Assembly (NCBI GenBank): GCA_045808065.1 | Contig: JBJMGD010000011.1 | Coordinates: 128,577-192,576 of the forward strand | Length of the DNA stretch: 64,000 bases | Source of the DNA: Terriglobales bacterium | GTDB taxonomy: Bacteria > Acidobacteriota > Terriglobia > Terriglobales > Acidobacteriaceae | Direction of reading: 5' to 3' | Position numbers and translations under genes: made by a program | Notes under the pieces: generated by a model | Seen by the model: only the letters and a program-made list of their open reading frames with translations | Told to the model about the DNA's origin: nothing | Databases searched by the model: none | Shown: positions 1 through 64,000 of the stretch, one piece after another | Layout: each line of letters begins with the position of its first letter | Position numbering within the stretch: position 1 is the first letter of the stretch

Positions 1-119
1 ACGCCTTCAACTGCGATGCCGACCGCACGAAACGGCAGAAGCAACAACCAGACAATGGGATACAACAGCAGGGCTAGCAGAGCGATCGGCCAGCAGAGCA
101 CAAAAAGCAGGCACCACAT
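1..119 (-). CDS. Partial ORF (first 39 codons, continues past the window edge): small hydrophobic membrane protein of unknown function
   Basis: The minus-strand ATG at 119-117 reads MWCLLFVLCWPIALLALLLYPIVWLLLLPFRAVGIAVEG with no stop down to position 3. It is missing from the ORF track because it is truncated. It lies directly downstream of truB on the same strand. Confidence 0.3.
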   Translation of the reverse strand, partial: MWCLLFVLCWPIALLALLLYPIVWLLLLPFRAVGIAVEG

Positions 120-250
120 GATGAACGTCAGCAAGGTGGAATCCTCTGAAGGACCATACGACGCAGAAGCCGGTCAAGTTCCTGAAGCCTTAAGGCGCGC
201 ATCACATCTTGCCCCCTTCGGCGGACCCCACCAAGTTCACAGAATACCCG

Positions 251-1195
251 TTATCGGACGTTGGCTGTATGGCCTCTGGATATGCCCGTTCGATCGCCCG
301 CGCTCTTGAGCACCACCCTTGGCTGGAAAAGAGTCCCAGCTATCCGGGTCGCAACCGCTATGAGCTCATCCTGGCCGAAGAATACCTTCACCTGATTCAC
401 TCCAGTGAACTCCGGCAAATTGACCGGCCGACCGTTAGCAATTAGCCCGACCGTCTGCTCATTTACTGTCACTGACGGCAAATGCGGCAGAATGCGCCTT
501 GGATGCAGCGAAGCTTCCTGGACCACTTGCTCGAAGTCGTGACCCTGTCGATCCTTGATGTCTGTGAGTCGCTCTAAGGTCGTCGCCTGCGCCAGTGTGA
601 ATTCACCCGATGCTGTCCGGCGCAGCTCTGCAACATGTGCGCCAATGCCGAGCTTTTGGCCGAGATCGTGCGCCAAAGAGCGAATGTAGGTGCCGGCGCC
701 CACCTCAGCGATAAAGCTGGCTCGATCGTTTTCGAGTTGCTGAATCTCAAATCGATGCACGTTGACCAGCACGCGCTTAAGTTGGACCTCATGCTTCTTC
801 CGTGCCAACTTGTAGGCTGGCACTCCGGCGATCTTCTTGGCGGAGAATTTGGGCGGCCGCTGCTCAATTTCGCCCACAAATTCGCATGCTGCTCGACGTA
901 TCCCTTCAAGTGACACTTTAAGTGTCTGGGAGCACTCAGTGGCTTCTCCGTCCGCATCGTACGTATCCGTGGCGAACCCAAAGCGGATTACTCCTTCGTA
1001 GGTCTTGTTCGCCGCGTTAAAGAATTGCGCCAGGCGTGTATATCGCCCCGTAAGGAGCGGCAGAACCCCGGTGGCGGAGGGATCAAGGGTGCCTAAGTGA
1101 CCTACGGAACGTTCTCCCAGCAGACGGCGCACGCGCGCAACTACGTCATGCGACGTGATTCCAGCCGGTTTGTCGATTACGAGAACGGCGTCCAT
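251..1195 (-). CDS. truB: tRNA pseudouridine(55) synthase TruB
   Basis: 314-aa ORF. The N-terminus VLVIDKPAGITSHDVV...GHLGTLDPSATGVLPLL carries the TruB catalytic Asp motif, and there is a C-terminal PUA-like tail. Confidence 0.9.
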   Translation of the reverse strand: MDAVLVIDKPAGITSHDVVARVRRLLGERSVGHLGTLDPSATGVLPLLTGRYTRLAQFFNAANKTYEGVIRFGFATDTYDADGEATECSQTLKVSLEGIRRAACEFVGEIEQRPPKFSAKKIAGVPAYKLARKKHEVQLKRVLVNVHRFEIQQLENDRASFIAEVGAGTYIRSLAHDLGQKLGIGAHVAELRRTASGEFTLAQATTLERLTDIKDRQGHDFEQVVQEASLHPRRILPHLPSVTVNEQTVGLIANGRPVNLPEFTGVNQVKVFFGQDELIAVATRIAGTLFQPRVVLKSAGDRTGISRGHTANVR

Positions 1196-1268
1196 GGAGG
1201 TTTGTTATCGTGGTTCTCTTAGCAGACTTGCCACGGGCGACGCGTCAGCCACAGCACGATAGCTCTTC

Positions 1269-1982
1269 ATGATACCCATTCGCGACGACACGCCGAGGTA
1301 CACGACGCCGTACGTCAACTACCTTCTCATTGCTCTGAACACACTAGTCTTCCTGTTTGAAGTGTCACTCAATGCTGAGACGCGACAAGTGTTCGTTTAT
1401 CAATTCGGAGTGGAGCCAGTTCGGGTGCTTAGCGCGTTGGGGCTTGCGCACGTATATGCTCCACACCCTTCGATCATGCCGCTGCTGACGTCGATGTTCC
1501 TGCATGCGTCCTGGCTGCACTTGATCGGAAATATGTGGGCTCTTTGGATCTTCGGCGACAACATCGAAGACTATCTGGGCCATTTTTCCTATTTAATTTT
1601 TTACCTGGTCAGCGGTTTAGCCGCCTCGCTGCTGCACGTCGTGATAAACGCTAATTCCACAGTTCCCAGTGTGGGCGCAAGCGGTGCCATCGCCGGAGTG
1701 ATGGGCGCATATTTTCTCCTGTTCCCTTCTGCGCGTGTGCTCACTTTGGTTCCGTTAATCATCTTTTTCACTTTTATATGGCTGCCGGCATGGATCGTGC
1801 TTGGTTATTGGTTTGTCCTGCAGTTCCTGAGTGGCGCAGCGACGTCTATTGCCTATTCAAGTCGGACCGGAGGCGGCGGAGGCATAGCCTTTTGGGCTCA
1901 CGTCGGTGGATTTGCGGCTGGTTTGATCATGATCAAGCTGCTACCACAACGTTTGCGGCAACGTTCCAGGTACACCTACTGA
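1269..1982 (+). CDS. Rhomboid family intramembrane serine protease
   Basis: 237-aa polytopic ORF. It has WLHLIGNMWALWIFG (the H..N region), the catalytic Ser motif GASGAIAGVMGAY and a downstream AHVGGF His. Confidence 0.9.
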   Translation: MIPIRDDTPRYTTPYVNYLLIALNTLVFLFEVSLNAETRQVFVYQFGVEPVRVLSALGLAHVYAPHPSIMPLLTSMFLHASWLHLIGNMWALWIFGDNIEDYLGHFSYLIFYLVSGLAASLLHVVINANSTVPSVGASGAIAGVMGAYFLLFPSARVLTLVPLIIFFTFIWLPAWIVLGYWFVLQFLSGAATSIAYSSRTGGGGGIAFWAHVGGFAAGLIMIKLLPQRLRQRSRYTY

Positions 1983-1999
1983 AGACGTTGTTGAGTTGC

Positions 2000-2719
2000 C
2001 TACAGGGTACCTGCTGCCGGTCCCATGCGGATCTCGTCGATTGACGTGTTCTGCGGCATGGCAAGCGCGAGAACTACGGCGCGGGCGACATCCGGGGACG
2101 ACATCATCTTGTCGCGTGGAGCCTCCGGCCAGAACTGCTGCCAGATGTCCGTATCCACTGCTCCCGGTATGAGCGCAAGGACGCGAATTCCCTGCCCGCG
2201 CAACTCCTCACGGATGGTATTAGTCAGGGCCAACGCGCCAGCCTTTGATGCGCTGTACGCGGACATCCCAGCAAATGGCTGATGTGCTGCGACGGAAAGA
2301 TTGTTGACGATTACGCCGCCGGCCTTCATGAGCGGGATCGCCGAGTGGCAGCAGAGGAATGTTCCGATAAGGTTCACGTTGATCACGCGACGGAATTCTT
2401 CAGTGGAGAGTTGATCGACGTTGGCCAATGCGTGTGCTGCTCCAGCATTGTTTACGAGGAAGTCGAGCGTACCGAAGCGCTCGCCCACGGCCTGAAAGAA
2501 ATCGCGAACCTGATCGGCGTTGGAGATGTCGCAGCACTTTGCGGATAGCGAAAAGCCTTCGCTCTTTAGCTGTGCGACCGCGCTCTCGAGCACCAGCGGA
2601 TCACGTCCTCCGATGACTACTCTGCAGCCATTCGCCGCCAACTCGCGGGCGATTCCCAATCCGATACCAGGGCTTCCGCCGGTTACGACGGCCGTCTTGC
2701 CCGCCAGCTCTTTATTCAT
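2000..2719 (-). CDS. Classical short-chain dehydrogenase/reductase (SDR), substrate unknown
   Basis: 239 aa. Motifs are TGGSPGIGLGIA (Rossmann), NNAG and the catalytic YSASK. Confidence 0.85.
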   Translation of the reverse strand: MNKELAGKTAVVTGGSPGIGLGIARELAANGCRVVIGGRDPLVLESAVAQLKSEGFSLSAKCCDISNADQVRDFFQAVGERFGTLDFLVNNAGAAHALANVDQLSTEEFRRVINVNLIGTFLCCHSAIPLMKAGGVIVNNLSVAAHQPFAGMSAYSASKAGALALTNTIREELRGQGIRVLALIPGAVDTDIWQQFWPEAPRDKMMSSPDVARAVVLALAMPQNTSIDEIRMGPAAGTL

Positions 2720-2744
2720 GCAATGGACACTAAATCAAAGACGT

Positions 2745-2885
2745 ATTCACCACGAAGGCACGGAGGACACGGAGAAAATTCAGGATAGAAATCAGTACGT
2801 CATCTCTCGTGATCGATCGTTAGCGAGCGAAGTTTCCATTGATGCAGAACGCATGCTCCGTGCTCTCCGTGTCTCCGTGGTGAAT
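2745..2885. repeat. REP/MITE-like inverted-repeat element of the CACGGAG family (copy 1)
   Basis: The left arm ATTCACCACGAAGGCACGGAGGACACGGAGAAAA (2745-2778) is the near reverse complement of the right arm GCTCCGTGCTCTCCGTGTCTCCGTGGTGAAT (2855-2885). The element is intergenic, between the SDR gene and folE. A second family member lies at 4967-5133. Confidence 0.75.
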
Positions 2886-2890
2886 AGATT

Positions 2891-3544
2891 TTAGAAGCCG
2901 TTTGGTTTCCCGGAGCGGATGAGCGATAGAAACTCCTCCCGGGTCTGCTGCTCCTCGCGGAAGGCTCCGAGCATCGATGAAGTCACAGTAGCCGAATGCT
3001 GCTTTTCGACTCCGCGCATCATCATGCAAAGGTGTCGAGCTTCAATCACAACTCCAACACCCAGAGGTTCGATGGCTTGCTGGACCGCGTCCGCAATCTG
3101 TTTGGTGAGCCGCTCTTGCACCTGGAGCCGTCGCGCGAAAGTGTCAACGAGGCGTGGGATCTTGCTCAATCCGATGACTTTGCCCTTCGGTAGATAGGCG
3201 ACATGGACCTTGCCGAAGAATGGAAGCATGTGATGTTCGCACAGACTGAACATCTCGATGTCTTTGACGATTACCATTTCATCGTAATCGACTTCGAACA
3301 GAGCACCGTGTAGAAGTTGAGCCGGATCCTCCTGATATCCACGGGTCAGGAATTGGATTGCTTTCGCCATGCGCTCTGGCGTCCGCTTCAGGCCGTCGCG
3401 CTCGGGATCCTCACCGATGTTCTCGATAACCTCCAGATACGCTTTCTCCAGAGCCGCTTCAGTCTTATCCACTTCTGGCCTCAAAGGTTTTGGCATCGAC
3501 ATCACACGTTTTGCTGCTGCGCCTTTCACTCGATCTCCCTTCAT
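2891..3544 (-). CDS. folE: GTP cyclohydrolase I (type 1, FolE)
   Basis: 217 aa with the FolE signatures [29 protein letters not shown] and [14 protein letters not shown]. The true start may be an internal Met (M15 or M17). Confidence 0.95.
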
Positions 3545-3562
3545 ACCTGCGCTGTTGGGGAA

Positions 3563-3988
3563 CTACCGCTGTCCCAGTTCGCGTCCTCCCGCGTACTCGA
3601 AGGAATTCAGCATGGTCTCTTCGATTCGCACTGTCTCTACGGTTGCGAGTTGAAACTCGTTACGAAACAGATGAAACAGCTCGCGGGAAAGATTCTCAGT
3701 TGTGGGCACCACATTTCGGAATGCGTCCAGCTCGTTGAGATTGCTGAATTCAAACCGGGGCATCACAACACGCTGAACGAAACCGTCGAGGTCGGCGAGG
3801 TTGCAAACCATTCCGGTTTCCGGATCAGGATGCCCACTTACCGTGACCTCTACTTTGTAATTGTGTCCATGGCCATGCGGGTTGTTGCATTTGCCGTAAA
3901 GCTCCAGGTTTCGTTCGGCGCTGAACTGGGGCGAGTGGAGCCGGTGCGAAGCCGAAAACTTATACCGCCGTGTGAGATGGGCCTTCAT
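3563..3988 (-). CDS. 6-pyruvoyl-tetrahydropterin synthase / QueD family, paralog 2 (the Asp-His dyad is not conserved)
   Basis: 141 aa. It has FSASH and the YGKCNNPHGHGHNYKVEVTV Zn/Cys motif of animal-type PTPS. The LDH(K/R)xLN segment reads FEFSNLN. Its start overlaps the stop of paralog 1 by 4 nt. Confidence 0.9.
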   Translation of the reverse strand: MKAHLTRRYKFSASHRLHSPQFSAERNLELYGKCNNPHGHGHNYKVEVTVSGHPDPETGMVCNLADLDGFVQRVVMPRFEFSNLNELDAFRNVVPTTENLSRELFHLFRNEFQLATVETVRIEETMLNSFEYAGGRELGQR

Positions 3989-4395
3989 GCTTCCCCATAT
4001 ACGTCTACGAAGAGATCGTCGGTTTCATAAACGCGAACGCGATGAAGCTTTGCACCATTAAACTTTCCAGCCAGGCGATTCCAAATTGCTATTGCCAGGT
4101 TTTCCGTAGTGGGAATTTTGTCGCGAAATTCCGGCACTTCTTTGTTCAGGTGACGATGGTCAAGTCCGTCAATCACCTCGCGATTCATGATGTCCTTGAG
4201 CTGCTTCAGGTCCATCACGAAGCCCGAGCGATCGTCCACATTGCCGGCAACCGTCACTTCGAGGGTGTAATTATGCCCGTGCCCGTGAGGGTTATTGCAT
4301 TTACCGAAGATGCGTTGGTTCTCTTCGCCAGAAAGTTTTGGATTGTGGTAAAAGTGCGAGGCCGCAAACTCAGCCTTTCGCGTCAGATACACCAT
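3985..4395 (-). CDS. 6-pyruvoyl-tetrahydropterin synthase / QueD family, paralog 1 (full catalytic set)
   Basis: 136 aa. It has FAASH, FGKCNNPHGHGHNYTLEVTV, GLDHRHLN and VRVYETDD, a close match to the motif pattern of eukaryote-type PTPS. Confidence 0.9.
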   Translation of the reverse strand: MVYLTRKAEFAASHFYHNPKLSGEENQRIFGKCNNPHGHGHNYTLEVTVAGNVDDRSGFVMDLKQLKDIMNREVIDGLDHRHLNKEVPEFRDKIPTTENLAIAIWNRLAGKFNGAKLHRVRVYETDDLFVDVYGEA

Positions 4396-4440
4396 GCTTG
4401 TGCCTTGAGTTCGTGTCGAATAGCTTTATTATACGTAGCT

Positions 4441-4959
4441 GTGAGCAGTACTCCCTTATCCATCAGAGTCGCCAGAGTCGTCTTCGTTGCAGTTTTTCTT
4501 GCGTTGTGCGGCTGTGACCGCGGTGCCCGGCCCGAATTGGTCGGCCGTTCGGCGCCCGACTTTACCGTCTCCGACTCGTCGCGAACCGTTTCTCTCCATG
4601 ACTACAAAGGCAAAGTGGTCGTACTCAATTTCTGGGCAAGTTGGTGCGCTCCTTGCATCGAGGAGCTGCCCTCACTGATTGAGATGCAGCACGATTTGGG
4701 AAACAAAGTGACGGTGCTGGCAGTGGCCACTGATAACGATCCCGAGGCCTACAAACGATTCATTCGTGATAACAAAGTAGACTTGATCACCGTGAACGAT
4801 CGGGCGCAGAAGAGTAGCGACCGATACGGCACCTGGGGCTGGCCGGAGACATACATCATCGATCGCAAGGGAGTTGTTCGCCGCAAATTCATCGGACCGG
4901 TGGAATGGACGAACCCGACGATTGTCTCGTACTTGGAAAAGCTGCGGACGGAATCGTGA
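4441..4959 (+). CDS. TlpA/ResA-like periplasmic thiol:disulfide oxidoreductase (redoxin), probably a lipoprotein
   Basis: It has the thioredoxin-fold motif NFWASWCAPC and a signal/lipobox-like VVFVAVFLALCGC. The 305-aa ORF in the track (from 4042) runs antisense through the PTPS gene, so the in-frame GTG at 4441 was chosen as the start. Confidence 0.8.
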   Translation: MSSTPLSIRVARVVFVAVFLALCGCDRGARPELVGRSAPDFTVSDSSRTVSLHDYKGKVVVLNFWASWCAPCIEELPSLIEMQHDLGNKVTVLAVATDNDPEAYKRFIRDNKVDLITVNDRAQKSSDRYGTWGWPETYIIDRKGVVRRKFIGPVEWTNPTIVSYLEKLRTES

Positions 4960-4966
4960 AAAGCCT

Positions 4967-5133
4967 TTGAACCACGGAGGCAGGGAGACACGGAGAACAG
5001 CCTGGAAGAATTGTGGGGCGCGTTTCTTCTCCCCGACATGTTGAATCCACTCTTCTCGCCCCCAGGTTGGATCCACTCTGATTCGTTCGTTCCTGCCCTG
5101 CCTTTCTCCGTGACTCCGTGCCTCAGTGGCGAA
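4967..5133. repeat. REP/MITE-like inverted-repeat element of the CACGGAG family (copy 2), a likely bidirectional terminator
   Basis: The left arm is TTGAACCACGGAGGCAGGGAGACACGGAGAACAG (4967-5000). The right arm CCTGCCCTGCCTTTCTCCGTGACTCCGTGCCTCAGTGGCGAA (5092-5133) has the reverse complement TTCGCCACTGAGGCACGGAGTCACGGAGAAAGGCAGGG. The element sits between the convergent tlpA-like gene and copA. Confidence 0.75.
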
Positions 5134-5141
5134 CCTGGTCG

Positions 5142-7646
5142 TTACAGTTTCAAGTTCCGCAATCGCAGCGAATTGCTGATTACCGAAACAGAACTCAAGC
5201 TCATGGCTGCTGCTGCAAAGACCGGATTCAACGTCATGTGGAAGATGGGATACAGGGCCCCCGCTGCAAGCGGAATTCCAGCCGCGTTGTACACAAAGGC
5301 GAAGAACAAGTTCTGCCGGATGTTGCGCATTACGCCTTTGCTTAATCGACGCGCACGCATGATGCCTCGCAGATCGCCTTTGAGCAGCGCCATGTCTCCA
5401 CTCTCGAGCGCAACGTCGGTGCCAGATCCCATCGCGATACCCACATCGGCTTGGGCCAATGCGGGAGCATCGTTCACTCCGTCACCGGCCATCGCCACGC
5501 GTTTGCCAGCGGCTTGAAGTTCCTGAATCATCTGCGCCTTGCGGACGGGTAAGACTGCGGCTTCTACCTGCTTAATGCCGAGTTGCCGAGCCACGGCCAG
5601 GGCAGTAACGCTGTTGTCTCCTGTCGCCATTACTACATCGATCCCATCTACCCGGAGTTGTCTAAGCGCTTCCGCACTTGACCCCCGAATTGGGTCTGCC
5701 ACAGCGATCACTGCTGCGAGCGTGTTGTCGAACGCGGCAAATAGCACGGTTTTTGCCTCGCCGCGTAGAGCCTCTGTCTGATGTTGTGCAGCGCCTATAT
5801 CGGCGACTACATCCCGCATCTGCTCTGCATTTCCGACGCTAACGCGGTGGGCCGTTTCCTTGCTGGTCACCTGCGCAGCAATTCCCTTTCCTGGCATCGA
5901 TTCAAAGTCTGTAACCGGCAGCAGAGTCAATCCGCGGCGTTGCGCCATACGAACAATGGAGCTGGCGATGGGATGCTCGCTATGAGACTCAACGCTCGCA
6001 ATCGACTGAAGCACCTGTTCCTCGGTGAAGCCGTTGAAAGTTTTTACGTCCGTGACTTCCGGCTTCCCTTCCGTCAATGTCCCCGTTTTGTCGATCACGA
6101 GCGTATTGATCTTCTCCATGGATTCGAGGGCGCGAGCGTCGCGCACCAGGACACCATGGCGGGCGCCCTGTCCGGTGCCGACCATGATGGCCATCGGAGT
6201 TGCCAGTCCCAGGGCGCAGGGGCACGCGATGATCAACACGGCCACTGCGCTTACCATCGCATGCGCGAGACGCGGCTCAGGGCCGAAGAAAAACCAGCCA
6301 AGGAATGCAGCAATTGCGCAGGAGATCACGACGGGCACAAAAATCGCAGCAACGCGATCGGCGAGTCGCTGGATAGGCGCACGGCTGCGTTGCGCTGTAG
6401 CCACCATGGCGACGATTTGCGCGAGCAGAGTTTCGCTGCCAACGCGTTCAGCCGCCATGAGGAACGAGCCCGTTCCGTTCAGGGTTCCTGCAATCAGTTT
6501 GTCGCCCGCTTCCTTGAGAACTGGCAGGGATTCACCCGTGACCATTGACTCATCAACACTGCTCTTCCCTTCCTCCACTCGACCATCCACGGGAATCTTT
6601 TCGCCCGGGCGGATGCGCAAACGATCGCCGATAACGATCTGTTCTACGGGAACGTCGCCTTCGCCGCCATCGCTTCCGACTCGCCGTGCCGTCTTGGGAG
6701 TCAGGTCGAGTAATGCGCGAATAGCACTGCTGGTCTGCTTGCGGGCCTGTAGTTCCATGACTTGACCAAGCAGGACCAGGACGACGATTGCGGCACTGAC
6801 TTCGAAGTAAATGTCAGGGTGTCCCGCGCCTTTTGCGGACTGGGGTAAAACATTCGGCGGTAGCAGAATGACAACCAGGCTATACAGAAAGGCGACGCCG
6901 GTGCCCATCGCGATCAACGTGAACATGTTGAGGTTGCGTGTGCGCAGCGAGTTCCATCCGCGTTGAAAGAACGGAGCGCCTCCCCAAAGCACTACAGGTG
7001 CAGCCAACGCCAGTTGGAGCCACGCTGATGCACGCGAAATGTCAAATTCGTGCAGCCATCCTCCTGCCATCATGCCTCCCATGGTGATGGCGAGCAGCGG
7101 AACAGTAAGCGCAACTCCGATCCAGAAACGGAGGCGCATGCTTTTTAATTCGTGATCATCTTCTTCTGGAGCTCCAGCTGACGTGAGCCGAGGTTCCAGC
7201 GCCATGCCGCACTTTGGGCATGCTCCCGGATGGTCCGACACAACTTCGGGATGCATGGGGCAGAAGTATTCAGTCGTCGTGCCGGTGAGAAGGTCGGGTT
7301 CCAACGCCATTCCGCATTTGGGACACGACTCAGGCTTGCTTGAGGTCACTTCTGGATCCATCGGGCAGAAATATTTGGCTGTGGGCTGGTTCGCGACGCT
7401 TTTTGCAGCTGGCTGCGCCCGCATTTCCGCAGACGATTTGGGCGGCCTTTGCCCTAACTGCACCAGGCCAATGCCCTTCGAGGGAGACAAATAGGAATCG
7501 GGATTGGCGGCAAACTTCTGCGCACAGTGATTGCAGCAGAATAAATACCGCTTACCTCGATGGTCGCGGGTTGCCGCCGCATGCGCTGGATCGACGTTCA
7601 TGCCGCAGACAGGATCCACGACCGCGCTTTGCTCTCTGTCGCTCAT
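5142..7646 (-). CDS. copA: Copper-translocating P1B-type ATPase
   Basis: 834 aa. Motifs are the CPC transmembrane motif ([11 protein letters not shown]), the DKTGTLT phosphorylation site, TGE (MVTGES) and the GDGVNDAP hinge. The N-terminus has a YHS/TRASH-like module (VCGMNV...[10 protein letters not shown]) and two YFCPMxPEV...[10 protein letters not shown] modules instead of MxCxxC HMA domains. Confidence 0.95.
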
Positions 7647-7656
7647 GACTGCATGC

Positions 7657-7971
7657 TCACCGAGAATGCCTGTAGAACAGCTCGGTCAACTGTTCGTAAG
7701 TACGGTGCGCCTTTCGATCATCACCTGACCGCAGCGCTTCCATCGCGCAGTGTTGAAGATGACTGCGCAAGAGCAGGCGTTCGATAGAACGCAAAGATGC
7801 GTGCACAGCGGACATCTGCTCGAGGATGTCCGGACAATATCGTTCGTCCTCGACCATTTTCTGCAAGCCGCGAACCTGTCCTTCGACCCGACGCAGCCTC
7901 ACCTGAAGGTCCTTCTTCGCAGCCGAATCGAGGGCGATTGCATGCGCGGATTCTCTAGCCAGCCGCTTCAT
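7657..7971 (-). CDS. csoR: CsoR/RcnR-family metal-sensing transcriptional repressor
   Basis: It has the [35 protein letters not shown]...HLQHC pattern, with the x-C-H-C ligand positions of Cu(I) CsoR. The start was set at ATG 7971 (MKRLARE), preceded by GGGAGG. The gene lies 10 nt upstream of copA. Confidence 0.85.
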
Positions 7972-7993
7972 TGGCAACACCTCCCAGAGAATC

Positions 7994-8374
7994 TCACTTT
8001 CCCGCCAGGTACTCGTATTGCGCATCGCTGAGTGGCACTACGCTGAGTCTTCCCTGTCTGACGAGTGGCGAATCCGCAAATAACTTCTGCTGTTTGATCT
8101 CCGATAACGATTTTGGCTGGCTAATACTGCTTCCTGGCTTGATATGAACGCGCGGATTCTTCGCGTCTGCCGTGTCTACGGAGACAACCGATGCGGTCCC
8201 CACAACTCGCTTCTCGTCGCCAGTGTGATAAATCAGCAGCCGGTCACCAGTCTTCATATTGCGAAGGTTCTTGAGAGCAACCGGATTGGTAACGCCATCC
8301 CATATGGTCGCTTTCTCCCGTTGCAAGTCAGCAAACGAGTACGCGCCAGGTTCCGTCTTGAGCAGATAGTCCAT
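7994..8374 (-). CDS. EVE (PUA-like, DUF55) domain protein
   Basis: 126 aa. MDYLLKTEPGAYSFADLQREKATIWDGVTNPVALKNLRNMKTGDRLLIYHTGDEKRVVGTASVVS is the typical EVE-domain pattern. It is the first gene downstream of the operator/promoter at 8406-8433. Confidence 0.8.
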   Translation of the reverse strand: MDYLLKTEPGAYSFADLQREKATIWDGVTNPVALKNLRNMKTGDRLLIYHTGDEKRVVGTASVVSVDTADAKNPRVHIKPGSSISQPKSLSEIKQQKLFADSPLVRQGRLSVVPLSDAQYEYLAGK

Positions 8375-8405
8375 TTTCGTGTCCCCCCACTATCCCTCAG
8401 TGTAC

Positions 8406-8433
8406 GTTATACCCCTACGGGGTATGCAGGCAA
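8406..8433 (-). promoter_or_regulatory. Candidate sigma-70 promoter overlapped by a CsoR-type operator palindrome
   Basis: The perfect 7-3-7 palindrome ATACCCCTACGGGGTAT lies at 8409-8425. Read on the minus strand, the region is TTGCCT (-35, 8433-8428), a 16-nt spacer and TATAAC (-10, 8411-8406). The site is 35 nt upstream of the EVE-csoR-copA gene string. Confidence 0.6.
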
Positions 8434-8625
8434 GCGGCGGCAAGGATGCGTCAAGCTGCTCCGCGATCTCTGGGACAGAGAGTTGGAAGCGTCCCCACAG
8501 GGAGAGAGTTTGAGATATTTATTTGGCTTCCTTTGTTCGCGTGGTGCCCCGGCGCCGCCGCCGGCCGACGCAGACCTTCAAAATCTTTGGTGATACTCTT
8601 TCTCTTGAGGCAAGGACATACCTGC

Positions 8626-8853
8626 ATGACACAGCTTGACGTCGCTTTTCGTTACGGCACGCCGCCCGGAGAGAACGAGTTGCGCGCATTGACCTATGCG
8701 CGTGAGGTTTATGGCATAAGGAAGATTGAGTTCGATGAGGAGCAGAACACTGTACGCGTCGAGTATGACGCCACGCGGCTCAATGACGACAGCGTCGCGG
8801 CCATCTTGAGGCGGGCGGGAATGGATTTGCGGGAAAAAGTGGCCTTGGTTTAG
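8626..8853 (+). CDS. Small hypothetical protein (75 aa) with an HMA-like profile but no Cys
   Basis: The internal ATG at 8626 of ORF 8446..8853 gives MTQLDVAFRYG...TVRVEYDATRLNDDSVAAILRRAGMDL. The C-terminal half resembles the second half of a heavy-metal-associated fold, but there is no CxxC. It is divergent from the CsoR-type operator. Confidence 0.45.
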   Translation: MTQLDVAFRYGTPPGENELRALTYAREVYGIRKIEFDEEQNTVRVEYDATRLNDDSVAAILRRAGMDLREKVALV

Positions 8854-9231
8854 CCTCCCTGCTAAACTGCACGGTCGCGCCTGAGTTGCCCCTAAATGCA
8901 ACGAGACGCTCAAGAGATCCTCTGGCCGAGTAAGTCTCATGAGCGTCCCAGTTGCGCGCCACTTCGTCTGTTATTGGATATAGCATCCCCCTTGCCATCT
9001 TGGGGTCCACTCAAAATGCAGGACTTATCGAGCCGCTCAGACTCCGGGCTGGTAAAGTTTTCTGCGTCTCGAAGCCGCGCCGTGTAGGTTTTTCTCGGAG
9101 ACTGCTCCGAAAGCGTTGCACATGCTAACCTGTGCAAATTTTTGATGCACATGGATGGCATTCCCGATCGGCTCGGCAGCCAGAACTCGGGCCTACTGCA
9201 CTCGCGAACCCAGAGAAGAGCCCGATCCTGA

Positions 9232-9441
9232 AATTCCCTGCTAATTCCCTGTTCCCCAACGAAATAGCGATAAATGCTCGGCAAACACCTGGAAATACGT
9301 AGGTTAGAGGCGGGCGGCGGAATTCCCTGTTAATCCCTGTTCCTGACCTGATTTTTGCGGAAAATGGGCAGAAATCCGCGAATCGGTGGCCTAAACACAA
9401 AAAGTGCCTGTTAATTTCCCTGTTCCTGGAAAATGGGAAGA
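9232..9441 (+). repeat. Three tandem degenerate units (82-89 bp) built on head-to-tail AATTCCCTGYT pairs
   Basis: The pairs are 9232-9253 (AATTCCCTGCT AATTCCCTGTT), 9321-9341 (AATTCCCTGTT AATCCCTGTT) and 9402-9424 (AAGTGCCTGTT AATTTCCCTGTT), each followed by CC. A GGAAAATGGG(C/A)AGA box follows units 2 and 3 (9359-9372, 9428-9441). The array lies immediately 3' of tRNA-Arg. Confidence 0.8.
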
Positions 9442-9473
9442 GGCGATGCAGTTTCCTGCCCAAGTTTTAAGAG

Positions 9474-9550
9474 TGGCGCGCCCTGAGAGATTCGAACTCC
9501 CGACCTTCTGATTCGTAGTCAGACGCTCTATCCAACTGAGCTAAGGGCGC
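9474..9550 (-). tRNA. tRNA-Arg (anticodon ACG), CCA encoded
   Basis: The minus strand reads GCGCCCTTAGCTCAGTTGGATAGAGCGTCTGACTACGAATCAGAAGGTCGGGAGTTCGAATCTCTCAGGGCGCGCCA. It folds as a cloverleaf with a 7-bp acceptor stem, a GCTC/GAGC D stem, a TCTGA/TCAGA anticodon stem with loop CTACGAA, and a GGGAG/CTCTC T stem with a TTCGAAT loop. Confidence 0.92.
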
Positions 9551-9822
9551 AATGTTTGGGCAAGGTTTGTGTGAGGAAAAACTCGTGCGGACGACAAGAA
9601 TTATAGCAGAGCCAACTCAGTAGAGAACCGGGTTAGACGCCTCGAAACCAACGTTTGCTTCGACATTGAAATGCGAGCGACCGCGAGTTCAGGAAATCAA
9701 TGCCCGGTCTGTCCCGCTTCTGCTGCTGGGTATGCATGATTTGGCGACATGAAACGCGGTAACATGGCCTGCACGGACCGGAGTAGCGCTCTTCGGCCAT
9801 CTCACCATTAAGGAGCACGTAT

Positions 9823-11028
9823 ATGTACCGCTCCAATCGATCAAGTTTGGCAGCCTTGAGCTTTCTTGCTTTATGCATTCCCGGATTTGCACAGCGGACC
9901 GGCGCCACTGGAACTCCAAGCACCGGCAGCCGTCCTACGGGACCCACCAGCACACCAACTGTTCCTCAGTCACCTACTAACTTTCCGAATCCGCAAACCG
10001 AGCGACAGGTCATGTACATCTCGGGGAGCGTCGTCCTCCAGGAAGGCAATCCTCCGCCGGAGCCGGTAGCAATCGAGCGTGTATGCGGTGGATCAGCGCA
10101 CAAAGAGGGATATACCGACTCCAAGGGGCACTATCAGATCCAGCTTGGCCAGAACTTGGAAATTCAAGATGTCTCCGAAAGCAGCGGGAGTATTAGTGGG
10201 CTGGGTGGCAATCGTTCGGGAATGGGAGCCCGTGGACCAGGAATGGGCGGCGTGAATCCACGCGATCTGATGGGTTGTGATTTGAGAGCAATGCTACCGG
10301 GGTTTCAGTCGAGCAGCGTGATGATTCGCGTTGAAGGCAGCTTTGGCGAAATTCGCATGGACACGATCGTATTGCAGAAGCTCGGGGGTGGCAGCGGAAC
10401 TACGATCAGTCTCACCACTATGCAGGCGCCGAACAACGCACGACACGACTATGAAAAAGCGCAGAAGCACCTGGCTAAAGAGAACATGAAAGATGCGGAG
10501 AAGGAACTCACAAAAGCAGTAGAGGAGTTCCCCAAGTTCGCCGCCGCCTGGGCGCTGCTAGGCATGATTCATCAGAGTGACAAGCAGATAGACCAAGCCG
10601 CCCACGACTACCAGCAAGCCATTGCGGCCGATCCTCAATATGCCAAGCCATATTTCGGCTTGGCGGTGCTTGCCGCGAATCAGCAAAATTGGAAAGAAAC
10701 TCTTCGCCAAAGTGATCAAGTGAACCGGCTCGCTCCACTCGCGTATCCCGAGGCTTATTTCTTCAGTGGCGTGGCCAGTTACAACCTCGGAAACATGGAT
10801 GATGCAGAGCGGAGTATGCGAAAGTTCTTGACGTTGGACAGCGAACATCGCAAACCCATGGCGGCCCTCTATCTCGGAGACATTCTGGCGCGCAAGCAAG
10901 ATTTTGCCGGCGCCGCGGAACAGGCAAAGGCTTATCTTGCGCTTGCGCCCAACGCTCCGAACTCGGATAGCGTCCGCGAAAAACTGAAGCAGCTCGAGCA
11001 GCTTAGCGGGACAGCGCAAAAGCAGTGA
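9823..11028 (+). CDS. Secreted protein with a carboxypeptidase-regulatory-like beta-sandwich followed by TPR repeats
   Basis: 401 aa. It has the signal peptide MYRSNRSSLAALSFLALCIPGFAQ, an ISGSVVLQEGNPPPEPVAIERVCGG...GYTDSKGHYQIQLG segment, and a C-terminal half with TPR-like A/Y/L periodicity (AWALLGMIHQ, PYFGLAVLAA). Confidence 0.75.
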   Translation: MYRSNRSSLAALSFLALCIPGFAQRTGATGTPSTGSRPTGPTSTPTVPQSPTNFPNPQTERQVMYISGSVVLQEGNPPPEPVAIERVCGGSAHKEGYTDSKGHYQIQLGQNLEIQDVSESSGSISGLGGNRSGMGARGPGMGGVNPRDLMGCDLRAMLPGFQSSSVMIRVEGSFGEIRMDTIVLQKLGGGSGTTISLTTMQAPNNARHDYEKAQKHLAKENMKDAEKELTKAVEEFPKFAAAWALLGMIHQSDKQIDQAAHDYQQAIAADPQYAKPYFGLAVLAANQQNWKETLRQSDQVNRLAPLAYPEAYFFSGVASYNLGNMDDAERSMRKFLTLDSEHRKPMAALYLGDILARKQDFAGAAEQAKAYLALAPNAPNSDSVREKLKQLEQLSGTAQKQ

Positions 11029-11462
11029 GCTCTCACCCGTGATTTGTGTCATTTAGCGATTGCAATTGCGAAATCACGCAACCGCTAAACAACCATCGCA
11101 GTACACGGACTTAAGTAACGCATTTCATCCGTCGTGAGCCATTCTGCTCGCATTCGTTACTTAAGTGATTCCTCGCCGCACTTCGGGGCTTCTATTGCTC
11201 CGTGTTTTCAAGCCTAATGGTTGCAGACAGCAGAAGTGTGCTGTCCGCAAGCATTAGACCCCTAATTGGAGTTCATCGAGATGTTTCAGAACAACGAATT
11301 GTTAGACAGTCTGTGGTTCCGTATGGGCGTACACACGGTTGCCTTCTGGGGCTGGGTAGTGGCCTGCTGTGCACTGCTCGCCATCCGCTAGCACCTAAGT
11401 CGTCCTGATGATGGTTTGCTTCCTTCCATCCTTTAGCTTTCATCGATCTCAAAAATGACTAC

Positions 11463-11504
11463 GGCAGCGCACTGTAACAACAGTTGCGCTGCCCATGTCT
11501 TTTG
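11463..11504. terminator. Bidirectional intrinsic terminator
   Basis: GGCAGCGCACTGT-AACA-ACAGTTGCGCTGCC (11463-11493) forms a 13-bp stem with one bulge. A CTTTTGT run follows on the + strand and an ATTTTTG run on the - strand. It lies just 3' of the minus-strand gene that ends at 11521. Confidence 0.65.
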
Positions 11505-11520
11505 TGCGGTTGCTAAATAA

Positions 11521-12114
11521 TCAAAGGCGATCGGATTTAAGCCGGTACTTGCGGGTGACAGACCTCTCTCCGTGCGTTGCCCGCACAAACACCACCGCAT
11601 TCGCCGCGCCTCCCTCGAGTTGGTCCATATCTAATTCCAGTTCCACGCGACCGTCAGTTTCGCTGACCGCCTGAGAATGGATTGGTACTCCCGCGGGATA
11701 CTGCAGACGCGAAGTGACCAGAGCTCCTTCGATTGCGGATCCGTTCTCCGTCACTAAGAGCCGCATGGTGAGCTTGCGAGCAGCGAGGCGATCATCTGAG
11801 TTGAGCCAGGTAAGCGCGAGGGTTTCTCCCTCTGCATCGCGGATCTCTGTCTGGTCGCGGAAGAATTGCTCAATCGAGCCTGCCTTCACCACATCGAGCA
11901 CTTCGCGGTGCTGCTTCTTCAGCAGATCGTGAATGTGTTCCTCAGAGAAGCCTGGATTTCCAACCTGCTCTGCGTAGGACGATCCATATTTGCCGATGCA
12001 GTGCCCCTGGACGAAGACCATCGTTTGCAACAGCAGGTCGGCCTTTCGCGCTTCACTCTGGACGTGATAGATGGTCGCGCCTTGTTTTACATCTGTATTA
12101 AAGCCAAAGATCAT
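11521..12114 (-). CDS. Hypothetical protein (197 aa)
   Basis: The ORF is long with a protein-like composition (MIFGFNTDVKQGATIYHVQSEARKADLLLQTMVFVQGHCIGKYG...). It has its own terminator. I did not recognise any motif. Confidence 0.6.
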   Translation of the reverse strand: MIFGFNTDVKQGATIYHVQSEARKADLLLQTMVFVQGHCIGKYGSSYAEQVGNPGFSEEHIHDLLKKQHREVLDVVKAGSIEQFFRDQTEIRDAEGETLALTWLNSDDRLAARKLTMRLLVTENGSAIEGALVTSRLQYPAGVPIHSQAVSETDGRVELELDMDQLEGGAANAVVFVRATHGERSVTRKYRLKSDRL

Positions 12115-12220
12115 CGGGTTCGGTTGCGAGTAACTGAGTTGCTCAGATCAATGCTCACCATGCGAATGACTTTTTGATGACGCTGCTTGTCGTGAGTTCA
12201 CACTTCCAGCGCTGCTGCGC

Positions 12221-12250
12221 TTGACACTCCATCACAGCGAAACTTATAGT
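12221..12250 (+). promoter_or_regulatory. Candidate sigma-70 promoter of the nuo operon
   Basis: TTGACA (12221-12226), an 18-nt spacer and TATAGT (12245-12250) lie 47 nt upstream of the nuoA start. Confidence 0.4.
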
Positions 12251-12296
12251 CAAATGTTTCAACGTCACTGTCGGCGCACATTGTATAACGGCCTCT

Positions 12297-12746
12297 ATGC
12301 CGGACCAGCCACTACCTTACTACGTCAACTATCTCCCTCTGCTCATGCAGATCGCCGTTGCGTGCGTAGTTGCCGGCGGGATGGTGGCACTCTCTGCAGT
12401 GATCGGAAAACATCGTTATAGCCGTACCAAAATGCAAGCCTATGAGTGCGGCATGGTCGGCACCGGCGACGCCCGGCAACGCTTCTCCGTTAAGTTTTAT
12501 ATGGTCGCCATGCTCTTTATCCTCTTCGACGTGGAGGCGATCTTCCTCATTCCCTGGGCAGTAATTTACCGCAAGCTGCCTGCGGCCATAGCGCCCGCCC
12601 TCAACGCCGCTCCGCACGACTTCAGCGCGCGCATGTTCGGCTTCTGGGAGATGCTGGTGTACATCGGCATCGTGCTGGTTGGATTCTTCTACATTTGGAA
12701 GAAGGGCGCGCTTGATTGGAATACCACGGAGAAATCGGACTTATAG
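12297..12746 (+). CDS. nuoA: NADH-quinone oxidoreductase subunit A
   Basis: 149 aa with three TM segments. It has the YECGM...RFSVKFYMVAMLFILFDVEAIFLIPWA signature. Confidence 0.9.
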   Translation: MPDQPLPYYVNYLPLLMQIAVACVVAGGMVALSAVIGKHRYSRTKMQAYECGMVGTGDARQRFSVKFYMVAMLFILFDVEAIFLIPWAVIYRKLPAAIAPALNAAPHDFSARMFGFWEMLVYIGIVLVGFFYIWKKGALDWNTTEKSDL

Positions 12747-13238
12747 ATGGCCCTTCAACCCGCAATTACTGACTTGGAACAGCTTAAAGGCAGGCCGGCG
12801 GTCGCGGCCCTGCAGAATGCGTCATTGCTGGAGTCGGTGAAGTTGGATCGTGACGAACTGACCATCGATGTGAATCGCGCCGACATCAAGCAAGCTTGCG
12901 AGAGCCTCCGCAGCAGCCCGGAAACCGATTTCAATTTCCTGTCGGACATCACTTGCGTTGACGTCTTCCCTTCCGAGCCGCGATTCGAAGTTATCTACCA
13001 TTTGCTGTCCCACTCGCGCAAAGATCGTGTTCGTTTGATCGCTCGAGTGCCCGGCGGAGATCCATCGATCGAGTCGCTCATGGGCCTATGGCCCGCTTCG
13101 AACTTCTTCGAGCGTGAGATCTTTGACTTGTTCGGAGTGCGCTTCATCGGCCATCCCAACCTACGCCGCATCATGATGCCTGAGGATTGGGAAGGCCATC
13201 CGCTCCGCAAAGATTACCCGGTGGAGGGCTATCGCTAA
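12747..13238 (+). CDS. nuoC: NADH-quinone oxidoreductase subunit C
   Basis: 163 aa. It has FEVIYHLLS, ANFFEREIFDLFGVRFIGHP and EDWEGHPLRKDYP. It starts at the nucleotide after the nuoA stop, so no nuoB lies between them. Confidence 0.95.
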   Translation: MALQPAITDLEQLKGRPAVAALQNASLLESVKLDRDELTIDVNRADIKQACESLRSSPETDFNFLSDITCVDVFPSEPRFEVIYHLLSHSRKDRVRLIARVPGGDPSIESLMGLWPASNFFEREIFDLFGVRFIGHPNLRRIMMPEDWEGHPLRKDYPVEGYR

Positions 13239-14444
13239 GTGGCGCACCTGAATCCCACACCGGTTCTCGAACCCTCTGAAGACCGCACCATGATCTTGAA
13301 CATGGGGCCGCAGCACCCGTCCACCCATGGCGTGCTGCGCCTGCTGCTCGAGATCGACGGCGAAACCGTCGTGAAGTGCATTCCCGATATCGGATATCTA
13401 CACACGGGAATTGAGAAGACCTGCGAGGCCAAGTTCTATCAGCAGGTGGTGCCGCTCACCGACCGTATCGACTATCTGTGCCCGATGACCAACAATCTCG
13501 CGTATTGTCTGGCCGTCGAGAAGCTGATCCAGTTGGAGATTCCGCCGCGTGCGCAGTATGTGCGCGTGCTCCTGAACGAGCTTACCCGCATTAATTCGCA
13601 TCTCGTCTGGCTGGGCACACACGCTCTCGACATCGGCGCGATGACCGTCTTCCTCTACTGCTTCCGTGAACGCGAGCAGTTGCTGAAGATCTTCGAGAAC
13701 GTTTCCGGCCAGCGCATGATGACCTCCTACTTCCGCATCGGAGGCCTTGCCCTCGATCCTCCCTTGGATTTCTGGAAACAGGTGAAGGACTTCATTAATA
13801 AATTTTCAGATCGCGTTGATGAGTATGAAGGTTTGCTGACAGAGAATCCCATTTGGGTAGAGCGCACCAAAGGCGTTGCTCACATTACGGCGGAAGAATG
13901 CATTGCTCTCGGCGTGACTGGTCCGACGGCTCGTGGCAGCGGCATCGATTGGGACCTGCGCCGCGATATGCCGTATTCGAGCTACGAGAAATTCACGTTC
14001 AAAGTGCCGGTAGCGACCGACGGAGATGTATACGCGCGCTACTTGTTGCGCGTTCAGGAATTGCGGGAGTCCAACAAGATCGCACGTCAGGCGCTGGAAG
14101 GGGTGCCGGAAGGACCGTACAAGGCCGATTCTCCAAAGGTCATCTTGCCCGATCGCGAGAAGATGAAGACGCAGATGGAAGCCCTCATCTATCACTTTAA
14201 GATTGTGACCGAGGGCTTCACGGTTCCAGCCGGCGAGGTCTATCAGGCGGTGGAGTCGCCCCGCGGAGAAATGGGCTACTACGTCCGCAGCGACGGCACG
14301 CCGAAGCCATATCGCGTACACATGCGCGCAGCATGCTTGGCGAATTTGCAAGCTCTAGAGAAGCTTTGCGTAGGACGATTGCTCGCTGATGTTGTAGCGG
14401 CAATCGGCAGCATCGATATCGTGCTCGGGGAGATCGATCGCTGA
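13239..14444 (+). CDS. nuoD: NADH-quinone oxidoreductase subunit D
   Basis: 401 aa with a GTG start. It has ILNMGPQHPSTHGVLRLLLEIDGE, YLHTGIEK and ESPRGEMGYYV. Confidence 0.95.
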   Translation: MAHLNPTPVLEPSEDRTMILNMGPQHPSTHGVLRLLLEIDGETVVKCIPDIGYLHTGIEKTCEAKFYQQVVPLTDRIDYLCPMTNNLAYCLAVEKLIQLEIPPRAQYVRVLLNELTRINSHLVWLGTHALDIGAMTVFLYCFREREQLLKIFENVSGQRMMTSYFRIGGLALDPPLDFWKQVKDFINKFSDRVDEYEGLLTENPIWVERTKGVAHITAEECIALGVTGPTARGSGIDWDLRRDMPYSSYEKFTFKVPVATDGDVYARYLLRVQELRESNKIARQALEGVPEGPYKADSPKVILPDREKMKTQMEALIYHFKIVTEGFTVPAGEVYQAVESPRGEMGYYVRSDGTPKPYRVHMRAACLANLQALEKLCVGRLLADVVAAIGSIDIVLGEIDR

Positions 14445-14926
14445 TGCGATATTCTCCGCAGCTAGAGCAGCGGTTTCAGACCCTGGCTACCCAATATCCG
14501 TGGAAACGGTCCGCGCTGATTCCCATGTTGCTCTACGGTCAAGATGAAGTTGGCTATTTGAGCGACGACGTGATTTCGGACATCGCCCGGCGCCTCGACT
14601 TAACCGAACTCGAAGTTCGCAATGTCATCAGCTACTACTCCTTGCTGCGCACCAAGCCTGCCGGCAAGTACGTTGTCCAGGTCTGTACGAACATCAGTTG
14701 CATGGTGCGGGGCGCGGAAGAACTATTCGACCACTGCAAGCAGCGGCTGGGTGTCGATCACAAGCAAGTCACGCGCGACGGCACATTTTCGCTTGAAGAA
14801 GTGGAATGCATCGGCGCCTGCAGTTGGGCTCCAGCGGTGCAAGTGAATTACGACTTCCATCTCGACGTCACTCCCCAAAAGATGGACAAGATTCTCGAAG
14901 ACTACGGGAAGAACAGCCGCCAGTGA
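14444..14926 (+). CDS. nuoE: NADH-quinone oxidoreductase subunit E (2Fe-2S)
   Basis: 160 aa. The four-Cys pattern VCTNISCMVRG...CIGACSWAP is present. Its start overlaps the nuoD stop by 1 nt. Confidence 0.95.
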   Translation: MRYSPQLEQRFQTLATQYPWKRSALIPMLLYGQDEVGYLSDDVISDIARRLDLTELEVRNVISYYSLLRTKPAGKYVVQVCTNISCMVRGAEELFDHCKQRLGVDHKQVTRDGTFSLEEVECIGACSWAPAVQVNYDFHLDVTPQKMDKILEDYGKNSRQ

Positions 14927-16260
14927 AGACCCGCTACACACCCACGCCACTGGTGTCGCATCCCGACGAGGTGCGCGTCATCTCCAAGCGCTTTGGCCAG
15001 GGTGCGCAGGATATCGATCGCTACATCCAGCTCGATGGCTACAAGGCCGCCCGCAAAGCCCTAGATATGCAGCCCGACGACATCATCAATGAAGTGAAGG
15101 CGTCGGGGCTGCGCGGCCGAGGTGGCGCAGGTTTTGCCACGGGCATGAAGTGGGCATTTATTCCCAAGCAGTCGGAAAGCCCGAAGTACATCCTGATCAA
15201 CGGCGATGAGAGCGAGCCGGCCACCTGCAAAGACCGTTTGATCTGCGAGTACGATCCGCACTCCGTCATCGAAGGCGTGATTATCGCTGGTCTGGCGGTA
15301 GGAGCGAAGACCGGCTTTATTTATCTGCGTGGTGAGTACCGTTATTTGCTCGAGATCATGGAGAAAGCCGTAGCCGACGCGTATGCAAAAGGCTTTCTCG
15401 GCAAGAACATATTCGGCAGCGGACGAGAGTTCAACATCCTCACCCACACTGGCGCCGGCGCCTATGAAGTGGGGGAAGAATCCGCGCTAATGGAGTCGCT
15501 CGAAGGCAAGCGCGGATTGCCGCGGCTGAAGCCTCCCTTCCCTGCCATCAAGGGCCTGTACGGTGGACCGACTGTAATCAACAACGTTGAGACCATCGCG
15601 ACCGTGCCTCCGATCATCCTGAATGGCGGTAAATGGTATGTCGCCTTTGGACCAAACGAAAAAAATGGCGGCACGCGGCTCACATGTCTGACGGGAAACT
15701 TCAACAAGCCCGGCGTCTATGAATTGCCGCTCGGATATCCCATAAAGAAGATGATCTACGACGTCGGCGGAGGGATCCCCAACGGCCGGAATCTCAAAGC
15801 TCTGGTTCCCGGCGGATCGTCCACCTTTCTTCTTACTCGTGAAGAAGCCGAGTCTGCCACCATGGATTACGACTGGTTCGCCAAGCGTGGCGAGTTCATG
15901 GGTTCAGGCGGCGTAGTGGCCATTGACGATCACACCTGCATGGTAAAGATGGCACTCCGCATCATGAAGTTCTACCAACACGAGAGCTGCGGGTGGTGTA
16001 TCCCCTGCCGCGAAGGAACAGATTGGCTCAAGAAAACTTTGACACGCTTCCACGACGGCGGTGGCGTTCACAAGGACATCGACCAGATGCTGTACCTTTC
16101 GAACAACATGGCAGGCCGAACGTTCTGCGCGTTAGGCGACGCTGCAGCCTTCCCCACCATATCGATCATTAAGAAGTGGCGGCAGGAGTTTGAAGACCAT
16201 CTGGATGGCAAATCGTGTCCATTTGAGAAGAGAACGTCGAGGGAAATGGCCTTGGCCTGA
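14923..16260 (+). CDS. nuoF: NADH-quinone oxidoreductase subunit F (FMN/NADH-binding, 4Fe-4S)
   Basis: It has GLRGRGGAGFATGMKW, the GAGAYEVGEESAL FMN motif and ESCGWCIPCREG. The start was set at GTG 14923 (GTGA overlap with the nuoE stop) rather than the track's 14806. Confidence 0.95.
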   Translation: MKTRYTPTPLVSHPDEVRVISKRFGQGAQDIDRYIQLDGYKAARKALDMQPDDIINEVKASGLRGRGGAGFATGMKWAFIPKQSESPKYILINGDESEPATCKDRLICEYDPHSVIEGVIIAGLAVGAKTGFIYLRGEYRYLLEIMEKAVADAYAKGFLGKNIFGSGREFNILTHTGAGAYEVGEESALMESLEGKRGLPRLKPPFPAIKGLYGGPTVINNVETIATVPPIILNGGKWYVAFGPNEKNGGTRLTCLTGNFNKPGVYELPLGYPIKKMIYDVGGGIPNGRNLKALVPGGSSTFLLTREEAESATMDYDWFAKRGEFMGSGGVVAIDDHTCMVKMALRIMKFYQHESCGWCIPCREGTDWLKKTLTRFHDGGGVHKDIDQMLYLSNNMAGRTFCALGDAAAFPTISIIKKWRQEFEDHLDGKSCPFEKRTSREMALA

Positions 16261-16342
16261 TTTAGTAATTGAGTAATTTAAGAATTCAAATTACCCAATC
16301 ACTCAATCACCAAATTACCTAATTTGCGAGTTATGAAAATTC

Positions 16343-18706
16343 ATGCCTGATGTAAACATCACGGTCGACGGCAAAAAAGTAACGGCGCTTGCCGGCACGC
16401 TCCTCATTGAGGCTTGCAAGAGCGCCGGCATTGAAGTGCCTGCTTTCTGCTATTACCCCGGACTCTCCGTGCAGGGTGCCTGCCGTATGTGCCTGGTACG
16501 CATTGAGAAGATGCCGAAGCTTCAGACTGCTTGCACCGTTCCCATCACCGAAGGAATGGTCGTGGTCACCGAGAGCGAAGAAGTGGTGCAGGCGCGCAAA
16601 TCTACGGTCGAGATCCTGCTCGGCAATCATCCGCTTGATTGTCCTGTGTGCGACGCGGGTGGCGAATGCGAACTTCAGGACATGACTTTCAAGTACGGTG
16701 CGGCCGAGTCGCAGTACATGGAAGCCAAGGGTCATAAAGAAGAGCAGCAATGGTCGCCGGTGGTGTACTTCGATCGGCCGCGCTGCATTCTGTGTTATCG
16801 CTGTGTGCGCGTCTGCGGAGAAGGCATGGATGTGTGGGCGCTCGGCATCCAGAACCGTGGCGTTACCTCGGTCATCGCCCCCAACCAGCAGGACCATCTG
16901 GAGTGCGAAGAATGCGGCATGTGCATCGACATCTGTCCGGTCGGCGCGCTTACCTCCGGCGCGTACCGCTACAAAACGCGTCCGTGGGAGATGAACCACG
17001 TGGGCACCATCTGTACGCATTGTGGGGATGGCTGCAAAACCACTCTGGGCGTTCGTCGCTCGCAAGGCGGCATGGAGATCGTTCGCGGAGACAATCGCGA
17101 CAAGAGCGGAATCAACGGTGACTTTCTTTGTATCAAGGGCCGTTACGCTTTTGATTTCGCCAAATCCGAGGACCGCATAACCCAGCCGCTGGTTCGCCGT
17201 GACGGCAAACTGGTTCCCGTCTCCTGGGAGCAAGCCCTTGATCATGTGGCGAATCGCCTCAAGCAAATTCGCGACACTCAAGGCGGCAATGCCATTGGAG
17301 TGATCGGTTCGAACCGGACCACTAACGAAGAAAACTATTTACTCCAGAAGTTCGCGCGCTCGGTGTTGGGCACGAACAACATCGACCATCACCGCACCGC
17401 CGACTATCCCGCATTCGCGAAGGCAATAGCGGGAAAGCAGAACGTCACTGCCGCGCTGCGCGAGACCATGACGGCGCCCGCAGTCCTGCTGATCGGCAAC
17501 GATCCTACCGAACAGCATCCGTTGCTTGCATGGAATCTGCGCACCAACCTGCGCATACATAACGGAAGCATTTACATCGTCAATTCGGCGGACATAAAGT
17601 TGCGTCGGCAGGCGCGCGCGTACGCACAGGTTCCGGAAGACGGTGGCGAGAGTCTGATGGTTCGTTACCTTGCCGGCGACGACGGGGTTGCGGCTAAGCT
17701 CGAATCGCGCACTCTCACCCGCGATGCCATTCGCGACTTCCGCGACAAAGTCAAAGCCGAGCGAGAATTAATCGTCATCTTTGGTTCGGAAGTTCGTGGT
17801 GACGACATTGCTGCCCTAGTAAAGTGGGGCTCGGCTCGAGGGGCCAAATTTATCTGCCTCGGGGATTACGCCAATTCCCGCGGTGCGGCCGACATGGGTT
17901 TGTATCCCGACCTGCTTCCCGGATATACCGCTCTCGGAAAATCGGGAGCGTTCGCCGAAGAGTATGGCGCTTCAGTCTCGCAGCAGCCTGGACTCGATAT
18001 CGTGGCGATGTTCAATGCTGCGAAATCCGGTCGACTGGGCGCCTTATACGTTGTGGGATCGAATCCGCTGGCTCGCTACAACATCGATCCTTTCGCCTTG
18101 AAGGACACCTTTGTCGTCGTGCAGGACATGTTCCTGACCGAGACTGCGACTACCGCAGAAGTCGTGCTGCCAGTGGCAAACGCATATGAAAAGGCAGGCA
18201 GCTTCACCAATACCTATGGCGACCTGCAGCTATTGCGAAAGGCTGGAGATGTTGCCGGCGTGCGCACTGACTTCGAGCTCATCGTTCGCATCGCCGATCG
18301 GATGGGCGCGGATGTTCACAAGCTGGTGCCGTTTGGCAAAGGATTGCGTGCCGATATGGGACAGAGCCGCGGCGCACAATCCGGTGAAGTTGACCGGCAT
18401 GCCGTATGGCTCGCGGCACGTAACCTGGAGCCAAAGCTGAGCCCATTCGATCCGGAAGCGCTGCTTGATGAGATCCAGCGCCTGGTTCCCGGATACAATT
18501 TCTCGCGGCTGAATCTCTTTGCGGGCGGCGACGTACACACGCACGCTCTGGAGCAAAGTTCGGTTGCGCAACCGTCGTCGCCGGAGAGCATTGTTCCGGC
18601 ACACGATTCGCTGTTCACCTCAGGCACGCTCGGGCGTTACTCGAATACCTTGAACTCGGTAATCGAGAACCGGCGCGCAACACCGGCTGAAATTCCAGCC
18701 GATTAG
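16343..18706 (+). CDS. nuoG: NADH-quinone oxidoreductase subunit G
   Basis: 787 aa. The N-terminus has a 2Fe-2S module (CYYPGLSVQGACRMCLV) and 4Fe-4S motifs (CPVCDAGGEC, CILCYRCVRVC, CEECGMCIDICP). A molybdopterin-like domain follows. Confidence 0.95.
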   Translation: MPDVNITVDGKKVTALAGTLLIEACKSAGIEVPAFCYYPGLSVQGACRMCLVRIEKMPKLQTACTVPITEGMVVVTESEEVVQARKSTVEILLGNHPLDCPVCDAGGECELQDMTFKYGAAESQYMEAKGHKEEQQWSPVVYFDRPRCILCYRCVRVCGEGMDVWALGIQNRGVTSVIAPNQQDHLECEECGMCIDICPVGALTSGAYRYKTRPWEMNHVGTICTHCGDGCKTTLGVRRSQGGMEIVRGDNRDKSGINGDFLCIKGRYAFDFAKSEDRITQPLVRRDGKLVPVSWEQALDHVANRLKQIRDTQGGNAIGVIGSNRTTNEENYLLQKFARSVLGTNNIDHHRTADYPAFAKAIAGKQNVTAALRETMTAPAVLLIGNDPTEQHPLLAWNLRTNLRIHNGSIYIVNSADIKLRRQARAYAQVPEDGGESLMVRYLAGDDGVAAKLESRTLTRDAIRDFRDKVKAERELIVIFGSEVRGDDIAALVKWGSARGAKFICLGDYANSRGAADMGLYPDLLPGYTALGKSGAFAEEYGASVSQQPGLDIVAMFNAAKSGRLGALYVVGSNPLARYNIDPFALKDTFVVVQDMFLTETATTAEVVLPVANAYEKAGSFTNTYGDLQLLRKAGDVAGVRTDFELIVRIADRMGADVHKLVPFGKGLRADMGQSRGAQSGEVDRHAVWLAARNLEPKLSPFDPEALLDEIQRLVPGYNFSRLNLFAGGDVHTHALEQSSVAQPSSPESIVPAHDSLFTSGTLGRYSNTLNSVIENRRATPAEIPAD

Positions 18707-18856
18707 TAAAAGAACAGAATTTCACGAAAAAGAACTGATGAGAAGCAGGAACCACCCTGGAACTGTCATTCCTCGCGCCAGTCTTGCGCGGGAATCTACT
18801 TGTGCCGGGGATGAGTACTTGAAGCTGTAGCAACACAACACGGACCCAATAACACC

Positions 18857-19927
18857 TTGACGCTCACCGAATACATCATCTTCGCGGTCATCAAGATCGC
18901 GCTTCTGCTTTTCATACTGCTCACGGCGGTCGCTTACATCGTCTTGTTGGAGCGGAAGGTCATCGCCCGCATGCAGAATCGGTGGGGGCCGAACCGTGTA
19001 GGACCGTTTGGTTTATTGCAGCCGTTGGCCGATGGAATCAAGTTCATCCTGAAAGAAGACATCATTCCCGACGGCGTCTATAAGCCGCTGTATGTCGCAG
19101 CGCCTATGATCGCGCTGATTCTATCGCTCGTTTCCATTTCGGTAATTCCATTCGGCGGTGTCTGGAAGCTCGGCAATTACCGTGTTCCGCTGGAGACCAC
19201 CGGCTTTTGGAATGGCGCACACGTTCAGGACATCAACATCGGACTGCTGATCATCCTCGGCATTACTTCGATCGGTGTTTACGGCGTTGCGCTATCGGGG
19301 TGGTCTTCTAATTCTAAGTACTCGCTGCTGGGATCGCTGCGAGCCGGCGCGCAGCTTATCAGTTACGAACTGTCGCTCGGACTCTCGCTCGTGGGCGTGC
19401 TTCTCCTCGCCGGCAGCCTGAGCCTGAGGCAGATTGTCGATGCGCAGGCAGGATCGATTCTGCATTGGAACTTCTTCGGCGGCTTTCAATTTGTCGCCTT
19501 CTTTATCTACATCATGGCAGCGTACGCCGAGACGAACCGCATCCCTTTCGACTTGCCGGAGGCGGAAACCGAATTGGTTGCTGGATACCACACCGAGTAC
19601 AGCGCCATGAAGTTCGCCATGTTCTTTATGGCGGAGTATTGCAACATGGTGACCGTCGCCTGCCTGGCAACGCTGCTGTTCTTTGGAGGCTGGCACAGCC
19701 CCTTTGACGGTTTAAACATCGCGGCACCCGAAATTTGGCTGATGATCTCTCCGCTGTTCTGGTTTTTTGTAAAAGTTTTCTTTTTTATCTTTCTGTACAT
19801 CTGGATTCGCGGAACGCTTCCGCGCTTCCGTTATGACCAACTGATGTCGTTCGGCTGGAAGTTTCTGTTGCCGCTGGCAATTGCGAACATTGTGGTCACC
19901 AGCTTGGTGCTGGCGCTGCGATCTTAA
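18857..19927 (+). CDS. nuoH: NADH-quinone oxidoreductase subunit H
   Basis: 356 aa with a TTG start. It has LLERKVIARMQNRWGPNRVGPFGLLQPLADGIKF, AETNRIPFDLPEAETELVAGYHTEYS and RGTLPRFRYDQLM. Confidence 0.95.
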   Translation: MTLTEYIIFAVIKIALLLFILLTAVAYIVLLERKVIARMQNRWGPNRVGPFGLLQPLADGIKFILKEDIIPDGVYKPLYVAAPMIALILSLVSISVIPFGGVWKLGNYRVPLETTGFWNGAHVQDINIGLLIILGITSIGVYGVALSGWSSNSKYSLLGSLRAGAQLISYELSLGLSLVGVLLLAGSLSLRQIVDAQAGSILHWNFFGGFQFVAFFIYIMAAYAETNRIPFDLPEAETELVAGYHTEYSAMKFAMFFMAEYCNMVTVACLATLLFFGGWHSPFDGLNIAAPEIWLMISPLFWFFVKVFFFIFLYIWIRGTLPRFRYDQLMSFGWKFLLPLAIANIVVTSLVLALRS

Positions 19928-19964
19928 GAGGCGGTTTGTAAAGAGAAGCAGGAGATTTTTTTTT

Positions 19965-20028
19965 GTGGCACATGCGCCCTCGCCTGTGCTGCTGGCTCAC
20001 AAGACACAGTCGAGGGCGGCTGTGCCAC
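19965..20028 (+). other. Long intercistronic stem-loop in the nuoH-nuoJ spacer (the position nuoI normally occupies)
   Basis: GTGGCACATGCGCCCTCG (19965-19982) pairs with CGAGGGCGGCTGTGCCAC (20011-20028), 16 of 18 positions. The loop contains an inner CTGTG/CACAG pair. Confidence 0.6.
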
Positions 20029-20043
20029 GATTTCGGGTTAGGA

Positions 20044-20547
20044 ATGATGCTTCACACCATCTTGTTCTTCATCTTCGCGGGAATATGTGTGGCGGGAGCG
20101 CTGAACTTCCTTCTGCAGAGCCATCCCGTAAACAGCGCGCTATCGCTGATCGTCGTCATGGGATCGCTGGCGCTACTGTTTCTCCTGCTCGGGGCTGAGT
20201 TCGTCGCCGCCGTGCAGGTAATCGTCTATGCCGGTGCGGTGATGGTGCTCTTCGTCTTTGTCATCATGCTGCTCAACGCCGGAGAAGAAGAACATACCCG
20301 CGGCAACAAGGTAGCCCTGCTTCTCGGAGTTCCGGGGCTGGTCGTATTCTTTGGCTTGATCTGCTGGACGCTTTTTTCGGCGCGTTTGCAATTTGGACGA
20401 GTACAGATCGGCGACTTCTACGTTCCCACCAACGACCTCGGCATCGCCCTGTTCCGCGAGTTCCTCCTGCCCTTTGAAGTGACCTCTATATTGGTGTTGA
20501 TCGCCATCATGGGCGCAGTGGTGCTGGCGAGAAGGGAGCGGCAGTGA
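20044..20547 (+). CDS. nuoJ: NADH-quinone oxidoreductase subunit J
   Basis: The start was set at ATG 20044 ([20 protein letters not shown]...). The hydrophobic NuoJ pattern is present, with [20 protein letters not shown] and [17 protein letters not shown]. Confidence 0.9.
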
Positions 20548-20846
20548 TTCCACTCTCCTGGTATTTGATTCTCGGTGCCATCCTCTTCGCGATCGGCGTG
20601 GCGTCGTTTCTCATCAAGCGCAACATCATCACCATTTTCATGTCCATCGAGCTGATGCTGAACGCGGTGAACCTCACGTTTATTGCCTTCGCCAGCCACT
20701 GGCATCAGGTGAGCGGACAGGTGTTTGTCTTTTTCGTGATGGTCGTAGCCGCCGCTGAAGCAGCGGTTGGACTGGCGATTGTCCTCTCCGTTTTCCGGAC
20801 ACGCGAAACATTGAATGTCGATCAGGTGAACCTGCTCAAGCTATGA
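20544..20846 (+). CDS. nuoK: NADH-quinone oxidoreductase subunit K
   Basis: 100 aa. It has [12 protein letters not shown] and [18 protein letters not shown]. Its start overlaps nuoJ by 4 nt. Confidence 0.95.
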
Positions 20847-22963
20847 CCTCGAGCTCCAATTTCAACGTATGGTTGATCCCGCTCCTGCCGCTGCTTGGCT
20901 CCGCCATCAACGGCATCTTCGGCAAGCGCTTTCCGCGCGCCTTGGTGGCGACCATTGCGCTTATCTTCCCCGGCGCTGCATTCGCCTACGCGGTGTGGGT
21001 GGTTACGCAATTTGCGGGATTGCCGCAGAGACAGATTCCGCACATCGAGCGGCTTTTCCCCTGGATTCAGGCCGGCAGCTTTCGCGTCGATTATGGCTTT
21101 TATCTCGACCAACTCTCGGTAACGATGTTGCTCATCGTTACCGGCGTCGGATTCCTGATCCACATCTATTCGGTCGGATACATGGCCGAGGAGGGCGGCT
21201 ACTACCGCTTCTTCTCGTACCTCAATTTGTTCATGTTCTTTATGCTCACGCTGATCCTGGCGCACAGCTATTTGCTGATGTTCGTCGGGTGGGAGGGCGT
21301 CGGTCTCGCTTCGTACCTGCTGATCGGATTCTTTTTCCTGAAAGACTCGGCGGCGCAGGCCGGAAAGAAAGCCTTTATCACGAATCGCGTTGGTGACTTC
21401 GCGTTCCTGCTGGGAATGTTCGTCCTGATCCAGCATTTCGGCACGCTGGATTACGACAAGGTATTTAGCGCTGTCTCGTCGCTGCCGGTCGAGGCCGGGG
21501 TTGGATTTCTTACCGGCGCGGCCCTGCTGATGATGGTGGGAGCCACCGGCAAGTCGGCGCAGATTCCCTTATATGTTTGGCTGCCGGACGCTATGGAAGG
21601 TCCAACACCTGTCTCAGCGCTGATTCACGCGGCAACCATGGTCACGGCGGGCATCTACATGATCGCCCGCTCCAATGTTTTGTTTCTACACGCGCCCATC
21701 GCGCTGCGGGTAGTCGCCATCATCGGCGCGCTCACTGCGTTGTTTGCCGCGACCATCGGACTCGTGCAGAACGACATTAAGCGCGTGCTCGCCTACTCAA
21801 CTGTCTCGCAGCTCGGATACATGTTCATGGCCTGCGGCGTGGCAGCGTTCTCCGCCGGAATCTTCCACCTGATGACCCACGCCTTTTTCAAGGCGTTGCT
21901 CTTCCTTGCCGCGGGTTCTGTAATTCACTCGCTCAGCGGCGAGCAGGACATGCGCCACATGGGCGGCCTGCGCAAGCTGATTCCGTGGACGTTCTGGACG
22001 ATGACCATTGCCACCTTCGCCATCGCCGGCTTCCCCCCGCTTAGCGGCTTCTTCTCGAAAGACGAAATTCTCTGGAAGGCATTCTCCGACCAGGCTCACG
22101 GGAGCTGGATCTTCTGGCTTATCGGGTGGATCACCGCTGGTTTGACCTCCTTCTATATGTTCCGCTTGTGGTTTATGACCTTCTTTGGTGAGCGTCGCGG
22201 GCCAGTCCACAACGAACACGAGGAGCCCACCGGCGGAGTACATCCGCCCAGTTCGGCTCGTGCTGATGCCGGACATCAATCGGGCATCCAGTCGGCGCAT
22301 TCGGGAGCGCATGCGCATGGACACGGCGATCACGGACATGCGGGCCACGTGCATGAGAGTCCGTGGATTATGCTCGGGCCGTTGGTTGTTCTTGCCATCG
22401 GTTCCGCCGTCATCGGGTGGGTTGGCATTCCCGAATCGTTCGGTGGTCACAATCGGTTCGATCAGTTCCTAACTCCGGTCTTCCATACCAGTTCAGAACC
22501 GGCACGCTCCGCCGAGAACTTCGCGGCTGAACCGCAGAAGTCAGAAAATCCCGAAAAGGAAAAGGCGTTGGAACTTGAACTTGCCGGGACTTCCGTCGGA
22601 ATCGCCATTCTGGGTTTCGTACTCGCCTATTTCTTCTACTATCGCCGTCCGGAACTTCCGGATCGAATCGCCGCCAGCATGCATGGCGTATATCGCACGT
22701 TGCTGAACAAATACTGGGTCGACGAAGCCTACTATGCAACCATCATTAATCCCATCGTGAACGGCTCTCGTAGCGTTCTCTGGCGAGGGGTGGACGTTGG
22801 CATTATTGATGCCATCGTGAATGGCGCGGGCACAGCCTCGAAGGGATTGTCTGGTGTAACCCGCAGAATGCAATCGGGAAGTATCCGCTCTTATGCGGGA
22901 TGGGTGGCGCTCGGCGCTGCGTGCGTGGTCGCGTTCATGATCTGGATGGGGGCACGCGGATGA
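20843..22963 (+). CDS. nuoL: NADH-quinone oxidoreductase subunit L
   Basis: 706 aa, an Mrp-antiporter-like subunit. It has [49 protein letters not shown] and a His-rich variable loop before HESPW. Confidence 0.95.
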
Positions 22964-24507
22964 ATACGTGGATCCTCACATTAATCACGTTCGTGCCGCT
23001 CGCAGGAGCCATCGTGCTGGCGGTGTTGCCACGCAACGATCGAGTAATCAAATGGACGGCGCTCGTGATTTCCATTCTGGCATTCGTCTTCTCGCTGCAT
23101 CTGCCGACTCACTGGTCAAGCGGAGCACCAGGATTCCAGTTTGCAGTCGACTCCCAATGGATTGCCAGCCCGAACATTCACTACCATCTCGCCGTTGATG
23201 GCATCTCCGTCTGGCTGGTGCTGCTGACGACATTCCTGACTCCGTTTTGCGTGCTGATCTCGTGGAACTCTGTTCACGGAGGAGTAAAGGAATTTTTTGT
23301 ACTGATGCTGGTTCTCGAGACGGCGATGATCGGCGTCTTCGTCTCCCTCGACCTCTTCCTCTTCTACGTTTTCTGGGAAGCGACGCTGATCCCCATGGCG
23401 CTGATGATCGGCATGTATGGCCACGAACGTCGGGTCTACGCCGCGGTGAAGTTTTTCTTGTACACGATGGTCGCCTCAGTGTTTATGCTGGGCTCGATCA
23501 TCTGGTTCTATGTTCATACCGGCAGCTTCGATTATGTGACCATCCAGAATGCGATCCAGAGCGGATCCATTCCGGGATTCGATCGCGCGGCCGAGTTCCT
23601 CTTTTTTGGATTCTTCATCGCTTTCGCAGTAAAAGTACCACTCTTCCCGTTCCACACCTGGTTGCCGGACGCGCACGTCGAGGCTCCCACTGCAGGTTCG
23701 GTGCTCCTGGCAGGTGTACTGCTGAAGATGGGCGTGTACGGATTGCTGCGCTTCAACGCCACGCTCTTCCCTGCTCAGGCGCGCGAGCATGCCGGCTGGA
23801 TCAATGTTCTTGCGCTCATCGGCATCGTTTACGGCGCACTAGTTGCGCTGGTGCAGCCCAATATGAAGAAGCTGGTGGCCTATTCGTCGGTCAGCCATCT
23901 TGGCTTCTGCGTACTCGGCATTTTTACTTTCACGCAAATCGGCGTCGATGGCGCGGTGTACCAGATGCTCAACCATGGCATCTCGACCGGCGCGCTGTTC
24001 ATGTTGCTCGGCATGTTGTATGAGCGGCGACACACTTATGAGATCAAAGAGTACGGCGGCCTGGCGACTCCGATGCCGGTCTACTCGACACTGTTCCTGA
24101 TGATCACGCTATCGTCAGTCGGCCTGCCGTTGCTCAACGGCTTCGTGGGAGAATTCCTGATCTTGAGCGGCGCTTTCAAAGCCTGGCAGTGGTACGGAGT
24201 CATCGGGACTACCGGCGTGATCTGGAGCGCGGGATATCTCCTGTGGCTCTACCAGCGCACCTTCTATGGAGAGATCAAGCAGCCGGTAAACGCTTCGCTT
24301 CCCGACGCCAACGGACGCGAGCGCCTCAGCCTGATTCCTATGGTGGCAGTGGCGCTGATTATGGGTGTCGCTTCGCCGCTGTGGATTCGCATGATCGATC
24401 CCTCGGTGCAGAAGTCGCTGCCGCCGGCTTCGGCACAGATACCGTCAGTCCCATCGCGTCTTACCATCGCCACTCATCTTCTTGCCTTACACAAGGCAGC
24501 TAAATGA
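22960..24507 (+). CDS. nuoM: NADH-quinone oxidoreductase subunit M
   Basis: The start was set at ATG 22960 (ATGA overlap with the nuoL stop). It has FAVKVPLFPFHTWLPDAHVEAPTAGSVLLAGVLLKMG. Confidence 0.95.
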   Translation: MNTWILTLITFVPLAGAIVLAVLPRNDRVIKWTALVISILAFVFSLHLPTHWSSGAPGFQFAVDSQWIASPNIHYHLAVDGISVWLVLLTTFLTPFCVLISWNSVHGGVKEFFVLMLVLETAMIGVFVSLDLFLFYVFWEATLIPMALMIGMYGHERRVYAAVKFFLYTMVASVFMLGSIIWFYVHTGSFDYVTIQNAIQSGSIPGFDRAAEFLFFGFFIAFAVKVPLFPFHTWLPDAHVEAPTAGSVLLAGVLLKMGVYGLLRFNATLFPAQAREHAGWINVLALIGIVYGALVALVQPNMKKLVAYSSVSHLGFCVLGIFTFTQIGVDGAVYQMLNHGISTGALFMLLGMLYERRHTYEIKEYGGLATPMPVYSTLFLMITLSSVGLPLLNGFVGEFLILSGAFKAWQWYGVIGTTGVIWSAGYLLWLYQRTFYGEIKQPVNASLPDANGRERLSLIPMVAVALIMGVASPLWIRMIDPSVQKSLPPASAQIPSVPSRLTIATHLLALHKAAK

Positions 24508-26039
24508 CTCCGAATCCCGATCTGAGTTACGTCCGCATCCTTCCCGAGCTCGTGTTGAGCGTCTGGGGCATCGCTGTAATGCTGATCGAGCCAATGTTGC
24601 CGGAGCGCGGCAGCCGCAAGTGGCTCGGCATCTTCGCCTTTATAGGCACTCTGGCGGGGATCGCGGCCTCGCTTTACCAGTCTAGCTATCCGGGATCGGG
24701 ATGGTTTGGCATGATTCGTGTCGACGAGTTCAGCATCTTCTTTCACGTACTCATCTGCGGGATTTCCGCGGTCGTGATTCTAGCCTCCATCGAATATCTC
24801 GAAGCACAGCAGATTCGGGGCGGCGAATATTACGCGCTAATCCTCTTTGGTACTGTCGGCATGGTTTTGATGTCGTCGGCCGTTGAACTGGTGCTGATCT
24901 TTATCGCATTGGAAATATCGTCGATCTCTACTTACATTCTCGCCGGATTCCGCCGGCGCGTAGCAACCAGCACGGAATCCTCACTCAAATACTTCTTGCT
25001 GGGATCGTTCGCCACTGCATTTTTCCTTTACGGCGTTGCCCTGATGTTTGGAGCTACCGGATCGACCAGCATCTACACCATCGCTTCGGCTTTGCAGGCG
25101 TCGGCGACTGCAACTCCTCCAGGCGTGAGTGCGAGCGTTTCTCACGGACTGGCCTACGTTGCGGTAGCCCTGATGTTCGTCGGCATCGGATTCAAAATCG
25201 CTTCTGCTCCCTTCCACGTGTGGACTCCAGACGTGTACGAAGGTGCGCCCGCGCCGGTGGTGGCATTGATGTCCACCGGACCCAAAGCCGCCGCCTTCGC
25301 CGTGCTGTTGCGTATCCTTTTCGGCGCAGCCCTCGGCACCGAGAGCGCGTGGTTCTGGCTGGTTTGGATCTCCGCGGCGCTGTCTATGACCCTGGGAAAC
25401 GTCGGGGCGCTGCTGCAGAACAACGTAAAGCGAATGCTGGCGTACTCGTCTATTGCTCACGCGGGTTATCTTCTGGTCGCATTCGCGGCAGTCATCGCTC
25501 CCGCTGCCCGCGAGACGGGGATTACCGCCGCCATCTTCTATGCTGCTTCTTACGCCGCCATGAACGTGGGCGCCTTCGGTGTGGTGTCGCACTTCGCCCG
25601 AGTCAATGAGCGATTCGTGAACATCGAAGACTATGCCGGGCTGGGACAGCGCTCGCCTATTCTCGCCATCACTCTCACCATTTTCATGCTTTCGCTGATT
25701 GGGATCCCCGCAACCGGAGGCTTCTTTGCCAAGTTCTACGTCTTCAACGCGGCTCTCAAGAGCAACTTGGTGTGGCTCACGGTAATCGGCCTGGTGAATA
25801 GCGCGGTCGCTGCCTACTACTACCTGCGTCTGATCGTCGTGATGTATATGTATCAGCCGCAAACGGGTGAGGAGAAGCTGCAACTCAAGGCGGCACCGGG
25901 CTTGGTCGCGGCTCTGGTTATCACTGCGATGGTGACCATCTGGTTGGGCGTAAAGCCAGGAAACGTGCTCGATTATGCTGGGCGCGGGGCGACACGTCTG
26001 CTACCACCCCTGCAGCAAACCTTGAATAATTCCCGGTAA
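24504..26039 (+). CDS. nuoN: NADH-quinone oxidoreductase subunit N
   Basis: 511 aa. It has KIASAPFHVWTPDVYEGAPAPVVALMSTGPKAA. Its start overlaps nuoM by 4 nt. Confidence 0.95.
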   Translation: MTPNPDLSYVRILPELVLSVWGIAVMLIEPMLPERGSRKWLGIFAFIGTLAGIAASLYQSSYPGSGWFGMIRVDEFSIFFHVLICGISAVVILASIEYLEAQQIRGGEYYALILFGTVGMVLMSSAVELVLIFIALEISSISTYILAGFRRRVATSTESSLKYFLLGSFATAFFLYGVALMFGATGSTSIYTIASALQASATATPPGVSASVSHGLAYVAVALMFVGIGFKIASAPFHVWTPDVYEGAPAPVVALMSTGPKAAAFAVLLRILFGAALGTESAWFWLVWISAALSMTLGNVGALLQNNVKRMLAYSSIAHAGYLLVAFAAVIAPAARETGITAAIFYAASYAAMNVGAFGVVSHFARVNERFVNIEDYAGLGQRSPILAITLTIFMLSLIGIPATGGFFAKFYVFNAALKSNLVWLTVIGLVNSAVAAYYYLRLIVVMYMYQPQTGEEKLQLKAAPGLVAALVITAMVTIWLGVKPGNVLDYAGRGATRLLPPLQQTLNNSR

Positions 26040-26268
26040 GCGAAAGCGCTGTTTGGGTGTTCTCTCGGCGTGGCTCGAAGGCCGCCTGCGAGTCCCTGAG
26101 CTGCGTTTGCTCCCGGAGCGCCGGACGCCCTCGTCCACCGAACTGGTGAAGTTCAAGGCCGCTTATCGGAAACATCAAGAATGAACTCCGCAAGGCATTT
26201 GGCTGAATCAAGTACTCGGCGCTCCGGAACGGGCTCAACATTTCAACAAACAGTCCGGCACGACATAT

Positions 26269-26417
26269 CTGCACCATGTGTGGTGCAGAATTCCTTGTTG
26301 ACCGCCTGTTCCCTAGTAATTATTTGGTAAAGTTTTAAAGTTTAAGTCGCTGATAAATAAAGGAGTAGTAAATCGGGCAGGCCAGAAATCGAGAATTTCC
26401 CTGTTAAATTCCCTGCT
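26269..26417 (+). repeat. Hairpin plus two further AATTCCCTG-family pairs in the nuoN/peptidase convergent spacer
   Basis: CTGCACCA-TGTG-TGGTGCAG (26269-26288) is a perfect 8-bp stem. It is followed by AATTCCTTGTT GACCGCCTGTTCC (26289-26312) and later AATTTCCCTGTT AAATTCCCTGCT (26394-26417), which is preceded by GGGCAGGCCAGAAATCG (compare GGGCAGAAATCCGCG at 9366-9380). Confidence 0.7.
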
Positions 26418-26435
26418 ATTTTTTGCACGCGACTT

Positions 26436-28442
26436 CTATTGTCCCTGCACGATCGGCAATTCCACAAAGCTGGCCTGTCCCGGAGCGTGGTAGAGACGCT
26501 GCGTAGCCTTGCGATAATCCCCGGGCTTGGCCCAGAAGATGTTCTCTACGAACGTCTGGGGATTGCGGTCATAGAGCGGAAACCAGCTTGACTGCACCTG
26601 CACCATTATGCGGTGACCAGGTAAGAAGACGTGGTTCGCCGTGGGCAGGGCGAATTTGTAAGTGAGAGGCTTGTCGGGCGTGAGCGCCTTGGGAGTCTCC
26701 AAGCTCTCGCGGTAACGTCCGCGAAAGATGTCGGCGGCCACCATCAATTGATATCCGCCCATCGCAGGCTGTTCGGCCACTTCGTCAGGATAAACGTCGA
26801 TCAGCTTTACTACCCAATCCGAGTCGGTGCCGCTGGTGGAAGCGACCAAATTGGCGATCGGCTTTCCGCTGATCTTCAAAGGAGAGGTCAGCACGTCGGT
26901 GACAAACGACACCACATCCGGACGCGCCGAAAGCTCGCGCTGATCGTCGACCAGCCACTGCGCCCACGTTGAACCCTGATAGTAGACCGGAACATTTGGC
27001 CGCGGACGGTACAGGGCCGGCTTTGCTGGATCGGAAACATACTCATCGAAAGCCGTGTCGCCAGACTTGGGCGCGGTAAAACTTAGCTTCAGATCGGTGG
27101 CAAGATAGAGGGACGTCGGCTGGATCTTGCATCCGCTCGCGCATCCAGCTGGCCATGCGGGCAGCCGTCGCCAGATATTAGTTCCTGTTTCGAACGCTGA
27201 GACCGTCGGCACATCGGCCTTGGGAGCGCCGTCTTTAAGATGCTGCGCCAGAAAAGGTCCCAAAATTTCACGGCGGAAGTAGAGTGCGGTGTCGCTATCG
27301 AATTTCAGCGCACCCAGCGAGCTGCCTTCATGGATTTCCTGACCGTGATACCACGGGCCCATTACCAGGAAGACCTTGTCGTTGTTTGTATCTTTGGGCT
27401 TGATCGCCCTGTATAGCGCGGTGGCGCCGTAGATATCCTCCTGGTCCCACAAACCGTCCACCAACATCACAGGCACCTTCAGAGGCTGCGCGGCCAGAAT
27501 TTTGTCCATTGCCTGTTCGCGCCAGAAGCTGTCGTAAGTGGGATGTGCCAGAAGTTTTCGCCAGAACCCAACCTGCTCGAGTCCATGACTGCGACCCAAT
27601 TCGCCCGCTGATCCTGCCTGCATGAACTCGTCATAATCGTCAAAGTGGCTCCTCCACCACTTTGCGTCGTTCTTGCGCGTGGCTTCCTGTTCGTAGACGT
27701 ACGGCATGTTCTGTTCGCGGAATGCGCCGTTGTGAAACCAATCGTCTCCCATCCAGCCATCCACCATCGGATTCATTGGCACGGAAACCTTCAACGCAGG
27801 ATGCGGGTTGACTAGCGCCATCAATGGGAGGAAGCCATCGTAGGAGATGCCGAGAATGCCCACGTTGCCGTTAGACTCGGGAATGTTCTTCACCAGCCAG
27901 TCGATTGTGTCGTAGGTATCAGTTGACTCATCAACCGGCGTGGGATTGAGGGGTCCGTGCAGCGGGCGAGTCATGACGTAATCGCCTTCAGAATCGTACT
28001 TGCCCCGAATATCCTGGACCGCGCGGATGTAGCCGCCATCAATGATGACATCTACAGCGTTGTCATACCCGTTCAGGATTGGACCAAGATGGGAACTGGC
28101 TGCATGACCTGTGAGATCCGTCGCATTATAGGGCGTGCGCGTGAGTAGAATTGGCGCACGTTTCGCCCCTTTCGGAACCAGGATGACTGTGTGCAGTTTT
28201 ACTCCATCCCGCATCGGGATCATTACGTCACTGCGGGTGTAATCCCAACTATTCATTGAAGGTTCAAGCTTGGAGGGAGTCTCGGTGGGTAACTCTGGAT
28301 ATTGTGCCGACGCGGGCTGAGCCGGGGTTTGGGTGGAGGAGGAGGGTGGGACCAACAAGATCGCCCCCAAACAGGGCACAAGAAAGCTCGCAGGGTGAAT
28401 ACGCTTGAGTATCTTCATGGTTCTGAATGACGTATTGAACAC
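26436..28442 (-). CDS. Secreted CocE/NonD-family (S15, X-Pro dipeptidyl-peptidase-like) serine hydrolase
   Basis: 668 aa with a signal peptide. It has the nucleophile elbow GISYDGF and a jelly-roll C-terminal domain typical of the family. The start may be M9 (28418). Confidence 0.8.
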   Translation of the reverse strand: MFNTSFRTMKILKRIHPASFLVPCLGAILLVPPSSSTQTPAQPASAQYPELPTETPSKLEPSMNSWDYTRSDVMIPMRDGVKLHTVILVPKGAKRAPILLTRTPYNATDLTGHAASSHLGPILNGYDNAVDVIIDGGYIRAVQDIRGKYDSEGDYVMTRPLHGPLNPTPVDESTDTYDTIDWLVKNIPESNGNVGILGISYDGFLPLMALVNPHPALKVSVPMNPMVDGWMGDDWFHNGAFREQNMPYVYEQEATRKNDAKWWRSHFDDYDEFMQAGSAGELGRSHGLEQVGFWRKLLAHPTYDSFWREQAMDKILAAQPLKVPVMLVDGLWDQEDIYGATALYRAIKPKDTNNDKVFLVMGPWYHGQEIHEGSSLGALKFDSDTALYFRREILGPFLAQHLKDGAPKADVPTVSAFETGTNIWRRLPAWPAGCASGCKIQPTSLYLATDLKLSFTAPKSGDTAFDEYVSDPAKPALYRPRPNVPVYYQGSTWAQWLVDDQRELSARPDVVSFVTDVLTSPLKISGKPIANLVASTSGTDSDWVVKLIDVYPDEVAEQPAMGGYQLMVAADIFRGRYRESLETPKALTPDKPLTYKFALPTANHVFLPGHRIMVQVQSSWFPLYDRNPQTFVENIFWAKPGDYRKATQRLYHAPGQASFVELPIVQGQ

Positions 28443-28493
28443 GCGACGGCCACAAACGTCAAACCGGATTTGAGTTCAAGTGCGGGTGAGAAC

Positions 28494-28982
28494 TTAAGTG
28501 CACGCAAGTTCCTGGAACCGTTCAAGCGCCCAACGATGACTTCCATGTGTAAGGGCTTGCATCGCCAGAGGAAGTTTCAACCAGGTCAATTCATGATCGA
28601 CGTCAATGGGAGGGACCCGGGCCAGAACCTTAGATGCCATGAAGATGCTGTCCTTTTCAAAATAAGAGTCGTCCTCCGCTGAATAACAGATCTCGACAGC
28701 GCGTCCGACCACGGCAGACGGTCTGAGAACCAGACCACACTCCTCTTTGGCTTCGCGTTGGATGGTCTGTTCCGGAGTCTCGCCGGATTCCATGCCGCCT
28801 CCCAAGAGATAACAAGCCACTGGTGTGCGCGCGATCGCAAATTCGCCTGCGCCGTTCGTAACGACTGCATAAGCGCTGGGCCGGTACCTATAGACAACGC
28901 CTTCAAGCCGGCTTCCGAATATGGGAATGGCGTTGAAAGGACTTTTCTCTGGCAGGGGTCGCTCCTTCGGGTGGAGATACAA
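28494..28982 (-). CDS. NUDIX hydrolase
   Basis: 162 aa. The Nudix box is GGGMESGETPEQTIQREAKEECGL (Gx5Ex7REUxEExGU). Confidence 0.85.
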   Translation of the reverse strand: MYLHPKERPLPEKSPFNAIPIFGSRLEGVVYRYRPSAYAVVTNGAGEFAIARTPVACYLLGGGMESGETPEQTIQREAKEECGLVLRPSAVVGRAVEICYSAEDDSYFEKDSIFMASKVLARVPPIDVDHELTWLKLPLAMQALTHGSHRWALERFQELACT

Positions 28983-29079
28983 ACTAAAACACGAACTTCA
29001 TGGATGCTATCCGTGAAGTCCGTGTTGAATTGAGTAGTGATTTCTTTGTTTAGCTGGTGCCGGTTGCTACGGTCGCTCG

Positions 29080-29778
29080 CTATTTCGGCAGTTCGACTGG
29101 CTTTAGCAGCTTGAAGCTCAAAGCGTATTCCGCAGGGATTGTGATGTCTTTGTTGCCGGTGAAGGCCGTGCCGGCAGTACCCGCGCCTGCTCCGCTAAGA
29201 GCGCCGATTGCTGCTCCTTTACCACCGCCGGCGAGTCCACCGATCAGCGCACCAAGTCCAGCGCCGCCGCCAATGAATGTTGCTGAACGTTTGCCTTTTC
29301 CCTTTTCACTACGCGCCACCGACGACGAATCAATAGGTACGCTCTGGCCATTGATTTCTACCGAAGTTAAACGCACTGCAAGCATTGCGCCCCCCTTGAA
29401 GCGTCCAAGCGGATGCGCGGCAGCCACCGTCCCAGTAGCTTTGGCGCCGTCTGGAATCGCCATGGCACCGCCGACATTGACTGGCTGAGCCACGGTCGCG
29501 GTGAACGTCTCGCCAGCCTGGCTGGTTTTGGAACTCATGGCCTGAGCAGTGCGAACTGTAATTACCGTTCCTGCGGGAATCGTCACGGGACCCGACTGAG
29601 TCGCAGCGCGTGTTTTCAGAGTGGGAGATGGCGCGGCGCTGCTTGCCGCTCCGGGTGTTTCACTGGAGGCCGCGGGCTGACCGGCAGGGGCAGGTTCATT
29701 GTTGCTGGCATTCTTATTGCCGCAACCACTGCTGAGAATCATCAGAGCCGCCATTGTGGGCAGCAGGATCTTTTTCAT
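29080..29778 (-). CDS. Lipoprotein with a C-terminal glycine-zipper segment, function unknown
   Basis: The start was set at ATG 29778 (MKKILLPTMAALMILSSGCG, a lipobox). The C-terminus has GGGAGLGALIGGLAGGGKGAAIGALSGAGAGTAGTA. Confidence 0.6.
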   Translation of the reverse strand: MKKILLPTMAALMILSSGCGNKNASNNEPAPAGQPAASSETPGAASSAAPSPTLKTRAATQSGPVTIPAGTVITVRTAQAMSSKTSQAGETFTATVAQPVNVGGAMAIPDGAKATGTVAAAHPLGRFKGGAMLAVRLTSVEINGQSVPIDSSSVARSEKGKGKRSATFIGGGAGLGALIGGLAGGGKGAAIGALSGAGAGTAGTAFTGNKDITIPAEYALSFKLLKPVELPK

Positions 29779-29910
29779 ATTGAGAATCAAGGGAGGTTCC
29801 TCCTCGTTTTGAACGAGAGACTCACGCACTAAGACGCGGTGCGCTGCGACAGCGGATGCCAACAAATATCACACTCGCGGCAAAGGGTTGCTGTTTAGCA
29901 TCTAAAATAA

Positions 29911-30660
29911 TCAGCCCGCAACTTCCTCGAGTTGCTTGGTATCGACGTCGAAGTTCGAATAGACGTGCTGGACGTCATCATGATCCTCAAGAGCTTCCAA
30001 GAGACGGATCATGGTGTTCGCCGCGTGCCCTTCCAGCTTGATGTAGTTCTGCGGAATCATGGAGACTTCGGCGATGGAGGTCTCGATACCAGCCCCCTTT
30101 ACCGCATTGAGTACGGATTCGAAGGAGCCCGGATCGGTGACGATCTCCCAATCATTCCCATCATCGCGCAGATCATCGCCACCGTTTTCAAGAACAAGGT
30201 TCATCAGATCGTCTTCTTTGGCTGCGGATTTCGGCACCACGATGTAACCCTTCTTGTGGAACATCCAGGATACCGATCCCGATTCACCGAGATTGCCGCC
30301 GTTTTTTCCGAAAGTATGCCGGATCTCGCTTACCGTGCGATTGCGATTATCAGTAGTGACATCGACCAGCAATGCGACGCCGCCCGGACCGTACCCTTCG
30401 AACATAATCTCTTCGTAGGTCGCGCCGGGAAGTTCGCCCGTGCCGCGCTGCACTGCGCGCTTGATGTTGTCGGCGGGCATGTTCTCGGCTTTAGCTGCCG
30501 CAATGGCCGTACGCAGACGCGGGTTTCCTTCAGGATCTCCCCCGCCCGACTTGGCCGCCATCGCGATTTCCTTGATCAGCCGAGTGAAAATCTTGCCCCG
30601 TTTGGCGTCCAGAGCGCCCTTCTTGTGCTTGATTGTGGCCCATTTTGAGTGGCCCGACAT
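29911..30660 (-). CDS. yebC: YebC/PmpR-family DNA-binding regulator / translation factor
   Basis: 249 aa. It has MSGHSKWATIKHKKGALDAKRGKIFTRLIKEI and NPRLRTAIAAAKAENMP, a highly conserved family signature. Confidence 0.95.
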   Translation of the reverse strand: MSGHSKWATIKHKKGALDAKRGKIFTRLIKEIAMAAKSGGGDPEGNPRLRTAIAAAKAENMPADNIKRAVQRGTGELPGATYEEIMFEGYGPGGVALLVDVTTDNRNRTVSEIRHTFGKNGGNLGESGSVSWMFHKKGYIVVPKSAAKEDDLMNLVLENGGDDLRDDGNDWEIVTDPGSFESVLNAVKGAGIETSIAEVSMIPQNYIKLEGHAANTMIRLLEALEDHDDVQHVYSNFDVDTKQLEEVAG

Positions 30661-30812
30661 GTAACGACCTCAGAGACGAGATTTTTTGCGCGGACGGGCG
30701 GAGATATCCCGCATCCCAATGAGAACAAAAGCGAAGTATACCACGCGGATGAGCGTCATCTCTCTTGCACGACCGACACGATGCCCCGCTGGCTCTGCTT
30801 CTTGTCTGCAAT

Positions 30813-31244
30813 TCAAGCGCGTGAGGTAACCCCTGTAGGCGAGCCGAGCACCGCGGTGCAGAAGGCACATCTACGAGCGGCAACGGGAATCTCGCTGAGG
30901 CACTCCGGACACTTTTTACTAGTCGGATCGGCTGGAGCTTCGCCCCTGCGCCGGCGCTCCACGTAAGCATTCACGGGAGCCACCACGAAGAAGTAAACTG
31001 CTATTGCAATCATCAAGAACGAAATCAGAGCGTTGAGAAACGATCCATACATGATCTTGCTGTTGTGAATGGTGACGCTCAGGTCGGAAAAGTCGGGCTT
31101 GCCCGCCACTGCGGCAATCAGGGGAGTAAAGATGTTCGTTACGAGCGATGTGATTACTGCGCCGAAGGCAGCGCCAATCACGACGGCCACGGAGAGGTCC
31201 ACGACGTTTCCGCGAAAGAGAAATTTCTTAAAATCCCGAAGCAT
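30813..31244 (-). CDS. mscL: Large-conductance mechanosensitive channel MscL with a C-terminal CxxC...CxxC tail
   Basis: 143 aa. The N-terminus is MLRDFKKFLFRGNVVDLSVAVVIGAAFGAVITSLV. The tail is KKCPECLSEIPVAARRCAFCTAVL. Confidence 0.9.
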   Translation of the reverse strand: MLRDFKKFLFRGNVVDLSVAVVIGAAFGAVITSLVTNIFTPLIAAVAGKPDFSDLSVTIHNSKIMYGSFLNALISFLMIAIAVYFFVVAPVNAYVERRRRGEAPADPTSKKCPECLSEIPVAARRCAFCTAVLGSPTGVTSRA

Positions 31245-31336
31245 GAAGATCGCTCCCGTCTAAAACGGCGGAAGCATAGCATAAGAAAGCCGCCCGGATT
31301 GCAGGCGGCGTACTGAAGGTTTGTTGATGTAGCGGG

Positions 31337-31717
31337 TTATGCGCTGGTCTTGCCACTTGCGGAAATCAGCAGCTCGCGAAGGCGTGCAGCCTGAGTCTGT
31401 TCTGCGGCCGTGTCAGTGAGGAACTCGGTGCCGTAGGAGTATCCGCGACGGTTTCTTACTTCGGCCTTAACCCGCATCGGCTGTCCCGAATATGCCGGCG
31501 TAAATTCGACCTCGACTACATCACCAATGCGCAGTTCGACTCCGGCGAAAACGGCCATGCCGCCTTCGCTCATATCGCGGCCGCGGGCGTCGACGATTTT
31601 GGCTGTATGCAATGAGTTCCAAAAAATTAGGCGCACAGGTACATCGATAGTGTTGCGCTCCCAGCGGCGCTTGCGCGCAAAGCCGACGGAGGGTTGAGGT
31701 GAGAGAGCAGTCGCCAT
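31337..31717 (-). CDS. Single-domain PilZ (c-di-GMP-binding) protein
   Basis: It has the RKRRWERN (RxxxR) and DMSEGGMAV (D/NxSxxG) motifs. The start was set at ATG 31717 (MATALSP), but the ORF could begin at 31816. Confidence 0.65.
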   Translation of the reverse strand: MATALSPQPSVGFARKRRWERNTIDVPVRLIFWNSLHTAKIVDARGRDMSEGGMAVFAGVELRIGDVVEVEFTPAYSGQPMRVKAEVRNRRGYSYGTEFLTDTAAEQTQAARLRELLISASGKTSA

Positions 31718-31980
31718 GGGCTGATGATATCCATGCTGTGCTTTTCCTCGAAGATTACTAAAGGCACATTGACCGATTGGCAAGCACAAGCGTTGCGGCT
31801 CAGAAACGTATGCCACTCAAAACATGGGCTCTTTTGCTCAGTCATTTGCCACAGAGCTGATGCCGCGCCTGGCATCGAAAGGCGCTTTCGCTGGCTTCCT
31901 TGGCCGAAAAAAGCTACGTGAACGTTAGTTTCCTCAAACGGCAAGAGCAACTATGGTTCGCCGCACAGCAACTTAGCTAT

Positions 31981-34269
31981 ATGTCCGCCTTCCCTGCCCG
32001 CTTCTGGTGCTCAGTTCGGTTCGTGGGTACCTGTCTGCTGTTCCCGTTCTTGCTTACGGCGTGCTCGACCCGCCGAGCCGAGATTCAATACGCCCGCCAA
32101 CTCGAGCAGCAAGAACAGTGGGACGATGCGCTGGCTGCTTACAACCGCGTGTTGCCGCAAATCCAAGCCAGTAGAACCGCCGAACTAGCCGAAATTTACA
32201 GCCATGTCGGTCGCTGCTTGATCGAATTGGGCAAAGGATCAGACGCGCTTGCCTCCGTGGATCATGCGCTCTTCCTTAATCCCGACAGCAGCGAGGCACA
32301 TTTGCGTATGGCACAGCTGTTTATTGCAGCGAATGCGCCGGAAAAAGCACAACCTCACATCGATTACGCTGCGGCAGTCCGTCCGGACGATCCTGAAATG
32401 CTCGATATTCGCAGCGACCTATTTGCGGCGGAAGATCGGGCGGATCTTGCCGAGCGCGATCTGCTGCGAGCCTCTCAGCTCAGCAAGAATGCTGATCGAG
32501 CCGTCGAGCGTCTGGCCCAGTTCTACATCAATGCAGACAAGCCCAACAAAGCTCGTGCCGTGCTGACCAGCGGCGTCGAACGAAGCGAGCATAAGTCTCG
32601 TCTGTTGCTGATGCTGGCCCGGCTGGAGGAAACCGAAGGCAACGCGGCGGCCGCAGAGAACAGTTATCGCCGGGCCATAGCCGTTGAAGATTCTGTCGAG
32701 AATAACCGACGGTTGGCTCAATTCTTTGCGCGCAATGGAGAGATCGACAAGGCCGCAGAACTGCTACAAAGGGTCGACGCGACGAGTCCCGCTTCAACCG
32801 CCACGGCGGACCTGGAGATGCAGTCGGGACGGTCCGAAGCCGCGATTAGGGATTACGAGTCTGCGCATAAACGCGCTATTGAGAACGATTCATTGAACAA
32901 GAGCGATCCATCCCAGTCGCAAAAAGCGTTATCGGATATTGCCGTGCACCTGATCGAAGCCGATCTGGAGGCTCCGCCTTCTGCTACGAGACAGGACGTG
33001 ACTGCAGCGCGAAAGCACCTCGAGCAAACTAGCCGAGTCCTAGAAGCTGGCACACGCCATCTTCTTCAAGCTGAGATCGATTTTGTGTCTGGGAATTTGC
33101 CTTCGTCACAAAGAGAAGCAGAGACAGCACTGAAGTCCGATCGCGATCCAGCACCAGCTCAATACATGTTGGGCATCATCGCTGAGCGCAGCGGAAATCG
33201 TGTCGAAGCGCTCAAGTACTGGCAGGCTGCTCTTGAGACGGATACGCAGCATGCGCCGGCAAGGCTGGCCTTGGCGGCAGACGCTATCCAGCAGCACGAT
33301 GGACCGAGGGCAGAGGAATACGTGATAGACGTGGTTCGCGACGAACCAGCGAACGTGAACGGTCTCTTGCTGTATTCCAAGGCATTGCTCCTTCAGCATC
33401 GGTACGATTCAGCCCGCGCTCTGTGCCAGCGTGCAACCTCTGTCGATCCCACCGATGCGCGGGTTCCGATTGTGCTGGGCGACATCGCTCTCGATCAGCA
33501 TCAGTTGGCCGTGGCGCTGTTGGAGTATGAAAAAGCGATGCTGCTCGCGCCACACTCGAAAGATGCTATCGAAGGTCTTACCGGCGTCTATGAAAAGGGA
33601 GGCACCAGTAAAGCCATGCTGCGAAAGATTGAGAGGTTGGCGCAGAGTGGCACACCCTCTTCGCGTCTGATGGAAGTCGCAGGCCGGCTCTACGCATCGC
33701 AGCACATGTATTCCGATGCAAAGCGCTGTCTCGAACGCGCTATCAAGATGGACCCGGACCGTGATTCGGCGACGATCGCATTGGCAGCCGCATATGTAGA
33801 TGCTCGTAGCAACACCACCGCCAGCGAGCTGCTCAACGATGCTCACTTGAGCCGTCTGGGATTGTTCGACGAGAGCTCTTCAGCTTTGATTGCTGCACTC
33901 CGAGCAGAACACGATCGCAATTTGAATGAAGCGATACGACAATACGAGTCGGCCGTGCGCGCCGGAGATCCCAGCGGAATCGCCAGCAACAATCTCGCAT
34001 GGCTCTACGCTACACGGGGCAAGAACCTGGATCGTGCGCTGCAACTCGCTCAGCAGGCGCTGCAGGCAAATCCGGGAAGTCCGCAGATTCTTGACACGCT
34101 CGGAATCATTGAGGTGCAAGACCGCCAGTACTCACAGGCGATTGCCACGTTCCGTAGCGGCATCCGTCGTGCTTCCGAGCTGCACGGCATGGCAGAGCTG
34201 CAGCACACCATTGAAGCTCATCTTTTGCAAACACAACACTTATCTGGTCAACCTGTCAGCCATCCATAA
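31981..34269 (+). CDS. Large TPR-repeat lipoprotein
   Basis: The start was set at ATG 31981 (MSAFPARFWCSVRFVGTCLLFPFLLTACS, a lipobox). About 760 aa show TPR-like A/L/Y periodicity (e.g. NNLAWLYATRGKNLDRALQLAQQALQANP). Confidence 0.8.
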   Translation: MSAFPARFWCSVRFVGTCLLFPFLLTACSTRRAEIQYARQLEQQEQWDDALAAYNRVLPQIQASRTAELAEIYSHVGRCLIELGKGSDALASVDHALFLNPDSSEAHLRMAQLFIAANAPEKAQPHIDYAAAVRPDDPEMLDIRSDLFAAEDRADLAERDLLRASQLSKNADRAVERLAQFYINADKPNKARAVLTSGVERSEHKSRLLLMLARLEETEGNAAAAENSYRRAIAVEDSVENNRRLAQFFARNGEIDKAAELLQRVDATSPASTATADLEMQSGRSEAAIRDYESAHKRAIENDSLNKSDPSQSQKALSDIAVHLIEADLEAPPSATRQDVTAARKHLEQTSRVLEAGTRHLLQAEIDFVSGNLPSSQREAETALKSDRDPAPAQYMLGIIAERSGNRVEALKYWQAALETDTQHAPARLALAADAIQQHDGPRAEEYVIDVVRDEPANVNGLLLYSKALLLQHRYDSARALCQRATSVDPTDARVPIVLGDIALDQHQLAVALLEYEKAMLLAPHSKDAIEGLTGVYEKGGTSKAMLRKIERLAQSGTPSSRLMEVAGRLYASQHMYSDAKRCLERAIKMDPDRDSATIALAAAYVDARSNTTASELLNDAHLSRLGLFDESSSALIAALRAEHDRNLNEAIRQYESAVRAGDPSGIASNNLAWLYATRGKNLDRALQLAQQALQANPGSPQILDTLGIIEVQDRQYSQAIATFRSGIRRASELHGMAELQHTIEAHLLQTQHLSGQPVSHP

Positions 34270-34393
34270 CCTCCAAAATTAGTGGATGCATCGCCTGCGG
34301 CTCTCCAGCAGCTAATTCCCTTTTGAGACCTTCGCGTCAACTCCGGTTCTTGAGGCTCAGGCGTACCCAGCATCCGCCAGGAGGAAACCAGAA

Positions 34394-34963
34394 ATGGCAG
34401 ACGATCTGAACGGTTTACGTGTGGCGGTGTTGCTTACCGACGGAGTTGAAGAACCCGAATTTGTGAAGCCGAAAGAAGCTCTAGAGAAAGCGGGAGCAAA
34501 GGTGAGCGTGATTTCTCCCAAAGGCGGAGATATCCAATCTTTTCAGCATCACGACAAATCGAACAAGTACAAGGCGGACCGCACACTCGACCAGGTTCAC
34601 GCGGATGAATTCGACGCGCTTTTGCTCCCAGGCGGAGCGTTGAATGCGGATGCGTTGCGAGTCGAAACTAAGGCACAACAATTCGCAAAAGCTATCGATC
34701 AGGCGGGCAAGCCCATCGCCGTGATTTGTCACGCACCCTGGCTGCTGGTTTCGAGCGGCCTGCTCCGCGGACGTAAGATCACGAGCTTCCACACTATTCA
34801 GGACGATCTCCGCAACGCAGGCGCCGATTGGCAGGACTCAGAGGTCGTGGTCGACCGGAATTGGGTCAGCAGCCGCAAACCTGACGACATTCCAGCATTT
34901 AATCGAGAGATGCTTAAGCTCTTCGCGCAGGCAAGCGGAGCACAAAGTCGGAAGATCGCCTGA
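34394..34963 (+). CDS. DJ-1/PfpI family protein (PfpI-type glutamine-amidotransferase-like peptidase/deglycase)
   Basis: 189 aa. It has LLPGG and the nucleophile elbow AVICHAPWLL, with a C-terminal VVDRNWVSSRKPDDIPAF. Confidence 0.9.
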   Translation: MADDLNGLRVAVLLTDGVEEPEFVKPKEALEKAGAKVSVISPKGGDIQSFQHHDKSNKYKADRTLDQVHADEFDALLLPGGALNADALRVETKAQQFAKAIDQAGKPIAVICHAPWLLVSSGLLRGRKITSFHTIQDDLRNAGADWQDSEVVVDRNWVSSRKPDDIPAFNREMLKLFAQASGAQSRKIA

Positions 34964-35031
34964 TCTCAATTTACGACGAGCATGTGCGATGAGCGATTTA
35001 CATCCTTCCTACTTCCGAATAAGGAGTTCTT

Positions 35032-36261
35032 ATGAAAGCAGTAGTTTTTCACGGCATCGGCGATATTCGCCTTGATAATGTGGCGGAACCAAAGATTCAG
35101 AAACCAAATGACGCAATAGTCAGACTGACGGCAAGTGCCATCTGCGGCACCGACCTGCACATGATCCGCGGAACGATGGCAGGAATGAAATCGGGAACGA
35201 TTCTCGGCCATGAAGGAGTGGGCATTGTAGAAGAAGTTGGGAACGCAGTACGCAATTTACAGCCCGGCGATCGCGTCGTGATTCCGTCGACCATCGCGTG
35301 CGGCAATTGCTCGTACTGCCGATCCGGCTACTACGCGCAATGCGACAAAGCTAATCCTAATGGGCCCGATGCAGGCACCGCATTCTTCGGCGGCCCGGCC
35401 AACAGTGGACCATTCCACGGCCTGCAGGCTGAGTACGCGCGCATTCCTTTCGCCAACATCGGATTGGTGAAGCTTCCAGATGGTGTTTCGGACAGTCAGA
35501 TGCTTCTGCTTTCAGACATTGCTCCCACAGCGTGGATGGCGGCCGAACTGGCGGAGATTAGGCCGGGGAACACCGTCGCGGTGTTCGGTTGTGGGCCCGT
35601 CGGTCAATTCGTGATCGCCAGCGCAAAGCTCATGAATGCTGGACGCATTTTCGCCATCGACACGATCAAGTCTCGGCTGCAGATGGCGCAGGAACAAGGC
35701 GCGGAGATAATCGACTTCAACGCTGAAGATCCGGTCGAGGCGTTGAAGGGCTTCACGGGCGGCATTGGCGTGGATCGCGTCATCGACGCGGTTGGCGTGG
35801 ACGCAAATCATCCGCATCATGGCGCAGGCGCAAAAAAAGCATGGCTCAAAACGCCCAAGAACCGCATGGAACAGAAGATGGTCGCACCAAAGACCAACAC
35901 TGCTAATGGAAACTGGCATCCAGGCGACGCTCCCTCACAGGTGCTCACGTGGGCCACGGAGGCAATCGCCAAAGCGGGAACACTGTCAATTATCGGAGTC
36001 TATCCCGAAACGGCGCAGAGCTTCCCGATTGGCGCTGCGATGAACAAGAACCTGACTCTCAAAATGGGAAACTGTAACCATCGCAAGTACATTCCCATGC
36101 TGATCGAGAAGGTGCAGAGCGGAGTTCTTGATCCCGAGAAGGTGCTCACGCAAGTGGAACCGATGACGAGTGTGCTTGATGCATACAAAGCTTTTGACAC
36201 TCGCCAGCCCGGTTGGGTGAAGGTCAAGCTGGAACCATCGGCGCCAAGAATAGCCGCTTGA
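35032..36261 (+). CDS. Zinc-dependent medium-chain alcohol/formaldehyde dehydrogenase
   Basis: 409 aa. It has AICGTDLH, GHEGVGIVEEVG, the structural-Zn motif CGNCSYCRSGYYAQC and the Rossmann motif VFGCGPVG. It resembles glutathione-independent formaldehyde dehydrogenases. Confidence 0.9.
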   Translation: MKAVVFHGIGDIRLDNVAEPKIQKPNDAIVRLTASAICGTDLHMIRGTMAGMKSGTILGHEGVGIVEEVGNAVRNLQPGDRVVIPSTIACGNCSYCRSGYYAQCDKANPNGPDAGTAFFGGPANSGPFHGLQAEYARIPFANIGLVKLPDGVSDSQMLLLSDIAPTAWMAAELAEIRPGNTVAVFGCGPVGQFVIASAKLMNAGRIFAIDTIKSRLQMAQEQGAEIIDFNAEDPVEALKGFTGGIGVDRVIDAVGVDANHPHHGAGAKKAWLKTPKNRMEQKMVAPKTNTANGNWHPGDAPSQVLTWATEAIAKAGTLSIIGVYPETAQSFPIGAAMNKNLTLKMGNCNHRKYIPMLIEKVQSGVLDPEKVLTQVEPMTSVLDAYKAFDTRQPGWVKVKLEPSAPRIAA

Positions 36262-36370
36262 AAGCGGTCAGCTGTCAGGAGCCAGTCTTTCAATGATTAG
36301 GATCGGGACATCGGCTTCCATTGTGGGGTGCCAAAGCCACACAAAGGTGAAGGCGCCGAAATATTTTTTT

Positions 36371-36502
36371 GATCCCGACTTCTAAAGGACTTAGCTCACG
36401 AGATCCCGACTTGATCCCGAACTTGTCCGTTGTTCGCTCGGGATCGCTTCGGGACCCGGTCGGGATCGAATCCCAACCTAGGTTCGGGATCACGTCGGGA
36501 TC
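36371..36502. repeat. Phased 8/9-mer array GATCCCGA / TCGGGATC
   Basis: GATCCCGA(C/A) occurs at 36371, 36402 and 36413 on the top strand. Its reverse complement YTCGGGAYC occurs at 36437, 36448, 36459, 36483 and 36494, mostly in 11-bp steps. Related copies lie at 36301 and 36592. Confidence 0.85.
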
Positions 36503-36649
36503 TTCGAAGTTGAGCGCCGAACGGGGCGTGGTGGCGAGAGAACCCATGTCGAGAGTGCAGGACGCGCCGGAAAGGTCGGCGCTCCAAGTCCGATCCCACA
36601 TTGCGAGATTTGGGCGAGCCGTAGTTCATTTCTTGCACAACACCCATGG

Positions 36650-36716
36650 ATACCCATTGGGTATCCGGGAAATACCCGTCGGGTATACCGCGTATACCCG
36701 GAGTACCCTGGGGTAT
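36650..36716. repeat. Three 22-bp-phased palindromes ATACCC-N3-GGGTAT
   Basis: ATACCCATTGGGTAT lies at 36650-36664 and ATACCCGTCGGGTAT at 36672-36686. A distorted third unit, ATACCCGGAGTACCCTGGGGTAT, lies at 36694-36716. GGGTATAC-CGC-GTATACCC links units 2 and 3. Confidence 0.85.
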
Positions 36717-36737
36717 TACTGCGGATAGGATTGCTCT

Positions 36738-36800
36738 AGTTTGGCAGCGACAGAGTTTGGCAGCGACAGAGTTTGGCAATGACAGTTTGGCGACGACGAG
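36738..36800 (+). repeat. Tandem 16-bp direct repeat AGTTTGGCAGCGACAG (about 3.9 copies)
   Basis: Copies lie at 36738-36753, 36754-36769 and 36770-36785 (AGTTTGGCAATGACAG). A truncated TTTGGCGACGACGAG lies at 36786-36800. Confidence 0.9.
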
Positions 36801-37041
36801 CCATGCCCGCGACGGGTAAATGGTAGCGGCGGGCTCTTAGGCGCGCAATCCCATTTCGGTATGGTTCCAATCCATACATCCGACCTCAACGCTAACGCAG
36901 ACAGAACAAGAAAAGCAATGTTCATCCGTTGTTCTAACAATTTTCTGGTCGAGCGAAATCAGGACGTTGCGGCGAAGAAAAAAAATATGTTCGCAATCCG
37001 TTGCTCTGAAGCCGATGCCCCGATACGAAGCACAGACGACT

Positions 37042-37085
37042 GACAACCGATGGCTGGCAACCGAGAACCCACAACTGACAACTGC
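37042..37085 (+). repeat. Short direct repeats RRCAACYGM just upstream of purQ (possible operator)
   Basis: GACAACCGA (37042), GGCAACCGA (37056), CACAACTGA (37070) and GACAACTGC (37077) are spaced 14/14/7 bp apart. The array ends 35 nt before the purQ ATG. Confidence 0.6.
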
Positions 37086-37119
37086 TCACTTCCAGCAATG
37101 TTAAACTGAAGCTACTTCC

Positions 37120-37815
37120 ATGAAATTCGGCGTTCTCGTCTTCCCTGGTTCGAATTGCGATCACGATGCCTACTATGCGATCGAAACCGCGGCCAGGCAG
37201 CCAGTCACGTTCCTGTGGCATGCCAGCCATGATCTCGAGAACTGCGATGCCATCGTGGTCCCGGGCGGTTTCGCTTATGGCGATTATCTCCGCACAGGTG
37301 CAATTGCAAAGTTCGCTCCGATAATGCAAGAGGTTGGCCGATTTGCCGCTGCTGGTGGCCTGGTGCTTGGCATCTGCAATGGCTTCCAGATCTTGTGCGA
37401 GGCCGGACTTCTTCCTGGCGCCCTGTTGCGAAATGCAGGCTTAAAGTATGTTTGCAAGCCAGTGCACTTGCGTGTGGAGAGTACCGATACGCCTTTTACG
37501 AATGAGTGCAACGACGGTGAGGTGCTTGAAATTCCGATCGGGCACATGGAAGGCAATTATTTCTGCGCTCCTGATACTCTCACGCAACTCAAGCGTGACC
37601 ACCGCATCATTTTTCGCTATTCGGACGCCCAAGGCCGCATGTCGCCGGAAGCAAACCCAAACGGGTCCATCGACAACATCGCGGGTATTTGCAATGAAGG
37701 ACGCAACGTACTCGGCATGATGCCTCATCCCGATCGCAGTGCTGATCCGCTTCTGGGAATGAATGACGGCCTCAAGATCTTCGAGTCCATGGTTGGGGCC
37801 CTCGCGCACAAATAG
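37120..37815 (+). CDS. purQ: Phosphoribosylformylglycinamidine synthase, glutaminase subunit PurQ
   Basis: 231 aa. It has [16 protein letters not shown], the catalytic Cys in [10 protein letters not shown] and C-terminal MPHPDR. No purS or purL gene is adjacent. Confidence 0.95.
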
Positions 37816-37818
37816 CAC

Positions 37819-38127
37819 ATGGATCGTTTATCGATGCTCCAAGGGGTTCTCGCGCAAAATCCTGGCGATCCATTCGCGCGCTACGGTTTGGCAATGGAGC
37901 ACGTCAACAGAGGGGACACTGCTACTGCCCTCGCGGAGTTCGCGAAACTGCTGGAACTGAACCCCGAATACACGCCTGGTTATCAGATGGCAGCGCAGAC
38001 TCTGATAAAAGAAGGCCGCGATGAGGAAGCGCGCAAGATGCTGGAGAACGGCATCTCCTGCGCAATGCGAAGCGGCAATCAGCATGCTCGCTCCGAAATG
38101 GAAGCGTTGCTCGACGATTTGCGGTAG
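37819..38127 (+). CDS. Small TPR-like protein (102 aa)
   Basis: It starts 4 nt after purQ. The helical repeat pattern includes DPFARYGLAMEHVNRGDTATALAEFAKLLELNPEYTPGYQMAAQTL. Confidence 0.6.
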   Translation: MDRLSMLQGVLAQNPGDPFARYGLAMEHVNRGDTATALAEFAKLLELNPEYTPGYQMAAQTLIKEGRDEEARKMLENGISCAMRSGNQHARSEMEALLDDLR

Positions 38128-38173
38128 TCTGCTCAGCTAACTCAAATTCGCCCAGAAACGGAAAATCGAGGGA

Positions 38174-40219
38174 ATGAGATTCTTCGCTCTGATACTTGTG
38201 TTCGCCGCCGCTTCGTTACTCAATGCTCAACCTTCACCTTCTAGCTCTTCCCCACAAGGCCCGCCTTGGAATCTGATGCCGGTTCCGGCAAAGCTCCAAC
38301 CCGGCACGGGCCAGTGGAGCGTGCAGCAAGGGCTCAGGATTTCCTTGGCTGGATCAGATGATCCTCGCGTTCGCAATGCTGCCGAGCGCTTCGTCGAGCA
38401 TCTGTCGCGCGCAACAGGTATTCCACTGCGCTATCAATCGGCTGAGAGTGCCAATGCCGCCATCGCGATCCGCTGTGAGCACTCCGGTGATAAAGTGCAG
38501 AAACTCGGTGAAGATGAATCTTATGTCCTCGACGTTTCCGATGCGGGGGTAAAGCTTTCTGCGCGCAATCCTCTCGGCGTCATCCATGGATTGCAGACGT
38601 TACTTCAACTGGTGGCACCGAGTGCTCAAGGTTTCGCAGCGCCTGCTGTCCACATCGAAGACACTCCACGCTTTCCCTGGCGTGGACTTCTGCTTGACTC
38701 CTGCCGCCACTGGATGCCGGTAGACGTCGTGAAACGCACACTCGACGGCATGGAAGCCGTGAAGATGAATGTGCTGCACTTTCACCTCAGCGAATACCAG
38801 GCTTTTCGAGTGGAGAGCAAGAAGTTCCCCAAACTGCAGGAGATGGGGTCGGAGGGGCACTACTACACGCAAGACGAGATCAAAGAATTGATTGCTTACG
38901 CCCGCGATCGTGGCATCCGCGTTATACCGGAGTTCGATATGCCCGGACATAGCACAAGCTGGTTCGTCGGCTATCCGGAGCTGGCCTCAGGACCAGGTCC
39001 CTACGAACTCGACAAGCAGTGGGGGGTCTTCGATCCGGCGATGGACCCGACCAAGGAATCCACATACAAATTCCTCGATAAGTTCATTGGCGAAATGGCG
39101 GAGCTTTTTTCCGACGACTTCTTTCACCTTGGCGGCGACGAGGTGAATGGCAAGCAGTGGGACGCGAATCCTGAAATTCAGAGATTCATGAAGTCTCACA
39201 GCTTGAAGACCAACGACGATCTCCAAACCTACTTCAATCAGCACGTTGTGAAAATCATTCAAAAATACAAGAAGACGCCGGTGGGCTGGGATGAAGTGTT
39301 AACGCCCGATTTGCCCAAGGATGTGGTCGTCCAGTCATGGCGTGGGCCGCAATCAGAAGCCAAGGCCGTACAGGAGGGGCATCGCGCGCTTCTATCAAAT
39401 GGCTACTATCTTGACCTGGCTCAATCGGCAGAGAAGCATTACCTTGTCGATCCGCTGGGCGGCGATGCAGCTCAGCTTTCGCCCGAGCAACAAAAGATGA
39501 TTCTCGGTGGGGAAGCCTGCATGTGGTCTGAGATGGTAAGCGTTGAGAACGTGGATTCGCGCATTTGGCCCCGAAATGCTGCAATCGCTGAAAGGTTGTG
39601 GTCACCCGCAGAGGTTCGCGATGTGAACTCAATGTACGAACGAATGCAGGTACTAAGCGAGCGTCTCGACACCCTGGGACTCACGCACCACTCGGGTTTG
39701 CGCATGATGCAGGAAAGGCTCGCTCTCGAGCATGTCGATGCTTTGCGAGTTCTGGGCAACGTGGTCGAGCCAGCAAAGGGCTATGCGCGGGTTAGTGGCC
39801 ATAAGTACAACACGGAGTCTCCGCTCAACGGTCTTCCCGATTCGGTACCGCCAGAGAGTTTGGGAGCTCGAAAGTTCTCTCTGCTGGTGGACAAGATTAT
39901 CGCTGGCAATGCTTCTCCGGATGAGCTCGCTTCGGCTAGAGAGCTGATGGGTACGTGGAAATCCAATTACGACCGACTGTCGCCCGCATTGCAAAACTCT
40001 TTGCTGACGGACGATACAGTCGTGTCACAGAACCTCGTGACAGCGGGAAACATCGGATTGCAGGCGCTCGATATGTTCGGCACACATGCATCTGCTCCCG
40101 CCGGCTGGTCCGACCAGCAGATGGAACAGCTCGAGCAGATAAAAAAACCGCAGGCGGAACTTCTTCTGATGGTAGTGCCGGCGGTGGAGAAACTCGTCCA
40201 AGCAGTGGGACGGCCATAA
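38174..40219 (+). CDS. Secreted GH20 beta-N-acetylhexosaminidase
   Basis: 681 aa with a signal peptide. It has RFPWRGLLLDSCRHW, VLHFHLSE, IPEFDMPGH and the catalytic HLGGDEV, plus the WSE/W pattern (GGEACMWSE). Confidence 0.9.
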   Translation: MRFFALILVFAAASLLNAQPSPSSSSPQGPPWNLMPVPAKLQPGTGQWSVQQGLRISLAGSDDPRVRNAAERFVEHLSRATGIPLRYQSAESANAAIAIRCEHSGDKVQKLGEDESYVLDVSDAGVKLSARNPLGVIHGLQTLLQLVAPSAQGFAAPAVHIEDTPRFPWRGLLLDSCRHWMPVDVVKRTLDGMEAVKMNVLHFHLSEYQAFRVESKKFPKLQEMGSEGHYYTQDEIKELIAYARDRGIRVIPEFDMPGHSTSWFVGYPELASGPGPYELDKQWGVFDPAMDPTKESTYKFLDKFIGEMAELFSDDFFHLGGDEVNGKQWDANPEIQRFMKSHSLKTNDDLQTYFNQHVVKIIQKYKKTPVGWDEVLTPDLPKDVVVQSWRGPQSEAKAVQEGHRALLSNGYYLDLAQSAEKHYLVDPLGGDAAQLSPEQQKMILGGEACMWSEMVSVENVDSRIWPRNAAIAERLWSPAEVRDVNSMYERMQVLSERLDTLGLTHHSGLRMMQERLALEHVDALRVLGNVVEPAKGYARVSGHKYNTESPLNGLPDSVPPESLGARKFSLLVDKIIAGNASPDELASARELMGTWKSNYDRLSPALQNSLLTDDTVVSQNLVTAGNIGLQALDMFGTHASAPAGWSDQQMEQLEQIKKPQAELLLMVVPAVEKLVQAVGRP

Positions 40220-40237
40220 TCAGCGATAAGGAGCTGC

Positions 40238-40263
40238 GGCAGCTTCGCGTCTGCGAAGCTGCC
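40238..40263. terminator. Hairpin between convergent genes (bidirectional terminator candidate)
   Basis: GGCAGCTTCGC-GTCT-GCGAAGCTGCC is a perfect 11-bp stem with a 4-nt loop, between the GH20 stop and the SDR stop. There is no clear T-run. Confidence 0.5.
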
Positions 40264-40266
40264 CAG

Positions 40267-41049
40267 CTACTTCATCATTCGTCTCATACCAAATTCGATT
40301 ACTGCTGGAAACATCTCATAAAGATGACTCACCAGCCATCCGTGCCAGGGCACAAATACTTCGCGCGTGCCGCGTAAATAGCCTCGAACAATGGCTAGGG
40401 CACAGCGCTGCGGCGATATTCCTCTTTGCAAGTTCTCGCCTAGGCGCTTGCTTGCACTTCCCTTCACGGTATTCGCGCCAAAGTTGGTTCGAATGCGTCC
40501 TGGACAAACACTCATTACACGAATGCCGCTCGCCTCGAGTTCCAGACGTGCGGCTTCGCTGATCGCATTGAGAGCATGCTTACTGGCAGAGTAGGCGCCC
40601 ATGTGCGGCACTGGGAGATGTCCGACGATGCTGGAGATATTAATGATGGTTCCATTCCCCTGCGCCTTCAACGTCGGAATAACAATCTGCATGCAGTCGA
40701 TCGCGCCAAAGAAGTTGGTGTCGAATAGCTTGCGGCACTCCTCTATTGACATCGTTTCCACGGAATCAAGCATGCCGTAGCCTGCGTTGTTAATCCAAAC
40801 GTCGATACGCCCGAAGCGATCTCGAGCTTCGCTCACCAGTCCTTCGATCTGGCGATGGTCCCGAACATCGCATTCGATTGCGGCGGTTCGCTCCAGAGTC
40901 CCAACCCTTGCTCTCGCTTCTACTAATCGTGTGAAATCCCGGGAACTCATCACTACACGCGCACCCTCGGAAACAAAAGCTCGGGCAATCGCCTCACCAA
41001 TTCCCATCGAAGCGCCGGTAACAACGACGACCTGATCACGGCATCGCAT
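40267..41049 (-). CDS. Short-chain dehydrogenase/reductase (SDR)
   Basis: 260 aa. It has VTGASMGIGEAIA, NNAGYG and YSASKHAL. Confidence 0.85.
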   Translation of the reverse strand: MRCRDQVVVVTGASMGIGEAIARAFVSEGARVVMSSRDFTRLVEARARVGTLERTAAIECDVRDHRQIEGLVSEARDRFGRIDVWINNAGYGMLDSVETMSIEECRKLFDTNFFGAIDCMQIVIPTLKAQGNGTIINISSIVGHLPVPHMGAYSASKHALNAISEAARLELEASGIRVMSVCPGRIRTNFGANTVKGSASKRLGENLQRGISPQRCALAIVRGYLRGTREVFVPWHGWLVSHLYEMFPAVIEFGMRRMMK

Positions 41050-41158
41050 AGCTTTCGGTTGTATCTGCCTGCCCTATCCTGGTCAAGCGGCGTACGCGGC
41101 TCTGCGGCGGACATCTCTGCCACATACAGTTATCGGAAAACTGCTCTAGAATCGACCG

Positions 41159-41770
41159 GTGAGCGATCTTCTGCCACTTTTCCCGCTCGAGCTCGTGTTA
41201 TTTCCTGGCACGGCCTTGCCTCTCCACATTTTTGAGGCGCGCTATAAAGAAATGATCGGGGAATGCCTGGAGCGTGACGCGCCGTTCGGAATTGTGCGCG
41301 CGATTGAAGATGGAATTGCGCAGATCGGCTGCTCAGCTGAAGTGGTTACCGTCGTAAAGAGATACGACGACGGAAAGCTCGATATCGTTACCCGCGGATT
41401 GCGGCGCTTCGAGATTGTGGAGATCGTTCAAGGGCGTTCCTTCGTTGAAGCAAATGTGAAGTTTCTGAGCGAGCAGGCCGATGCTACTTCCGAAATGAAG
41501 AAGAAAGCATTTGATTTGCATCAATCGCTATTGCTGATGGCGGCCAGCGGACAAATGGTTCCGGCGCTCGATCCGCCCGACGAGCTACTTTCCTTCTATC
41601 TGATCTCACAACTGCCCGTGGACCTCGACTTCAAACAGACGATCCTGGGCACGCCTTCGGAGTCGCGGCGTTTGGCAACTCTCATCGAGTATTACGAGGC
41701 CATTCTGCCCAAACTGGGAAGGACCATCCTGGCGAAGAAGAAGAGCGGATCGAATGGACATGTGATGTAA
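41159..41770 (+). CDS. LON N-terminal (substrate-binding) domain-only protein
   Basis: 203 aa with a GTG start. LPLFPLELVLFPGTALPLHIFEARYKEMI...PFGIV is the typical Lon N-domain opening. It has no AAA+ or protease domain. Confidence 0.8.
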   Translation: MSDLLPLFPLELVLFPGTALPLHIFEARYKEMIGECLERDAPFGIVRAIEDGIAQIGCSAEVVTVVKRYDDGKLDIVTRGLRRFEIVEIVQGRSFVEANVKFLSEQADATSEMKKKAFDLHQSLLLMAASGQMVPALDPPDELLSFYLISQLPVDLDFKQTILGTPSESRRLATLIEYYEAILPKLGRTILAKKKSGSNGHVM

Positions 41771-41775
41771 AGCCA

Positions 41776-41859
41776 GCAATAGGCAATAAGCGATAGGCAA
41801 TAGGCTCATTGAGCTCGGGCCGCTTGCTTATTGCCTATGGCATATCGCTTATTGCCTGC
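41776..41859. repeat. Inverted array of ATAGGCAAT 9-mers that forms a long imperfect hairpin (terminator or operator)
   Basis: ATAGGCAAT lies at 41779-41787 and 41793-41801. Its complement ATTGCCTAT lies at 41830-41838, with ATTGCCT at 41851-41857. GGCAATAAGCGATA (41782-41795) is perfectly complementary to TATCGCTTATTGCC (41843-41856). Confidence 0.7.
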
Positions 41860-41911
41860 GTTCGCGCATTCGGCGCCCGCGTATAATTTTCTTGAGGTGA
41901 TCTCATCGGTA

Positions 41912-43396
41912 ATGAACCTCCCTAGCACTCTCGGTGAACTCCGGAAAAGCGAATTCAGCGAACAGCGGTTGCGAGCAAGACGCGTAAAGGACGAGCTGCG
42001 CGACAATCTTATCCAGAAGCTCAAGAACGGCGAGCGAACATTCCAGGGACTTGTGGGCTATGACGACACCGTGGTCCCGCAGGTCATTAATGCCGTGCTC
42101 TCACGGCATAATTTCATTCTGCTCGGATTACGTGGGCAGGCAAAGAGCCGGATGCTGCGCGCACTGACTGGGCTACTCGACCCGCATCTTCCCTGCGTAA
42201 CGGGTTGCGAGATTCACGATAACCCCTACGAGCCGCTTTGTCCTCGCTGCAGAAACCTGATCGCCGAAAAAGGTGATGCCACGCCCATTGCTTATCTAGG
42301 GCCGCAAGATCGTTACGTCGAGAAGCTGGCCACGCCGGATGTGACGGTTGCGGATCTGATCGGCGACATCGACCCAATCAAAGCGGCGCGTGGGGGGTTG
42401 GACTTGGGCAGTGAGCTCACCGTGCATTATGGGCTGCTGCCTCGCGCCAACCGCGGAATCTTCGCCATCAATGAACTTCCAGACCTTGCGGGAAAGATTC
42501 AGGTCGCGCTCTTCAACATCATGCAGGAAGGTGACGTTCAGATTAAGGGCTATCCGGTTCGTTTGAATCTTGACGTCGCTCTGGTCTTCAGCGCGAATCC
42601 TGAAGACTACACGGCGCGCGGAAAGATCGTTACGCCGCTCAAGGACCGTATCGGCTCCGAGATCCGAACGCACTATGCCGGGACCCTCGATGAAGGCGTA
42701 GCCATCACGCAGCAGGAGGCGTGGACCGAACGCAATGGGCACCCGCTGCATGTGCCGCAGTTCATCCGGGAAATCGTCGAGCAAATTGCATTCGCCGCAA
42801 GAGAAGACAAACGCGTCGACAAGCGTTCAGGCGTAAGCCAGCGTCTGCCGATTTCCACTATGGAGAACGTGATTTCCAATGCCGAAAGGCGCGCGCTGCG
42901 CAATGGCGAGAGCACAGCGGTTCCACGCGTGGGCGACATCTATGGAGCAATGCCGGCCATCACCGGCAAGCTGGAATTGGAGTACGAAGGAGAATTACGC
43001 GGCGCGGATACTGTCGTTCGCGACTTGATCAGACTGGCTGTTGCCCGGACCTTTGATACGTATTTCAAGGACGGCAACATGCAGCAGATCACGCAATGGT
43101 TTGACCTTGGTGGTCAGCTCAAGTTCAGCGACACAGCGGCGTCCGCTGAGTTGTTGGACGGGCTGAAGCATATTCAGGGGTTGAGCGAAAAATTGAGCGC
43201 AGTTGGCGTGAAGCCGAAAGACAAAGCCGAAGTGGTGGTCTCAGCGGCGGAATTCCTGCTTGAAGGTTTGTATGCTCACAAGCGTATTGGACGAAGTGAG
43301 GAGCGCGTCTTCACCGCTCCCGAAAAGCAGCGGCAGGTAGAAAAGGTTCCCGGACGCGAGGAATTCCCAGGGCGCGCTAAGAGGCCATACAACTGA
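41912..43396 (+). CDS. BchI/ChlI-like AAA+ ATPase with atypical Walker motifs
   Basis: The start was set at ATG 41912 (MNLPSTLGELRK). It aligns by eye to Mg-chelatase subunit I: LLGLRGQAKS (Walker A with Ala before Lys), ANRGIFAINELPDL (Walker B reads NE), and FSANPEDY...LKDRIG. Confidence 0.8.
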   Translation: MNLPSTLGELRKSEFSEQRLRARRVKDELRDNLIQKLKNGERTFQGLVGYDDTVVPQVINAVLSRHNFILLGLRGQAKSRMLRALTGLLDPHLPCVTGCEIHDNPYEPLCPRCRNLIAEKGDATPIAYLGPQDRYVEKLATPDVTVADLIGDIDPIKAARGGLDLGSELTVHYGLLPRANRGIFAINELPDLAGKIQVALFNIMQEGDVQIKGYPVRLNLDVALVFSANPEDYTARGKIVTPLKDRIGSEIRTHYAGTLDEGVAITQQEAWTERNGHPLHVPQFIREIVEQIAFAAREDKRVDKRSGVSQRLPISTMENVISNAERRALRNGESTAVPRVGDIYGAMPAITGKLELEYEGELRGADTVVRDLIRLAVARTFDTYFKDGNMQQITQWFDLGGQLKFSDTAASAELLDGLKHIQGLSEKLSAVGVKPKDKAEVVVSAAEFLLEGLYAHKRIGRSEERVFTAPEKQRQVEKVPGREEFPGRAKRPYN

Positions 43397-43438
43397 GTTT
43401 TAGAGATGTAGATGTAGAATTCTGCGTCGCAGCAAGTC

Positions 43439-44683
43439 ATGAAGTTTATTAAATACTCCAAATACGTCGCTGATCCAGCCGGCGAAATGAGCACGGAGGA
43501 CCTGCTCAACGCCCTCTCTGACTATCTTCTTCAGAGTGGGTTTCAAGATTCCTGGTATTCGTACGAGTTCAACGACGGCGAGCAGACGCTGGACGAGCTA
43601 AAGCAGGCGATCCAGCAGGCACTGGAAGCGGGCGAGTTGCTCGACGAAAGCATGCGCGAGCGACTCGAGCAGATGCAGGCCGAAGGTCAGCTCGACGAGT
43701 TGATCGAAAAGCTCATCGAACGCATGCAACAAGAGGACTACATCACCATCGACCAGCCATTTGACCCCACCCGACAATCGAGTGCCCCGGGGCAAACGGG
43801 GGAGCCGCAGCAAGGACAAGTGAAATTCGAAGTCACTGACAAGGGACTCGATTTTCTCGGCTACCGCACCCTGCGTGATCTGCTGGGGTCCTTGGGCAAG
43901 TCGAGCTTTGGGCGACATGATACGCGAGACATGGCGACCGGCATCGAATCCAGCGGCGCGTCTCGAGCTTATGAATTCGGGGATACCTTGAATCTCGACA
44001 TCACAGGCACCCTCTCCAACGCCATCCAGCGCGATGGACTGAAAGTTCCCATTCAACTCGAGTATTCAGACCTTCAGGTCCATCAATGCGAATACCAGTC
44101 TTCATGCGCGACCGTGCTCATGCTTGATTGCTCGCACTCGATGATTCTTTATGGAGAAGATCGATTCACGCCAGCGAAGAAGGTTGCGATGGCACTGTCG
44201 CAATTGATCCGCACTCAATATCCCGGTGATTCCCTTTCGCTTGTGCTCTTTCACGACTCCGCCGAGGAACTTCCGTTATCGCAATTGGCTCGGGTGAAAG
44301 TGGGGCCTTACTACACCAACACACGCGAAGGACTACGCATGGCACAGCGCATCCTCGATCGCCAGCGCAAGGACATGAAGCAAATCATCATGATTACCGA
44401 CGGCAAACCATCGGCTCTGACCCTTGAGGATGGGCGCATCTACAAAAATGCTTTTGGTCTCGATCCACTGGTGGTGAGCCAGACTTTGGAAGAAGTCTCG
44501 CGCTGCAAGCGCGCAGGTGTGATGATCAACACCTTCATGCTGGCTTCCGATTTTGGTCTGATCCAGTTCGTGCAGAGAGTCACAGAGATGTGTCGGGGCA
44601 AGGCTTACTTCACCACTCCACACACGCTCGGCCAGTACTTGCTGATGGATTACATGTCCCGCAAGACAAGAACCATCCACTGA
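43439..44683 (+). CDS. von Willebrand factor A (vWA/MIDAS) domain protein with an acidic coiled N-terminal region
   Basis: 414 aa. It has the MIDAS motif LMLDCSHSM, later MITDGKPS, and an N-terminal Glu/Gln-rich helical segment. Confidence 0.85.
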
Positions 44684-44746
44684 GCTGCGAATTCACCTCT
44701 AGCGCCATAACCGTCGACTCGAGTGGCGGACACACATCGTCTGGTA

Positions 44747-45010
44747 CTACATCTTTGTCACAGGATTGGGAGGAGGAACTTGGCCTTGCGCAGCTTCTTC
44801 TTTCCGCACGGCGGCTTCCGCAGCCTGGAAACCAAGCTTCGAGTGCGTACCATCACAAAAAGGCTTGTTCGTGGATGCACCGCAACGGCAGAGGGAAAAA
44901 GCTGGTTTACCGCTGAGATCCCATTCACGTCCTTCGGCGTCGACTAGCTTCACCATTCCCTCGACACGATACGGCCCATTCGGTTTCACCGTGATCTTGA
45001 CATCTGACAT
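44747..45010 (-). CDS. CDGSH-type iron-sulfur domain protein
   Basis: The start was set at ATG 45010 (MSDVKITVKPNGPY), preceded by GAGAGGG. It has the CRCGASTNKPFCDGTH motif. Confidence 0.8.
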   Translation of the reverse strand: MSDVKITVKPNGPYRVEGMVKLVDAEGREWDLSGKPAFSLCRCGASTNKPFCDGTHSKLGFQAAEAAVRKEEAAQGQVPPPNPVTKM

Positions 45011-45113
45011 GTAGTCCCTCTCTGTTGTCCAGTGTAATAGAGCCAGACCAAGTATCGAGAAAATGCACACAGAACCAGGCTTACGGATTACTCCCAACTA
45101 GAATGTGCGCACT

Positions 45114-47327
45114 TCATTTTCTGAATGCAACGTTGATCAGCAATTTCTCGCCGGAGACATCTACTACATTACAGAATGACCTTTGGCCCTGCCGGGAAAA
45201 ATCCAACGCCACGCGGCTATTTCCGATACGCAGATTGCGAATGCGCAGGAAATCGAGCCAATCAGGAAGTACCGGATTGACGATGTTCAATTCCTTGCGC
45301 GCTGCCGATGGACGAATCCCGAGCACAGAAGTAAGTAACAGAAAAAATGCTCCCGACGCCCACGCCTGCGGCGAACACGACACTGGATAATGCACTGGTT
45401 CATCGTATTCATTGCGCTGTACTCCACAGAAAAGTTCTGGCAGTCGATAATCCCGGAAATTCAGTGCAGCGTGATAGAGCGAACTGAATATTGTTTGCAC
45501 TTCATCGCGGAAACCGTACAGTGCCATTCCGTGAGCAACCAGTGAATTATCGTGCGGCCACACCGACCCGCGATGATAGCTAAGGGGATTGAACACTTTC
45601 TCGGACGCCGCCAAAGTTCGCCATCCCCAACCTGATTCCATGTCGTCACGCATGAAGCGCTGCACGACCATACGTGCACGCTCCCGGCTAATGGCACGCG
45701 TAAAGAGGAGATGTCCAGGGTTGGAGGAGATGACTTCCAGTGGACGCTTCTGATTGTCCAGACCCATCGCGTAGAAGGATTCGGCCGGAAGCCAGAAGCT
45801 TTTCTCTATCTTCTTTGCCAACTCCGCCGACGATTTCCGCAATCGATCGGCATGATCGGTATCGCCGACGTGGCGCAGCAGCTGGGCCATGCGATATTGC
45901 GCTTCGTAGCAATAACCCTGAACTTCCACCAGCGCAATCGGCGGATTGGCGACGCTTCCATCGCGATGCATATTGGCGTCCCAGGAATCTTTCCATCCTT
46001 GATTTGTCAACCCCTTGGGCGAGCGCCGTTTGTACTCGATGAAACCGTCGCCGTCGAGGTCCCCGTACCGTTCGATCCACTGGAGTGCCGCGCGGGCAGC
46101 GGGCAAGAGATCTCGCACCAACTGCTCGTCGGCCGTCCAATTGAAAGCTTCACTTAGGAGGATCAAGAACAGTGGAGTAGCATCCACCGATCCGTAGTAG
46201 GGACCGAACGGCATCTCGCCCGCGCGCGTCATCTCGCCGGTTCGGTACTCGTGAGGGATTTTCCCAGGCTCCTCGTCGAGCCAATCGTTGAACTGCTTGC
46301 CTTGATAGCGTGCAAGAACGCGTAGTGTCTCCCCGGCCAGCCGTGGGTTCAGAAGCAGCGACTGATAGGCGGCGATCAACGAGTCGCGTCCGAACATGGT
46401 GGCGAACCATGGAATACCTGCAGCGACGATGTGCTGATCTCCGTTCGGAATCTGGAGCGCATGAAAGTCCGCTATGCAGGTGCGAAGTGCCTGGTCAAAG
46501 ATGTCGTTACTGCTCTCGAAGGTGGTGGAATCCTGCTCCCATCGGTGATACGCCTCGCGCCGCTCACGGAAACCTTGCACCACGGTCCTGCTCGTTGGTC
46601 TCGGTGGCTCGTCGCCCACGCGACAGCTGATGGTGTTCAGAATTTCGCGAAAACCGGAAGCAGGAACTTTCAGATTCCACCGGGCAATGTTCTTTTCAAT
46701 TGCATCCGGCGGTGTCTGGAATCGAATCACCGTCTCACGAGTGATGCTGTCGAGTCCAAGATAAAAGAAGACAAGGGAATCACCGCGAATCAACGGCTTG
46801 TAGTAGCGGCCGCACTTTTGCCGCGCACAGCCACGCACTTGGAACACATCGACGAAGTCGGCCTCCAGCGCGATCTCAATCATCAGGTCTGCGTCGGATT
46901 GGTTGAAGTTAGAAAAAATGATGGAGTCATACAGCAACCCTGAAGCCAACAATTGCTGGCGACGGATGTGTATCGTGTTCTCGGGAAGATCAAAGGAGTT
47001 GATTTGGGATAAGGAGCCAGTGGTCAGCTCAATCTTTGAAGCGAAGCTTTTCTCTTCGCTCGATGAGAGGACGACCGTGCGGTTTCCTCCCACTCTCAAC
47101 TCCATCTTGCTAAGAAAGCGGGTATCGTCATGAAAAAAGCCGACGTCGGGAGCGCCGGGCGGAGTAATGTCCCCCGAGACTGTGGTCGAAAGAAATGTTT
47201 TGCCGTCGATTAGAGTGAGATTGTTGACCTTGCGAGGCTCGTGAACCAGGAAGCCAAGCTGCGGCTCAGGATATGGACAGCCGACCTCTTCGAGTTCGTC
47301 CGCCGGAATGCGGACCAGCGTGCTCAC
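45114..47327 (-). CDS. Amylo-alpha-1,6-glucosidase / glycogen-debranching-enzyme-like protein (GDE N-terminal domain plus an (alpha/alpha)6 catalytic domain)
   Basis: 737 aa. It has GIPWFATMFGRDSLI, GKIPHE, LTNQGWKDSWD and YHRGSVWPHDN, typical of the bacterial/archaeal GDE_C family. Confidence 0.8.
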   Translation of the reverse strand: MSTLVRIPADELEEVGCPYPEPQLGFLVHEPRKVNNLTLIDGKTFLSTTVSGDITPPGAPDVGFFHDDTRFLSKMELRVGGNRTVVLSSSEEKSFASKIELTTGSLSQINSFDLPENTIHIRRQQLLASGLLYDSIIFSNFNQSDADLMIEIALEADFVDVFQVRGCARQKCGRYYKPLIRGDSLVFFYLGLDSITRETVIRFQTPPDAIEKNIARWNLKVPASGFREILNTISCRVGDEPPRPTSRTVVQGFRERREAYHRWEQDSTTFESSNDIFDQALRTCIADFHALQIPNGDQHIVAAGIPWFATMFGRDSLIAAYQSLLLNPRLAGETLRVLARYQGKQFNDWLDEEPGKIPHEYRTGEMTRAGEMPFGPYYGSVDATPLFLILLSEAFNWTADEQLVRDLLPAARAALQWIERYGDLDGDGFIEYKRRSPKGLTNQGWKDSWDANMHRDGSVANPPIALVEVQGYCYEAQYRMAQLLRHVGDTDHADRLRKSSAELAKKIEKSFWLPAESFYAMGLDNQKRPLEVISSNPGHLLFTRAISRERARMVVQRFMRDDMESGWGWRTLAASEKVFNPLSYHRGSVWPHDNSLVAHGMALYGFRDEVQTIFSSLYHAALNFRDYRLPELFCGVQRNEYDEPVHYPVSCSPQAWASGAFFLLLTSVLGIRPSAARKELNIVNPVLPDWLDFLRIRNLRIGNSRVALDFSRQGQRSFCNVVDVSGEKLLINVAFRK

Positions 47328-48406
47328 GCCGCGGCCCCCGGTTCAGCCATCAGCGGCATCGTTTCCACGGAACCAAGCTTCACGCTCTGCCGATCAAAGT
47401 AAATGGACTCGTACAGGCTCAAATACTTGGCAACCATGACGCCGACGGAAAAGTTCTCCCTGGCGTACTCATGGATGACCTCTGATGAAATTGAAAGATT
47501 GCAAATACGCTCTGTCATCTCCTCGACATTTTCGCAAACGTAACCAGAGACTCCGTCGACCACTACTTCGCTTACCGATCCTCCCCGCAACGCGATCACT
47601 GGCGTGCCGCATGCCATGGCCTCGATCATCACCAATCCGAACGGCTCATTCCATTGAATGGGAAAGAGCATCGCCATCGAATTCCCCAACAGCTCATTTT
47701 TTGCCTGAAGGTCGGCTTCCCCGACGTATTCGATAAAGCGGCCATCGATGTGGGGCTTGACCTCAGCTTCAAAGTAGCTCTTAAACATCGGCTGCACTTC
47801 GCCCGCGATCTTGAGCGGAATCCCAGTTTTCTTTGCCACGGCGATCGCCAGATGGGGACCCTTCACCGGCGCCAAGCGTCCGATGAAACTGAGATATTGC
47901 TGCTTGTGTTTCTGAAATGGATAATCCCCGATCTTTATTCCGTGATGGATCGTCTGCCGCCGCGGCATGGCTTCAAGAGAGCGTTGGAAATCGCTGATGG
48001 TGACGTAATTCACGTCCGGATAGTAGGCATAGAAGGCGCTGAGGCTGTCTTCATGGGGATGGTGAACCGTGTAGACGAACGGGAGATCCAACAATCGGGA
48101 GATCGCTAGTCCGGGAGCGTTGTTCAGATGCAGAATGTCACAATCTGGTGCGGCGTCAGCAATCGCCCAGGCGGTGTGATTCATGTCCTTCAAGCTGCCA
48201 AAGATGTCGCCGTGTAAGGGCCAATCTGAGTTCGGGTACAGGGATCTCACTTCCACGTCCACGGTCGAATCGCCATTAGCGTAGACCACCACGTCAACGC
48301 CGCGTTGCTTCAGCCCCTCGGCAAGATGGCCTATGAACAGCTCGGTTCCTCCGTACATCCTGGGCGGCACAGCGATGAAAGGCGAGGCGATCAGGGCAAT
48401 TCTCAT
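47324..48406 (-). CDS. GT4-family (GT-B) glycosyltransferase
   Basis: 360 aa. It has MRIALIASPFIAVPPRMYGGTE and C-terminal EPFGLVMIEAMACGTPVIALRGGSVSEVV. It overlaps the GDE-like gene by 4 nt. Confidence 0.9.
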   Translation of the reverse strand: MRIALIASPFIAVPPRMYGGTELFIGHLAEGLKQRGVDVVVYANGDSTVDVEVRSLYPNSDWPLHGDIFGSLKDMNHTAWAIADAAPDCDILHLNNAPGLAISRLLDLPFVYTVHHPHEDSLSAFYAYYPDVNYVTISDFQRSLEAMPRRQTIHHGIKIGDYPFQKHKQQYLSFIGRLAPVKGPHLAIAVAKKTGIPLKIAGEVQPMFKSYFEAEVKPHIDGRFIEYVGEADLQAKNELLGNSMAMLFPIQWNEPFGLVMIEAMACGTPVIALRGGSVSEVVVDGVSGYVCENVEEMTERICNLSISSEVIHEYARENFSVGVMVAKYLSLYESIYFDRQSVKLGSVETMPLMAEPGAAA

Positions 48407-48566
48407 TTGTCTCCTTAAATCAAGAGGTTGCGGGACTTAGCGGAGGTATCTGCCAGGATCGTGCACTTCGAACATTGATAAGATGCGGAACCTTGAGGCA
48501 GACGTTGGCGCGTGGGCCAGGGAATGGTTGGTGCAGCAACTTCGTTGCGGTTGATTATCAAGGGCT

Positions 48567-49667
48567 CTAGCTCACCAGGGCGCCGGTCGAGACACTCTGC
48601 CGCTGCTTTGAACGCTCAATCGCATTCTCAAACTGTATCGCGCGGACCTCACTGGTGTGTTCGGCGAGGACACGCTCTTGAGCTGCATCACCGATTTCTC
48701 GCAATTCAGAATCCGAGAGTGAAAGATAACTCAGTACATCGTCCGCATCGACGGGCAGCAGTATCTCCCGTCCGGGAACGAAGAAGGAGTCGAGCCCGGG
48801 CCAATTATCGGAGAGGATGGCCGCGCCGCATGCAGCGGCCTCAAACAATCGCACTGAAGGCGAATAGCCCGCGATAACCATCTCGCGGCGCGTGACATTC
48901 AGGTTAAGGCGCGACGAGGAGTAAAAACGCGCGTGCCAACGTGGATTTAAATGGACAATGCGCCGAATGTTCTTCGCCCAACGAATTTGTTTTGGATATT
49001 GCGGTCCAGCAACGATGAAATGTTTGTCTGGCGATCGCATCGCCGGACGCACCAGCAACTCTTCGAGCTTTGCCTGGCGGTCAGGGGCATAGGTTCCCAT
49101 GTAGCTCAGATCGCACGCGAAACGTTTGTTCGTGCCGAAGCGGCGATACTGGCGGGGATCAAATGAGCAATAAAGCGGAACCGCTGATCGTGCTGCAAAA
49201 AGCTGTTCGATCTCCCCCAGCATCGGACCGCCAGTGAAGCTGAAATACACATCGAAACCCGCAACCTGCCCAGCTTCCAAATAGTCTGTTTTGCCGCGAT
49301 CGCGAAGGCTCGCCACCGTAATGGGAGTATCGATGTCGTAGAACGCTTTCGCAGCGGCGCGACTGTCAAAGAGTTCATCGATCGCAGCAATGCCGTCTGG
49401 AAAGTAAGACCCAACCAATCCCACATCAGCACTCACGAGCTCTCTCCGCACTTCGGTCACGATGCTTGACCAGCTGTCGTAAAGTCTCAGACGACAGAAC
49501 GATGGTTCTGGCAGATCGCGATTGGATGCGTACCACTCGAGGTCTCTCTCGTAGAACACAATGTCGTGCCCGCGACGATGGAGCGCTTCCAGCAGCGCGC
49601 GGAATGTGGTCGCGTGCCCATTCCCCCAAGCCGACGTGATGGAGAGGCCAAAGACAACGATCTTCAT
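48567..49667 (-). CDS. CgeB-like GT-B glycosyltransferase, paralog A
   Basis: The start was set at ATG 49667 (MKIVVFGLSITSAWGNGHATTFRALLEAL). The C-terminus has SPSVRLFEAAACGAAILSD. The layout matches paralogs B and C. Confidence 0.75.
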   Translation of the reverse strand: MKIVVFGLSITSAWGNGHATTFRALLEALHRRGHDIVFYERDLEWYASNRDLPEPSFCRLRLYDSWSSIVTEVRRELVSADVGLVGSYFPDGIAAIDELFDSRAAAKAFYDIDTPITVASLRDRGKTDYLEAGQVAGFDVYFSFTGGPMLGEIEQLFAARSAVPLYCSFDPRQYRRFGTNKRFACDLSYMGTYAPDRQAKLEELLVRPAMRSPDKHFIVAGPQYPKQIRWAKNIRRIVHLNPRWHARFYSSSRLNLNVTRREMVIAGYSPSVRLFEAAACGAAILSDNWPGLDSFFVPGREILLPVDADDVLSYLSLSDSELREIGDAAQERVLAEHTSEVRAIQFENAIERSKQRQSVSTGALVS

Positions 49668-49675
49668 GGTTTTGT

Positions 49676-50758
49676 CTAGGCTACCGCACAAGGACGCACG
49701 GCTTGTTCCAGCAACATTGAAACCTCAACGGCTCGTTGCGAATAGGTGTGATCTCGCAATGCGCGTCGGTGCATTGCGAGTCCAATTCCTTCTGCTTCTT
49801 CGCGAGCGGTAGTGCGTAACAAATGAACAATCTCCTCCGCGGAGCTCGCTACCAGAATTTCTTCTTCCGGCTCAAAGAATGTTCCGATTCCAGCCCATGC
49901 GTCGGTGATCAAGCACGCGCCAGCTCCGGCCGCCTCAAAGACTCTGGTCGGAGGAGAGAAACCCACATTGGCCATCGAGTCGCGATTTAAATTCAGCACC
50001 ATGCGAGCAGAGCAGTTGACCCGATTGTGGTCCCCAGTTCCAACGTGACCGATCCAGCGAATATTTGTCGGAAGAGTCTTGTTGCCCCAACCCTCTCCGC
50101 CAAGAATGAAGCGCAGGTCGGAAGCCAGTTCGGCAGCTTTTACGAAGAAGGCTTCCACGCGGCGTTCACGATCCGGCAGGCGATTTGCAACCAGCAGGAG
50201 ATCGCAATCGAACGCCGAGTCTTTCGAAACTGGATAATGGGTTGCCGGCTCGAGAGCGTTGTAAATCGGGTGGCAATTACGTGCTCCCAGACGCAAATAG
50301 TGGTCGACGACGGGCGGACCACCGCCATAGGTAAACACGAAATCGTACTCGGGGATCAGTTTGCGAAATTCGTCTGAGGAATTATGTTCAACCCGGGCTA
50401 GAGTTGCCGGCGCATCCACATCCCAGAATGCGCGGAGGGCGTCAGTTTTGATGCCGCGCGCCACAGCACGCTCAAGTTCAACGTCGTCAGCACCTACACC
50501 GCTGTGTTTGATGATGAGCTCAGCTCCAGCTGCCCTTGCCAACATTTCCGGCAAATCGGTCGGAGTCGTATAGATGAGACTCTCGACGTAGCTGTAATCG
50601 CCCGCATCACGCTTTTGCTGCCTTCCGTAAATGTCGGGCTCAGCAAAGATAATGCGATGGCCGAGTAGAGCAAGATTGCGATAAATCCCGCGGTAATATG
50701 TCGCCGCTCCGTTCCAGTAGGAAGAGGTAATGCTGGAACCGAAGACGAAAATCTTCAT
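49676..50758 (-). CDS. CgeB-like GT-B glycosyltransferase, paralog B
   Basis: 360 aa. It has MKIFVFGSSITSSYWNGAATYYRGIYRNL and SPPTRVFEAAGAGACLITD. Confidence 0.75.
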   Translation of the reverse strand: MKIFVFGSSITSSYWNGAATYYRGIYRNLALLGHRIIFAEPDIYGRQQKRDAGDYSYVESLIYTTPTDLPEMLARAAGAELIIKHSGVGADDVELERAVARGIKTDALRAFWDVDAPATLARVEHNSSDEFRKLIPEYDFVFTYGGGPPVVDHYLRLGARNCHPIYNALEPATHYPVSKDSAFDCDLLLVANRLPDRERRVEAFFVKAAELASDLRFILGGEGWGNKTLPTNIRWIGHVGTGDHNRVNCSARMVLNLNRDSMANVGFSPPTRVFEAAGAGACLITDAWAGIGTFFEPEEEILVASSAEEIVHLLRTTAREEAEGIGLAMHRRALRDHTYSQRAVEVSMLLEQAVRPCAVA

Positions 50759-51873
50759 GGCGACATTTCCTCATAGATCCCGACCAACTGTTCCGCCCGA
50801 TGCATGCAGGTGTGACGCTTGCGAACGGTTTCGCGCCCACTCTCGCCGAGCTGACTCCGGGCATTATCGTCTTTGAGCAGATACTCGATTTCCGTGCGCA
50901 TGCTGTTGCCGTCCGGAACGCAAAGATAATCCTGCCCGGGACGGAATAGTTCCTCAGCATCATTCCACGGCGCACATAGTAATGGAGCTCCACAAGCGAG
51001 AGCTTCGAATACCCGAATTGTCGGAATGCCGCTCAAGCCATTTGCATACTGCCGCCGCGGTACATGCAGCGACAAAGCGCTGTCACTGTAGGCTCGAGGA
51101 GCCTTGAGGTTCGGCAAGTAGCCGCGATATTCGATGCCGGCCTGCTGCAATGTTTCCAGAGCCGGCCCTGGATACCGGACGCCGTATGCAATCACTTTCC
51201 GCCCCGGCAAGTTGGCGGCTGGGCGCACCAGGAACTCCATTAACTCTTGCGTTCGTTCTTCGTCACCCCAATTGCCGATCCAGAGTACGTCTGCATCGCG
51301 CCTTGCTCTATGAGGCGCGAACACCTCGGTATCGGCGGCTTCGTGAAATGTCCATACCCGCGGCACGCCGAAGCCGTCCGCGTAAATTCGGCGAATTGCT
51401 TCACCGAATGCGAGGATGCCATCGACTTTATGCAAATGGAATCGAAGAATCTCGCCGGGAGAGGTGTAAGCGCGGTGGTGGGTGTCATGGAAGAGTGCGC
51501 GGAATCCGTACTTTTCCCTCAGCTCCAGGACTTTGTTCACTAGCCATGGCTCGTTCCATTCGTGAATGAGTACGAGGTCGACGTCCTTCAATTCCTCGTC
51601 GAGAAACGGATCGAGGGTGCTGTCGTTTTGATAAAAATGGATATCGAGTTCGGGATAGGTTCGGCGAAAATCATCTACGGCTTCAATGGCAGTTTCGCCC
51701 TCGTGCCTCATCAAATTGCTAAGCGACCAGGCGCCTAACTCTTCGTAGGAGCGAACATCATGTCCGAGGCGGATCAGGGCGCGAGACAATCCGCGCAGAA
51801 AATGCGCGTTGCCATGATTCCAATCGGAGACCAGTGAGTGCGCGAATATTCGAATTCGCAATTTGCCGTTCAC
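50755..51873 (-). CDS. CgeB-like GT-B glycosyltransferase, paralog C (more divergent)
   Basis: 372 aa. It has IRIFAHSLVSDWNHGNAHFLRGLSRAL and IPTIRVFEALACGAPLLCAPW. It overlaps its neighbours by 4 nt on both sides. Confidence 0.7.
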   Translation of the reverse strand: MNGKLRIRIFAHSLVSDWNHGNAHFLRGLSRALIRLGHDVRSYEELGAWSLSNLMRHEGETAIEAVDDFRRTYPELDIHFYQNDSTLDPFLDEELKDVDLVLIHEWNEPWLVNKVLELREKYGFRALFHDTHHRAYTSPGEILRFHLHKVDGILAFGEAIRRIYADGFGVPRVWTFHEAADTEVFAPHRARRDADVLWIGNWGDEERTQELMEFLVRPAANLPGRKVIAYGVRYPGPALETLQQAGIEYRGYLPNLKAPRAYSDSALSLHVPRRQYANGLSGIPTIRVFEALACGAPLLCAPWNDAEELFRPGQDYLCVPDGNSMRTEIEYLLKDDNARSQLGESGRETVRKRHTCMHRAEQLVGIYEEMSP

Positions 51874-52973
51874 GCGGCTGCAACCTCCGCAGAAACAAGT
51901 GTGCGGTAGTGCCCGAGGTACTCCTCGGCCATCTTGTCAGAATTGAAGTTGCGCGCGCGCTCCAGGGCGCGGCCGCCGTATTCCGATCTCCGCGCTGGGT
52001 TAGATGCAAGTTCCTGAATTGTGAGTACCAGGCTTTGTGGATTGTTGGCCTCGAAATAGATAGCGTCGTCCCCCCAGATCTCCCGAAGGCTTGGTATGTC
52101 GTTGAGGACGAGAGCGCATCGGGAAAGGCCTGCTTCAAGAGGAGCCAATCCAAACGGCTCATACCGGGAGGTCGCGACATAAATGGCGGCTCTGGCAAAC
52201 AGTTGCCGCAACTGTACCTCAGACTGCCGCCCTTTCATCTGCAGCTTCGATAGATGCCCAGAGGACTGCGCCGACGCTACGGCTCCCTCGGGGCTTTGTT
52301 CTGGGCCAATCAAGATCGTTTCAAGTGGCAGATCGTCACGGAGTAGCAGAGTTGGCTGCTTGCCGGCATCCCACAGACGGCCAACCGAAATTGTGTATTC
52401 CTCTTTGGTGAAATGTGGGATGAACAGCTTGGGGTCACGACCGTTGTAGACAACTGCCTTTCGTTTCGGATCGCCATAATGGGCGCAAGCTTGGTCCAAC
52501 ATCCAGCGTGTCGGGGCTATCGCCAGATCAGCGCCTCGCCAGCCTCGAATTACATTTTCCCGATAGGTGCGAATCCATTCAGTATCGGGCGGCTGGGCTC
52601 CATGCACTGAGACCCACCAACTAATAACGTCGCTATGAGCTACAACGATTCGCGGTAAATCCCAATCGAGACCCCCGAAATAGAACTGATTGAAGTGCAA
52701 CAGGTCGGGCTTGGCTTCGGCGATGATCGACTGCAAGAACTCAGTTGATTGCCTAAGGTCCGATTGAGCGTCCTGCATCCACTCCAGGCGGAAGGCAGTG
52801 GGATGGAACAAAACGTCTGGCAGTTCTTCGATCCACTCGGATTGAGCTGCTGAGGGAAGCTCGCCGAAGCTCACCAATGTGATCCTGATGCCCCGGCGCG
52901 AGAGCTGCGTCACGAGTTCGCGGGTGTACGTCCAGACTCCGCCAACTGTGTCCGCAGTCATCAGTATGTGCAT
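51870..52973 (-). CDS. GT4-like GT-B glycosyltransferase
   Basis: 367 aa. It has MHILMTADTVGGVWTYTRELV and C-terminal YEPFGLAPLEAGLSRCALVLNDIPSLRE. Confidence 0.8.
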   Translation of the reverse strand: MHILMTADTVGGVWTYTRELVTQLSRRGIRITLVSFGELPSAAQSEWIEELPDVLFHPTAFRLEWMQDAQSDLRQSTEFLQSIIAEAKPDLLHFNQFYFGGLDWDLPRIVVAHSDVISWWVSVHGAQPPDTEWIRTYRENVIRGWRGADLAIAPTRWMLDQACAHYGDPKRKAVVYNGRDPKLFIPHFTKEEYTISVGRLWDAGKQPTLLLRDDLPLETILIGPEQSPEGAVASAQSSGHLSKLQMKGRQSEVQLRQLFARAAIYVATSRYEPFGLAPLEAGLSRCALVLNDIPSLREIWGDDAIYFEANNPQSLVLTIQELASNPARRSEYGGRALERARNFNSDKMAEEYLGHYRTLVSAEVAAA

Positions 52974-54250
52974 TCAAGGTCCTCGATGGCCGCCGGCTGC
53001 TGCTCCTGGATGTCGCTGAAGCCTTTGTCTTTAAAGAGCGACGTGTAGAAGTGATGCGCCCGCTCCCACGCTGTGTCGTCCGGCAACTCACCAAAAGTTT
53101 GTACATAAAGTGGGCTCCCTGGAAAGGGAAACATTGGAACTGGCTCGCTTACCCAGACACCACGCGCCTTGAGCTCTTGCTGCCAGCGATGGATTTCAAT
53201 TTTATCGTCCTTCTCGGTCAGAATCAGGTTTGCTTGTACCCAGGGAATCCGCTGACGAGCGTAGATCAGCAGCTCGCCAATGCGGCCAGTATCTAGGCGG
53301 CAGTTCTTATTCAGCTCTTCCCTACCGGCTTCGGTGATGGATTCAATGCCGCACTCGATGGAAATGCAGTGAGCGCGCCCAAGCAAATCGAGCGTCTGCT
53401 CATTCCAGAGGTCGATGCGGGTCTGAAATCCGATCTTCACGGCCCGTTCTGCAGTGCCTTCCAACAAACGTAAAACGTTCTTGCCAACCCCGAAAATCTC
53501 GTCAATGAAGTAGATGTAATCGACGCCACGAGCGATCAGGCGATCTATTTCGACCAGCACAGCTTGGACCGAGCGTTCGCGAAACTTATTGCGAAAGAGT
53601 GTCTTGTTGCAAAAGGTGCAAGCCCATGGACAGCCGCGAGCGAACTCAAGTTCGGCTCCCCGCCCTCCGCCGCTGAATACGTGGTGGCGGTGTTCATGCA
53701 GCTCGACGGGGTAGTTATGGAAATCCAGGGCACTGAGCGCCTTCATGTCAGTCACGCCCAATCCGGCGCTGATGTGCTCCCCGCGATCGTCGTGCCAACA
53801 ACAACCCGCGATGTCCTGCCATGGCTTAGAAGCAAGTTGTGGGATCGTCTGGTCGGGTTCGCCGCGCATAGCCACTGTGCATCCGATCTTACGCAACGTA
53901 GCCCCAGGCGTTGCCGAGGGATGAGGACCAATGGCTACACCCGTTCCATGGCTGCGCAAGGCTTGGAACCATTCTCGAGGAACTCGCAGCTCGGGCGGGG
54001 GACAACGCCAAAATAAATACGAAGGGGCGGTCGGAATAACGAGGAAGTCTGGATTGAAATCGCGAATCCTGGGAGCGACATCCGTAGTGCTCAGGTTTTC
54101 CACCTGCGCGTCTATGAGCAGCGCTTCTCCCCCTGATTGCCGTACCTGATCGAAAGCAAACAGCAGCTCCAATGGATAGTGCGGTTCAGTGCAGCCGAAA
54201 TAGGTCGAGCCGAAGAAATTCCAATTCGGATTGACGAGAGCGAACTTCAT
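52961..54250 (-). CDS. B12-binding-domain radical SAM protein (class B rSAM)
   Basis: 429 aa. The N-terminus is a Rossmann-like B12-type domain (LIDAQVENLS...FLVIPTAPSY...VAMRGEPD). It is followed by ARGCPWACTFCNK (CX3CX2C) and a TIM-like rSAM core (YIYFIDEIF, IECGIES). Confidence 0.85.
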   Translation of the reverse strand: MKFALVNPNWNFFGSTYFGCTEPHYPLELLFAFDQVRQSGGEALLIDAQVENLSTTDVAPRIRDFNPDFLVIPTAPSYLFWRCPPPELRVPREWFQALRSHGTGVAIGPHPSATPGATLRKIGCTVAMRGEPDQTIPQLASKPWQDIAGCCWHDDRGEHISAGLGVTDMKALSALDFHNYPVELHEHRHHVFSGGGRGAELEFARGCPWACTFCNKTLFRNKFRERSVQAVLVEIDRLIARGVDYIYFIDEIFGVGKNVLRLLEGTAERAVKIGFQTRIDLWNEQTLDLLGRAHCISIECGIESITEAGREELNKNCRLDTGRIGELLIYARQRIPWVQANLILTEKDDKIEIHRWQQELKARGVWVSEPVPMFPFPGSPLYVQTFGELPDDTAWERAHHFYTSLFKDKGFSDIQEQQPAAIEDLECTY

Positions 54251-55362
54251 TATGCCGTCCTCTCCAGCAACTCGACATTGGCAACTTCGCCGGTTTGAAG
54301 CTCAGGTTCTAGCGGGCTCGCGCCGAAGATGGCCGGATGCTCTCTCCAAAACTCGAAGATTGCCTCGAGAGTTTGCCGTACAGACGACCGGGGCTTCCAT
54401 CCGGTGTGCAGGGTGAGTTTCGAGTAATCGCTCACGTAAATAAGCTGGTCGCCTGGTCGGCGGCGGTCGTGCGAGTATCTCAGACGCTTGCCCGTGAGGG
54501 AGCCGATTTCATCGATCAACTCGACGAGAGAAATTGTGTTTTCCGGTCCGCCGCCTACGTTGTAGATCTCTCCGCCACTTTCTGAGAGCGATGAACGAAC
54601 AGCCTCGAACGCGCGAACCAGGTCTCCGACGTAGAGCACGTCGCGGACTTGCCGTCCATCGCCGTAGATGACAAGCGGAGCACCACGTAACGCCGTGTAA
54701 AGAAAATGAGCAACCCAGCCCTGATCTTCGTTCCCGTACTGCATCTCGCCCGCGATGCAGGACATGCGAAAGACCACGGTGGGCAAGCCGTACATGCGGG
54801 AATACTCACGAACATATTGATCGGCCGCTCCCTTAGAACAACCGTATGGAGAATGGAAATCCAGCGGCTGCTCCTCGCAGACCGCTTTTCGGTCAGCGTA
54901 AGCGTAGCGAGTTGACCCACGTTTGAGCGGCTCTTCGAGCATCTCGCCATAAACCTTGTTAGTGGAAGTGAACAGGACAAACGGCCGATTTCCCGAAAGT
55001 CGCGCCGCCTCAAGAACATTGAAGGTTCCAATGCTGTTGGTCTCGAAGTCGCAACGCGGATCGGTGATGGAAGTAGTTACGGCAACCTGTGCCGCAAATT
55101 GATAAATCTCGGTGACATCCTTCGTAGCGCGCTGAACCGCGGCTGAATTCCGAACGTCGCCTATAGTGACGCGCAGCCGACCAGACTTGGCCGCCGCCTG
55201 CTTGAGTTGCTCCAGGTTATGTTGAACGCCCCGTCGAGAAAGATTGTCGAAGATGTGCACTCGGGCGTTGGTCTCGAGCAGCAGGCGACGCGCCAAATTT
55301 GCGCCGATAAATCCTGCTCCGCCAAAGATCAGTACCGACCGATTCTCGTCTTGCTTAGCCAT
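54250..55362 (-). CDS. NAD-dependent sugar epimerase/dehydratase (extended SDR)
   Basis: The start was set at ATG 55362, preceded by GAGGAGA. A GTG at 55413 that overlaps the upstream stop is the alternative. It has VLIFGGAGFIGANL and YGCSKGAADQY (YxxxK). Its stop overlaps the rSAM start by 1 nt. Confidence 0.85.
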   Translation of the reverse strand: MAKQDENRSVLIFGGAGFIGANLARRLLLETNARVHIFDNLSRRGVQHNLEQLKQAAAKSGRLRVTIGDVRNSAAVQRATKDVTEIYQFAAQVAVTTSITDPRCDFETNSIGTFNVLEAARLSGNRPFVLFTSTNKVYGEMLEEPLKRGSTRYAYADRKAVCEEQPLDFHSPYGCSKGAADQYVREYSRMYGLPTVVFRMSCIAGEMQYGNEDQGWVAHFLYTALRGAPLVIYGDGRQVRDVLYVGDLVRAFEAVRSSLSESGGEIYNVGGGPENTISLVELIDEIGSLTGKRLRYSHDRRRPGDQLIYVSDYSKLTLHTGWKPRSSVRQTLEAIFEFWREHPAIFGASPLEPELQTGEVANVELLERTA

Positions 55363-55409
55363 TCTCCTCGATTCCCTTCCTCGGCTTTCGTCGCAACCCG
55401 GTACACGGG

Positions 55410-56531
55410 TCACGCTGTAAGCCCAAACGTTTGCAACTCGGCAACCATGTTGTCCGCTTTGTCCTCCGCGCTCTGTTCACGCAGCCAACGGACTAGTTCC
55501 AATACACCTTCATCGAACTTCACCTGAGGTTCGTATCCCAGCATCACTCGGGCTTTACTGATATCGCCAAAGCAGTGGCGGATATCTCCCGCTCGATACT
55601 TACCCGTTATCTCAGAGGGGATCTCCAAGCCCAGCGAACGTGACAACGCGTCTGCCACCTCTTGGATTGAGACCGGCATCCCCGAGCCGATGTTGAAGGC
55701 GCGCCCATTCGCTTCGTCGGAGTTCATCGCCAGCAGATTCGCTGCGACCACGTCATGCACGCTCACGAAGTCGCGCATCTGCTGACCGTCTTCAAAAATC
55801 AAAGGTGCGCGCCGATTTAGTAGCCGTGAGGCAAAAATCGCTGCTACACCGGTGTATGGATTCGAGAGCGCCTGGCGGGGACCGTAGATGTTGAAATACC
55901 GCAACGCGACTACAGGAAGTCCGTAGGTTTTGCCGTACAGCAAGCAGATTTCTTCCTGGTCCTTCTTTGAAAGCGCATACACGGACGTACATTGCAGCGG
56001 CTTGGTCTCACTGGTCGGAAGCGGAGTAAGGTCGGTGCGGCATCTTGGACATAGAACCTCCCACCGCTTGCTCAGTAATTGACCGGAGTCTCTCGGTCCT
56101 GGGGCAACATCACCGCAGTTCGCGCAGAGGTATTGGCCTTCTCCATAGATCGACATTGACGAGGCGACTACCAGCTTCTCGACCCGGCTCTTGCGATCCA
56201 GCAGAGCTTGCAATAGAACCGCGGTGCCCTGGGTGTTCGAGGCCATGTAGTCAGCGATCTGATACATGGATTGGCCGACACCAACTGCGGCGGCTAGATG
56301 AAATATGACTTCAACGTCATCAATTGCCCGTCGCACAGCATCAGCATCTCGCATGTCGCCCCTGATCAGGTCGACCTCAGGTGATAGATAATCTGGAACT
56401 CCATTTCCATGAACTTGTGAGGACAAGTTATCTAACGCACTTACCTCGTGGCCAGCGGTCAGCAGGGCGTCTGCCAGATGGGAACCTACAAATCCAGCTC
56501 CACCAGTGATCAGGATTTTCTTCGTACTCAT
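55410..56531 (-). CDS. NAD-dependent sugar epimerase/dehydratase (extended SDR) with an inserted four-Cys zinc ribbon
   Basis: The start was set at ATG 56531 (MSTKKILITGGAGFVGSHL), preceded by GGAGA. It has SSMSIYG and YALSKK (S/YxxxK). The insert is YLCANCG...VLCPRCRTD, between the Ser and Tyr motifs. Confidence 0.85.
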   Translation of the reverse strand: MSTKKILITGGAGFVGSHLADALLTAGHEVSALDNLSSQVHGNGVPDYLSPEVDLIRGDMRDADAVRRAIDDVEVIFHLAAAVGVGQSMYQIADYMASNTQGTAVLLQALLDRKSRVEKLVVASSMSIYGEGQYLCANCGDVAPGPRDSGQLLSKRWEVLCPRCRTDLTPLPTSETKPLQCTSVYALSKKDQEEICLLYGKTYGLPVVALRYFNIYGPRQALSNPYTGVAAIFASRLLNRRAPLIFEDGQQMRDFVSVHDVVAANLLAMNSDEANGRAFNIGSGMPVSIQEVADALSRSLGLEIPSEITGKYRAGDIRHCFGDISKARVMLGYEPQVKFDEGVLELVRWLREQSAEDKADNMVAELQTFGLTA

Positions 56532-56560
56532 CTCGTCGTCTCCAGCGTTCAAATTGCTCG

Positions 56561-57502
56561 CTACCTGCTTGCAGCTTCCCTCGCATAGGGTCGGCCGTCT
56601 TTTTCCCTTGCGTGTGCTCCTCTAGGCGGCGCATACCGCCTGACCGCCCACTCCGCAAACTCTGCAAACGCATTTGCCTCCTTAGGAGGACTTGTGTAAT
56701 GCGGAGCTATGCCCAAATGCTCAGGAGTAAAACAGAGCGTGATAGTGGTGTCGAACTCCTCCAACGCTCCCATCTGCCGATCGAACCACTCCTCCGCATT
56801 GGGACGATACGTGTCCGCCCAACTCACGCCGGTCCGCAGATGTCGGACCTTGAGCCGTCTCAGCCATTCCACGCCCAAGTCCAGCCGATGATCTTCGAAA
56901 TGAAACCACTGGCAGAGCCCGAGCCCTTGCGGAAAATGTTCAGCGGCCAGCTTGGGAGTGCCATCCTCGCGCAGCAGCCCCATGTAGTAGTGGCGATAGT
57001 AGGCGCTGCCTTCAGCTTCCTTGTGGCGCGTTGTGGCAGTCCACGAAGCTGGAAGATCGAAGAGGCTGTACCAGTGAACGCGATCCACTCTCCCGAGCAA
57101 AAGCTCCGCCATCCGCTGCAGTCCGAAAAGCTGCACTTCCTCCGCCCCGAACGATGAGGCGCCAACCTCAGAAATCCAGATCGGAAGTTTCGTAACCTCC
57201 CGTACTTCGTCGAGCTTTGCCGGCCATTCGTTTACGTTCCAGTGATTCCAGTCCAGCGGGAATCCGTGCAGGGCCACCACGTCGATCGCGTCCAGCACGC
57301 CATGCGAAGCCATTAAGCGGATGAAATGCGGATCGATAGGCGAAATCCCGCCGAGCACGATCGGCAACTCGGGGTTGACTCGCCGTATCGCTTTAGCAGC
57401 CTGGATAGCCATCTCGGCAAACATCTTCCATTCGGGATCGATTTTGAAATCCCAATGGGAAAGATTGTTTGGCTCATTCCACAGCATTACGGCTTCGACC
57501 AT
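56561..57502 (-). CDS. Clan GH-A-like (beta/alpha)8 glycosidase-fold protein, apparently circularly permuted
   Basis: 313 aa. An NEP acid/base-type motif sits at residues 9-11 (MLWNEPNN). ALHGF, the nucleophile-type WISEVGAS and HWYSLFD follow. The C-terminal third (RHLRTGVSWAD, TITLCFTPEH, FAEFAEWAVRRYAP) looks like strands 1-3, which normally precede NEP. Confidence 0.6.
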   Translation of the reverse strand: MVEAVMLWNEPNNLSHWDFKIDPEWKMFAEMAIQAAKAIRRVNPELPIVLGGISPIDPHFIRLMASHGVLDAIDVVALHGFPLDWNHWNVNEWPAKLDEVREVTKLPIWISEVGASSFGAEEVQLFGLQRMAELLLGRVDRVHWYSLFDLPASWTATTRHKEAEGSAYYRHYYMGLLREDGTPKLAAEHFPQGLGLCQWFHFEDHRLDLGVEWLRRLKVRHLRTGVSWADTYRPNAEEWFDRQMGALEEFDTTITLCFTPEHLGIAPHYTSPPKEANAFAEFAEWAVRRYAPPRGAHAREKDGRPYAREAASR

Positions 57503-57526
57503 TAGTTCCTCATGGTTCTTTCACTT

Positions 57527-58357
57527 CTAAAGTGTTCCCTCGAGCTCGAGATCGAGGACGTATTGACCTTTCCGTTGTACCCGGCGCGGCTCGCACACGT
57601 AAGTCTCAGACTCGGGATGTGCGACTATCTCCAAACCCGAACTGCGCAGCATGCCTTCTACGGCCCCGCGGTTCGGTATCCACCAATTGGTAGGATCATT
57701 GGCATAGCTGTTCTCAATGAAGTACATGCATGGAAAGTCAGGATCTTTAAAAGGGTGCATGTCCCAGAATTGGTAGTCCTCCTTCCACTGCCGTTCCTCC
57801 TCGGAACCACGAATCATGCTCTGGAAGAAAAGCTTTCGTGAAACTTTCTTGATGATCTTATCGAGGGCGTACAGTGGATATCGCAAGTGATAGAAGACAC
57901 CGAGGAAGAGCACATAATCGAATTGGCCTTCGATTCTGTCGACCTGATATACAGAACGCTTCTGAAATTCGATCTCCAGTTTCAACGTTTCGGCGGCAAA
58001 ACGGGCTTGGTTCAGGTAGCGCTCATCGACATCCACGCCTAGTACTCTGCCCGCACCCCTCTTTTTGAGCTCAATGCAATAAAAGCCGCCGTTACAGCCG
58101 ATGTCGAGCACAGAAGCTCCCTGGAGGTCTTCGGGAAAGGCTCTGGAGATGTGTTTCCATTTAACGTTCGGGAAGTCGCCAAGAAAATGATTAGGGGCGG
58201 TCCACACTCCGTTGATATTTAGGTTGTGAAACCAGTCTCCGAGCGAACTAATGCGTTCCGCCAAGCTCGGCTCCTCGGCTGCGGTTCGGTGCTGCTGGTT
58301 TTCGTCAGTTTCGGAGTGAATGTCGATGACTAGCTGCCGGGTTTGATCTGGTTGCAC
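57527..58357 (-). CDS. Class I SAM-dependent methyltransferase (DUF1698/CmoB-like)
   Basis: 276 aa with a GTG start, preceded by GGGAGA. It has WFHNLNINGVWTAPNHFLGDFPNVKW, then motif I VLDIGCNGGFY and VLGVDVD. Confidence 0.8.
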   Translation of the reverse strand: MQPDQTRQLVIDIHSETDENQQHRTAAEEPSLAERISSLGDWFHNLNINGVWTAPNHFLGDFPNVKWKHISRAFPEDLQGASVLDIGCNGGFYCIELKKRGAGRVLGVDVDERYLNQARFAAETLKLEIEFQKRSVYQVDRIEGQFDYVLFLGVFYHLRYPLYALDKIIKKVSRKLFFQSMIRGSEEERQWKEDYQFWDMHPFKDPDFPCMYFIENSYANDPTNWWIPNRGAVEGMLRSSGLEIVAHPESETYVCEPRRVQRKGQYVLDLELEGTL

Positions 58358-58574
58358 CGCTGGTTCTCCCGCTCTTTGCGATCACAGTTGCCCATTTCGG
58401 CATCAGCTCTCGGCCTTGTTACAAAACGCTGTGATCTATCCTCTGCTCCGAGTTTCGGAACAGCAACTAGCGAAGTTGGTTAGAGGAAAAGGAACTTACC
58501 TTGGATGTCCCGTTGCGTGCGTCAAGGCGCGTCACAAGAAGTGTGCAATCAGGTAGTTACTTGCAGCTGCAACG

Positions 58575-60011
58575 TCAAGATGAGCTAAGGTTTGCAGATG
58601 CTCCAGCTGTCGAGCTTTCATACAGCTTCAGCTTTCGGTAAAGCGTCGTTTTCCCGATGCCTAGCATCTGCGCCGCGAGTAGTTTGTCACCTTTCGCTTC
58701 CGCGACGGCATTAAGAATTGCGTGCCGTTCAACTTCTACAATCGGCACCACGCGACCGACCCGACGCAGTGGTTCATCACCAGGAGCTCGTGGCATTGTG
58801 AACCGTGAATTGATCTGAGTTGGAAAGTCGATCGGCTCAAGCATCAGATCAGTTCCAAGCGCCACCGCGCGTTCGATGAAGTTCTCAAGCTCACGCACGT
58901 TTCCCGGCCACGAATAAGTCTTCAGCATCCTTATTGCCTCACGCGAAATCTGCCGCCGGGGTTGGCCCGTGCTCCTCGCGATCCGCTCCAGAAAGGTTTC
59001 AATAAGGTCCTCGATATCCTCCATCCGCTCGCGCAACGGGGGCAACTTCAATGTGACCACATTCAGGCGGAAATAGAGATCCTTGCGGAATCTCCCTTCT
59101 TTCACAGCTTCTTCCAAGTTCCGATTTGTGGCGGCTATAACGCGCACGTCGATGCGAATGCGTTTCGTGCTTCCGACCGGGCGAATCTCCTTTTCTTGTA
59201 AAGCGCGAAGAAGCTTTGCTTGAAGCTCTACTGGAAGTTCTCCGATTTCATCGAAAAAGACCGTGCCTCCCTCCGCGATCTTCAGCAATCCCTCCTTGGA
59301 CCGCTCTGCCCCGGTAAACGATCCTCTCTCATGGCCGAAGAGCTCAGTCTCCATCAGCGTCGGGACCAATGCGCCGCAGTCGACTGGCATGAATGGACGT
59401 TCGCGTCGTGTGCCGCTGAAGTGGATAGCGCGAGCAACCAACTCCTTGCCAGTGCCACTTTCCCCAAGGATCAGCACGGGATGAATGTTGGCAGCCACTT
59501 TGCCGATAATCTTGTACAGCTTCCACATCACGGGTGTCTTTCCCACGATGCCGTAGGCTCCTTCCACGTCTGGCGATTCGCGGATCCGGGGGTGCTCACC
59601 TTTCTCTGATCGGTACTGTTCCATGGCGCGCTCGATTGTAAGCCGCAGAATGCCTGCTTCCAATGGCTTCGGCAGGTAATCGAATGCCCCTAGCTTGGTC
59701 GCCTGAACCGCCGATGAAAAACTGGGCTTCTCCGCGACCACGATAACCTGCGTCTCCGGATACCAATAGTGAACGTGCCGCAACAATTCGAGTTCCTGGG
59801 CGCCTGGAAGATTTTCACTGAGCAGGAGTACGTCTACCAACCCTGATTCCAAGGAGTCGAGGACCATGTCGGAGTCTCGGGCCGAGCGAACCGTGAGAGG
59901 TAAGTCACGAATGACATCGATGGACAAGTCAACAGTGCGGCTATCGGTATCGGCGACCAAAAGCTCGGACGAGGTAAATACCGGGCCGGAAACCACATTA
60001 GGGAGAATCAC
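58575..60011 (-). CDS. Sigma-54-dependent enhancer-binding protein (NtrC family) with a degenerate receiver domain
   Basis: 478 aa. It has a receiver-like N-terminus ending in GAFDYLPKP, an AAA+ core ([38 protein letters not shown]) and a C-terminal Fis-type HTH ([17 protein letters not shown]). Confidence 0.9.
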
Positions 60012-60393
60012 TCGGCGGCTAGAGCAGGCGTGCTTCCAACCGTTTAATAGCCGTAACTTCTTGAAAACAAGAGATCCCGTTTTGGTAAGGTTCGTCCCGC
60101 CATCTGCCTCATTTGAAACTTGCTCTGCGGAGATGCTCGCTCGAACGTCATGGGGGATGCCAGAATACTATGGCATCGGACGGGCGCTTACCTTCCCTTT
60201 TTGGGATGGTTTCCTATTCTGGGAGCGTCTCCAAGCAAAAAATCGAGGCCATGGCCTATGGACGATTCAGAGGTGCTTGGCTTTTGGTCTGAAGGAGGCA
60301 GAAAAAACGTCAGTTACAATAGAGGATTCCTCACAGAGCCTGTCAGGTCACAGCCGACCTTGACGCACTGCTGGGAGGAAAGGTCTGTCTAGG

Positions 60394-63336
60394 ATGTCAA
60401 ACGAGAGCATTGTTGTGCGCGGGGCGCGCGTTCATAACCTTAAGAATGTGGATTTTGAGATTCCCCACAACACCCTAACTGTTGTCACCGGCGTCTCCGG
60501 TTCGGGCAAATCGTCTCTGGCATTCGACACAATCTATGCCGAGGGTCAACGGCGCTACGTGGAGTCGCTCTCTGCCTACGCGCGGCAGTTCCTGGAACGC
60601 ATCGAAAAGCCGGACGTGGACCTGATCGACGGCATTTCTCCTGCAATAGCCATACGGCAGAAAAACACGACGCGCAACCCGCGTTCGACTGTGGCAACTG
60701 CTACCGAGATCTACGACTACCTGCGGCTTTTGTTTGCCCGGGCTGGGCGTACCTTTTGCCTGAATTGCGGCACCGAGGTAAAGAAGGATACGGTCGATGA
60801 GGTGTTCGCCACTTTGAGTCAATTGCCCGAAGGCACACGCCTGAACGTGCTCTTCCCGGTGGTCACGAGCGCTGCCCCAGTTACTCAAGAAAAGAAAACG
60901 CGCGCACGAATGGCGAGCGTCTCCAAAGAGGTAACTCAGCAACTTAAAGAAAGACTCGGCGAGTTGCGCCGTCGCGGCTTCAATCGCCTTTACCAGAACG
61001 GAAACATATATGAGTTCTCTAGTCCGGAGTCGTTGCTGGAGATCAAGTTCGATGAGCCGCTGTTCGTGCTAGTGGATCGCATTGCGGTTGCGTCTGAGCA
61101 GCGAGCTCGTGTCGTCGATGCTTTGGAAATCGGATACCGCGAATCCGGTGAAGCGGTCTTCGAGGTCGTGCCGCGCGATGAGAGTCCTCGGCGGCAGCTT
61201 CGTTTTTCGCACCGCTTTGAATGCAAAACTTGCGGCCGCAAATATGAAGAACCTGAGCCGCGTCTGTTTTCCTTCAACAACCCGTACGGGGCGTGCCAGC
61301 GTTGCCAGGGATTCGGCAACACTATCGATTTTGATCTAAATCTAGTTGTTCCGAACCCGCTGCTGACGCTCAGCGAAGGAGCGCTTGAGCCATGGACCAA
61401 GCCGAAGTATCGTGCCTTCCAGACGGAGTTAAAGCGTTTCGCGAAGGTACACGGAATTCCATGGAACGTCTCCTGGTGCGATCTCGAGGAGGATCAGCGT
61501 CAATTAATTGTGCGCGGCGAGGGCAAGTTCCCGGGTATCACCGGCTTCTTCGCGTTACTTGAACGCAAGAAGTACAAGCTGCATGTTCGAGTATTCCTGA
61601 GCCGATATCGCGGCTATGCCACTTGCCAGGATTGCCAGGGGCAGCGCCTGCGAGCCGAAGCTCGCACTGTAAGAATCGATGGCAAGAACATCTGTGAAGT
61701 CGCCGCCATGACAGTTGAACAGGCTGCTCTCTTCATGCGCGAGTTGCAATTAACTCCTCAGCAGGCGGAGATCGCAGACAGAATTCTGGAGGAAATACGA
61801 AATCGGCTTAGTTTTCTGAACAGCGTCGGCCTCGAATACCTGACGCTTAATCGCACCGCATCCACGCTTTCTGGGGGCGAATCGCAACGGATTCAGTTGG
61901 CAACTTCGCTCGGTTCACGTTTGGTTGGGGCGTTATATGTGCTCGACGAACCTTCGATTGGACTGCATAGCCGGGACACGGCTCGCCTCGTGCGAATCCT
62001 GCACGAGCTTCGCGATTTGGGAAACACGATTTTAGTGGTTGAGCACGATGCCGAAATGATGGCTGCGTCCGATCGCATCGTCGATTTGGGACCTGGAGCG
62101 GGTGAGCTTGGCGGCAAGATTATCGCCAGCGGTACTTATGGGCAGATTTCCCGCAACCCGCAATCGCTCACTGGCCGATATCTCAGCCACAATCTGGCTA
62201 TTCCCATTCCATCGAATCGACGTAAGTCATCGAGCGAACTGCGCCTGCTCGGCGCGCGAGCCAACAACCTGAAGAATATCAATGTGACCATTCCTCTAGG
62301 AATGTTGGTTGCTATTACCGGTGTGTCAGGTTCGGGCAAATCGACCCTCGTCCATGACGTGCTTTACAAGGCGGCTGCGGCCGTGACTGGTAGCACCGAA
62401 GCCGGAAGTGCAGCAGGTCTGTTTCAGAGACTCGAAGGCGGAGATTCGATCAAACAGGTGATTCTGGTAGATCAATCGCCCATCGGCCGTACCCCGCGAT
62501 CTAACCCCGTGACTTACATCAAGGCGTTCGACGCAATCCGCGAATTATTCGCATCCTTGCCGGAGGCGGAAAAACGCGCCTACACCGCTGGGCACTTTTC
62601 ATTCAATGTTCCGGGAGGACGTTGTGAAGCTTGCCAAGGCGATGGAACTGTCACCGTCGAGATGCAGTTTCTGGCGGACGTAGAACTCATCTGCGAGGAA
62701 TGCAGAGGGACTCGGTACAAAGCCACGGTCCTCGAGGTTCGCTATAAGGGAAAAAATATTCACGACGTTCTCAACCTGACGGTCAAAGAGGCGCTACAGT
62801 TCTTTTCCGGTGTTCCTAAAATCACAGACAAACTGCGAGTGCTGGATGAGGTCGGACTTGGCTATCTTCGCCTCGGACAATCCGCTACCACCCTGAGCGG
62901 CGGTGAAGCTCAGCGCATGAAACTGGCAGCGCACCTGACACCGCGTTCGCGGGAGGAAGGGGCACCTCGTGTAGGAGAAAACCAGAATGGAAATGGCGAC
63001 GCTCGTAGGTCTCCGCGCAAGACCCTGTACATCTTTGATGAGCCGACCACGGGTCTTCATTTCGATGACGTCAGCAAACTGCTCGCGGCCTTTCGCCGTT
63101 TGATTGATGCCGGTGGCTCCTTGATTGTGATCGAGCATAATCTAGACGTAATTAAGGCGGCGGATTGGGTAATCGATCTTGGGCCGGAGGGTGGAGCAGG
63201 TGGAGGCGAAGTGGTGGCAACTGGAACACCTGAGACAATCGCGCGCAACAAGAAATCACATACCGGCCAATGGCTGTCACGCATCTTGTCAAAAAACGGA
63301 AACTCCCAATCCAATGCTGGCGCTGTCCCGCAATAA
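60394..63336 (+). CDS. uvrA: Excinuclease ABC subunit A
   Basis: 980 aa. It has two ABC modules ([14 protein letters not shown] and [18 protein letters not shown] twice), Zn modules (CKTCGRKY...CQRCQG and CEACQGDG...CEECRG) and a short Gly/Asn-rich insert near the C-terminal Walker B. Confidence 0.95.
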
Positions 63337-64000
63337 CCTTCTTATCGCGACTTTCGCTTGTTGTATCGGGGTTGCGTCCGCTTCAGCCCGGCAGACACAC
63401 ACGACGGTTCGCCACCACCCGGCTCAGGTGCAGGAAGCTTCAGCAGCCTCCGGTCTACTCGATCAAGCGGAGGCGCTGCTTGCGAAAGGCGATTACTCCG
63501 GCGCACAGTCAATGCTTCAACAGGCCACCGCTAAAGATCCGCAGAGCTATCAGGCGTGGTATGACCTCGGATATGCGGATCGAGCGCTGCATCAGGACAT
63601 CCAGGCAATCACTGCTTACCGCAATTCGCTCGAGATCAACCCCAAGATCTTTGAGACCAATCTGAATCTAGGTTTGACCCTGGCCGCTTCAGGACAGAAC
63701 GATGACTCGATCAAGTACCTGACGGCCGCAACGGAGCTTCAGCCTGCGAGCCACCCAGAGCAGGCTAAGGAGCATGCCTGGCTTGCTTTGGGCAGTCTTC
63801 TGCTGGGCAAAGATCCTCCGGCCGCCGAGCATGCCTTCGCCGAAGCCGCGAGACTTGTGCCCGAAGATCCAGAGCCACACCTGCTGCTGGGAACCTTCTA
63901 TGAAAGTTCTAATAAGCTCGATCGGGCAAGGGCTCAGTACCAGCAAGTTCTAGCCGGATCCCATGGTGAGGCGCGCGCTCAGGCGTTGCGCGGACTGGTC
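63314..64000 (+). CDS. TPR-repeat protein with a signal peptide (partial, runs off the window end)
   Basis: The ATG at 63314 opens a stop-free frame to 64000: [25 protein letters not shown]...QSYQAWYDLGYADRALHQDIQAITAYRNSLEINP... It is absent from the ORF track because no stop is reached. It overlaps the uvrA 3' end by 23 nt. Confidence 0.7.
   Translation, partial: MLALSRNNLLIATFACCIGVASASARQTHTTVRHHPAQVQEASAASGLLDQAEALLAKGDYSGAQSMLQQATAKDPQSYQAWYDLGYADRALHQDIQAITAYRNSLEINPKIFETNLNLGLTLAASGQNDDSIKYLTAATELQPASHPEQAKEHAWLALGSLLLGKDPPAAEHAFAEAARLVPEDPEPHLLLGTFYESSNKLDRARAQYQQVLAGSHGEARAQALRGLV

Follow-up and report, generated by a model that had tools for sequence, protein, structure and literature searches.

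What is an 858-bp tract that holds no gene but a succession of short phased repeats, and does its host depend on it? This question is raised by the DNA between a zinc-type alcohol dehydrogenase gene (adh) and purQ in an uncultured Terriglobia acidobacterium, the tract being the longest gap without genes in the 64,000-nucleotide stretch analysed (hereafter the window). Related soil Acidobacteria form a narrow group of carriers. We examined the repeats, the junctions, the distribution and the divergence of the tract, and weighed the explanations that they permit.

The tract is a succession of short repeat blocks

The limits of the tract given in the initial annotation were confirmed by ORF and Pfam analyses: adh (409 aa, 35032–36261, plus strand; ADH_N 4.5e-26, ADH_zinc_N 3.6e-17) ends at 36261, and purQ (231 aa, 37120–37815, plus strand; GATase_5 9.9e-40), whose homologues are named PurQ in the sources, starts at 37120, followed after 3 nt by a 102-aa TPR gene. 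By their Pfam domains, the genes around the tract encode TPR, DJ-1, ADH, PurQ, TPR, GH20 and SDR proteins. The proposed succession of repeat blocks, several of them phased at 11 or 22 bp, also held up and is mostly non-random. The first block (36371–36503) comprises three forward and five reverse GATCCCGA units, one of the latter degenerate, spaced by 11 bp within each sub-cluster. The exact 8-mer lies forward at 36371, 36402 and 36413, bearing out what had been annotated, and reversed at 36438, 36460, 36484 and 36495, with the degenerate copy TTCGGGACC at 36448. Half of its 14 exact matches in the window fall inside these 132 bp, against an expectation of 3.6 for the whole 64 kb. In relatives, a fourth forward copy gives rise to the perfect 20-nt palindrome GGTCGGGATCGATCCCGACC.

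The second block, a 9-bp inverted repeat (GAGCGCCGA / TCGGCGCTC, 36512–36584) with its arms 55 nt apart, is present but no more than chance would give: a random sequence should have some two perfect 9-nt inverted pairs in every kb, the tract has several others, and the pair is not maintained, with one-sided changes and no compensation in two relatives (L166 and L167). The third (36640–36717) is built of 22-bp units on ATACCC-N3-GGGTAT, with ATACCC half-sites about every 11 bp; of the three palindromes claimed, those at 36650 and 36672 are exact and the last is degenerate, TRF reporting a period of 22, 2.3 copies and 80% matches. The fourth (36738–36799) is, as had been proposed, a tandem repeat of the 16-bp unit AGTTTGGCAGCGACAG, with two perfect copies and copies at 88% and 75%, and its copy number varies. 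Within the window, the third-block palindrome and the 16-mer are both confined to the tract. The direct repeat of the fifth block (36918–37007), ATCCGTTGYTCT at 36924–36935 and 36996–37007, has only these two exact copies in the window, each of them after an A-run, but the ATGTTC part ascribed to it is lost in relatives. In the sixth, RRCAACYGM is exact at 37042, 37056 and 37077, while a supposed fourth copy departs from the motif in its first base; the block's units, GACAACCGA, GGCAACCGA and GACAACTGC, lie inside 37026–37096.

Most of the tract was inserted into the loop of an ancestral hairpin

Almost the entire tract is enclosed by a 25-nt inverted repeat (36294–36318 / 37008–37032, 84%), overlooked in the initial annotation, whose 21 matches out of 25 exceed the best of 200 shuffles (19). 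In the lineage L183–L187, the spacer between the same two genes carries these arms as an intact hairpin (11-bp stem, 9-nt loop; −12.9 kcal/mol, z = −5.5), whereas in the window they lie about 690 nt apart (689–690). Thus, 36318–37007 was inserted within the loop of the hairpin. The alignment of the L183–L187 spacer agrees: it matches the window only at 36271–36317, with 85% identity, at 37007–37020 and at 37097–37119. The left part of the ancestral backbone accordingly covers 36262–36317 (plus strand) and ends with the left hairpin arm GATCGGGACATCGGCTT (about 36301–36317, plus strand), and the right arm GAAGCCGATGCCCCGAT (37008–37025, plus strand) includes an exact 14-nt match to the L183 spacer. 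The 690 bp between them are a non-coding, clade-specific insert absent from L183–L187. A second clade-specific segment of 71 bp (37026–37096, plus strand), which contains the sixth block, is missing from the same lineage; its 3′ part CAACTGCTCAC resembles by eye the spacers of L169 and L189 and so may be ancestral sequence that was deleted in L183, although all-against-all blastn returned no match between the L169/L189 spacers and the tract.

The left boundary of the insert is unsettled between 36318 and 36339, the latter (an insert of 669 bp) applying if AAGCC, present at 36334–36338 and 37009–37013 and once at the empty site of L183, represents a target duplication of 5 bp; so short a match may be fortuitous. 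The left junction varies between sub-lineages, by a 22-nt difference and clustered small indels, and in L165 a different left flank is joined at about 36340. A subterminal inverted repeat of 14–15 nt, CGAA(C)ATATTTTTTT, lies near both ends, its left copy CGAAATATTTTTTT at 36357–36370 being 18 or 39 nt inside the insert, depending on the left end chosen, and its partner at 36979–36993, within the fifth block, 14 nt inside; the outermost insert ends align poorly. Local alignment of the two ends scored 23, a value reached by 3 of 2000 shuffles.

Such junctions could be read as the repair of a break in the loop of a fragile hairpin, at which filler DNA was joined in by end joining or template switching and slippage built the arrays later. 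The breakpoint in the loop, the insert seen so far as a single copy, its weak termini, the further small indels at the left junction and arrays that change unit by unit would all suit this explanation. We nevertheless regard it as unlikely, in view of the symmetric subterminal inverted repeats near both ends, AAGCC at both junctions and an L165 rearrangement that starts right where the left end is presumed to lie; a donor sequence was not found either.

The insert is restricted to one shallow clade

All carriers of the tract belong to one shallow clade, with purQ and TPR gene DNA at most 5% apart. In the tree they are monophyletic, L183–L187 are their sister, and a lineage with a 441–448-bp spacer falls outside both. 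Absence from close relatives, which the initial annotation had itself named as an argument against its reading, was found in this sister lineage, where the 690 and 71 bp are both missing from a 100-bp spacer, that is, an empty site, although purQ is 95% identical in amino acids and the order DJ-1–adh–purQ–TPR is kept. The placement of adh upstream of purQ is common to the lineages with 100-bp, 441–448-bp and ∼850-bp spacers. The 441–448-bp spacer of the next lineage out is unrelated and holds a small inverted-repeat element of another kind. Spacers of a sister clade also contain further small inverted-repeat elements, and the clade's TGTCATCCTGAGC element was not found in the window. Lineages with purQ 86–94% identical in amino acids have spacers unrelated to the tract, and among GTDB genomes and JGI metagenome contigs collected through purQ, relatives with purQ identity of 75% or less showed neither synteny nor tract similarity. 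An assembly artefact was rejected, the same structure having been assembled independently in many samples. Several contigs terminate inside the tract. JGI samples of the 33000368xx series contain both states of the site, empty in L183–L186 and filled in L188.

Besides the hairpin, the only spacer segment in common with L183 is the purQ-proximal 37097–37119 (plus strand), which contains an extended −10-like motif, namely TG (37099–37100), one base and TAAACT (37102–37107), 12 nt upstream of the ATG; the pattern TGnTA(A/G)ACT is retained in L169 and L172. purQ is probably transcribed from this conserved extended −10 next to its start codon. Since an extended −10 needs no particular upstream sequence, such a promoter would explain how spacers of 100, 441–448 and ∼850 bp could replace one another.

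The arrays change by whole units and the insert drifts

Compared with L175, the insert is 10.0% diverged (64/637), against 13.8% at 4-fold sites of purQ, 12.2% at those of the TPR gene and 21.5% at 4-fold sites overall, so that its substitutions run at roughly the local synonymous rate. The carriers are all within about 5% of each other, which leaves little power for tests of selection or covariation. Indels between carriers are mostly whole repeat units, and the arrays themselves gain and lose units in this way: ATACCC occurs three times in the window versus 7–8 times in most other carriers, with unit indels of 12 to 22 bp, and GTTTGGC, the motif of the 16-bp unit, four times in the window, three times in L003 and L004 and once or twice elsewhere. 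L003 and L004, 98–99% identical to the window, are short of one 16-bp unit.

Block 1 is the least diverged, with 5.3% versus L175 against about 13% at neighbouring 4-fold sites, and in a tally of the alignment made by eye, changes in its motif cores are about half as frequent as in the spacers between them. This would fit some constraint, such as putative protein binding. It raises the possibility of a functional array in which one or more DNA-binding proteins would cooperatively bind GATCCCGA, ATACCC and the 16-bp units as operators, iterons or a centromere-like site; having perhaps arrived together with the insert, these might today influence purQ or adh, or serve as a decoy. Beyond the low divergence, the 11- and 22-bp spacing, the units in both orientations, the invariance of copies a2, a3 and b1 across the aligned carriers that cover block 1, and the perfect 20-nt palindrome kept by relatives all speak for it. 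Against it, the entire insert is missing in a sister lineage of identical gene order, the motifs cluster nowhere else in the 64 kb, copy numbers vary between near-identical strains, several motif cores carry mutations in individual lineages, and no similarity to plasmids or phages was found. The Pfam domains of the neighbours and the ORFs of the tract also revealed no rep or par gene beside it, in keeping with the initial annotation, and no adjoining regulator gene. We therefore consider a functional binding array improbable; of the original reading, the non-coding phased repeats stand, while the protein-binding hub of iterons, parS sites or operators gains no support.

The tract is non-coding and no RNA is supported

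The tract does not encode protein. Searches of its ORFs against Pfam, NCBIfam and PHROG returned no family, indels of 16, 22, 4, 2 and 1 bp break the frames in relatives, and all six homologue clusters that were traced to contigs lie beside purQ, supporting the earlier remark that the ORFs called here are driven by repeats. A decayed protein-coding gene between adh and purQ might be suspected from the overlapping minus-strand ORFs of 103, 127 and 74 aa and from the 'hypothetical proteins' of 85–176 aa that public pipelines call here. Such a pseudogene is extremely improbable, given the lack of any family, a composition dominated by short DNA repeats, and database relatives that are solely ORFs of the purQ locus aligning in shifting frames.

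A gene for a structured ncRNA, or a long 5′ leader that regulates purQ, is suggested by the position of the tract immediately ahead of purQ on the same strand and by its many palindromes, which permit strong folding (MFE z = −2.0 on the plus and −2.7 on the minus strand for 36355–36600). However, Rfam gave no match at gathering score, the best hit being a miRNA model at E = 0.79 amid noise up to E = 10, and folding of the alignment yielded covariation terms of +3.84 and −0.34 with the variable pairs mostly broken. Changes of unit number would moreover disrupt a defined fold, and the sister lineage does without the tract; this explanation is thus already weakly refuted and in our view very improbable. 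A purS remnant or pur riboswitch was discarded, as relatives have purQ alone with short spacers and Rfam was empty, and so was a replication origin, the tract being absent in the sister lineage, with no dnaA nearby and both flanking genes on the same strand. Only a weak DnaA-box-like sequence was seen in the tract by eye. The resemblance of CCCGAAC to the B. subtilis PurBox or the E. coli PUR-box is partial.

The insert was not encountered a second time in the window, in 192 loci (1.16 Mb) or in ORF-proxy searches of 5.8 billion proteins. By blastn, phages and 72,556 plasmids had no similarity to the tract, and a pattern scan of viral contigs gave no match. Nor did the tract match any known IS, MITE or att region, and matches in the window to the target hairpin, considered as a dispersed REP, were at chance level.

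Comparison with known repeat and mobile elements

MITEs and other non-autonomous IS derivatives resemble the insert in being short non-coding intergenic insertions that are present or absent among close lineages, with an empty site as in L183–L187, inverted repeats near the ends, here joined by a possible 5-bp target duplication and the rearranged L165 flank, and a spacer that a sister clade has filled with other small inverted-repeat elements. A typical MITE is multi-copy. The insert, unlike MITEs, is single-copy as judged from the window, the 192 loci and the ORF proxies, its repeats are subterminal and short, its interior consists of several phased arrays, no cognate transposase is found, and its 670–690 bp stand at the upper end of MITE size.

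For IS110/IS1111 elements, palindromic REP sequences serve as specific insertion sites, and no real target duplication arises. Set beside these elements and their separately mobile non-coding modules (seekRNA/bridge RNA), the insert is a non-coding sequence with subterminal inverted repeats that lies in a hairpin loop; its target is palindromic (9-nt loop, 11-bp stem), though no further copy of the hairpin occurs in the window. Neither the insert nor its neighbourhood in the window contains a DEDD transposase, and no RNA fold of the insert is supported. IS1111 members have subterminal inverted repeats of 11–13 bp with extensions of 7 bp on the left and 3 bp on the right (PMC11187229); the repeat length here is suitable, but the offsets are 18 or 39 nt and 14 nt. 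In ISPpu9, the ssr9 non-coding module can reportedly circularise and occupy REP sites by itself (PMC12288879). An IS91-type CTTG/GTTC target logic at the loop, by reading of the sequence, does not fit the junctions and was dropped.

Among bound arrays, the 11-bp repeats of R1 parC are bound by ParR, and iterons are bound by Rep. Plasmid centromere and iteron arrays share with the tract short direct and inverted units at helical-turn spacing, separate 16-bp direct repeats and A/T runs, but the tract lies on a chromosome beside no par or rep gene, appears dispensable and has unstable unit numbers. The insert could be an undescribed non-autonomous element that targets hairpin loops and carries phased binding-site arrays, a portable centromere, iteron or operator cassette that would recruit proteins of the host or of the element, with copy number tuned by slippage; we think this distinctly unlikely. 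VNTRs and minisatellites are matched by the head-to-tail 11-, 16- and 22-bp units and their copy-number polymorphism between strains, not by the mixed orientations of block 1 or by several unrelated arrays in one young insert. REP/BIME clusters likewise occupy spacers behind a gene with palindromic units whose orientation alternates, yet high-copy dispersed units did not appear in the 64-kb window. GTAG/CGTC tags have been described for REP superfamilies (PMC3733652), and by eye none was seen in the tract.

Discussion

We favour, with some reserve, the reading that the tract is a composite of an ancestral spacer and a single-copy, decaying insertion of a MITE-like element or of captured DNA, with arrays remodelled by slippage. 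The first ∼56 bp and the last ∼23 bp, together with the hairpin ATCGGGCATCG / CGATGCCCGAT, would come from a short ancestral adh–purQ spacer. One shallow clade within an uncultured group of Terriglobia species gained non-coding DNA of ∼690 (or 669) bp in the hairpin loop; this is most likely a mobile element of MITE-like, non-autonomous type or else a fragment captured from a foreign source. The insert would afterwards have drifted at roughly the local synonymous rate, while the 11-bp GATCCCGA, the 11/22-bp ATACCC and the 16-bp units were presumably gained and lost whole by slippage or template switching. We infer the mobile-element origin, the slippage and the lack of a host function from these patterns. 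The element-like features of the ends (the subterminal inverted repeat, the possible AAGCC duplication and the change of flank in L165 at about 36340) argue for a mobile origin; the single copy seen, the weak terminal repeats and the lack of a linked transposase argue against a MITE-like one, and slippage as sole cause would leave units in both orientations unexplained. Since its closest sister lineage does without it, the insert looks like a scar or passenger rather than an essential control region, and purQ would not depend on it.

When repeats phased to the helix fill a long gap without genes, a 'regulatory hub' or an 'origin/centromere' readily suggests itself, and caution is in order here: comparison with lineages only 5–12% away shows this tract to be a young insertion, apparently dispensable, in a spacer that turns over fast. 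To our knowledge, the small mobile elements of Acidobacteria have barely been catalogued. In uncultured members of this group, the locus offers a clean pair of sites, one empty and one filled by insertion into a hairpin loop, and the apparently self-sufficient extended −10 promoter of purQ suggests how such spacers are tolerated. If the arrays do bind proteins, the locus would show the birth and remodelling of such arrays.

A repeat-rich tract separates adh from purQ

The longest gene-free stretch within the 64-kb window, a tract at 36262–37119, is flanked by a zinc-type alcohol dehydrogenase gene (adh, 35032–36261, plus strand) and purQ (37120–37815, plus strand), the latter placing the window in Acidobacteriota, class Terriglobia. 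purQ (region 37120–38127) adjoins neither purS nor purL; the gene of a 102-aa TPR protein begins 3 nt after it and is followed by GH20, an order retained down to lineages with 86–87% identical PurQ. A small hairpin (36251–36267, CCGCT-TGAA-AGCGG) spans the adh stop codon, and in the related locus L166 it reads CCGCC...GGCGG, changed on both sides with the pairing kept.

Most of the repeats listed in the initial annotation proved real. GATCCCGA was found in seven exact copies and one degenerate copy within 132 bp, in both orientations and 11 bp apart inside each sub-cluster, with 3.6 matches expected by chance in the whole window; the 16-bp unit occurs about four times, and the direct repeat ATCCGTTGYTCT twice in the tract and nowhere else in the window. 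Of three claimed ATACCC-N3-GGGTAT palindromes, two are perfect and 22 bp apart and the third unit is degenerate; three RRCAACYGM copies match while a proposed fourth fails, and a 9-bp inverted repeat (block 2) does not exceed chance expectation. Overlooked there was a 25-nt inverted repeat (84%, 36294–36318/37008–37032), which brackets nearly the whole tract and which no shuffle of the region approached. The tract itself is genuine, non-coding and rich in repeats. Elsewhere in the window, spacer tandem repeats lie at 5025–5079 (26-bp unit ×2.1, TRF score 75) and 41776–41805 (7-bp unit GCAATAG ×4.3).

The tract is non-coding

The ORFs of the tract had zero matches in Pfam, NCBIfam and PHROGs; Rfam gave nothing at gathering scores and noise alone at E up to 10, and neither tRNA nor tmRNA was present. 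As a substitute for a DNA search, the pipeline-called 155-aa ORF was queried against 5.8 billion proteins and returned five clusters; all four clusters looked up adjoin purQ, and their ‘proteins’ align in shifting frames, the pattern given by conserved non-coding DNA. A second proxy of 60 aa, from the right part of the tract, yielded three clusters, the one looked up being again the adh-purQ locus. That the called ORFs are repeat-driven, as stated in the initial annotation, is supported by the lack of family matches, the shifting frames and a 16-bp indel, a length not divisible by three. When the two stretches with the highest conservation were folded from the alignment, covariation terms came to +3.84 and −0.34 and the majority of variable pairs were broken, lending no support to a structured RNA in what is a weak test at ∼5–10% divergence.

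One clade carries an insertion in a hairpin loop

Among the best species-representative genomes and the JGI metagenome contig set, purQ reached only 75% amino-acid identity, and these relatives had neither gene order nor tract similarity in common with the window, purQ standing alone behind short spacers. Close relatives were obtained via exact-protein look-ups: contigs L002–L004 carry the tract at 96–99.8% identity, L003 and L004 missing one 16-bp unit. A graded lineage series was drawn from purQ homologues and ordered by a neighbour-joining tree of purQ plus the TPR gene, whose DNA also gave the divergences. Tract carriers form one clade (≤5% among themselves) with an adh-purQ spacer of ∼830–860 bp; their sister lineage L183–L187 (6–8% from carriers) has the same DJ-1-adh-purQ-TPR order and a spacer of 100 bp; spacers measure 441–448 bp in L169/L189 (11–13%) and 332–334 bp in L172/L174 (∼25%, different upstream genes). 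Contigs L168 (left of window ∼36478), L181, L182, L004 and L167 end inside the tract or diverge in block 1, and in L167 blocks 3–4 are covered by a run of N; assemblies are broken at the tract by repeats or strain mixtures, and the flank in L168 may be chimeric.

Alignment between the 100-bp spacer and the window is confined to 36271–36317, 37007–37020 and 37097–37119. The spacer carries an intact hairpin, ATCGGGCATCG-CCTTGAAGC-CGATGCCCGAT (11-bp stem, −12.9 kcal/mol, z-score −5.5). The arms of this hairpin are also the arms of the long-range inverted repeat in the window, which places 36318–37007 (690 bp) inside the hairpin loop. Because complementary 11–18-nt arms 690 bp apart are not chance, and a deletion would leave a perfect hairpin only by precise excision, the tract core is an insertion either way. 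The tract is an insertion, confined to one clade, in the loop of a hairpin; its spacer turns over rapidly, and in the sister lineage the tract is dispensable. A further 71 bp (37026–37096, holding block 6) are likewise missing from the 100-bp lineage; they may be ancestral and then deleted in L183, since part of them resembles the L169/L189 spacer by eye, a match that blastn did not return.

Unit-wise remodelling and a putative purQ promoter

With L175 as the divergence reference, 4-fold degenerate sites differed by 13.8% in purQ, 12.2% in TPR, 20.3% in adh and 26.9% in GH20 (overall 21.5%), and the insert by 10.0% (64/637 aligned bases), with block 1 lowest at 5.3% and block 4 highest at 21%; comparison with four other carriers gave the same picture. 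The insert evolves no faster than synonymous sites and not clearly slower than adjacent genes, block 1 being a possible, slower exception. Along the locus (34394–40219) the 4-fold divergence varies from gene to gene, and the PurQ variant P0007 is 8 aa from the window and 8 aa from the P0014 lineage, which together suggest recombination mosaics among populations.

Indels in the insert are mostly whole repeat units: the 16-bp array has one unit more or less among relatives, the ATACCC units number three in the window versus 7–8 in most relatives, with gains of 12 to 22 bp, and relatives have an additional, fourth forward copy of GATCCCGA that completes a perfect palindrome of 20 nt. Unit-wise slippage is probably remodelling the tract. 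Protein-binding arrays, the idea of the initial annotation, found no positive support and are a less likely reading of blocks 1 and 3; absence from close relatives, named in the initial annotation as refuting it, is what the 100-bp spacer of L183–L187 displays.

Besides the hairpin, CAATGYTA(A/G)ACTGAA...ATG is the only spacer sequence common to the 100-, 441–448- and ∼850-bp forms. An extended −10-like motif, TGnTAAACT (37099–37107), precedes the purQ ATG by 12 nt and is retained even in L172. It is hypothesized to be an extended −10 promoter of purQ, a reading kept putative by a simple sigma-70 scan that found no promoter. Such a promoter would need no defined upstream partner, which would explain the free replacement of the spacer, and its position would imply a very short purQ leader.

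Spacers as landing sites for small insertions

Near the insert ends lies a subterminal inverted repeat, CGAA(C)ATATTTTTTT (36357–36370 and 36979–36993). AAGCC stands at each of the two junctions, with a single copy in the empty site, and could be a 5-bp target duplication, placing the left end at 36339. In L165 (reverse complement, bases 1–390), a tract-carrying lineage that has lost adh, an unrelated gene is joined by its 3′ end (C-terminus ...RADHLHFMDNVEELHEAV...) to the tract at ∼36340; this rearrangement begins right at the putative element end. Against a mobile element count the 22-nt difference between sub-lineages at the left junction, the unpaired outermost ends and the absence of a transposase with the insert. 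Searches of the window, of 1.16 Mb of fetched loci and of plasmids, phages and viral contigs turned up no other copy, which likewise speaks against such an element. IS1111-type elements target palindromes and bear subterminal repeats (PMC11187229), and ISPpu9 has non-coding modules able to move by themselves (PMC12288879), but the insert lacks the defining transposase and the 7/3-nt terminal offsets. We assign the tract to a known kind, a non-coding insertion that is MITE-like or captured and bears VNTR-type arrays.

The 441–448-bp spacers of the L169/L189 sister clade are unrelated to the tract and hold their own element of ∼170 bp (L169:3247–3408; L189:2240–2408), bounded by terminal inverted repeats of 36–39 nt that begin TGTCATCCTGAGC (AGATTGTCATCCTGAGCC...GGCTCAGGATGACAA). 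A second, similar element with TGTCATCC termini occupies the TPR-GH20 spacer of L189 (3626–3782); none was detected in the window. These elements look like members of a family, MITE/REPIN-like and dispersed, in these Acidobacteria, and small non-coding insertions evidently land in the spacers of this group.

What the first reader, a model, noticed from the sequence alone, without database searches (positions are those of the whole stretch)
45114..60011. Uncharacterised sugar-modification locus headed by a sigma-54 EBP and built around a B12-radical-SAM enzyme
All genes are on the minus strand. From 58357 down to 48567 they are packed with 1-13 nt overlaps or gaps under 50 nt.

Order in that core:
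- DUF1698/CmoB-like SAM methyltransferase.
- GH-A-like barrel.
- SDR epimerase/dehydratase with a Zn ribbon.
- A second SDR epimerase/dehydratase.
- B12-binding radical SAM protein (CPWACTFC).
- GT4-like transferase.
- Three CgeB-like GT-B paralogs.

After a 160-nt gap come a GT4 and a GDE/amylo-alpha-1,6-glucosidase-like gene (4-nt overlap), then a CDGSH Fe-S protein. An NtrC-type EBP lies 217 nt upstream on the same strand.

The window contains no Wzx/Wzy/Wza, ABC exporter, priming phosphoglycosyl transferase or sugar nucleotidyltransferase. It therefore does not look like a standard EPS or O-antigen locus. Five GT-B enzymes together with two hydrolase-type folds and C- or O-methylation chemistry point to a cytoplasmic modified oligosaccharide or glycoside. 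I know of no characterised pathway with this composition.

My unverified recollection is that NCBIfam/TIGRFAM defines a methyltransferase family and a B12-rSAM family that co-occur in sugar contexts (TIGR04290/TIGR04295-like names). Membership would need an HMM search.
Basis: partly seen in the sequence, partly recalled or inferred. Interest (0 to 1): 0.8.

Follow-up and report, generated by a model that had tools for sequence, protein, structure and literature searches.

The report
Uncharacterised radical-SAM glycan-building gene cassette
Nine tightly packed genes for soluble sugar-handling enzymes, built round a vitamin-B12-type radical enzyme and shared by hundreds of soil bacteria in at least two phyla, probably make a still-unknown modified sugar chain inside the cell; annotation databases already flag two of its families, but I found no study showing what it makes.

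Summary
In detail: gene order, spacing and domain calls are all as described. The methyltransferase scores above the curated cut-off of TIGR04290, and the radical SAM protein above that of TIGR04295.

JGI names the latter family "rhizo-twelve system", so the cassette is already catalogued. Eight literature searches found no characterisation.

The conserved unit is nine genes: MT, barrel, SDRa, SDRb, rSAM, GT4a and three CgeB-like GTs.
- It is colinear in 33 of 56 assessable Terriglobales loci.
- It recurs at 28-66% identity in Azospirillum, Bradyrhizobium, Tistrella, a Geminicoccaceae bacterium and a 12.5-Mb genome.
- Natural fusions (rSAM-GT4a, barrel-SDRb) tie the parts together.
- The barrel is a true circular permutant of a PslG-like glycosidase fold.
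- All core proteins are soluble, and the window holds no export or priming genes.

The "sigma-54-headed" reading is not supported. There is no -24/-12 promoter, and the EBP is adjacent in only 13 of 38 related loci. A different conserved promoter-like motif sits between the EBP and the operon. GT4b, GDE and CDGSH are lineage-specific accessories.

Best reading (about 0.4): a cytoplasmic assembly line for a radical-SAM-tailored, methylated oligosaccharide or glycoside. This is a new variant of a catalogued, unsolved system.

The parts
57527..58357 (-). Core gene 1: class I SAM methyltransferase, TIGR04290 family (276 aa).
   Evidence: It scores 358 bits on TIGR04290 against a cut-off of 300. 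The nearest solved structures are small-molecule and sugar methyltransferases (an unnamed methyltransferase 5jdy, WbdD, ToxA, EvdMO1, CmoB) at about 1e-9. It is 45-56% identical to the proteobacterial copies.
56561..57502 (-). Core gene 2: circularly permuted (beta/alpha)8 barrel, PslG/GH39-like, annotated elsewhere as 'beta-xylosidase' (313 aa).
   Evidence: PslG matches at E 4e-6, with query 3-184 on PslG 132-319 and query 204-220 on PslG 40-55. The AF2 model has pLDDT 80.9, pTM 0.84 and eight strands. Re-permuted (190-296 + 1-189), it aligns colinearly with the Tistrella fusion domain at E 2.6e-43. WNEPNN and IWxxExG are conserved. It is the best-conserved protein between phyla, at 65-66%.
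55410..56552 (-). Core gene 3 (SDRa): extended SDR of the GalE / UDP-uronate 4-epimerase type, with a roughly 40-residue insertion carrying CxxC...CxxC (380 aa).
   Evidence: Pfam Epimerase is split into two stretches. The nearest solved structures include 6dnt, the Thermotoga GalE 4zrm, MoeE5, the epimerase-domain protein 6zl6 and WbgU/WbpP; that MoeE5 and 6zl6 are UDP-GlcA 4-epimerases is from my own knowledge. The insertion is conserved in all phyla. The four Cys occur only in the acidobacterial version among the seven sequences aligned.
54250..55413 (-). Core gene 4 (SDRb): extended SDR, CDP-tyvelose 2-epimerase-like (387 aa; the real start may be the ATG 17 codons in).
   Evidence: PDB 9rl0 matches at E 2e-75 and 1orr at 7e-68. 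The motifs are STNKVYG and YGCSK. It is fused to the barrel in Tistrella and the Geminicoccaceae bacterium. It stays next to the rSAM even in 'orphan' loci.
52961..54250 (-). Core gene 5: B12-binding-domain radical SAM protein, TIGR04295 family (429 aa).
   Evidence: It scores 616.8 bits against a cut-off of 400, with CPWACTFC at 207-214. The AF2 model (pLDDT 71.7) matches TsrM at 6e-15, and also MgmA, OxsB, AprD4 and TokK. It is fused to GT4a in P0123/L085. At least 571 relatives occur in species-representative genomes.
51870..52973 (-). Core gene 6 (GT4a): GT4 glycosyltransferase. It overlaps the rSAM gene by 13 nt (367 aa).
   Evidence: Glyco_transf_4 (E 2e-19) plus Glycos_transf_1 (E 2e-15). 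PDB matches are GlgM at 7e-8, MshA at 9e-5 and GlgA. It is the least conserved core protein, at 28-33% to proteobacteria.
50755..51873 (-). Core gene 7 (Cge1): CgeB-like PF13524 GT-B (372 aa).
   Evidence: PF13524 E 3e-36. It has a 1:1 orthologue at 43-48% in proteobacteria. A profile of the trio hits BshA at 4e-7, and also SPS, GlgM, PimB' and MshA.
49676..50758 (-). Core gene 8 (Cge2): CgeB-like PF13524 GT-B (360 aa).
   Evidence: PF13524 E 1e-36. It has no single-sequence PDB homologue. Its orthologue is 48-52% identical in proteobacteria.
48567..49691 (-). Core gene 9 (Cge3): CgeB-like PF13524 GT-B (374 aa from the TTG; the likely start is the ATG at 49667).
   Evidence: PF13524 E 1e-35. 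Its orthologue is 47-50% identical in proteobacteria. An extra Cge3-like copy sits next to MT in Bradyrhizobium and in Edaphobacter-type loci.
58480..58507 (-). Conserved promoter-like bipartite motif, CATCC-N18-TCTAA, about 125-150 nt upstream of the MT start.
   Evidence: It is the only copy in the window. The motif is found upstream of MT in 20 of 47 loci, against a background of 0.0044 per 450 nt. Its function is inferred, not shown.
47324..48406 (-). Accessory (lineage-specific): GT4b, a glycogen-synthase-like GT4, after a 160-nt gap (360 aa).
   Evidence: Glycos_transf_1 E 8e-23. The best NCBIfam hit is glgA_Coryne, below cut-off. It follows the core in 16 of 33 complete loci and is absent from proteobacterial loci.
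45114..47327 (-). Accessory: archaeal-type glycogen-debranching-enzyme-like hydrolase (737 aa).
   Evidence: GDE_N_bis E 8e-48, plus MGH1-like_GH and GDE_C. PDB 7vma 'Amylo-alpha-1,6-glucosidase, putative archaeal type GDE' matches at E 5.5e-99.
44747..45097 (-). Accessory: CDGSH [2Fe-2S]-type protein with a hydrophobic N-terminus (116 aa). A role as redox partner of the rSAM is pure inference.
   Evidence: zf-CDGSH E 4e-20. It is the only protein of the set with a hydrophobic 19-mer above 1.6 at its N-terminus. It is present after GDE in about a dozen related loci.
58575..60011 (-). Neighbour, not shown to belong: NtrC-family EBP with a pseudo-receiver (478 aa).
   Evidence: Sigma54_activat E 6e-67, with the GSFTGA loop intact. 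Ser replaces the phospho-accepting Asp in the window, L001 and L003. It is adjacent in 13 of 38 loci. No -24/-12 promoter lies downstream of it.

Best explanation
The nine genes from 58357 down to 48567 form one operon that encodes a self-contained cytoplasmic assembly line for a small, tailored oligosaccharide or glycoside.

Proposed steps:
1. SDRa (4-epimerase type) and SDRb (CDP-tyvelose-2-epimerase type) remodel nucleotide sugars through transient keto intermediates. Neighbours in other genomes hint at UDP-glucuronate-derived sugars.
2. GT4a and the three non-redundant CgeB-like, GT4-related transferases each add one residue to a soluble acceptor.
3. The B12-type radical SAM enzyme works in physical partnership with GT4a. 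It modifies an unactivated carbon of the nascent glycoside, most likely by C-methylation.
4. The TIGR04290 enzyme adds a conventional (probably O-) methyl group.
5. The permuted PslG-like barrel keeps both catalytic glutamates. It trims, sizes or recycles the product, as the endo-mannosidase MmpH does for mycobacterial methylmannose polysaccharide.

In Alphaproteobacteria the acceptor is probably myo-inositol or inositol phosphate, because an inositol-3-phosphate synthase and a histidine phosphatase are in the cassette. In this acidobacterium the acceptor is unknown.

The product stays in the cell. I suggest, tentatively, that it acts as a stress or dormancy protectant.

Shown: gene content, family memberships, cross-phylum conservation, the fusions, the permutation, solubility, and the absence of export genes.
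Inferred: every chemical step, the product and the physiological role.
For: Operon structure:
- Spacing runs from a 16-nt overlap to a 24-nt gap through all nine genes.

Conservation:
- The same order occurs in 33 of 56 assessable Terriglobales loci, plus 7 near-complete ones.
- All nine have orthologues in Bradyrhizobium, Tistrella and the Geminicoccaceae bacterium, and eight (no SDRb) in Azospirillum brasilense, at 28-66% identity. Each of the three CgeB-like genes has its own 1:1 orthologue.
- The rest of the core (SDRs, rSAM, GT4a and the Cge trio, without MT or barrel) also occurs in a 12.5-Mb genome.
- Flanks of core-only loci are unrelated, so the nine genes are the unit.

Fusions:
- rSAM-GT4a is a single 844-aa protein, followed by three PF13524 genes.
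- Barrel-SDRb is fused in two genera.

Cytoplasmic location:
- No core protein has a hydrophobic 19-mer window above 1.6.
- No flippase, polymerase, exporter or priming transferase is encoded in 64 kb or in the annotated proteobacterial loci.

Transferases resemble enzymes that glycosylate small soluble acceptors:
- The Cge profile hits BshA at 4e-7, and also SPS, GlgM, PimB' and MshA.
- GT4a hits GlgM and MshA.

Links to substrates:
- Inositol-3-phosphate synthase plus a histidine phosphatase are in all five Azospirillum and Bradyrhizobium loci examined. The synthase is also in L087.
- UDP-glucose 6-dehydrogenase lies next to SDRb-rSAM in L020.
- UXS-like SDRs occur in four proteobacterial loci.

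Enzyme features:
- The rSAM has class B architecture; the nearest structures are TsrM, MgmA, OxsB, AprD4 and TokK.
- The barrel keeps the NEP and nucleophile Glu motifs.

Mechanistic analogy:
- The MMP cluster pairs a glycosyltransferase and methyltransferases with an endo-hydrolase that makes primers (PMC9883506).

Stress hints:
- A perfect EcfG-type GGAAC-N16-CGTT lies upstream of the first cassette gene in both Bradyrhizobium copies, and a near-match in the Geminicoccaceae locus.
- Neighbours include Ku, LigD, Mn catalase, a ferritin-like protein, treZ, a sigma factor and a SpoIIE phosphatase.
Against: - No product, substrate or phenotype is known. All chemistry is inferred from distant family resemblance.
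- Structure search does not separate methylases from OxsB or AprD4 chemistry.
- Pfam B12-binding is below its gathering score (25.6 against 32.1).
- The window has no inositol genes and no sugar-activating enzyme, so the acceptor and donors here are unknown.
- 16 of 56 related loci keep the rSAM (with or without SDRb) but not the transferases. The rSAM can therefore be encoded apart from the transferases and may work without them.
- PslG and CgeB, the nearest named relatives of two parts, both belong to cell-surface glycan systems.
- Across whole loci the EcfG motif occurs about as often as chance predicts. Only its position is telling, and Azospirillum lacks it.
- The three CgeB-like proteins could form one hetero-oligomeric polymerase rather than add four single residues.
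Confidence: 0.4

Rival explanations
1. The cassette makes building blocks and a repeat unit for a cell-surface polysaccharide (EPS, capsule, O-antigen or a cyst/spore-type coat glycan). Priming, flipping and export genes would lie elsewhere in the genome.
For: - The barrel's only solved relative is PslG of the Psl exopolysaccharide system.
- PF13524 is the CgeB spore-crust family.
- Extended SDRs and GT4s are typical of O-antigen loci.
- Azospirillum and Ramlibacter, the organism TIGR04290 is named after (Rta_06860), form cysts (own knowledge).
Against: - There is no membrane protein, priming transferase, flippase, polymerase or exporter in the window or in any of the seven annotated or gene-called distant loci.
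- Flanks of core-only loci are unrelated.
- The barrel has no signal peptide; the protein starts at strand beta-4.
- The transferases resemble enzymes that act on soluble acceptors.
Confidence: 0.2
2. It is a secondary-metabolite cluster for a cyclitol- or aminoglycoside-like glycoside, with the B12-rSAM playing a GenK- or AprD4-type tailoring role.
For: - The best sequence match of the rSAM in the PDB is the aminoglycoside enzyme AprD4 (E 4e-6), and AprD4 is also among the fold hits.
- Inositol-3-phosphate synthase, SDRs, glycosyltransferases and a methyltransferase sit together in the proteobacterial loci.
- Several copies are on plasmids or megaplasmids.
Against: - No aminotransferase, resistance or efflux gene is present in any locus examined.
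- Relatives of the rSAM occur in at least 571 species-representative genomes, and the nine-gene order is fixed in most of the Terriglobales loci examined. That fits a physiological function better than a sporadic natural product.
- The window itself has no cyclitol gene.
Confidence: 0.12
3. It builds the glycan head group of a membrane glycolipid, such as a glycosyl-inositol or PIM-like lipid.
For: - The Cge and GT4a profiles hit PimB' and MshA.
- L087 has a CDP-alcohol phosphatidyltransferase and an inositol-phosphate synthase beside the cassette.
Against: - No acyltransferase or membrane-anchored enzyme is in the core.
- The CDP-OH transferase appears in one locus only, on the opposite strand.
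- The window has neither gene.
Confidence: 0.1
4. One reading: the whole 14-gene stretch is one sigma-54 regulon unit switched on by the adjacent EBP.
For: - The EBP is on the same strand, 217 nt upstream, with an intact AAA+ domain and GSFTGA loop.
- An EBP sits upstream of MT in 13 of 38 related loci, over a wide identity range of 38-74%.
Against: - No -24/-12 element lies in the gap.
- The conserved motif there does not fit GG-N10-GC.
- The EBP is missing from the close relative L057, from 25 of 38 loci and from every proteobacterial locus.
- Several of the 'EBPs' in related loci have a degenerate GAFTGA loop.
- The window EBP lacks the phospho-acceptor Asp.
- GT4b and GDE are separated by 160 nt and are only variably present.
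Confidence: 0.1

Closest known systems
The 'rhizo-twelve system' cassette, defined bioinformatically by TIGRFAMs/NCBIfam models TIGR04290 (meth_Rta_06860) and TIGR04295 (B12_rSAM_oligo). Seen here in Azospirillum, Bradyrhizobium, Tistrella and a Geminicoccaceae bacterium.
   Same: - Both marker proteins score above the curated cut-offs.
- The core is the same: SDRa, SDRb, rSAM, GT4a, three PF13524 GTs, MT and barrel, with 1:1 orthologues at 28-66% identity.
- JGI gives the name 'rhizo-twelve system' to acidobacterial homologues.
   Different: - The window lacks the inositol-3-phosphate synthase, histidine phosphatase, nucleotidyltransferase, phosphopentomutase and UXS-like SDR of the proteobacterial versions.
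- It has instead a GT4b/GDE/CDGSH tail, an upstream EBP, cysteines in the SDRa insertion, and its own promoter-like motif.
- The function of the whole family is unknown.
Mycobacterial polymethylated polysaccharide pathways, i.e. the MMP cluster ManT, MeT1, MeT3, MmpH (PMC9883506), and MGLP.
   Same: The logic is the same: soluble glycosyltransferase(s), methyltransferase(s) and a dedicated endo-hydrolase in one small operon. The product is cytoplasmic and no export machinery is present. In MGLP the primer is made by a glycosyl-phosphoglycerate synthase plus a histidine-phosphatase-family enzyme (own knowledge), which echoes the Ino1/histidine-phosphatase pair here.
   Different: - No homology to the MMP or MGLP enzymes was tested or shown.
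- The mycobacterial systems have no radical SAM enzyme, no SDRs and no CgeB-like GTs.
- This is a 'works like' comparison only, not membership.
Class B (cobalamin-dependent) radical SAM enzymes: TsrM, TokK, MgmA/Mmp10, and the sugar-modifying GenK, OxsB and AprD4.
   Same: It has an N-terminal Rossmann-type domain plus a radical SAM core with CxxxCxxC. Foldseek E-values run from 6e-15 to 1e-9 for TsrM, MgmA, OxsB, AprD4 and TokK.
   Different: - Sequence identity is only 14-17%.
- No characterised member falls in TIGR04295.
- The best NCBIfam cross-hits (BchE 69 bits, HpnR 54 bits) are far below their cut-offs.
- The chemistry (methylation, rearrangement or dehydration) cannot be assigned.
PslG, the GH39-like endoglycosidase of the Pseudomonas Psl system.
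   Same: It is the only solved sequence relative of the barrel (E 4e-6). The NEP acid/base and nucleophile Glu motifs align.
   Different: - The window protein is circularly permuted (beta4-8 followed by beta1-3).
- It is cytoplasmic, with no signal peptide.
- It is about 100 residues shorter.
- In other genomes it is fused to an SDR.
CDP-tyvelose 2-epimerase (PDB 1orr, 9rl0).
   Same: SDRb aligns over its full length at E 2e-75. It shares the STNKVYG and YxxxK motifs.
   Different: The substrate is unknown. SDRb sits next to UDP-glucose dehydrogenase or UXS-like genes rather than CDP-sugar genes. No NCBIfam equivalog cut-off is reached.
Small-acceptor GT4 enzymes: BshA, MshA, GlgM, sucrose-phosphate synthase and PimB'.
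   Same: These are the best PDB profile hits for the CgeB-like trio and for GT4a.
   Different: E-values are only 1e-7 to 1e-3. PF13524 (CgeB-like) proteins have no solved or biochemically defined member that I could find.

Membership tests
TIGR04295 (B12_rSAM_oligo) | Whole-protein HMM score at or above the curated cut-off (400 bits). | tested here: met
   616.8 bits, E 1.6e-185, covering the full length 2-426.
TIGR04295 (B12_rSAM_oligo) | Radical SAM CxxxCxxC cluster motif. | tested here: met
   CPWACTFC at residues 207-214. It is invariant in 30 close homologues. Three distant family representatives lack it.
TIGR04295 (B12_rSAM_oligo) | N-terminal cobalamin-binding domain that actually binds B12. 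| tested here: inconclusive
   Pfam PF02310 scores 25.6 bits, below its gathering score of 32.1. The AF2 model shows a Rossmann-type N-domain and matches the cobalamin-bound TsrM, TokK and OxsB. Cofactor binding itself cannot be tested with these tools.
TIGR04290 (meth_Rta_06860) | Whole-protein HMM score at or above the curated cut-off (300 bits). | tested here: met
   358 bits, E 1.7e-107.
'Rhizo-twelve' cassette | TIGR04290 and TIGR04295 genes in one neighbourhood with several glycosyltransferases. | tested here: met
'Rhizo-twelve' cassette | The full proteobacterial gene set, including inositol-3-phosphate synthase and histidine phosphatase. | tested here: not met
   Neither is in the 64-kb window. 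The original TIGRFAMs definition of the twelve genes was not available to me.
Sigma-54-dependent operon | Adjacent EBP with an AAA+ domain and a GAFTGA-type loop. | tested here: met
   Sigma54_activat E 6e-67, with a GSFTGA loop.
Sigma-54-dependent operon | A -24/-12 (GG-N10-GC) promoter upstream of the operon. | tested here: not met
   No match with up to 2 mismatches in 58358-58574. Window-wide there are 39 hits against 36 expected. By eye, the nearest candidates have GG-N11-GC spacing.
Sigma-54-dependent operon | The EBP is conserved with the operon. | tested here: not met
   It is adjacent in 13 of 38 Terriglobales loci and in 0 of 7 distant loci.
Wzx/Wzy-, ABC- or synthase-dependent polysaccharide locus | A priming phosphoglycosyl transferase, flippase or polymerase, exporter, or membrane synthase. 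| tested here: not met
   None in the window. No transmembrane segments in core proteins.
Clan GH-A retaining glycosidase (PslG/GH39-like) | (beta/alpha)8 barrel with an acid/base Glu in an NEP motif and a nucleophile Glu. | tested here: met
   The AF2 model has eight strands and pTM 0.84. WNEPNN and IWISEVG align to the PslG motifs and are conserved across phyla.
Clan GH-A retaining glycosidase (PslG/GH39-like) | Canonical strand order and a Pfam or CAZy family score. | tested here: not met
   It is circularly permuted. Glyco_hydro_cc scores 20.0 bits against a cut-off of 21. Foldseek finds only generic TIM barrels.
Clan GH-A retaining glycosidase (PslG/GH39-like) | Glycosidase activity. | not testable with these tools
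   This needs an enzyme assay on the unknown product.
CDP-tyvelose 2-epimerase-like SDR (SDRb) | Full-length similarity and the Ser/Thr-Tyr-Lys catalytic motifs. | tested here: met
   9rl0 at E 2e-75 and 1orr at 7e-68. STNKVYG and YGCSK are present. Substrate and reaction were not tested.
   TIGR01181 scores 180.7 bits against a cut-off of 365. The motif is TNK, not TDE (the significance of the motif is from my own knowledge).
PF13524 Glyco_trans_1_2 (CgeB-like) | Pfam gathering score of 25 bits. | tested here: met
   124.9, 126.4 and 123.0 bits for the three paralogues.
Mycobacterial PMPS (MMP/MGLP) pathway | Homology to ManT, MeT1, MeT3, MmpH or to the MGLP enzymes. | not tested
   Used only as a mechanistic analogy (PMC9883506). 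No membership is claimed.

The most novel reading that the evidence does not exclude
The nine-gene cassette makes a previously undescribed class of intracellular carbohydrate. This would be an oligosaccharide or glycosyl-cyclitol carrying a carbon-carbon modification (C-methyl, branched or rearranged sugar) installed by a cobalamin-dependent radical SAM enzyme acting on the growing glycoside. It would be used by hundreds of soil bacterial species from at least two phyla as a stress or dormancy protectant. That would be the first B12-radical-SAM step in what amounts to core carbohydrate physiology rather than antibiotic tailoring. It would also give first functions to the CgeB-like GT family and to a permuted GH-A barrel.
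Probability: 0.3. Interest if true: 0.8.

Novelty: new variant of a known kind. Interest (0 to 1): 0.55.

Why it matters
If the reading is right, a large share of Terriglobales, which are dominant soil bacteria, and several plant-associated Alphaproteobacteria make an unknown modified sugar compound by chemistry not yet seen in central carbohydrate metabolism.

Solving it would do four things:
- assign function to two 'hypothetical equivalog' families, TIGR04290 and TIGR04295;
- assign function to the widespread PF13524/CgeB-like transferases;
- give a natural example of a circularly permuted glycosidase barrel;
- add a sugar substrate class to cobalamin-dependent radical SAM enzymology.

Genetically tractable hosts carry the cassette: Azospirillum brasilense and A. 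lipoferum, Tistrella mobilis and Bradyrhizobium. The question can therefore be tested directly.

The window itself is one ordinary member among hundreds, and annotation databases have already flagged the cassette.

Tried and rejected
- **Sigma-54 promoter.** I searched the window with TGGCAC-N5-TTGCW at up to 2 mismatches. The count matched chance and nothing fell in the EBP-MT gap. A looser regex on the upstream regions of 43 loci gave only scattered hits. Rejected.
- **Sigma-70 promoters and intrinsic terminators.** The scan of 44400-60500 gave fewer sites than shuffled sequence.
- **Rfam.** Nothing matched in 44400-60500 at E up to 1, so there is no known riboswitch or leader.
- **Foldseek of the barrel model.** It returned only generic TIM barrels. 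Sequential aligners cannot follow a permutation.
- **Tistrella non-permuted barrel domain against PDB sequences.** No hit. The permutation was proved instead by re-permuting the window protein.
- **Cge2 alone against the PDB.** No hit. A 22-sequence profile was needed.
- **Genomic context of distant rSAM representatives.** The contigs for P0121, P0132 and P0144 were too short to inform.
- **Literature.** Eight full-text searches were run. Those on TIGR04295/TIGR04290/rhizo-twelve, on CgeB plus radical SAM, and on inositol synthase plus radical SAM found nothing on this cassette. The Bordetella b-Cool oligosaccharide locus has no radical SAM or methyltransferase gene and is unrelated. The Ensifer aridi paper does not mention inositol-phosphate synthase, radical SAM enzymes, glycosyltransferases or epimerases.
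- **EcfG motif.** About one GGAAC-N15-17-YGTT per 25-kb locus is expected by chance, and that is what is seen. Only the hits directly upstream of cassette genes in Bradyrhizobium and the Geminicoccaceae locus carry weight.
- **Horizontal transfer.** GC content is flat across the window at 0.53-0.58, so there is no compositional sign of recent transfer.

Full report
**What is there**

From the methyltransferase gene (start 58357) to the third CgeB-like gene (end 48567), nine genes follow each other closely. Spacing ranges from a 16-nt overlap to a 24-nt gap. A 217-nt gap separates the upstream EBP. A 160-nt gap separates the downstream GT4b-GDE pair, which overlaps by 4 nt, and CDGSH follows 16 nt later.

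The Pfam and NCBIfam scans confirm every domain call.
- the methyltransferase scores 358 bits on TIGR04290 (cut-off 300);
- the radical SAM protein scores 616.8 bits on TIGR04295 (cut-off 400), with CPWACTFC in place.

The rest of the window is housekeeping: TruB, a rhomboid protease, a copper ATPase with its CsoR-type repressor, a complex I operon, an S15 peptidase, YebC, MscL, a GH20 hexosaminidase and UvrA. It contains no Wzx, Wzy, Wza, priming transferase, sugar nucleotidyltransferase or ABC exporter. No core protein has a membrane-spanning segment.

**Whose genome, and is the cassette already known**

The exact rSAM protein is on record from a Terriglobales (Acidobacteriota) MAG. JGI names many homologues 'B12-binding domain/radical SAM domain protein of rhizo-twelve system'. 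The curators of TIGRFAMs therefore already noticed a conserved neighbourhood. NCBI rates both marker families only as 'hypothetical equivalogs'.

Eight full-text searches of PMC and bioRxiv found nothing on this cassette. One hit, the Bordetella b-Cool oligosaccharide locus, turned out to have no radical SAM or methyltransferase gene. The eighth search was for the mycobacterial analogy used below.

**Conservation defines a nine-gene core**

A scan of one genome per GTDB species found at least 571 stretches that encode a relative of the rSAM. The best 80 are all Acidobacteriota MAGs. I mapped the window proteins onto these loci with tblastn:
- 33 carry MT-barrel-SDRa-SDRb-rSAM-GT4a-Cge1-Cge2-Cge3 in exactly this order;
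- 7 more are near-complete or have MT moved to a divergent unit with a fourth Cge3-like gene;
- 24 are cut by contig ends, and their visible genes follow the same order;
- 16 have only the rSAM, with or without SDRb.

GT4b and GDE follow the core in 16 of the 33 complete loci. In core-only loci the flanks are unrelated genes.

The same core recurs on replicons of Azospirillum, Bradyrhizobium, Tistrella and a Geminicoccaceae bacterium. Identities to the window proteins are:

| Protein | Identity to proteobacterial copies |
|---|---|
| Barrel | 65-66% |
| MT | 45-56% |
| SDRa | 45-53% |
| SDRb | 46-49% |
| rSAM | 45-47% |
| Cge1-Cge3, each to its own orthologue | 43-52% |
| GT4a | 28-33% |

The barrel figure is for the stand-alone copies of Azospirillum and Bradyrhizobium; the fused copies described below are 29-36% identical. 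SDRb gave no match in the A. brasilense locus.

The SDRs, rSAM, GT4a and the Cge trio (without MT or barrel) also occur in a 12.5-Mb, 70% GC genome. The refutation condition 'the genes do not co-occur outside this genome' is therefore clearly not met.

**Gene fusions and a circular permutation**

In one metagenomic lineage the rSAM and GT4a are a single 844-residue protein, followed by three PF13524 genes. This matches their 13-nt overlap in the window.

In Tistrella and the Geminicoccaceae bacterium the barrel is fused to the N-terminus of SDRb. There the two halves of the barrel appear in the opposite order: window residues 185-274 come first, then 5-193.

- Re-permuting the window protein (190-296 + 1-189) gives one colinear alignment of 291 residues with the Tistrella domain (E 2.6e-43). 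The native order gives two swapped segments.
- The same swap is visible against PslG, the only solved relative (E 4e-6).
- The AlphaFold model (pLDDT 80.9, pTM 0.84) has eight strands.
- Foldseek, which aligns sequentially, finds only generic TIM barrels, as expected for a permutant.
- Both catalytic motifs of clan GH-A enzymes, WNEPNN and IWxxExG, are conserved in all versions.

**What the individual enzymes resemble**

- **SDRb** is not a dehydratase. It matches CDP-tyvelose 2-epimerase over its full length (E 2e-75). It carries STNKVYG instead of the Asp-Glu pair of 4,6-dehydratases.
- **SDRa** groups with GalE and UDP-uronate 4-epimerases. Its roughly 40-residue insertion is conserved in every phylum. 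The four cysteines that make it look like a zinc ribbon occur only in the acidobacterial version among the seven sequences aligned.
- **The CgeB-like proteins** have no solved relative by single-sequence search. A 22-sequence profile reaches BshA (4e-7), sucrose-phosphate synthase, GlgM, PimB' and MshA. GT4a also reaches GlgM and MshA. These are mostly retaining GT4 enzymes that glycosylate small soluble acceptors.
- **The rSAM model** (pLDDT 71.7) matches the cobalamin-dependent enzymes TsrM, MgmA, OxsB, AprD4 and TokK (E 6e-15 to 1e-9). This confirms class B architecture. It does not separate methylation from other radical chemistry.
- **The methyltransferase** resembles small-molecule and sugar methyltransferases.
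- **GDE** is strongly similar to an archaeal-type glycogen debranching enzyme (7vma, E 5.5e-99). GT4b is glycogen-synthase-like. That pair looks like an alpha-glucan module added in one acidobacterial lineage.

**Clues from accessory genes elsewhere**

- All five Azospirillum and Bradyrhizobium loci examined include inositol-3-phosphate synthase and a histidine-phosphatase-family gene inside the cassette.
- Bradyrhizobium adds a nucleotidyltransferase, a phosphopentomutase, an extra Cge3-like transferase and a UXS-like SDR.
- Tistrella and the Geminicoccaceae bacterium also have the UXS-like SDR.
- The 12.5-Mb genome has the inositol synthase and a nearby CDP-alcohol phosphatidyltransferase.
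- In one of the 'orphan' loci that I inspected (L020), SDRb-rSAM is followed by UDP-glucose 6-dehydrogenase. In both inspected (L020, L026) a SpoIIE-type phosphatase lies just upstream on the opposite strand.

These neighbours point to UDP-glucuronate-derived sugars as substrates. In proteobacteria they point to inositol or inositol phosphate as the acceptor. None of these genes is in the window, so for this organism the donors and acceptor remain unknown.

**Regulation**

The sigma-54 idea does not survive testing.
- No GG-N10-GC element lies between the EBP and the operon, and matches in the window as a whole equal chance.
- The EBP is adjacent in 13 of 38 related loci. It is absent from the close relative L057 and from all distant loci.
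- In the window, L001 and L003, its receiver domain has Ser where the phospho-accepting Asp should be. In several Angelobacter-type loci the neighbouring 'EBP' has a degenerate GAFTGA loop.

Instead, a bipartite motif, G(G/A)CATCC-N18-TCTAA, lies upstream of MT in the window (58480-58507) and in 19 other loci. That is about a hundred times the background rate. Its spacing suggests an alternative-sigma promoter, but this is inference.

In Bradyrhizobium a perfect EcfG general-stress consensus (GGAAC-N16-CGTT) precedes the first cassette gene in both plasmid copies. A near-match precedes SDRa in the Geminicoccaceae locus. Because the motif is short, only its position is meaningful.

Neighbouring genes in the proteobacterial loci give the same flavour: Ku, LigD, Mn catalase, a ferritin-like protein, treZ and a sigma-70-family gene. 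No known RNA element, sigma-70 promoter or terminator stands out.

**Most likely mechanism**

I read the nine genes as a cytoplasmic assembly line.
1. The two SDRs remodel nucleotide sugars.
2. GT4a and three non-redundant CgeB-like transferases build a short chain on a soluble acceptor.
3. The B12-type radical SAM enzyme, coupled to GT4a, modifies an unactivated carbon. C-methylation is the most common chemistry of this class (own knowledge).
4. The TIGR04290 enzyme adds a conventional methyl group.
5. The permuted barrel trims or recycles the product.

The nearest working analogy is the mycobacterial methylmannose polysaccharide cluster. There a transferase, methyltransferases and an endo-hydrolase that generates primers act together in the cytoplasm (PMC9883506). 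No homology to that system is claimed.

I put this reading at about 0.4. The rivals are:
- a surface polysaccharide with export genes elsewhere (0.2);
- a cyclitol or aminoglycoside-like natural product (0.12);
- a glycolipid head group (0.1);

**Novelty and verdict**

The window holds one ordinary member of a widespread cassette that annotation pipelines already label. The finding is therefore not a discovery of something unseen. The cassette's product and chemistry are unknown, and no characterised pathway matches it.

This acidobacterial version differs from the proteobacterial one in three ways: it has no inositol module, it carries an alpha-glucan-type tail, and its regulatory region differs. 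I rate it a new variant of a known (catalogued, unsolved) kind, with interest 0.55.

The points added here should make the system easier to attack experimentally:
- the nine-gene core;
- the two fusions;
- the proven permutation;
- the reassignment of SDRb;
- the inositol and UDP-glucuronate links;
- the rejection of sigma-54 control.

Noticed in passing
L007, L016, L020, L022, L026, L035, L040, L047-L049, L051, L053, L055, L071, L074, L077 (rSAM at about 10001-11300 in each): Sixteen Terriglobales genomes carry a TIGR04295 rSAM 68-75% identical to the window's, but without the cassette. Only SDRb lies upstream in some. In the two loci inspected (L020, L026) a SpoIIE/PP2C phosphatase lies just upstream on the opposite strand, and in L020 UDP-glucose 6-dehydrogenase lies downstream. 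Where the transferases are in these genomes is unknown.
   Followed up: partly
window 58480-58507 (-), and upstream of MT in L001-L005, L008, L010, L013, L017, L019, L031, L039, L041, L045, L056, L060, L062, L066, L072: A conserved bipartite motif, G(G/A)CATCC-N18-TCTAA, occurs about 100 times over background. It fits neither the sigma-54 nor the sigma-70 consensus. It may be the promoter of an unidentified alternative sigma factor.
   Followed up: partly
window 58575-60011 (-), residues about 60-70 of the EBP: The NtrC-family EBP has Ser in place of the phospho-accepting Asp (LLLSENLPG) and Ala in place of the conserved Thr. It is therefore a pseudo-receiver. L001 and L003 share this. More distant neighbouring EBPs keep the Asp but have lost the GAFTGA loop.
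   Followed up: partly
P0122, P0132, P0138 (50%-identity cluster representatives of the rSAM family): Three family members lack the CxxxCxxC motif altogether, although P0132 scores above the TIGR04295 cut-off and P0122 and P0138 fall only just below it. They may be catalytically dead paralogues. Context could not be recovered for P0132 (contig too short) and was not looked up for the other two.
   Followed up: partly
window 41831-44683 (+): An AAA+ (Mg-chelatase/MoxR-like, weak hits) and VWA-domain gene pair converges on the CDGSH gene. The VWA protein is 81-91% identical in L005, L017, L031, L032, L060 and L066. That is more conserved than any cassette protein.
   Followed up: no
L012 (JBLMYN010000334.1): This contig is labelled an Actinomycetota MAG. 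It carries the cassette with 75% rSAM identity and Terriglobales gene order, so it is probably a mis-binned acidobacterial contig.
   Followed up: no
L082 and L092 (Bradyrhizobium sp. 195 plasmids p195_2 and p195_1): The same strain carries two near-identical 15-gene copies of the extended cassette on two conjugative plasmids. Each is preceded by the same EcfG-type GGAAC-N16-CGTT motif.
   Followed up: partly
L081 19178-19780 and L087 6742-7314: A DUF1003 gene recurs close to the cassette in Azospirillum brasilense and in the 12.5-Mb genome. A potassium-channel-family gene flanks it in both Azospirillum species.
   Followed up: no
window 5142-8025 (-): A copper-type P1B ATPase has N-terminal YHS and two HMBD domains. 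A CsoR-type metal-sensitive repressor gene lies just upstream on the same strand. This is ordinary metal homeostasis.
   Followed up: no
window 12297-26039 (+): A complex I (nuo) operon has two unassigned ORFs (23247-24023 and 24189-24503) between the NuoL-like and NuoM/N-like genes. Neither has a Pfam hit.
   Followed up: no

What the first reader, a model, noticed from the sequence alone, without database searches (positions are those of the whole stretch)
52961..54250. Class-B (B12-binding) radical SAM enzyme embedded between sugar epimerases and glycosyltransferases
The protein has a cobalamin-type Rossmann domain followed by CX3CX2C (GCPWACTFCNK). Class-B rSAM enzymes typically methylate unactivated carbon or phosphorus, or perform ring contractions.

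Its start overlaps the stop of an SDR sugar epimerase/dehydratase by 1 nt. Its 3' end overlaps a GT4-like gene by 13 nt. That implies a nucleotide-sugar or glycan substrate, for example C-methylation of a sugar.

The locus also has a separate conventional SAM methyltransferase. The product may therefore carry two chemically different methylations.
Basis: inference. Interest (0 to 1): 0.65.

Follow-up and report, generated by a model that had tools for sequence, protein, structure and literature searches.

The report
Catalogued B12-type radical SAM, glycan cluster
The gene is real and encodes a B12-domain radical SAM enzyme of an already catalogued but never characterised family (TIGR04295), which sits in a conserved, apparently cytoplasmic sugar-building gene cluster found in soil Acidobacteria and Alphaproteobacteria; what reaction it performs on the sugar is still unknown.

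Summary
A 429-aa ORF on the minus strand (52961-54250) has an N-terminal B12-binding-like Rossmann domain and a GCPWACTFCNK CX3CX2C motif. It overlaps the upstream SDR stop by 1 nt (TAATG) and the downstream GT4 start by 13 nt.

It is not a new family. It scores 616.8 bits (cutoff 400) against NCBIfam TIGR04295 'B12_rSAM_oligo', which JGI names the 'rhizo-twelve system'. The nearby methyltransferase is the partner family TIGR04290. I found no paper on either.

At least 594 species genomes carry a relative. The core cluster recurs in Terriglobales and on Azospirillum, Bradyrhizobium, Tistrella and Geminicoccaceae plasmids: methyltransferase, GH-A-like barrel, two SDRs, rSAM, GT4 and three CgeB-like GTs. 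Overlapping stop/start codons are conserved, and natural rSAM-GT4 and GH-SDR fusions exist. UGDH, UXS, sugar nucleotidyltransferase and inositol-3-P synthase genes are recurrent add-ons. No cluster protein has a transmembrane segment.

The sugar context is therefore strongly supported. C-methylation is not. The fold matches TsrM, MgmA, AprD4 and OxsB about equally, and the best solved sequence relative is AprD4, a cobalamin-independent sugar diol dehydratase.

Verdict: an ordinary member of a known, uncharacterised family, of moderate interest.

The parts
52961..54250 (-). TIGR04295-family B12-binding-domain radical SAM protein (429 aa), the subject of the finding
   Evidence: NCBIfam TIGR04295 at 616.8 bits, cutoff 400, covering 1-422 of 422. 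Pfam Radical_SAM plus B12-binding. AF2 model pLDDT 75. Foldseek hits TsrM, MgmA, AprD4 and OxsB at E 1e-15 to 1e-12.
53834..54181 (-). B12-binding-like Rossmann domain (residues 24-139), with family-invariant loops T74APSYLFWRCPPPE87, G108PHxSATP115 and R129GEPD133
   Evidence: PF02310 at E 1.2e-5, below GA in this protein. 13 of 16 diverse members match, best E 4.6e-10. Invariant columns.
53681..53698 (-). His-rich motif H185-E-H-R-H-H190, invariant in the TIGR04295 clade and absent from sister families at about 30% identity
   Evidence: Present in 80 of 83 loci. H187, H189 and H190 are invariant. Absent from sister representatives. Its role is unknown.
53609..53632 (-). CX3CX2C radical SAM [4Fe-4S] motif (C207, C211, C214)
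   Evidence: Read directly. Present in 83 of 83 related loci.
54250..55413 (-). SDR_B: extended SDR closest to CDP-tyvelose 2-epimerase. Its stop overlaps the rSAM start.
   Evidence: PDB 9rl0 at 257 bits and 1orr at 233 bits; next is dTDP-glucose 4,6-dehydratase at 127 bits. GxxGxxG and YxxxK intact. Stop/start overlap of -4 or -1 in 68 of 75 loci.
55410..56552 (-). SDR_A: GalE-like extended SDR with a 29-aa CxxC...CxxC insert (residues 143-171, window 56040-56126)
   Evidence: Pfam Epimerase hit split in two stretches. PDB UDP-glucose 4-epimerase-like hits. Cys4 insert present in 53 of 58 orthologues.
56561..57502 (-). GH clan-A-like TIM barrel (PGAP calls orthologues 'beta-xylosidase'), circularly permuted
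   Evidence: PslG at E 3.9e-6. Glyco_hydro_cc weak. Permutation relative to the Tistrella GH-SDR_B fusion. NEP and SEVG motifs kept.
57527..58357 (-). TIGR04290-family class I SAM methyltransferase, the catalogued partner of TIGR04295
   Evidence: 358 bits against cutoff 300. Present in 32 of 46 full-flank loci and in all four alphaproteobacterial plasmid loci examined.
51870..52973 (-). GT4_a glycosyltransferase. Its start lies 13 nt inside the rSAM 3' end. It is fused to the rSAM in some lineages.
   Evidence: Pfam Glyco_transf_4 plus Glycos_transf_1. Overlap conserved in 61 of 66 loci. 844-aa natural fusion P0123.
48567..51873 (-). Three tandem CgeB-like (PF13524) glycosyltransferase paralogues (50755-51873, 49676-50758, 48567-49691)
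   Evidence: Pfam Glyco_trans_1_2 at 123-126 bits each. 27-31% identical to each other. Conserved in 32 of 46 full-flank loci and in Alphaproteobacteria.
47324..48406 (-). GT4_b glycosyltransferase, a Terriglobales-specific accessory
   Evidence: Pfam and NCBIfam weak glycogen-synthase-like hits. Present in 17 of 46 full-flank loci.
45114..47327 (-). GDE_N_bis / MGH1-like / GDE_C glycoside hydrolase, a Terriglobales-specific accessory
   Evidence: Pfam. Present in 19 of 46 full-flank loci.
58575..60011 (-). NtrC-type sigma-54 response regulator, co-directional and upstream; a possible regulator
   Evidence: Pfam Response_reg, Sigma54_activat and HTH_8. Present in 11 of 46 full-flank loci. No -24/-12 promoter match found in 58358-58574.

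Best explanation
The gene encodes an orthologue of the TIGR04295 ('rhizo-twelve') B12-domain radical SAM protein, from a Terriglobales-type acidobacterium.

Shown: it has an intact [4Fe-4S]/SAM motif and a class-B two-domain fold. It is co-translated with a CDP-tyvelose-2-epimerase-like SDR upstream and a GT4 glycosyltransferase downstream. It sits inside a conserved cluster of soluble enzymes: two SDRs, GT4, three CgeB-like GTs, a SAM methyltransferase and a GH-A-like barrel. That cluster has no exporter, flippase or membrane protein.

Inferred: the cluster builds an intracellular, methylated oligosaccharide or glycoside. The rSAM performs the one step that needs radical chemistry on a sugar carbon. 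Its substrate is either the nucleotide sugar delivered by SDR_B or the sugar handed to or from GT4.

My committed guess for the reaction is cobalamin-dependent methylation of an unactivated sugar carbon. 5'-deoxyadenosyl radical would abstract H from a carbinol carbon and the substrate radical would capture methyl from methylcobalamin. This is the chemistry GenK uses on gentamicin and Fom3 uses on CMP-activated hydroxyethylphosphonate.

The general part (radical modification of a sugar in this pathway) is likely, about 0.8. The specific C-methylation step is only about 0.4.
For: Family membership: TIGR04295 at 616.8 bits, and TIGR04290 for the methyltransferase.

Class-B fold: TsrM at E 2e-15, MgmA, OxsB. 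PF02310 matches 13 of 16 diverse members. BchE and HpnR HMM alignments run from residues 1-5 through the N-terminal domain.

Sugar linkage:
- The same core order occurs in Terriglobales and on Azospirillum, Bradyrhizobium, Tistrella and Geminicoccaceae plasmids.
- SDR_B/rSAM stop-start overlap occurs in 68 of 75 loci and rSAM/GT4 overlap in 61 of 66.
- A natural rSAM-GT4 fusion exists.
- A reduced SDR_B-rSAM-UGDH operon occurs in Acidobacteriaceae.
- UXS, sugar-1-P nucleotidyltransferase and inositol-3-P synthase are recurrent add-ons.
- The sister family at about 31% identity is also flanked by GT2s and methyltransferases.

SDR_B is closest to CDP-tyvelose 2-epimerase (257 bits). No cluster protein has a TM-like segment. 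Fragments of the cluster, including the rSAM gene, appear in three soil metatranscriptome assemblies at 95-100% identity.

Most characterised B12-domain rSAMs are methylases; this rests on my own knowledge.
Against: - Nothing in the sequence specifies methyl transfer.
- With a family profile, the best solved relative is AprD4, which binds no cobalamin and dehydrates a sugar diol (60 bits against 37.6 for MgmA, 33.7 for TsrM, 30 for CysS and 29 for TokK).
- The N-terminal domain alone has no significant match to any solved cobalamin-binding domain.
- This protein's own PF02310 score is below Pfam's threshold.
- The invariant His-rich motif and the WRC loop have no counterpart in known methylases.
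- The cluster already has a conventional methyltransferase.
- In one lineage the SDRs are replaced by an unknown 626-aa protein.
- In several Acidobacteriaceae the rSAM stands alone among housekeeping genes. A fixed SDR_B-product substrate is therefore not certain.
- No literature supports any function.
Confidence: 0.4

Rival explanations
1. It is an AprD4-like, cobalamin-independent radical dehydratase, or another redox-neutral radical step such as epimerisation. The rSAM would abstract H from a sugar carbon next to a hydroxyl, eliminate water to give a keto-deoxy sugar, and one of the adjacent extended SDRs would reduce or epimerise the ketone. This mirrors the AprD4/AprD3 pair in apramycin 3'-deoxygenation. 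The N-terminal 'B12' domain would bind substrate rather than cobalamin.
For: AprD4 (6fd2) is the best solved sequence match: E 3.8e-6 with the single sequence and 60 bits, E 1.7e-15, with the family profile over nearly the whole barrel, residues 201-385. It is also in the top fold matches. Family member P0126 and sister P0164 score 58-65 bits on the AprD4 HMM. Two SDRs sit immediately upstream, with conserved translational coupling. A conventional methyltransferase already covers methylation.
Against: The AprD4 HMM scores only 27.8 bits against a cutoff of 500 for the window protein, lower than BchE, ApyD or HpnR. The AprD4 similarity is confined to the generic rSAM barrel and does not extend to the N-terminal domain. 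SDR_B resembles an NAD-retaining epimerase rather than a plain ketoreductase. AprD4 is so far the exception among B12-domain rSAMs; this rests on my own knowledge.
Confidence: 0.3
2. It is a cobalamin-dependent but non-methylating rearrangement on a sugar, such as ring contraction, carbocycle formation or C-C bond formation. OxsB (oxetane formation) and the proposed HpnJ reaction (glucosamine to cyclitol) are the precedents. The result would be an unusual branched or carbocyclic unit.
For: OxsB is among the top fold matches. BchE (cyclase) is the best-scoring characterised NCBIfam model at 69.5 bits, and HpnJ also hits. Inositol-3-phosphate synthase and a phosphatase join the cluster in Azospirillum and Bradyrhizobium, showing a cyclitol connection. 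The clade-specific invariant His cluster and WRC loop hint at chemistry not seen in solved methylases.
Against: All these scores are far below family cutoffs. The inositol genes are absent from the window and from the Terriglobales and Geminicoccales clusters. There is no positive evidence for any rearranged product.
Confidence: 0.15
3. The substrate is not a sugar. The rSAM would modify a protein, lipid or cofactor, and its adjacency to sugar genes would reflect co-regulation only.
For: In several Acidobacteriaceae genomes an orthologue about 73% identical lies alone beside a SpoIIE-type phosphatase, among NadA, ABC-F, M3 peptidase and NAD kinase genes. The nearest characterised HMMs include RiPP and hopanoid methylases.
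Against: Overlapping reading frames with SDR_B and GT4 occur in about 90% of loci. The rSAM-GT4 gene fusion exists. The cluster is conserved across phyla. No precursor-peptide, hopanoid or lipid genes lie in the cluster.
Confidence: 0.07

Closest known systems
NCBIfam/TIGRFAMs TIGR04295 'B12_rSAM_oligo' (JGI: 'B12-binding domain/radical SAM domain protein of rhizo-twelve system'), with partner TIGR04290 methyltransferase
   Same: Full-length match well above the curated cutoff (616.8 against 400). The partner methyltransferase is present (358 against 300). The gene order is the same as in annotated Azospirillum, Bradyrhizobium and Tistrella loci.
   Different: The window version lacks the inositol-3-P synthase, histidine phosphatase and nucleotidyltransferase genes seen in rhizobial versions. 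It adds a second GT4, a GDE/MGH1-like hydrolase and a sigma-54 regulator. The family is a 'hypothetical equivalog': it is defined by sequence and context only, with no known reaction.
AprD4 (PDB 6fd2), radical SAM 1,2-diol dehydratase of apramycin biosynthesis
   Same: Best solved sequence relative over the rSAM barrel. It has the same two-domain architecture, acts on a sugar ring, and works with a partner reductase.
   Different: The AprD4 HMM scores 27.8 bits against a cutoff of 500. There is no detectable N-terminal-domain similarity. AprD4 lacks the HxHxHH and WRC signatures as far as the alignments show. Its substrate is an aminoglycoside pseudodisaccharide, and it is found in an antibiotic cluster.
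TsrM (6wte), MgmA (9ccb), OxsB (5ul4), TokK (7kdx), CysS (9n1b): solved cobalamin-dependent radical SAM enzymes
   Same: Best fold matches (TM about 0.55-0.63, E 1e-15 to 1e-12). Rossmann domain plus partial TIM barrel, with CX3CX2C.
   Different: Only 15-19% identity. Sequence scores are 38 bits or less. Their substrates are tryptophan, MCR glutamine, a deoxyadenosine phosphate, and a carbapenem/cystobactamid. None sits in a GT-rich cluster.
GenK / Fom3 (class-B C-methylases acting on a sugar carbinol carbon or a CMP-activated alcohol); compared from my own knowledge, not tested here
   Same: They are the functional model for the proposed reaction: radical methylation of an sp3 carbon bearing OH, on a glycoside or nucleotide-activated substrate.
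   Different: They were not retrieved as close relatives by any search here. They belong to antibiotic pathways.

Membership tests
TIGR04295 (B12_rSAM_oligo / rhizo-twelve rSAM) | HMM score at or above the curated cutoff (400 bits) with full-length coverage | tested here: met
   616.8 bits, E 1.6e-185, residues 2-426 on profile 1-422 of 422.
TIGR04295 (B12_rSAM_oligo / rhizo-twelve rSAM) | Conserved neighbourhood with the TIGR04290 methyltransferase, SDRs and multiple glycosyltransferases | tested here: met
   TIGR04290 lies 3.3 kb upstream. The same core order is found in 31-39 of 46 full-flank loci and in four alphaproteobacterial plasmids.
'Rhizo-twelve' cassette as seen in rhizobia/Azospirillum | Inositol-3-phosphate synthase plus histidine phosphatase (and nucleotidyltransferase) in the cassette | tested here: not met
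   tblastn of the Bradyrhizobium Ino1, phosphatase, NTase and phosphopentomutase finds nothing in the 64-kb window. The window carries a Terriglobales variant of the cassette.
Radical SAM superfamily | CX3CX2C cluster motif and Radical_SAM domain | tested here: met
   C207, C211, C214. PF04055 at 46.5 bits against GA 29.5. The motif is present in 83 of 83 related loci.
Class B (cobalamin-dependent) radical SAM enzymes | N-terminal Rossmann-type B12-binding domain | tested here: met
   PF02310 at E 1.2e-5, below GA for this protein. 13 of 16 members match, best E 4.6e-10, and P0123 is above GA. The predicted fold matches TsrM, OxsB and MgmA. Caveat: AprD4 has the same domain without binding cobalamin.
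Class B (cobalamin-dependent) radical SAM enzymes | Cobalamin actually bound and used | not testable with these tools
   No sequence motif is diagnostic. The N-terminal-domain profile has no significant match to solved cobalamin domains.
Class B radical SAM methyltransferases | Methyl transfer to substrate, with SAH and 5'-dAH co-products | not testable with these tools
   Requires a biochemical assay.
AprD4 family radical SAM diol-dehydratase (NF033070) | HMM score at or above 500 bits | tested here: not met
   27.8 bits, residues 184-323 only.
BchE / HpnR / HpnJ / RiPP C-methylase / PhpK families (established non-sugar substrates) | HMM score at or above the respective curated cutoffs | tested here: not met
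   BchE 69.5 against 481; HpnR 53.6 against 650; HpnJ 37.6 against 578; rSAM_ocin_1 51 against 282; ApyD 59 against 750; PhpK 38 against 600.

The most novel reading that the evidence does not exclude
TIGR04295, together with its co-translated tyvelose-epimerase-like SDR, is a previously undescribed radical route to a modified nucleotide sugar (C-methyl-branched, deoxy or rearranged). That sugar is passed directly to a soluble GT4 plus three-CgeB-like-GT assembly line. The line makes a cytoplasmic, methylated oligosaccharide or glycoside, possibly a stress or storage solute comparable in logic to mycobacterial polymethylated polysaccharides. The system is shared by horizontal transfer between soil Acidobacteria and plant-associated Alphaproteobacteria.
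Probability: 0.3. Interest if true: 0.7.

Novelty: new member of a known kind. Interest (0 to 1): 0.42.

Why it matters
The family occurs in at least about 600 species-level genomes of abundant soil Acidobacteria and in plant-associated Azospirillum and Bradyrhizobium. It is transcribed in soil. It has been in family databases for years with no assigned reaction and no paper that I could find.

Assigning its chemistry would add either a new sugar-modifying class-B radical SAM reaction or a second AprD4-type enzyme. It would also identify the product of a conserved, export-less multi-glycosyltransferase cluster, possibly an unknown intracellular glycan. Genetically tractable Azospirillum and Bradyrhizobium strains carry the cluster on plasmids, so the question can be tested directly.

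As a genome-scan finding, however, it is a correct annotation of a known family rather than a discovery.

Tried and rejected
1. Literature searches found nothing relevant. I searched for TIGR04295, TIGR04290 and 'rhizo-twelve'; for cluster gene combinations; for cobalamin rSAM plus nucleotide sugar; and for tyvelose 2-epimerase plus radical SAM. The single hit was a hopanoid survey.

2. I tried to decide cobalamin binding by sequence. A profile of the N-terminal 195 residues against PDB gave no significant hit: the best radical SAM chains scored E 0.4-1 and the top hits were spurious.

3. I looked for a sigma-54 -24/-12 promoter between the regulator and the methyltransferase. There was no match within two mismatches in 58358-58574, and window-wide counts equal chance (39 against 36).

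4. An Rfam scan for a cobalamin or other riboswitch found only a tRNA at 9477-9550.

5. Placement in BchE, HpnR, HpnJ, ladderane-lipid or RiPP methylase families is rejected on HMM cutoffs.

6. I rejected the idea that the two SDRs are obligatory partners. The P0126 lineage has GH-like, an unknown 626-aa protein, then the rSAM.

7. The 50%-identity representatives lacking CX3CX2C (P0122, P0132, P0138, P0144 and others) are not interpreted as pseudo-enzymes. Singleton metagenome representatives are enriched for sequencing or frameshift errors, and all 83 genomic loci keep the motif.

8. The AT-skew dip at 20-26 kb is explained by the nuoL/M/N membrane subunits.
Full report
**1. The observation**

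The ORF is real, but it lies on the minus strand: 52961..54250, 429 aa, ATG start. The plus-strand translation is full of stops. The protein carries GCPWACTFCNK at residues 206-216, with C207, C211 and C214 at window 53609-53632.

'gcaTAATGaag' shows that the upstream SDR stop shares one base with the rSAM ATG. 'gaATGcacatacTGA' shows that the downstream GT4 start lies 13 nt inside the rSAM 3' end.

Pfam finds Radical_SAM at 46.5 bits. It finds a B12-binding domain over residues 24-139 at E 1.2e-5, slightly below Pfam's own threshold for this protein. However, 13 of 16 diverse family members match that domain, with a best E of 4.6e-10.

**2. What the protein is**

The protein is a clear member of NCBIfam TIGR04295 'B12_rSAM_oligo', a 'hypothetical equivalog'. 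It scores 616.8 bits against a cutoff of 400, with full-length coverage. JGI annotations of close homologues read 'B12-binding domain/radical SAM domain protein of rhizo-twelve system'. The conventional methyltransferase in the locus (57527-58357) is the catalogued partner family TIGR04290, at 358 bits against a cutoff of 300.

All characterised B12-rSAM families score far below their cutoffs:

| Family | Score (bits) | Cutoff (bits) |
|---|---|---|
| BchE | 69.5 | 481 |
| ApyD | 59 | 750 |
| HpnR | 53.6 | 650 |
| HpnJ | 37.6 | 578 |
| PhpK | 38 | 600 |
| AprD4 | 27.8 | 500 |

It is not met.

An AlphaFold2 model (pLDDT 75, pTM 0.76) matches these solved structures about equally, at Foldseek E 1e-15 to 1e-12 and TM about 0.55-0.63:
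- TsrM, MgmA and OxsB, which are cobalamin-dependent.
- AprD4, which has a B12-like domain but binds no cobalamin.

I found no paper mentioning the family or its system name, nor any describing such a cluster.

**3. Distribution and organism**

More than 5800 homologues score E<=1e-10. In the library of representatives clustered at 50% identity, 179 score E<=1e-30. The best 80 are nearly all Acidobacteriota (Terriglobales, Acidobacteriaceae, 'Candidatus Angelobacter') at 66-86% identity. The window therefore comes from a Terriglobales-type acidobacterium.

The surrounding DNA is ordinary chromosome:
- a nuo operon at 13-26 kb
- UvrA at 60394-63336
- a P-type ATPase
- a GH20 hexosaminidase

Annotated plasmids of Azospirillum, Bradyrhizobium, Tistrella and a Geminicoccaceae strain carry orthologues at 45-48% identity to the window protein.

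**4. The cluster**

In transcription order on the minus strand:

| Gene | Coordinates |
|---|---|
| NtrC-type sigma-54 regulator | 58575-60011 |
| TIGR04290 methyltransferase | 57527-58357 |
| GH clan-A-like barrel | 56561-57502 |
| SDR_A | 55410-56552 |
| SDR_B | 54250-55413 |
| rSAM | 52961-54250 |
| GT4_a | 51870-52973 |
| Three CgeB-like PF13524 glycosyltransferases | 48567-51873 |
| GT4_b | 47324-48406 |
| GDE/MGH1-like hydrolase | 45114-47327 |

That makes twelve genes. None has a segment hydrophobic enough to be a transmembrane helix: the maximum 19-residue Kyte-Doolittle mean is 1.65 or less. There is no flippase, polymerase, ABC exporter or polyprenyl-phosphate transferase. The product is therefore probably made and kept in the cytoplasm; this is an inference.

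Across 46 related loci with full 10-kb flanks, the core genes are present in 31-39: methyltransferase, GH-like, SDR_A, SDR_B, GT4_a and the three CgeB-like GTs. GT4_b, the GDE-like hydrolase and the regulator are present in only 11-19.

The same core, in the same order, occurs on the alphaproteobacterial plasmids, with different add-ons:
- Inositol-3-phosphate synthase and a histidine phosphatase in Azospirillum and Bradyrhizobium. Bradyrhizobium also carries a sugar-1-P nucleotidyltransferase, a fourth CgeB-like GT, a phosphopentomutase-like metalloenzyme and a UDP-glucuronate-decarboxylase-like SDR.
- A UDP-glucuronate-decarboxylase-like SDR in Tistrella and a corresponding SDR in the Geminicoccaceae strain.

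None of the Bradyrhizobium Ino1, phosphatase, nucleotidyltransferase or phosphopentomutase genes has a counterpart anywhere in the window.

**5. Strength of the linkage**

- The SDR_B stop overlaps the rSAM start by 4 or 1 nt in 68 of 75 loci.
- The rSAM stop overlaps the GT4_a start, by 4 to 23 nt, in 61 of 66 loci.
- A natural 844-aa rSAM-GT4 fusion exists, followed by three CgeB-like GTs.
- In Geminicoccales the GH-like domain is fused to the N-terminus of SDR_B.

SDR_B is closest to CDP-tyvelose 2-epimerase (257 and 233 bits, against 127 bits for the next class). It keeps the GxxGxxG and YxxxK motifs. SDR_A is GalE-like.

In a subset of Acidobacteriaceae the cassette is reduced to SDR_B, rSAM and a UDP-glucose/GDP-mannose-dehydrogenase-family gene. 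This argues that the rSAM works at the nucleotide-sugar level rather than on the finished glycan.

A sister family at about 31% identity also sits between a GT2, methyltransferases and a SPASM rSAM.

Contigs from three soil metatranscriptome runs, at 95-100% identity, cover parts of the rSAM, both SDRs, the GTs and the hydrolase. The cluster therefore appears to be expressed in soil, with the usual caveat that DNA carry-over cannot be excluded.

**6. Limits of the linkage**

Two observations temper the picture.
- In one metagenomic lineage (P0126, 47% identity, above the family cutoff) the SDRs are replaced by a 626-aa protein with no Pfam match. The order there is GH-like, unknown protein, rSAM, GT4, CgeB-like.
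- In several Acidobacteriaceae genomes an orthologue about 73% identical stands alone beside a divergent SpoIIE-type phosphatase, among housekeeping genes. I could not check whether the rest of the cassette lies elsewhere in those genomes.

**7. Mechanism**

Shown:
- an intact radical SAM motif in all 83 loci
- a class-B two-domain architecture
- obligatory-looking co-translation with a sugar-nucleotide SDR and a GT4

Inferred: the enzyme performs a radical step on a sugar carbon of a nucleotide sugar or nascent glycoside.

The sequence does not say which step. The case for cobalamin-dependent C-methylation is as follows:
- Most characterised B12-domain rSAMs are methylases; this rests on my own knowledge.
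- The N-terminal domain is recognisably PF02310-like at family level.
- It aligns from residue 1-5 with the BchE and HpnR models.

The case against is as follows:
- With a family profile, the best solved relative is AprD4, at 60 bits and E 1.7e-15 over residues 201-385. The solved methylases score 38 bits or less.
- AprD4 is a sugar 1,2-diol dehydratase that works with a partner reductase, an arrangement echoed by the adjacent SDRs.
- The N-terminal domain alone has no significant match to any solved cobalamin domain.

The family also has its own invariant signatures with no known counterpart:
- T74APSYLFWRCPPPE87, after Rossmann strand 3
- G108PHxSATP
- C20 and H24
- the cluster H185xHxHH190, just before the barrel, which is absent from sister families

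I put methylation at about 0.4, an AprD4-like dehydration or other non-methylating radical step at about 0.3, a cobalamin-dependent rearrangement at about 0.15, and a non-sugar substrate at about 0.07.

**8. Comparison and novelty**

The protein works like a class-B radical SAM enzyme and passes the tests for TIGR04295 membership. It fails the membership tests for every characterised family. The window's cassette is a Terriglobales variant of the 'rhizo-twelve' cassette: it has no inositol module, and it has an extra GT4, a GDE-like hydrolase and a sigma-54 regulator.

The finding is therefore a new member of a known, catalogued kind whose chemistry is unknown. The C-methylation and 'two methylations' reading is a reasonable but unsupported guess.

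Interest is moderate. A specialist would not be surprised by the annotation. However, the family is widespread, expressed, unstudied, and testable in tractable Azospirillum and Bradyrhizobium strains.

Noticed in passing
window 56561-57502 (-); L084:9956-12004: The GH-A-like 'beta-xylosidase' is circularly permuted relative to the homologous domain fused to SDR_B in Tistrella. Window residues 5-193 align to Tistrella 120-306, and window residues 185-291 align to Tistrella 4-114. The protein starts right at the NEP acid/base motif (residue 9) and keeps a SEVG nucleophile-like motif (residue 111). PslG is the only solved relative (E 4e-6).
   Followed up: partly
window 56040-56126 (-), SDR_A residues 143-171: The GalE-like SDR carries a 29-aa CxxC...CxxC (zinc-ribbon-like) insert that splits its Pfam Epimerase match. 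The insert is present in 53 of 58 acidobacterial orthologues. It was not detected with the same pattern in the four alphaproteobacterial ones.
   Followed up: partly
L018, L028, L038, L051, L052 (rSAM alone); L022, L044, L050, L081, L020, L071 (SDR_B-rSAM-UGDH): Some Acidobacteriaceae carry a TIGR04295 orthologue at 70-75% identity outside the cassette. It is either alone next to a divergent SpoIIE-type phosphatase among housekeeping genes, or in a three-gene unit with SDR_B and a UDP-glucose/GDP-mannose dehydrogenase. Whether the rest of the cassette is elsewhere in those genomes is unknown.
   Followed up: partly
L087:116-2650 (P0123); L084:9956-12004; L085:9950-12004: Natural gene fusions occur within the cassette. 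One is rSAM+GT4_a (844 aa). The other is GH-like+SDR_B (682-684 aa) in Tistrella and Geminicoccaceae.
   Followed up: yes
P0122, P0132, P0138, P0144, P0155, P0190, P0194, P0230: Several 50%-identity cluster representatives keep the HxHHHH motif but lack the CX3CX2C cysteines. They could be decayed copies or assembly and frameshift artefacts. All 83 genomic loci examined keep the cysteines.
   Followed up: partly
L067, L075, L077, L080 versus L083:4911-5720: An NTP_transferase-family gene next to the cassette in Edaphobacter-type Acidobacteria is 62-66% identical at protein level to the one in the Bradyrhizobium plasmid cassette. That is higher than the rSAM itself across these phyla (about 45%), which suggests inter-phylum transfer of an accessory module.
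   Followed up: no
L084 and L085 flanks; L082 and L083 flanks: On the alphaproteobacterial plasmids the cassette is flanked by stress and respiration genes. These include Ku and LigD, Mn catalase, a ferritin-like protein, cytochrome oxidases, and a sigma-70-family factor or two-component system. This is compatible with a stress-related product but has not been tested.
   Followed up: no
L088:1419-3299: A 626-aa protein with no Pfam match takes the place of the SDR pair immediately upstream of the rSAM, with a 4-nt overlap, in one metagenomic lineage.
   Followed up: partly
window 44500-60500: Contigs from three soil metatranscriptome runs (X12, X19, X20) match parts of the cluster at 95-100% identity, including 53044-54250 within the rSAM gene.
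   Followed up: partly
window 20001-26000: A strongly negative AT skew (-0.18 to -0.24) coincides with the nuoL/M/N-type membrane subunits of a complex I operon that spans about 13-26 kb. This is an ordinary codon-composition effect.
   Followed up: yes
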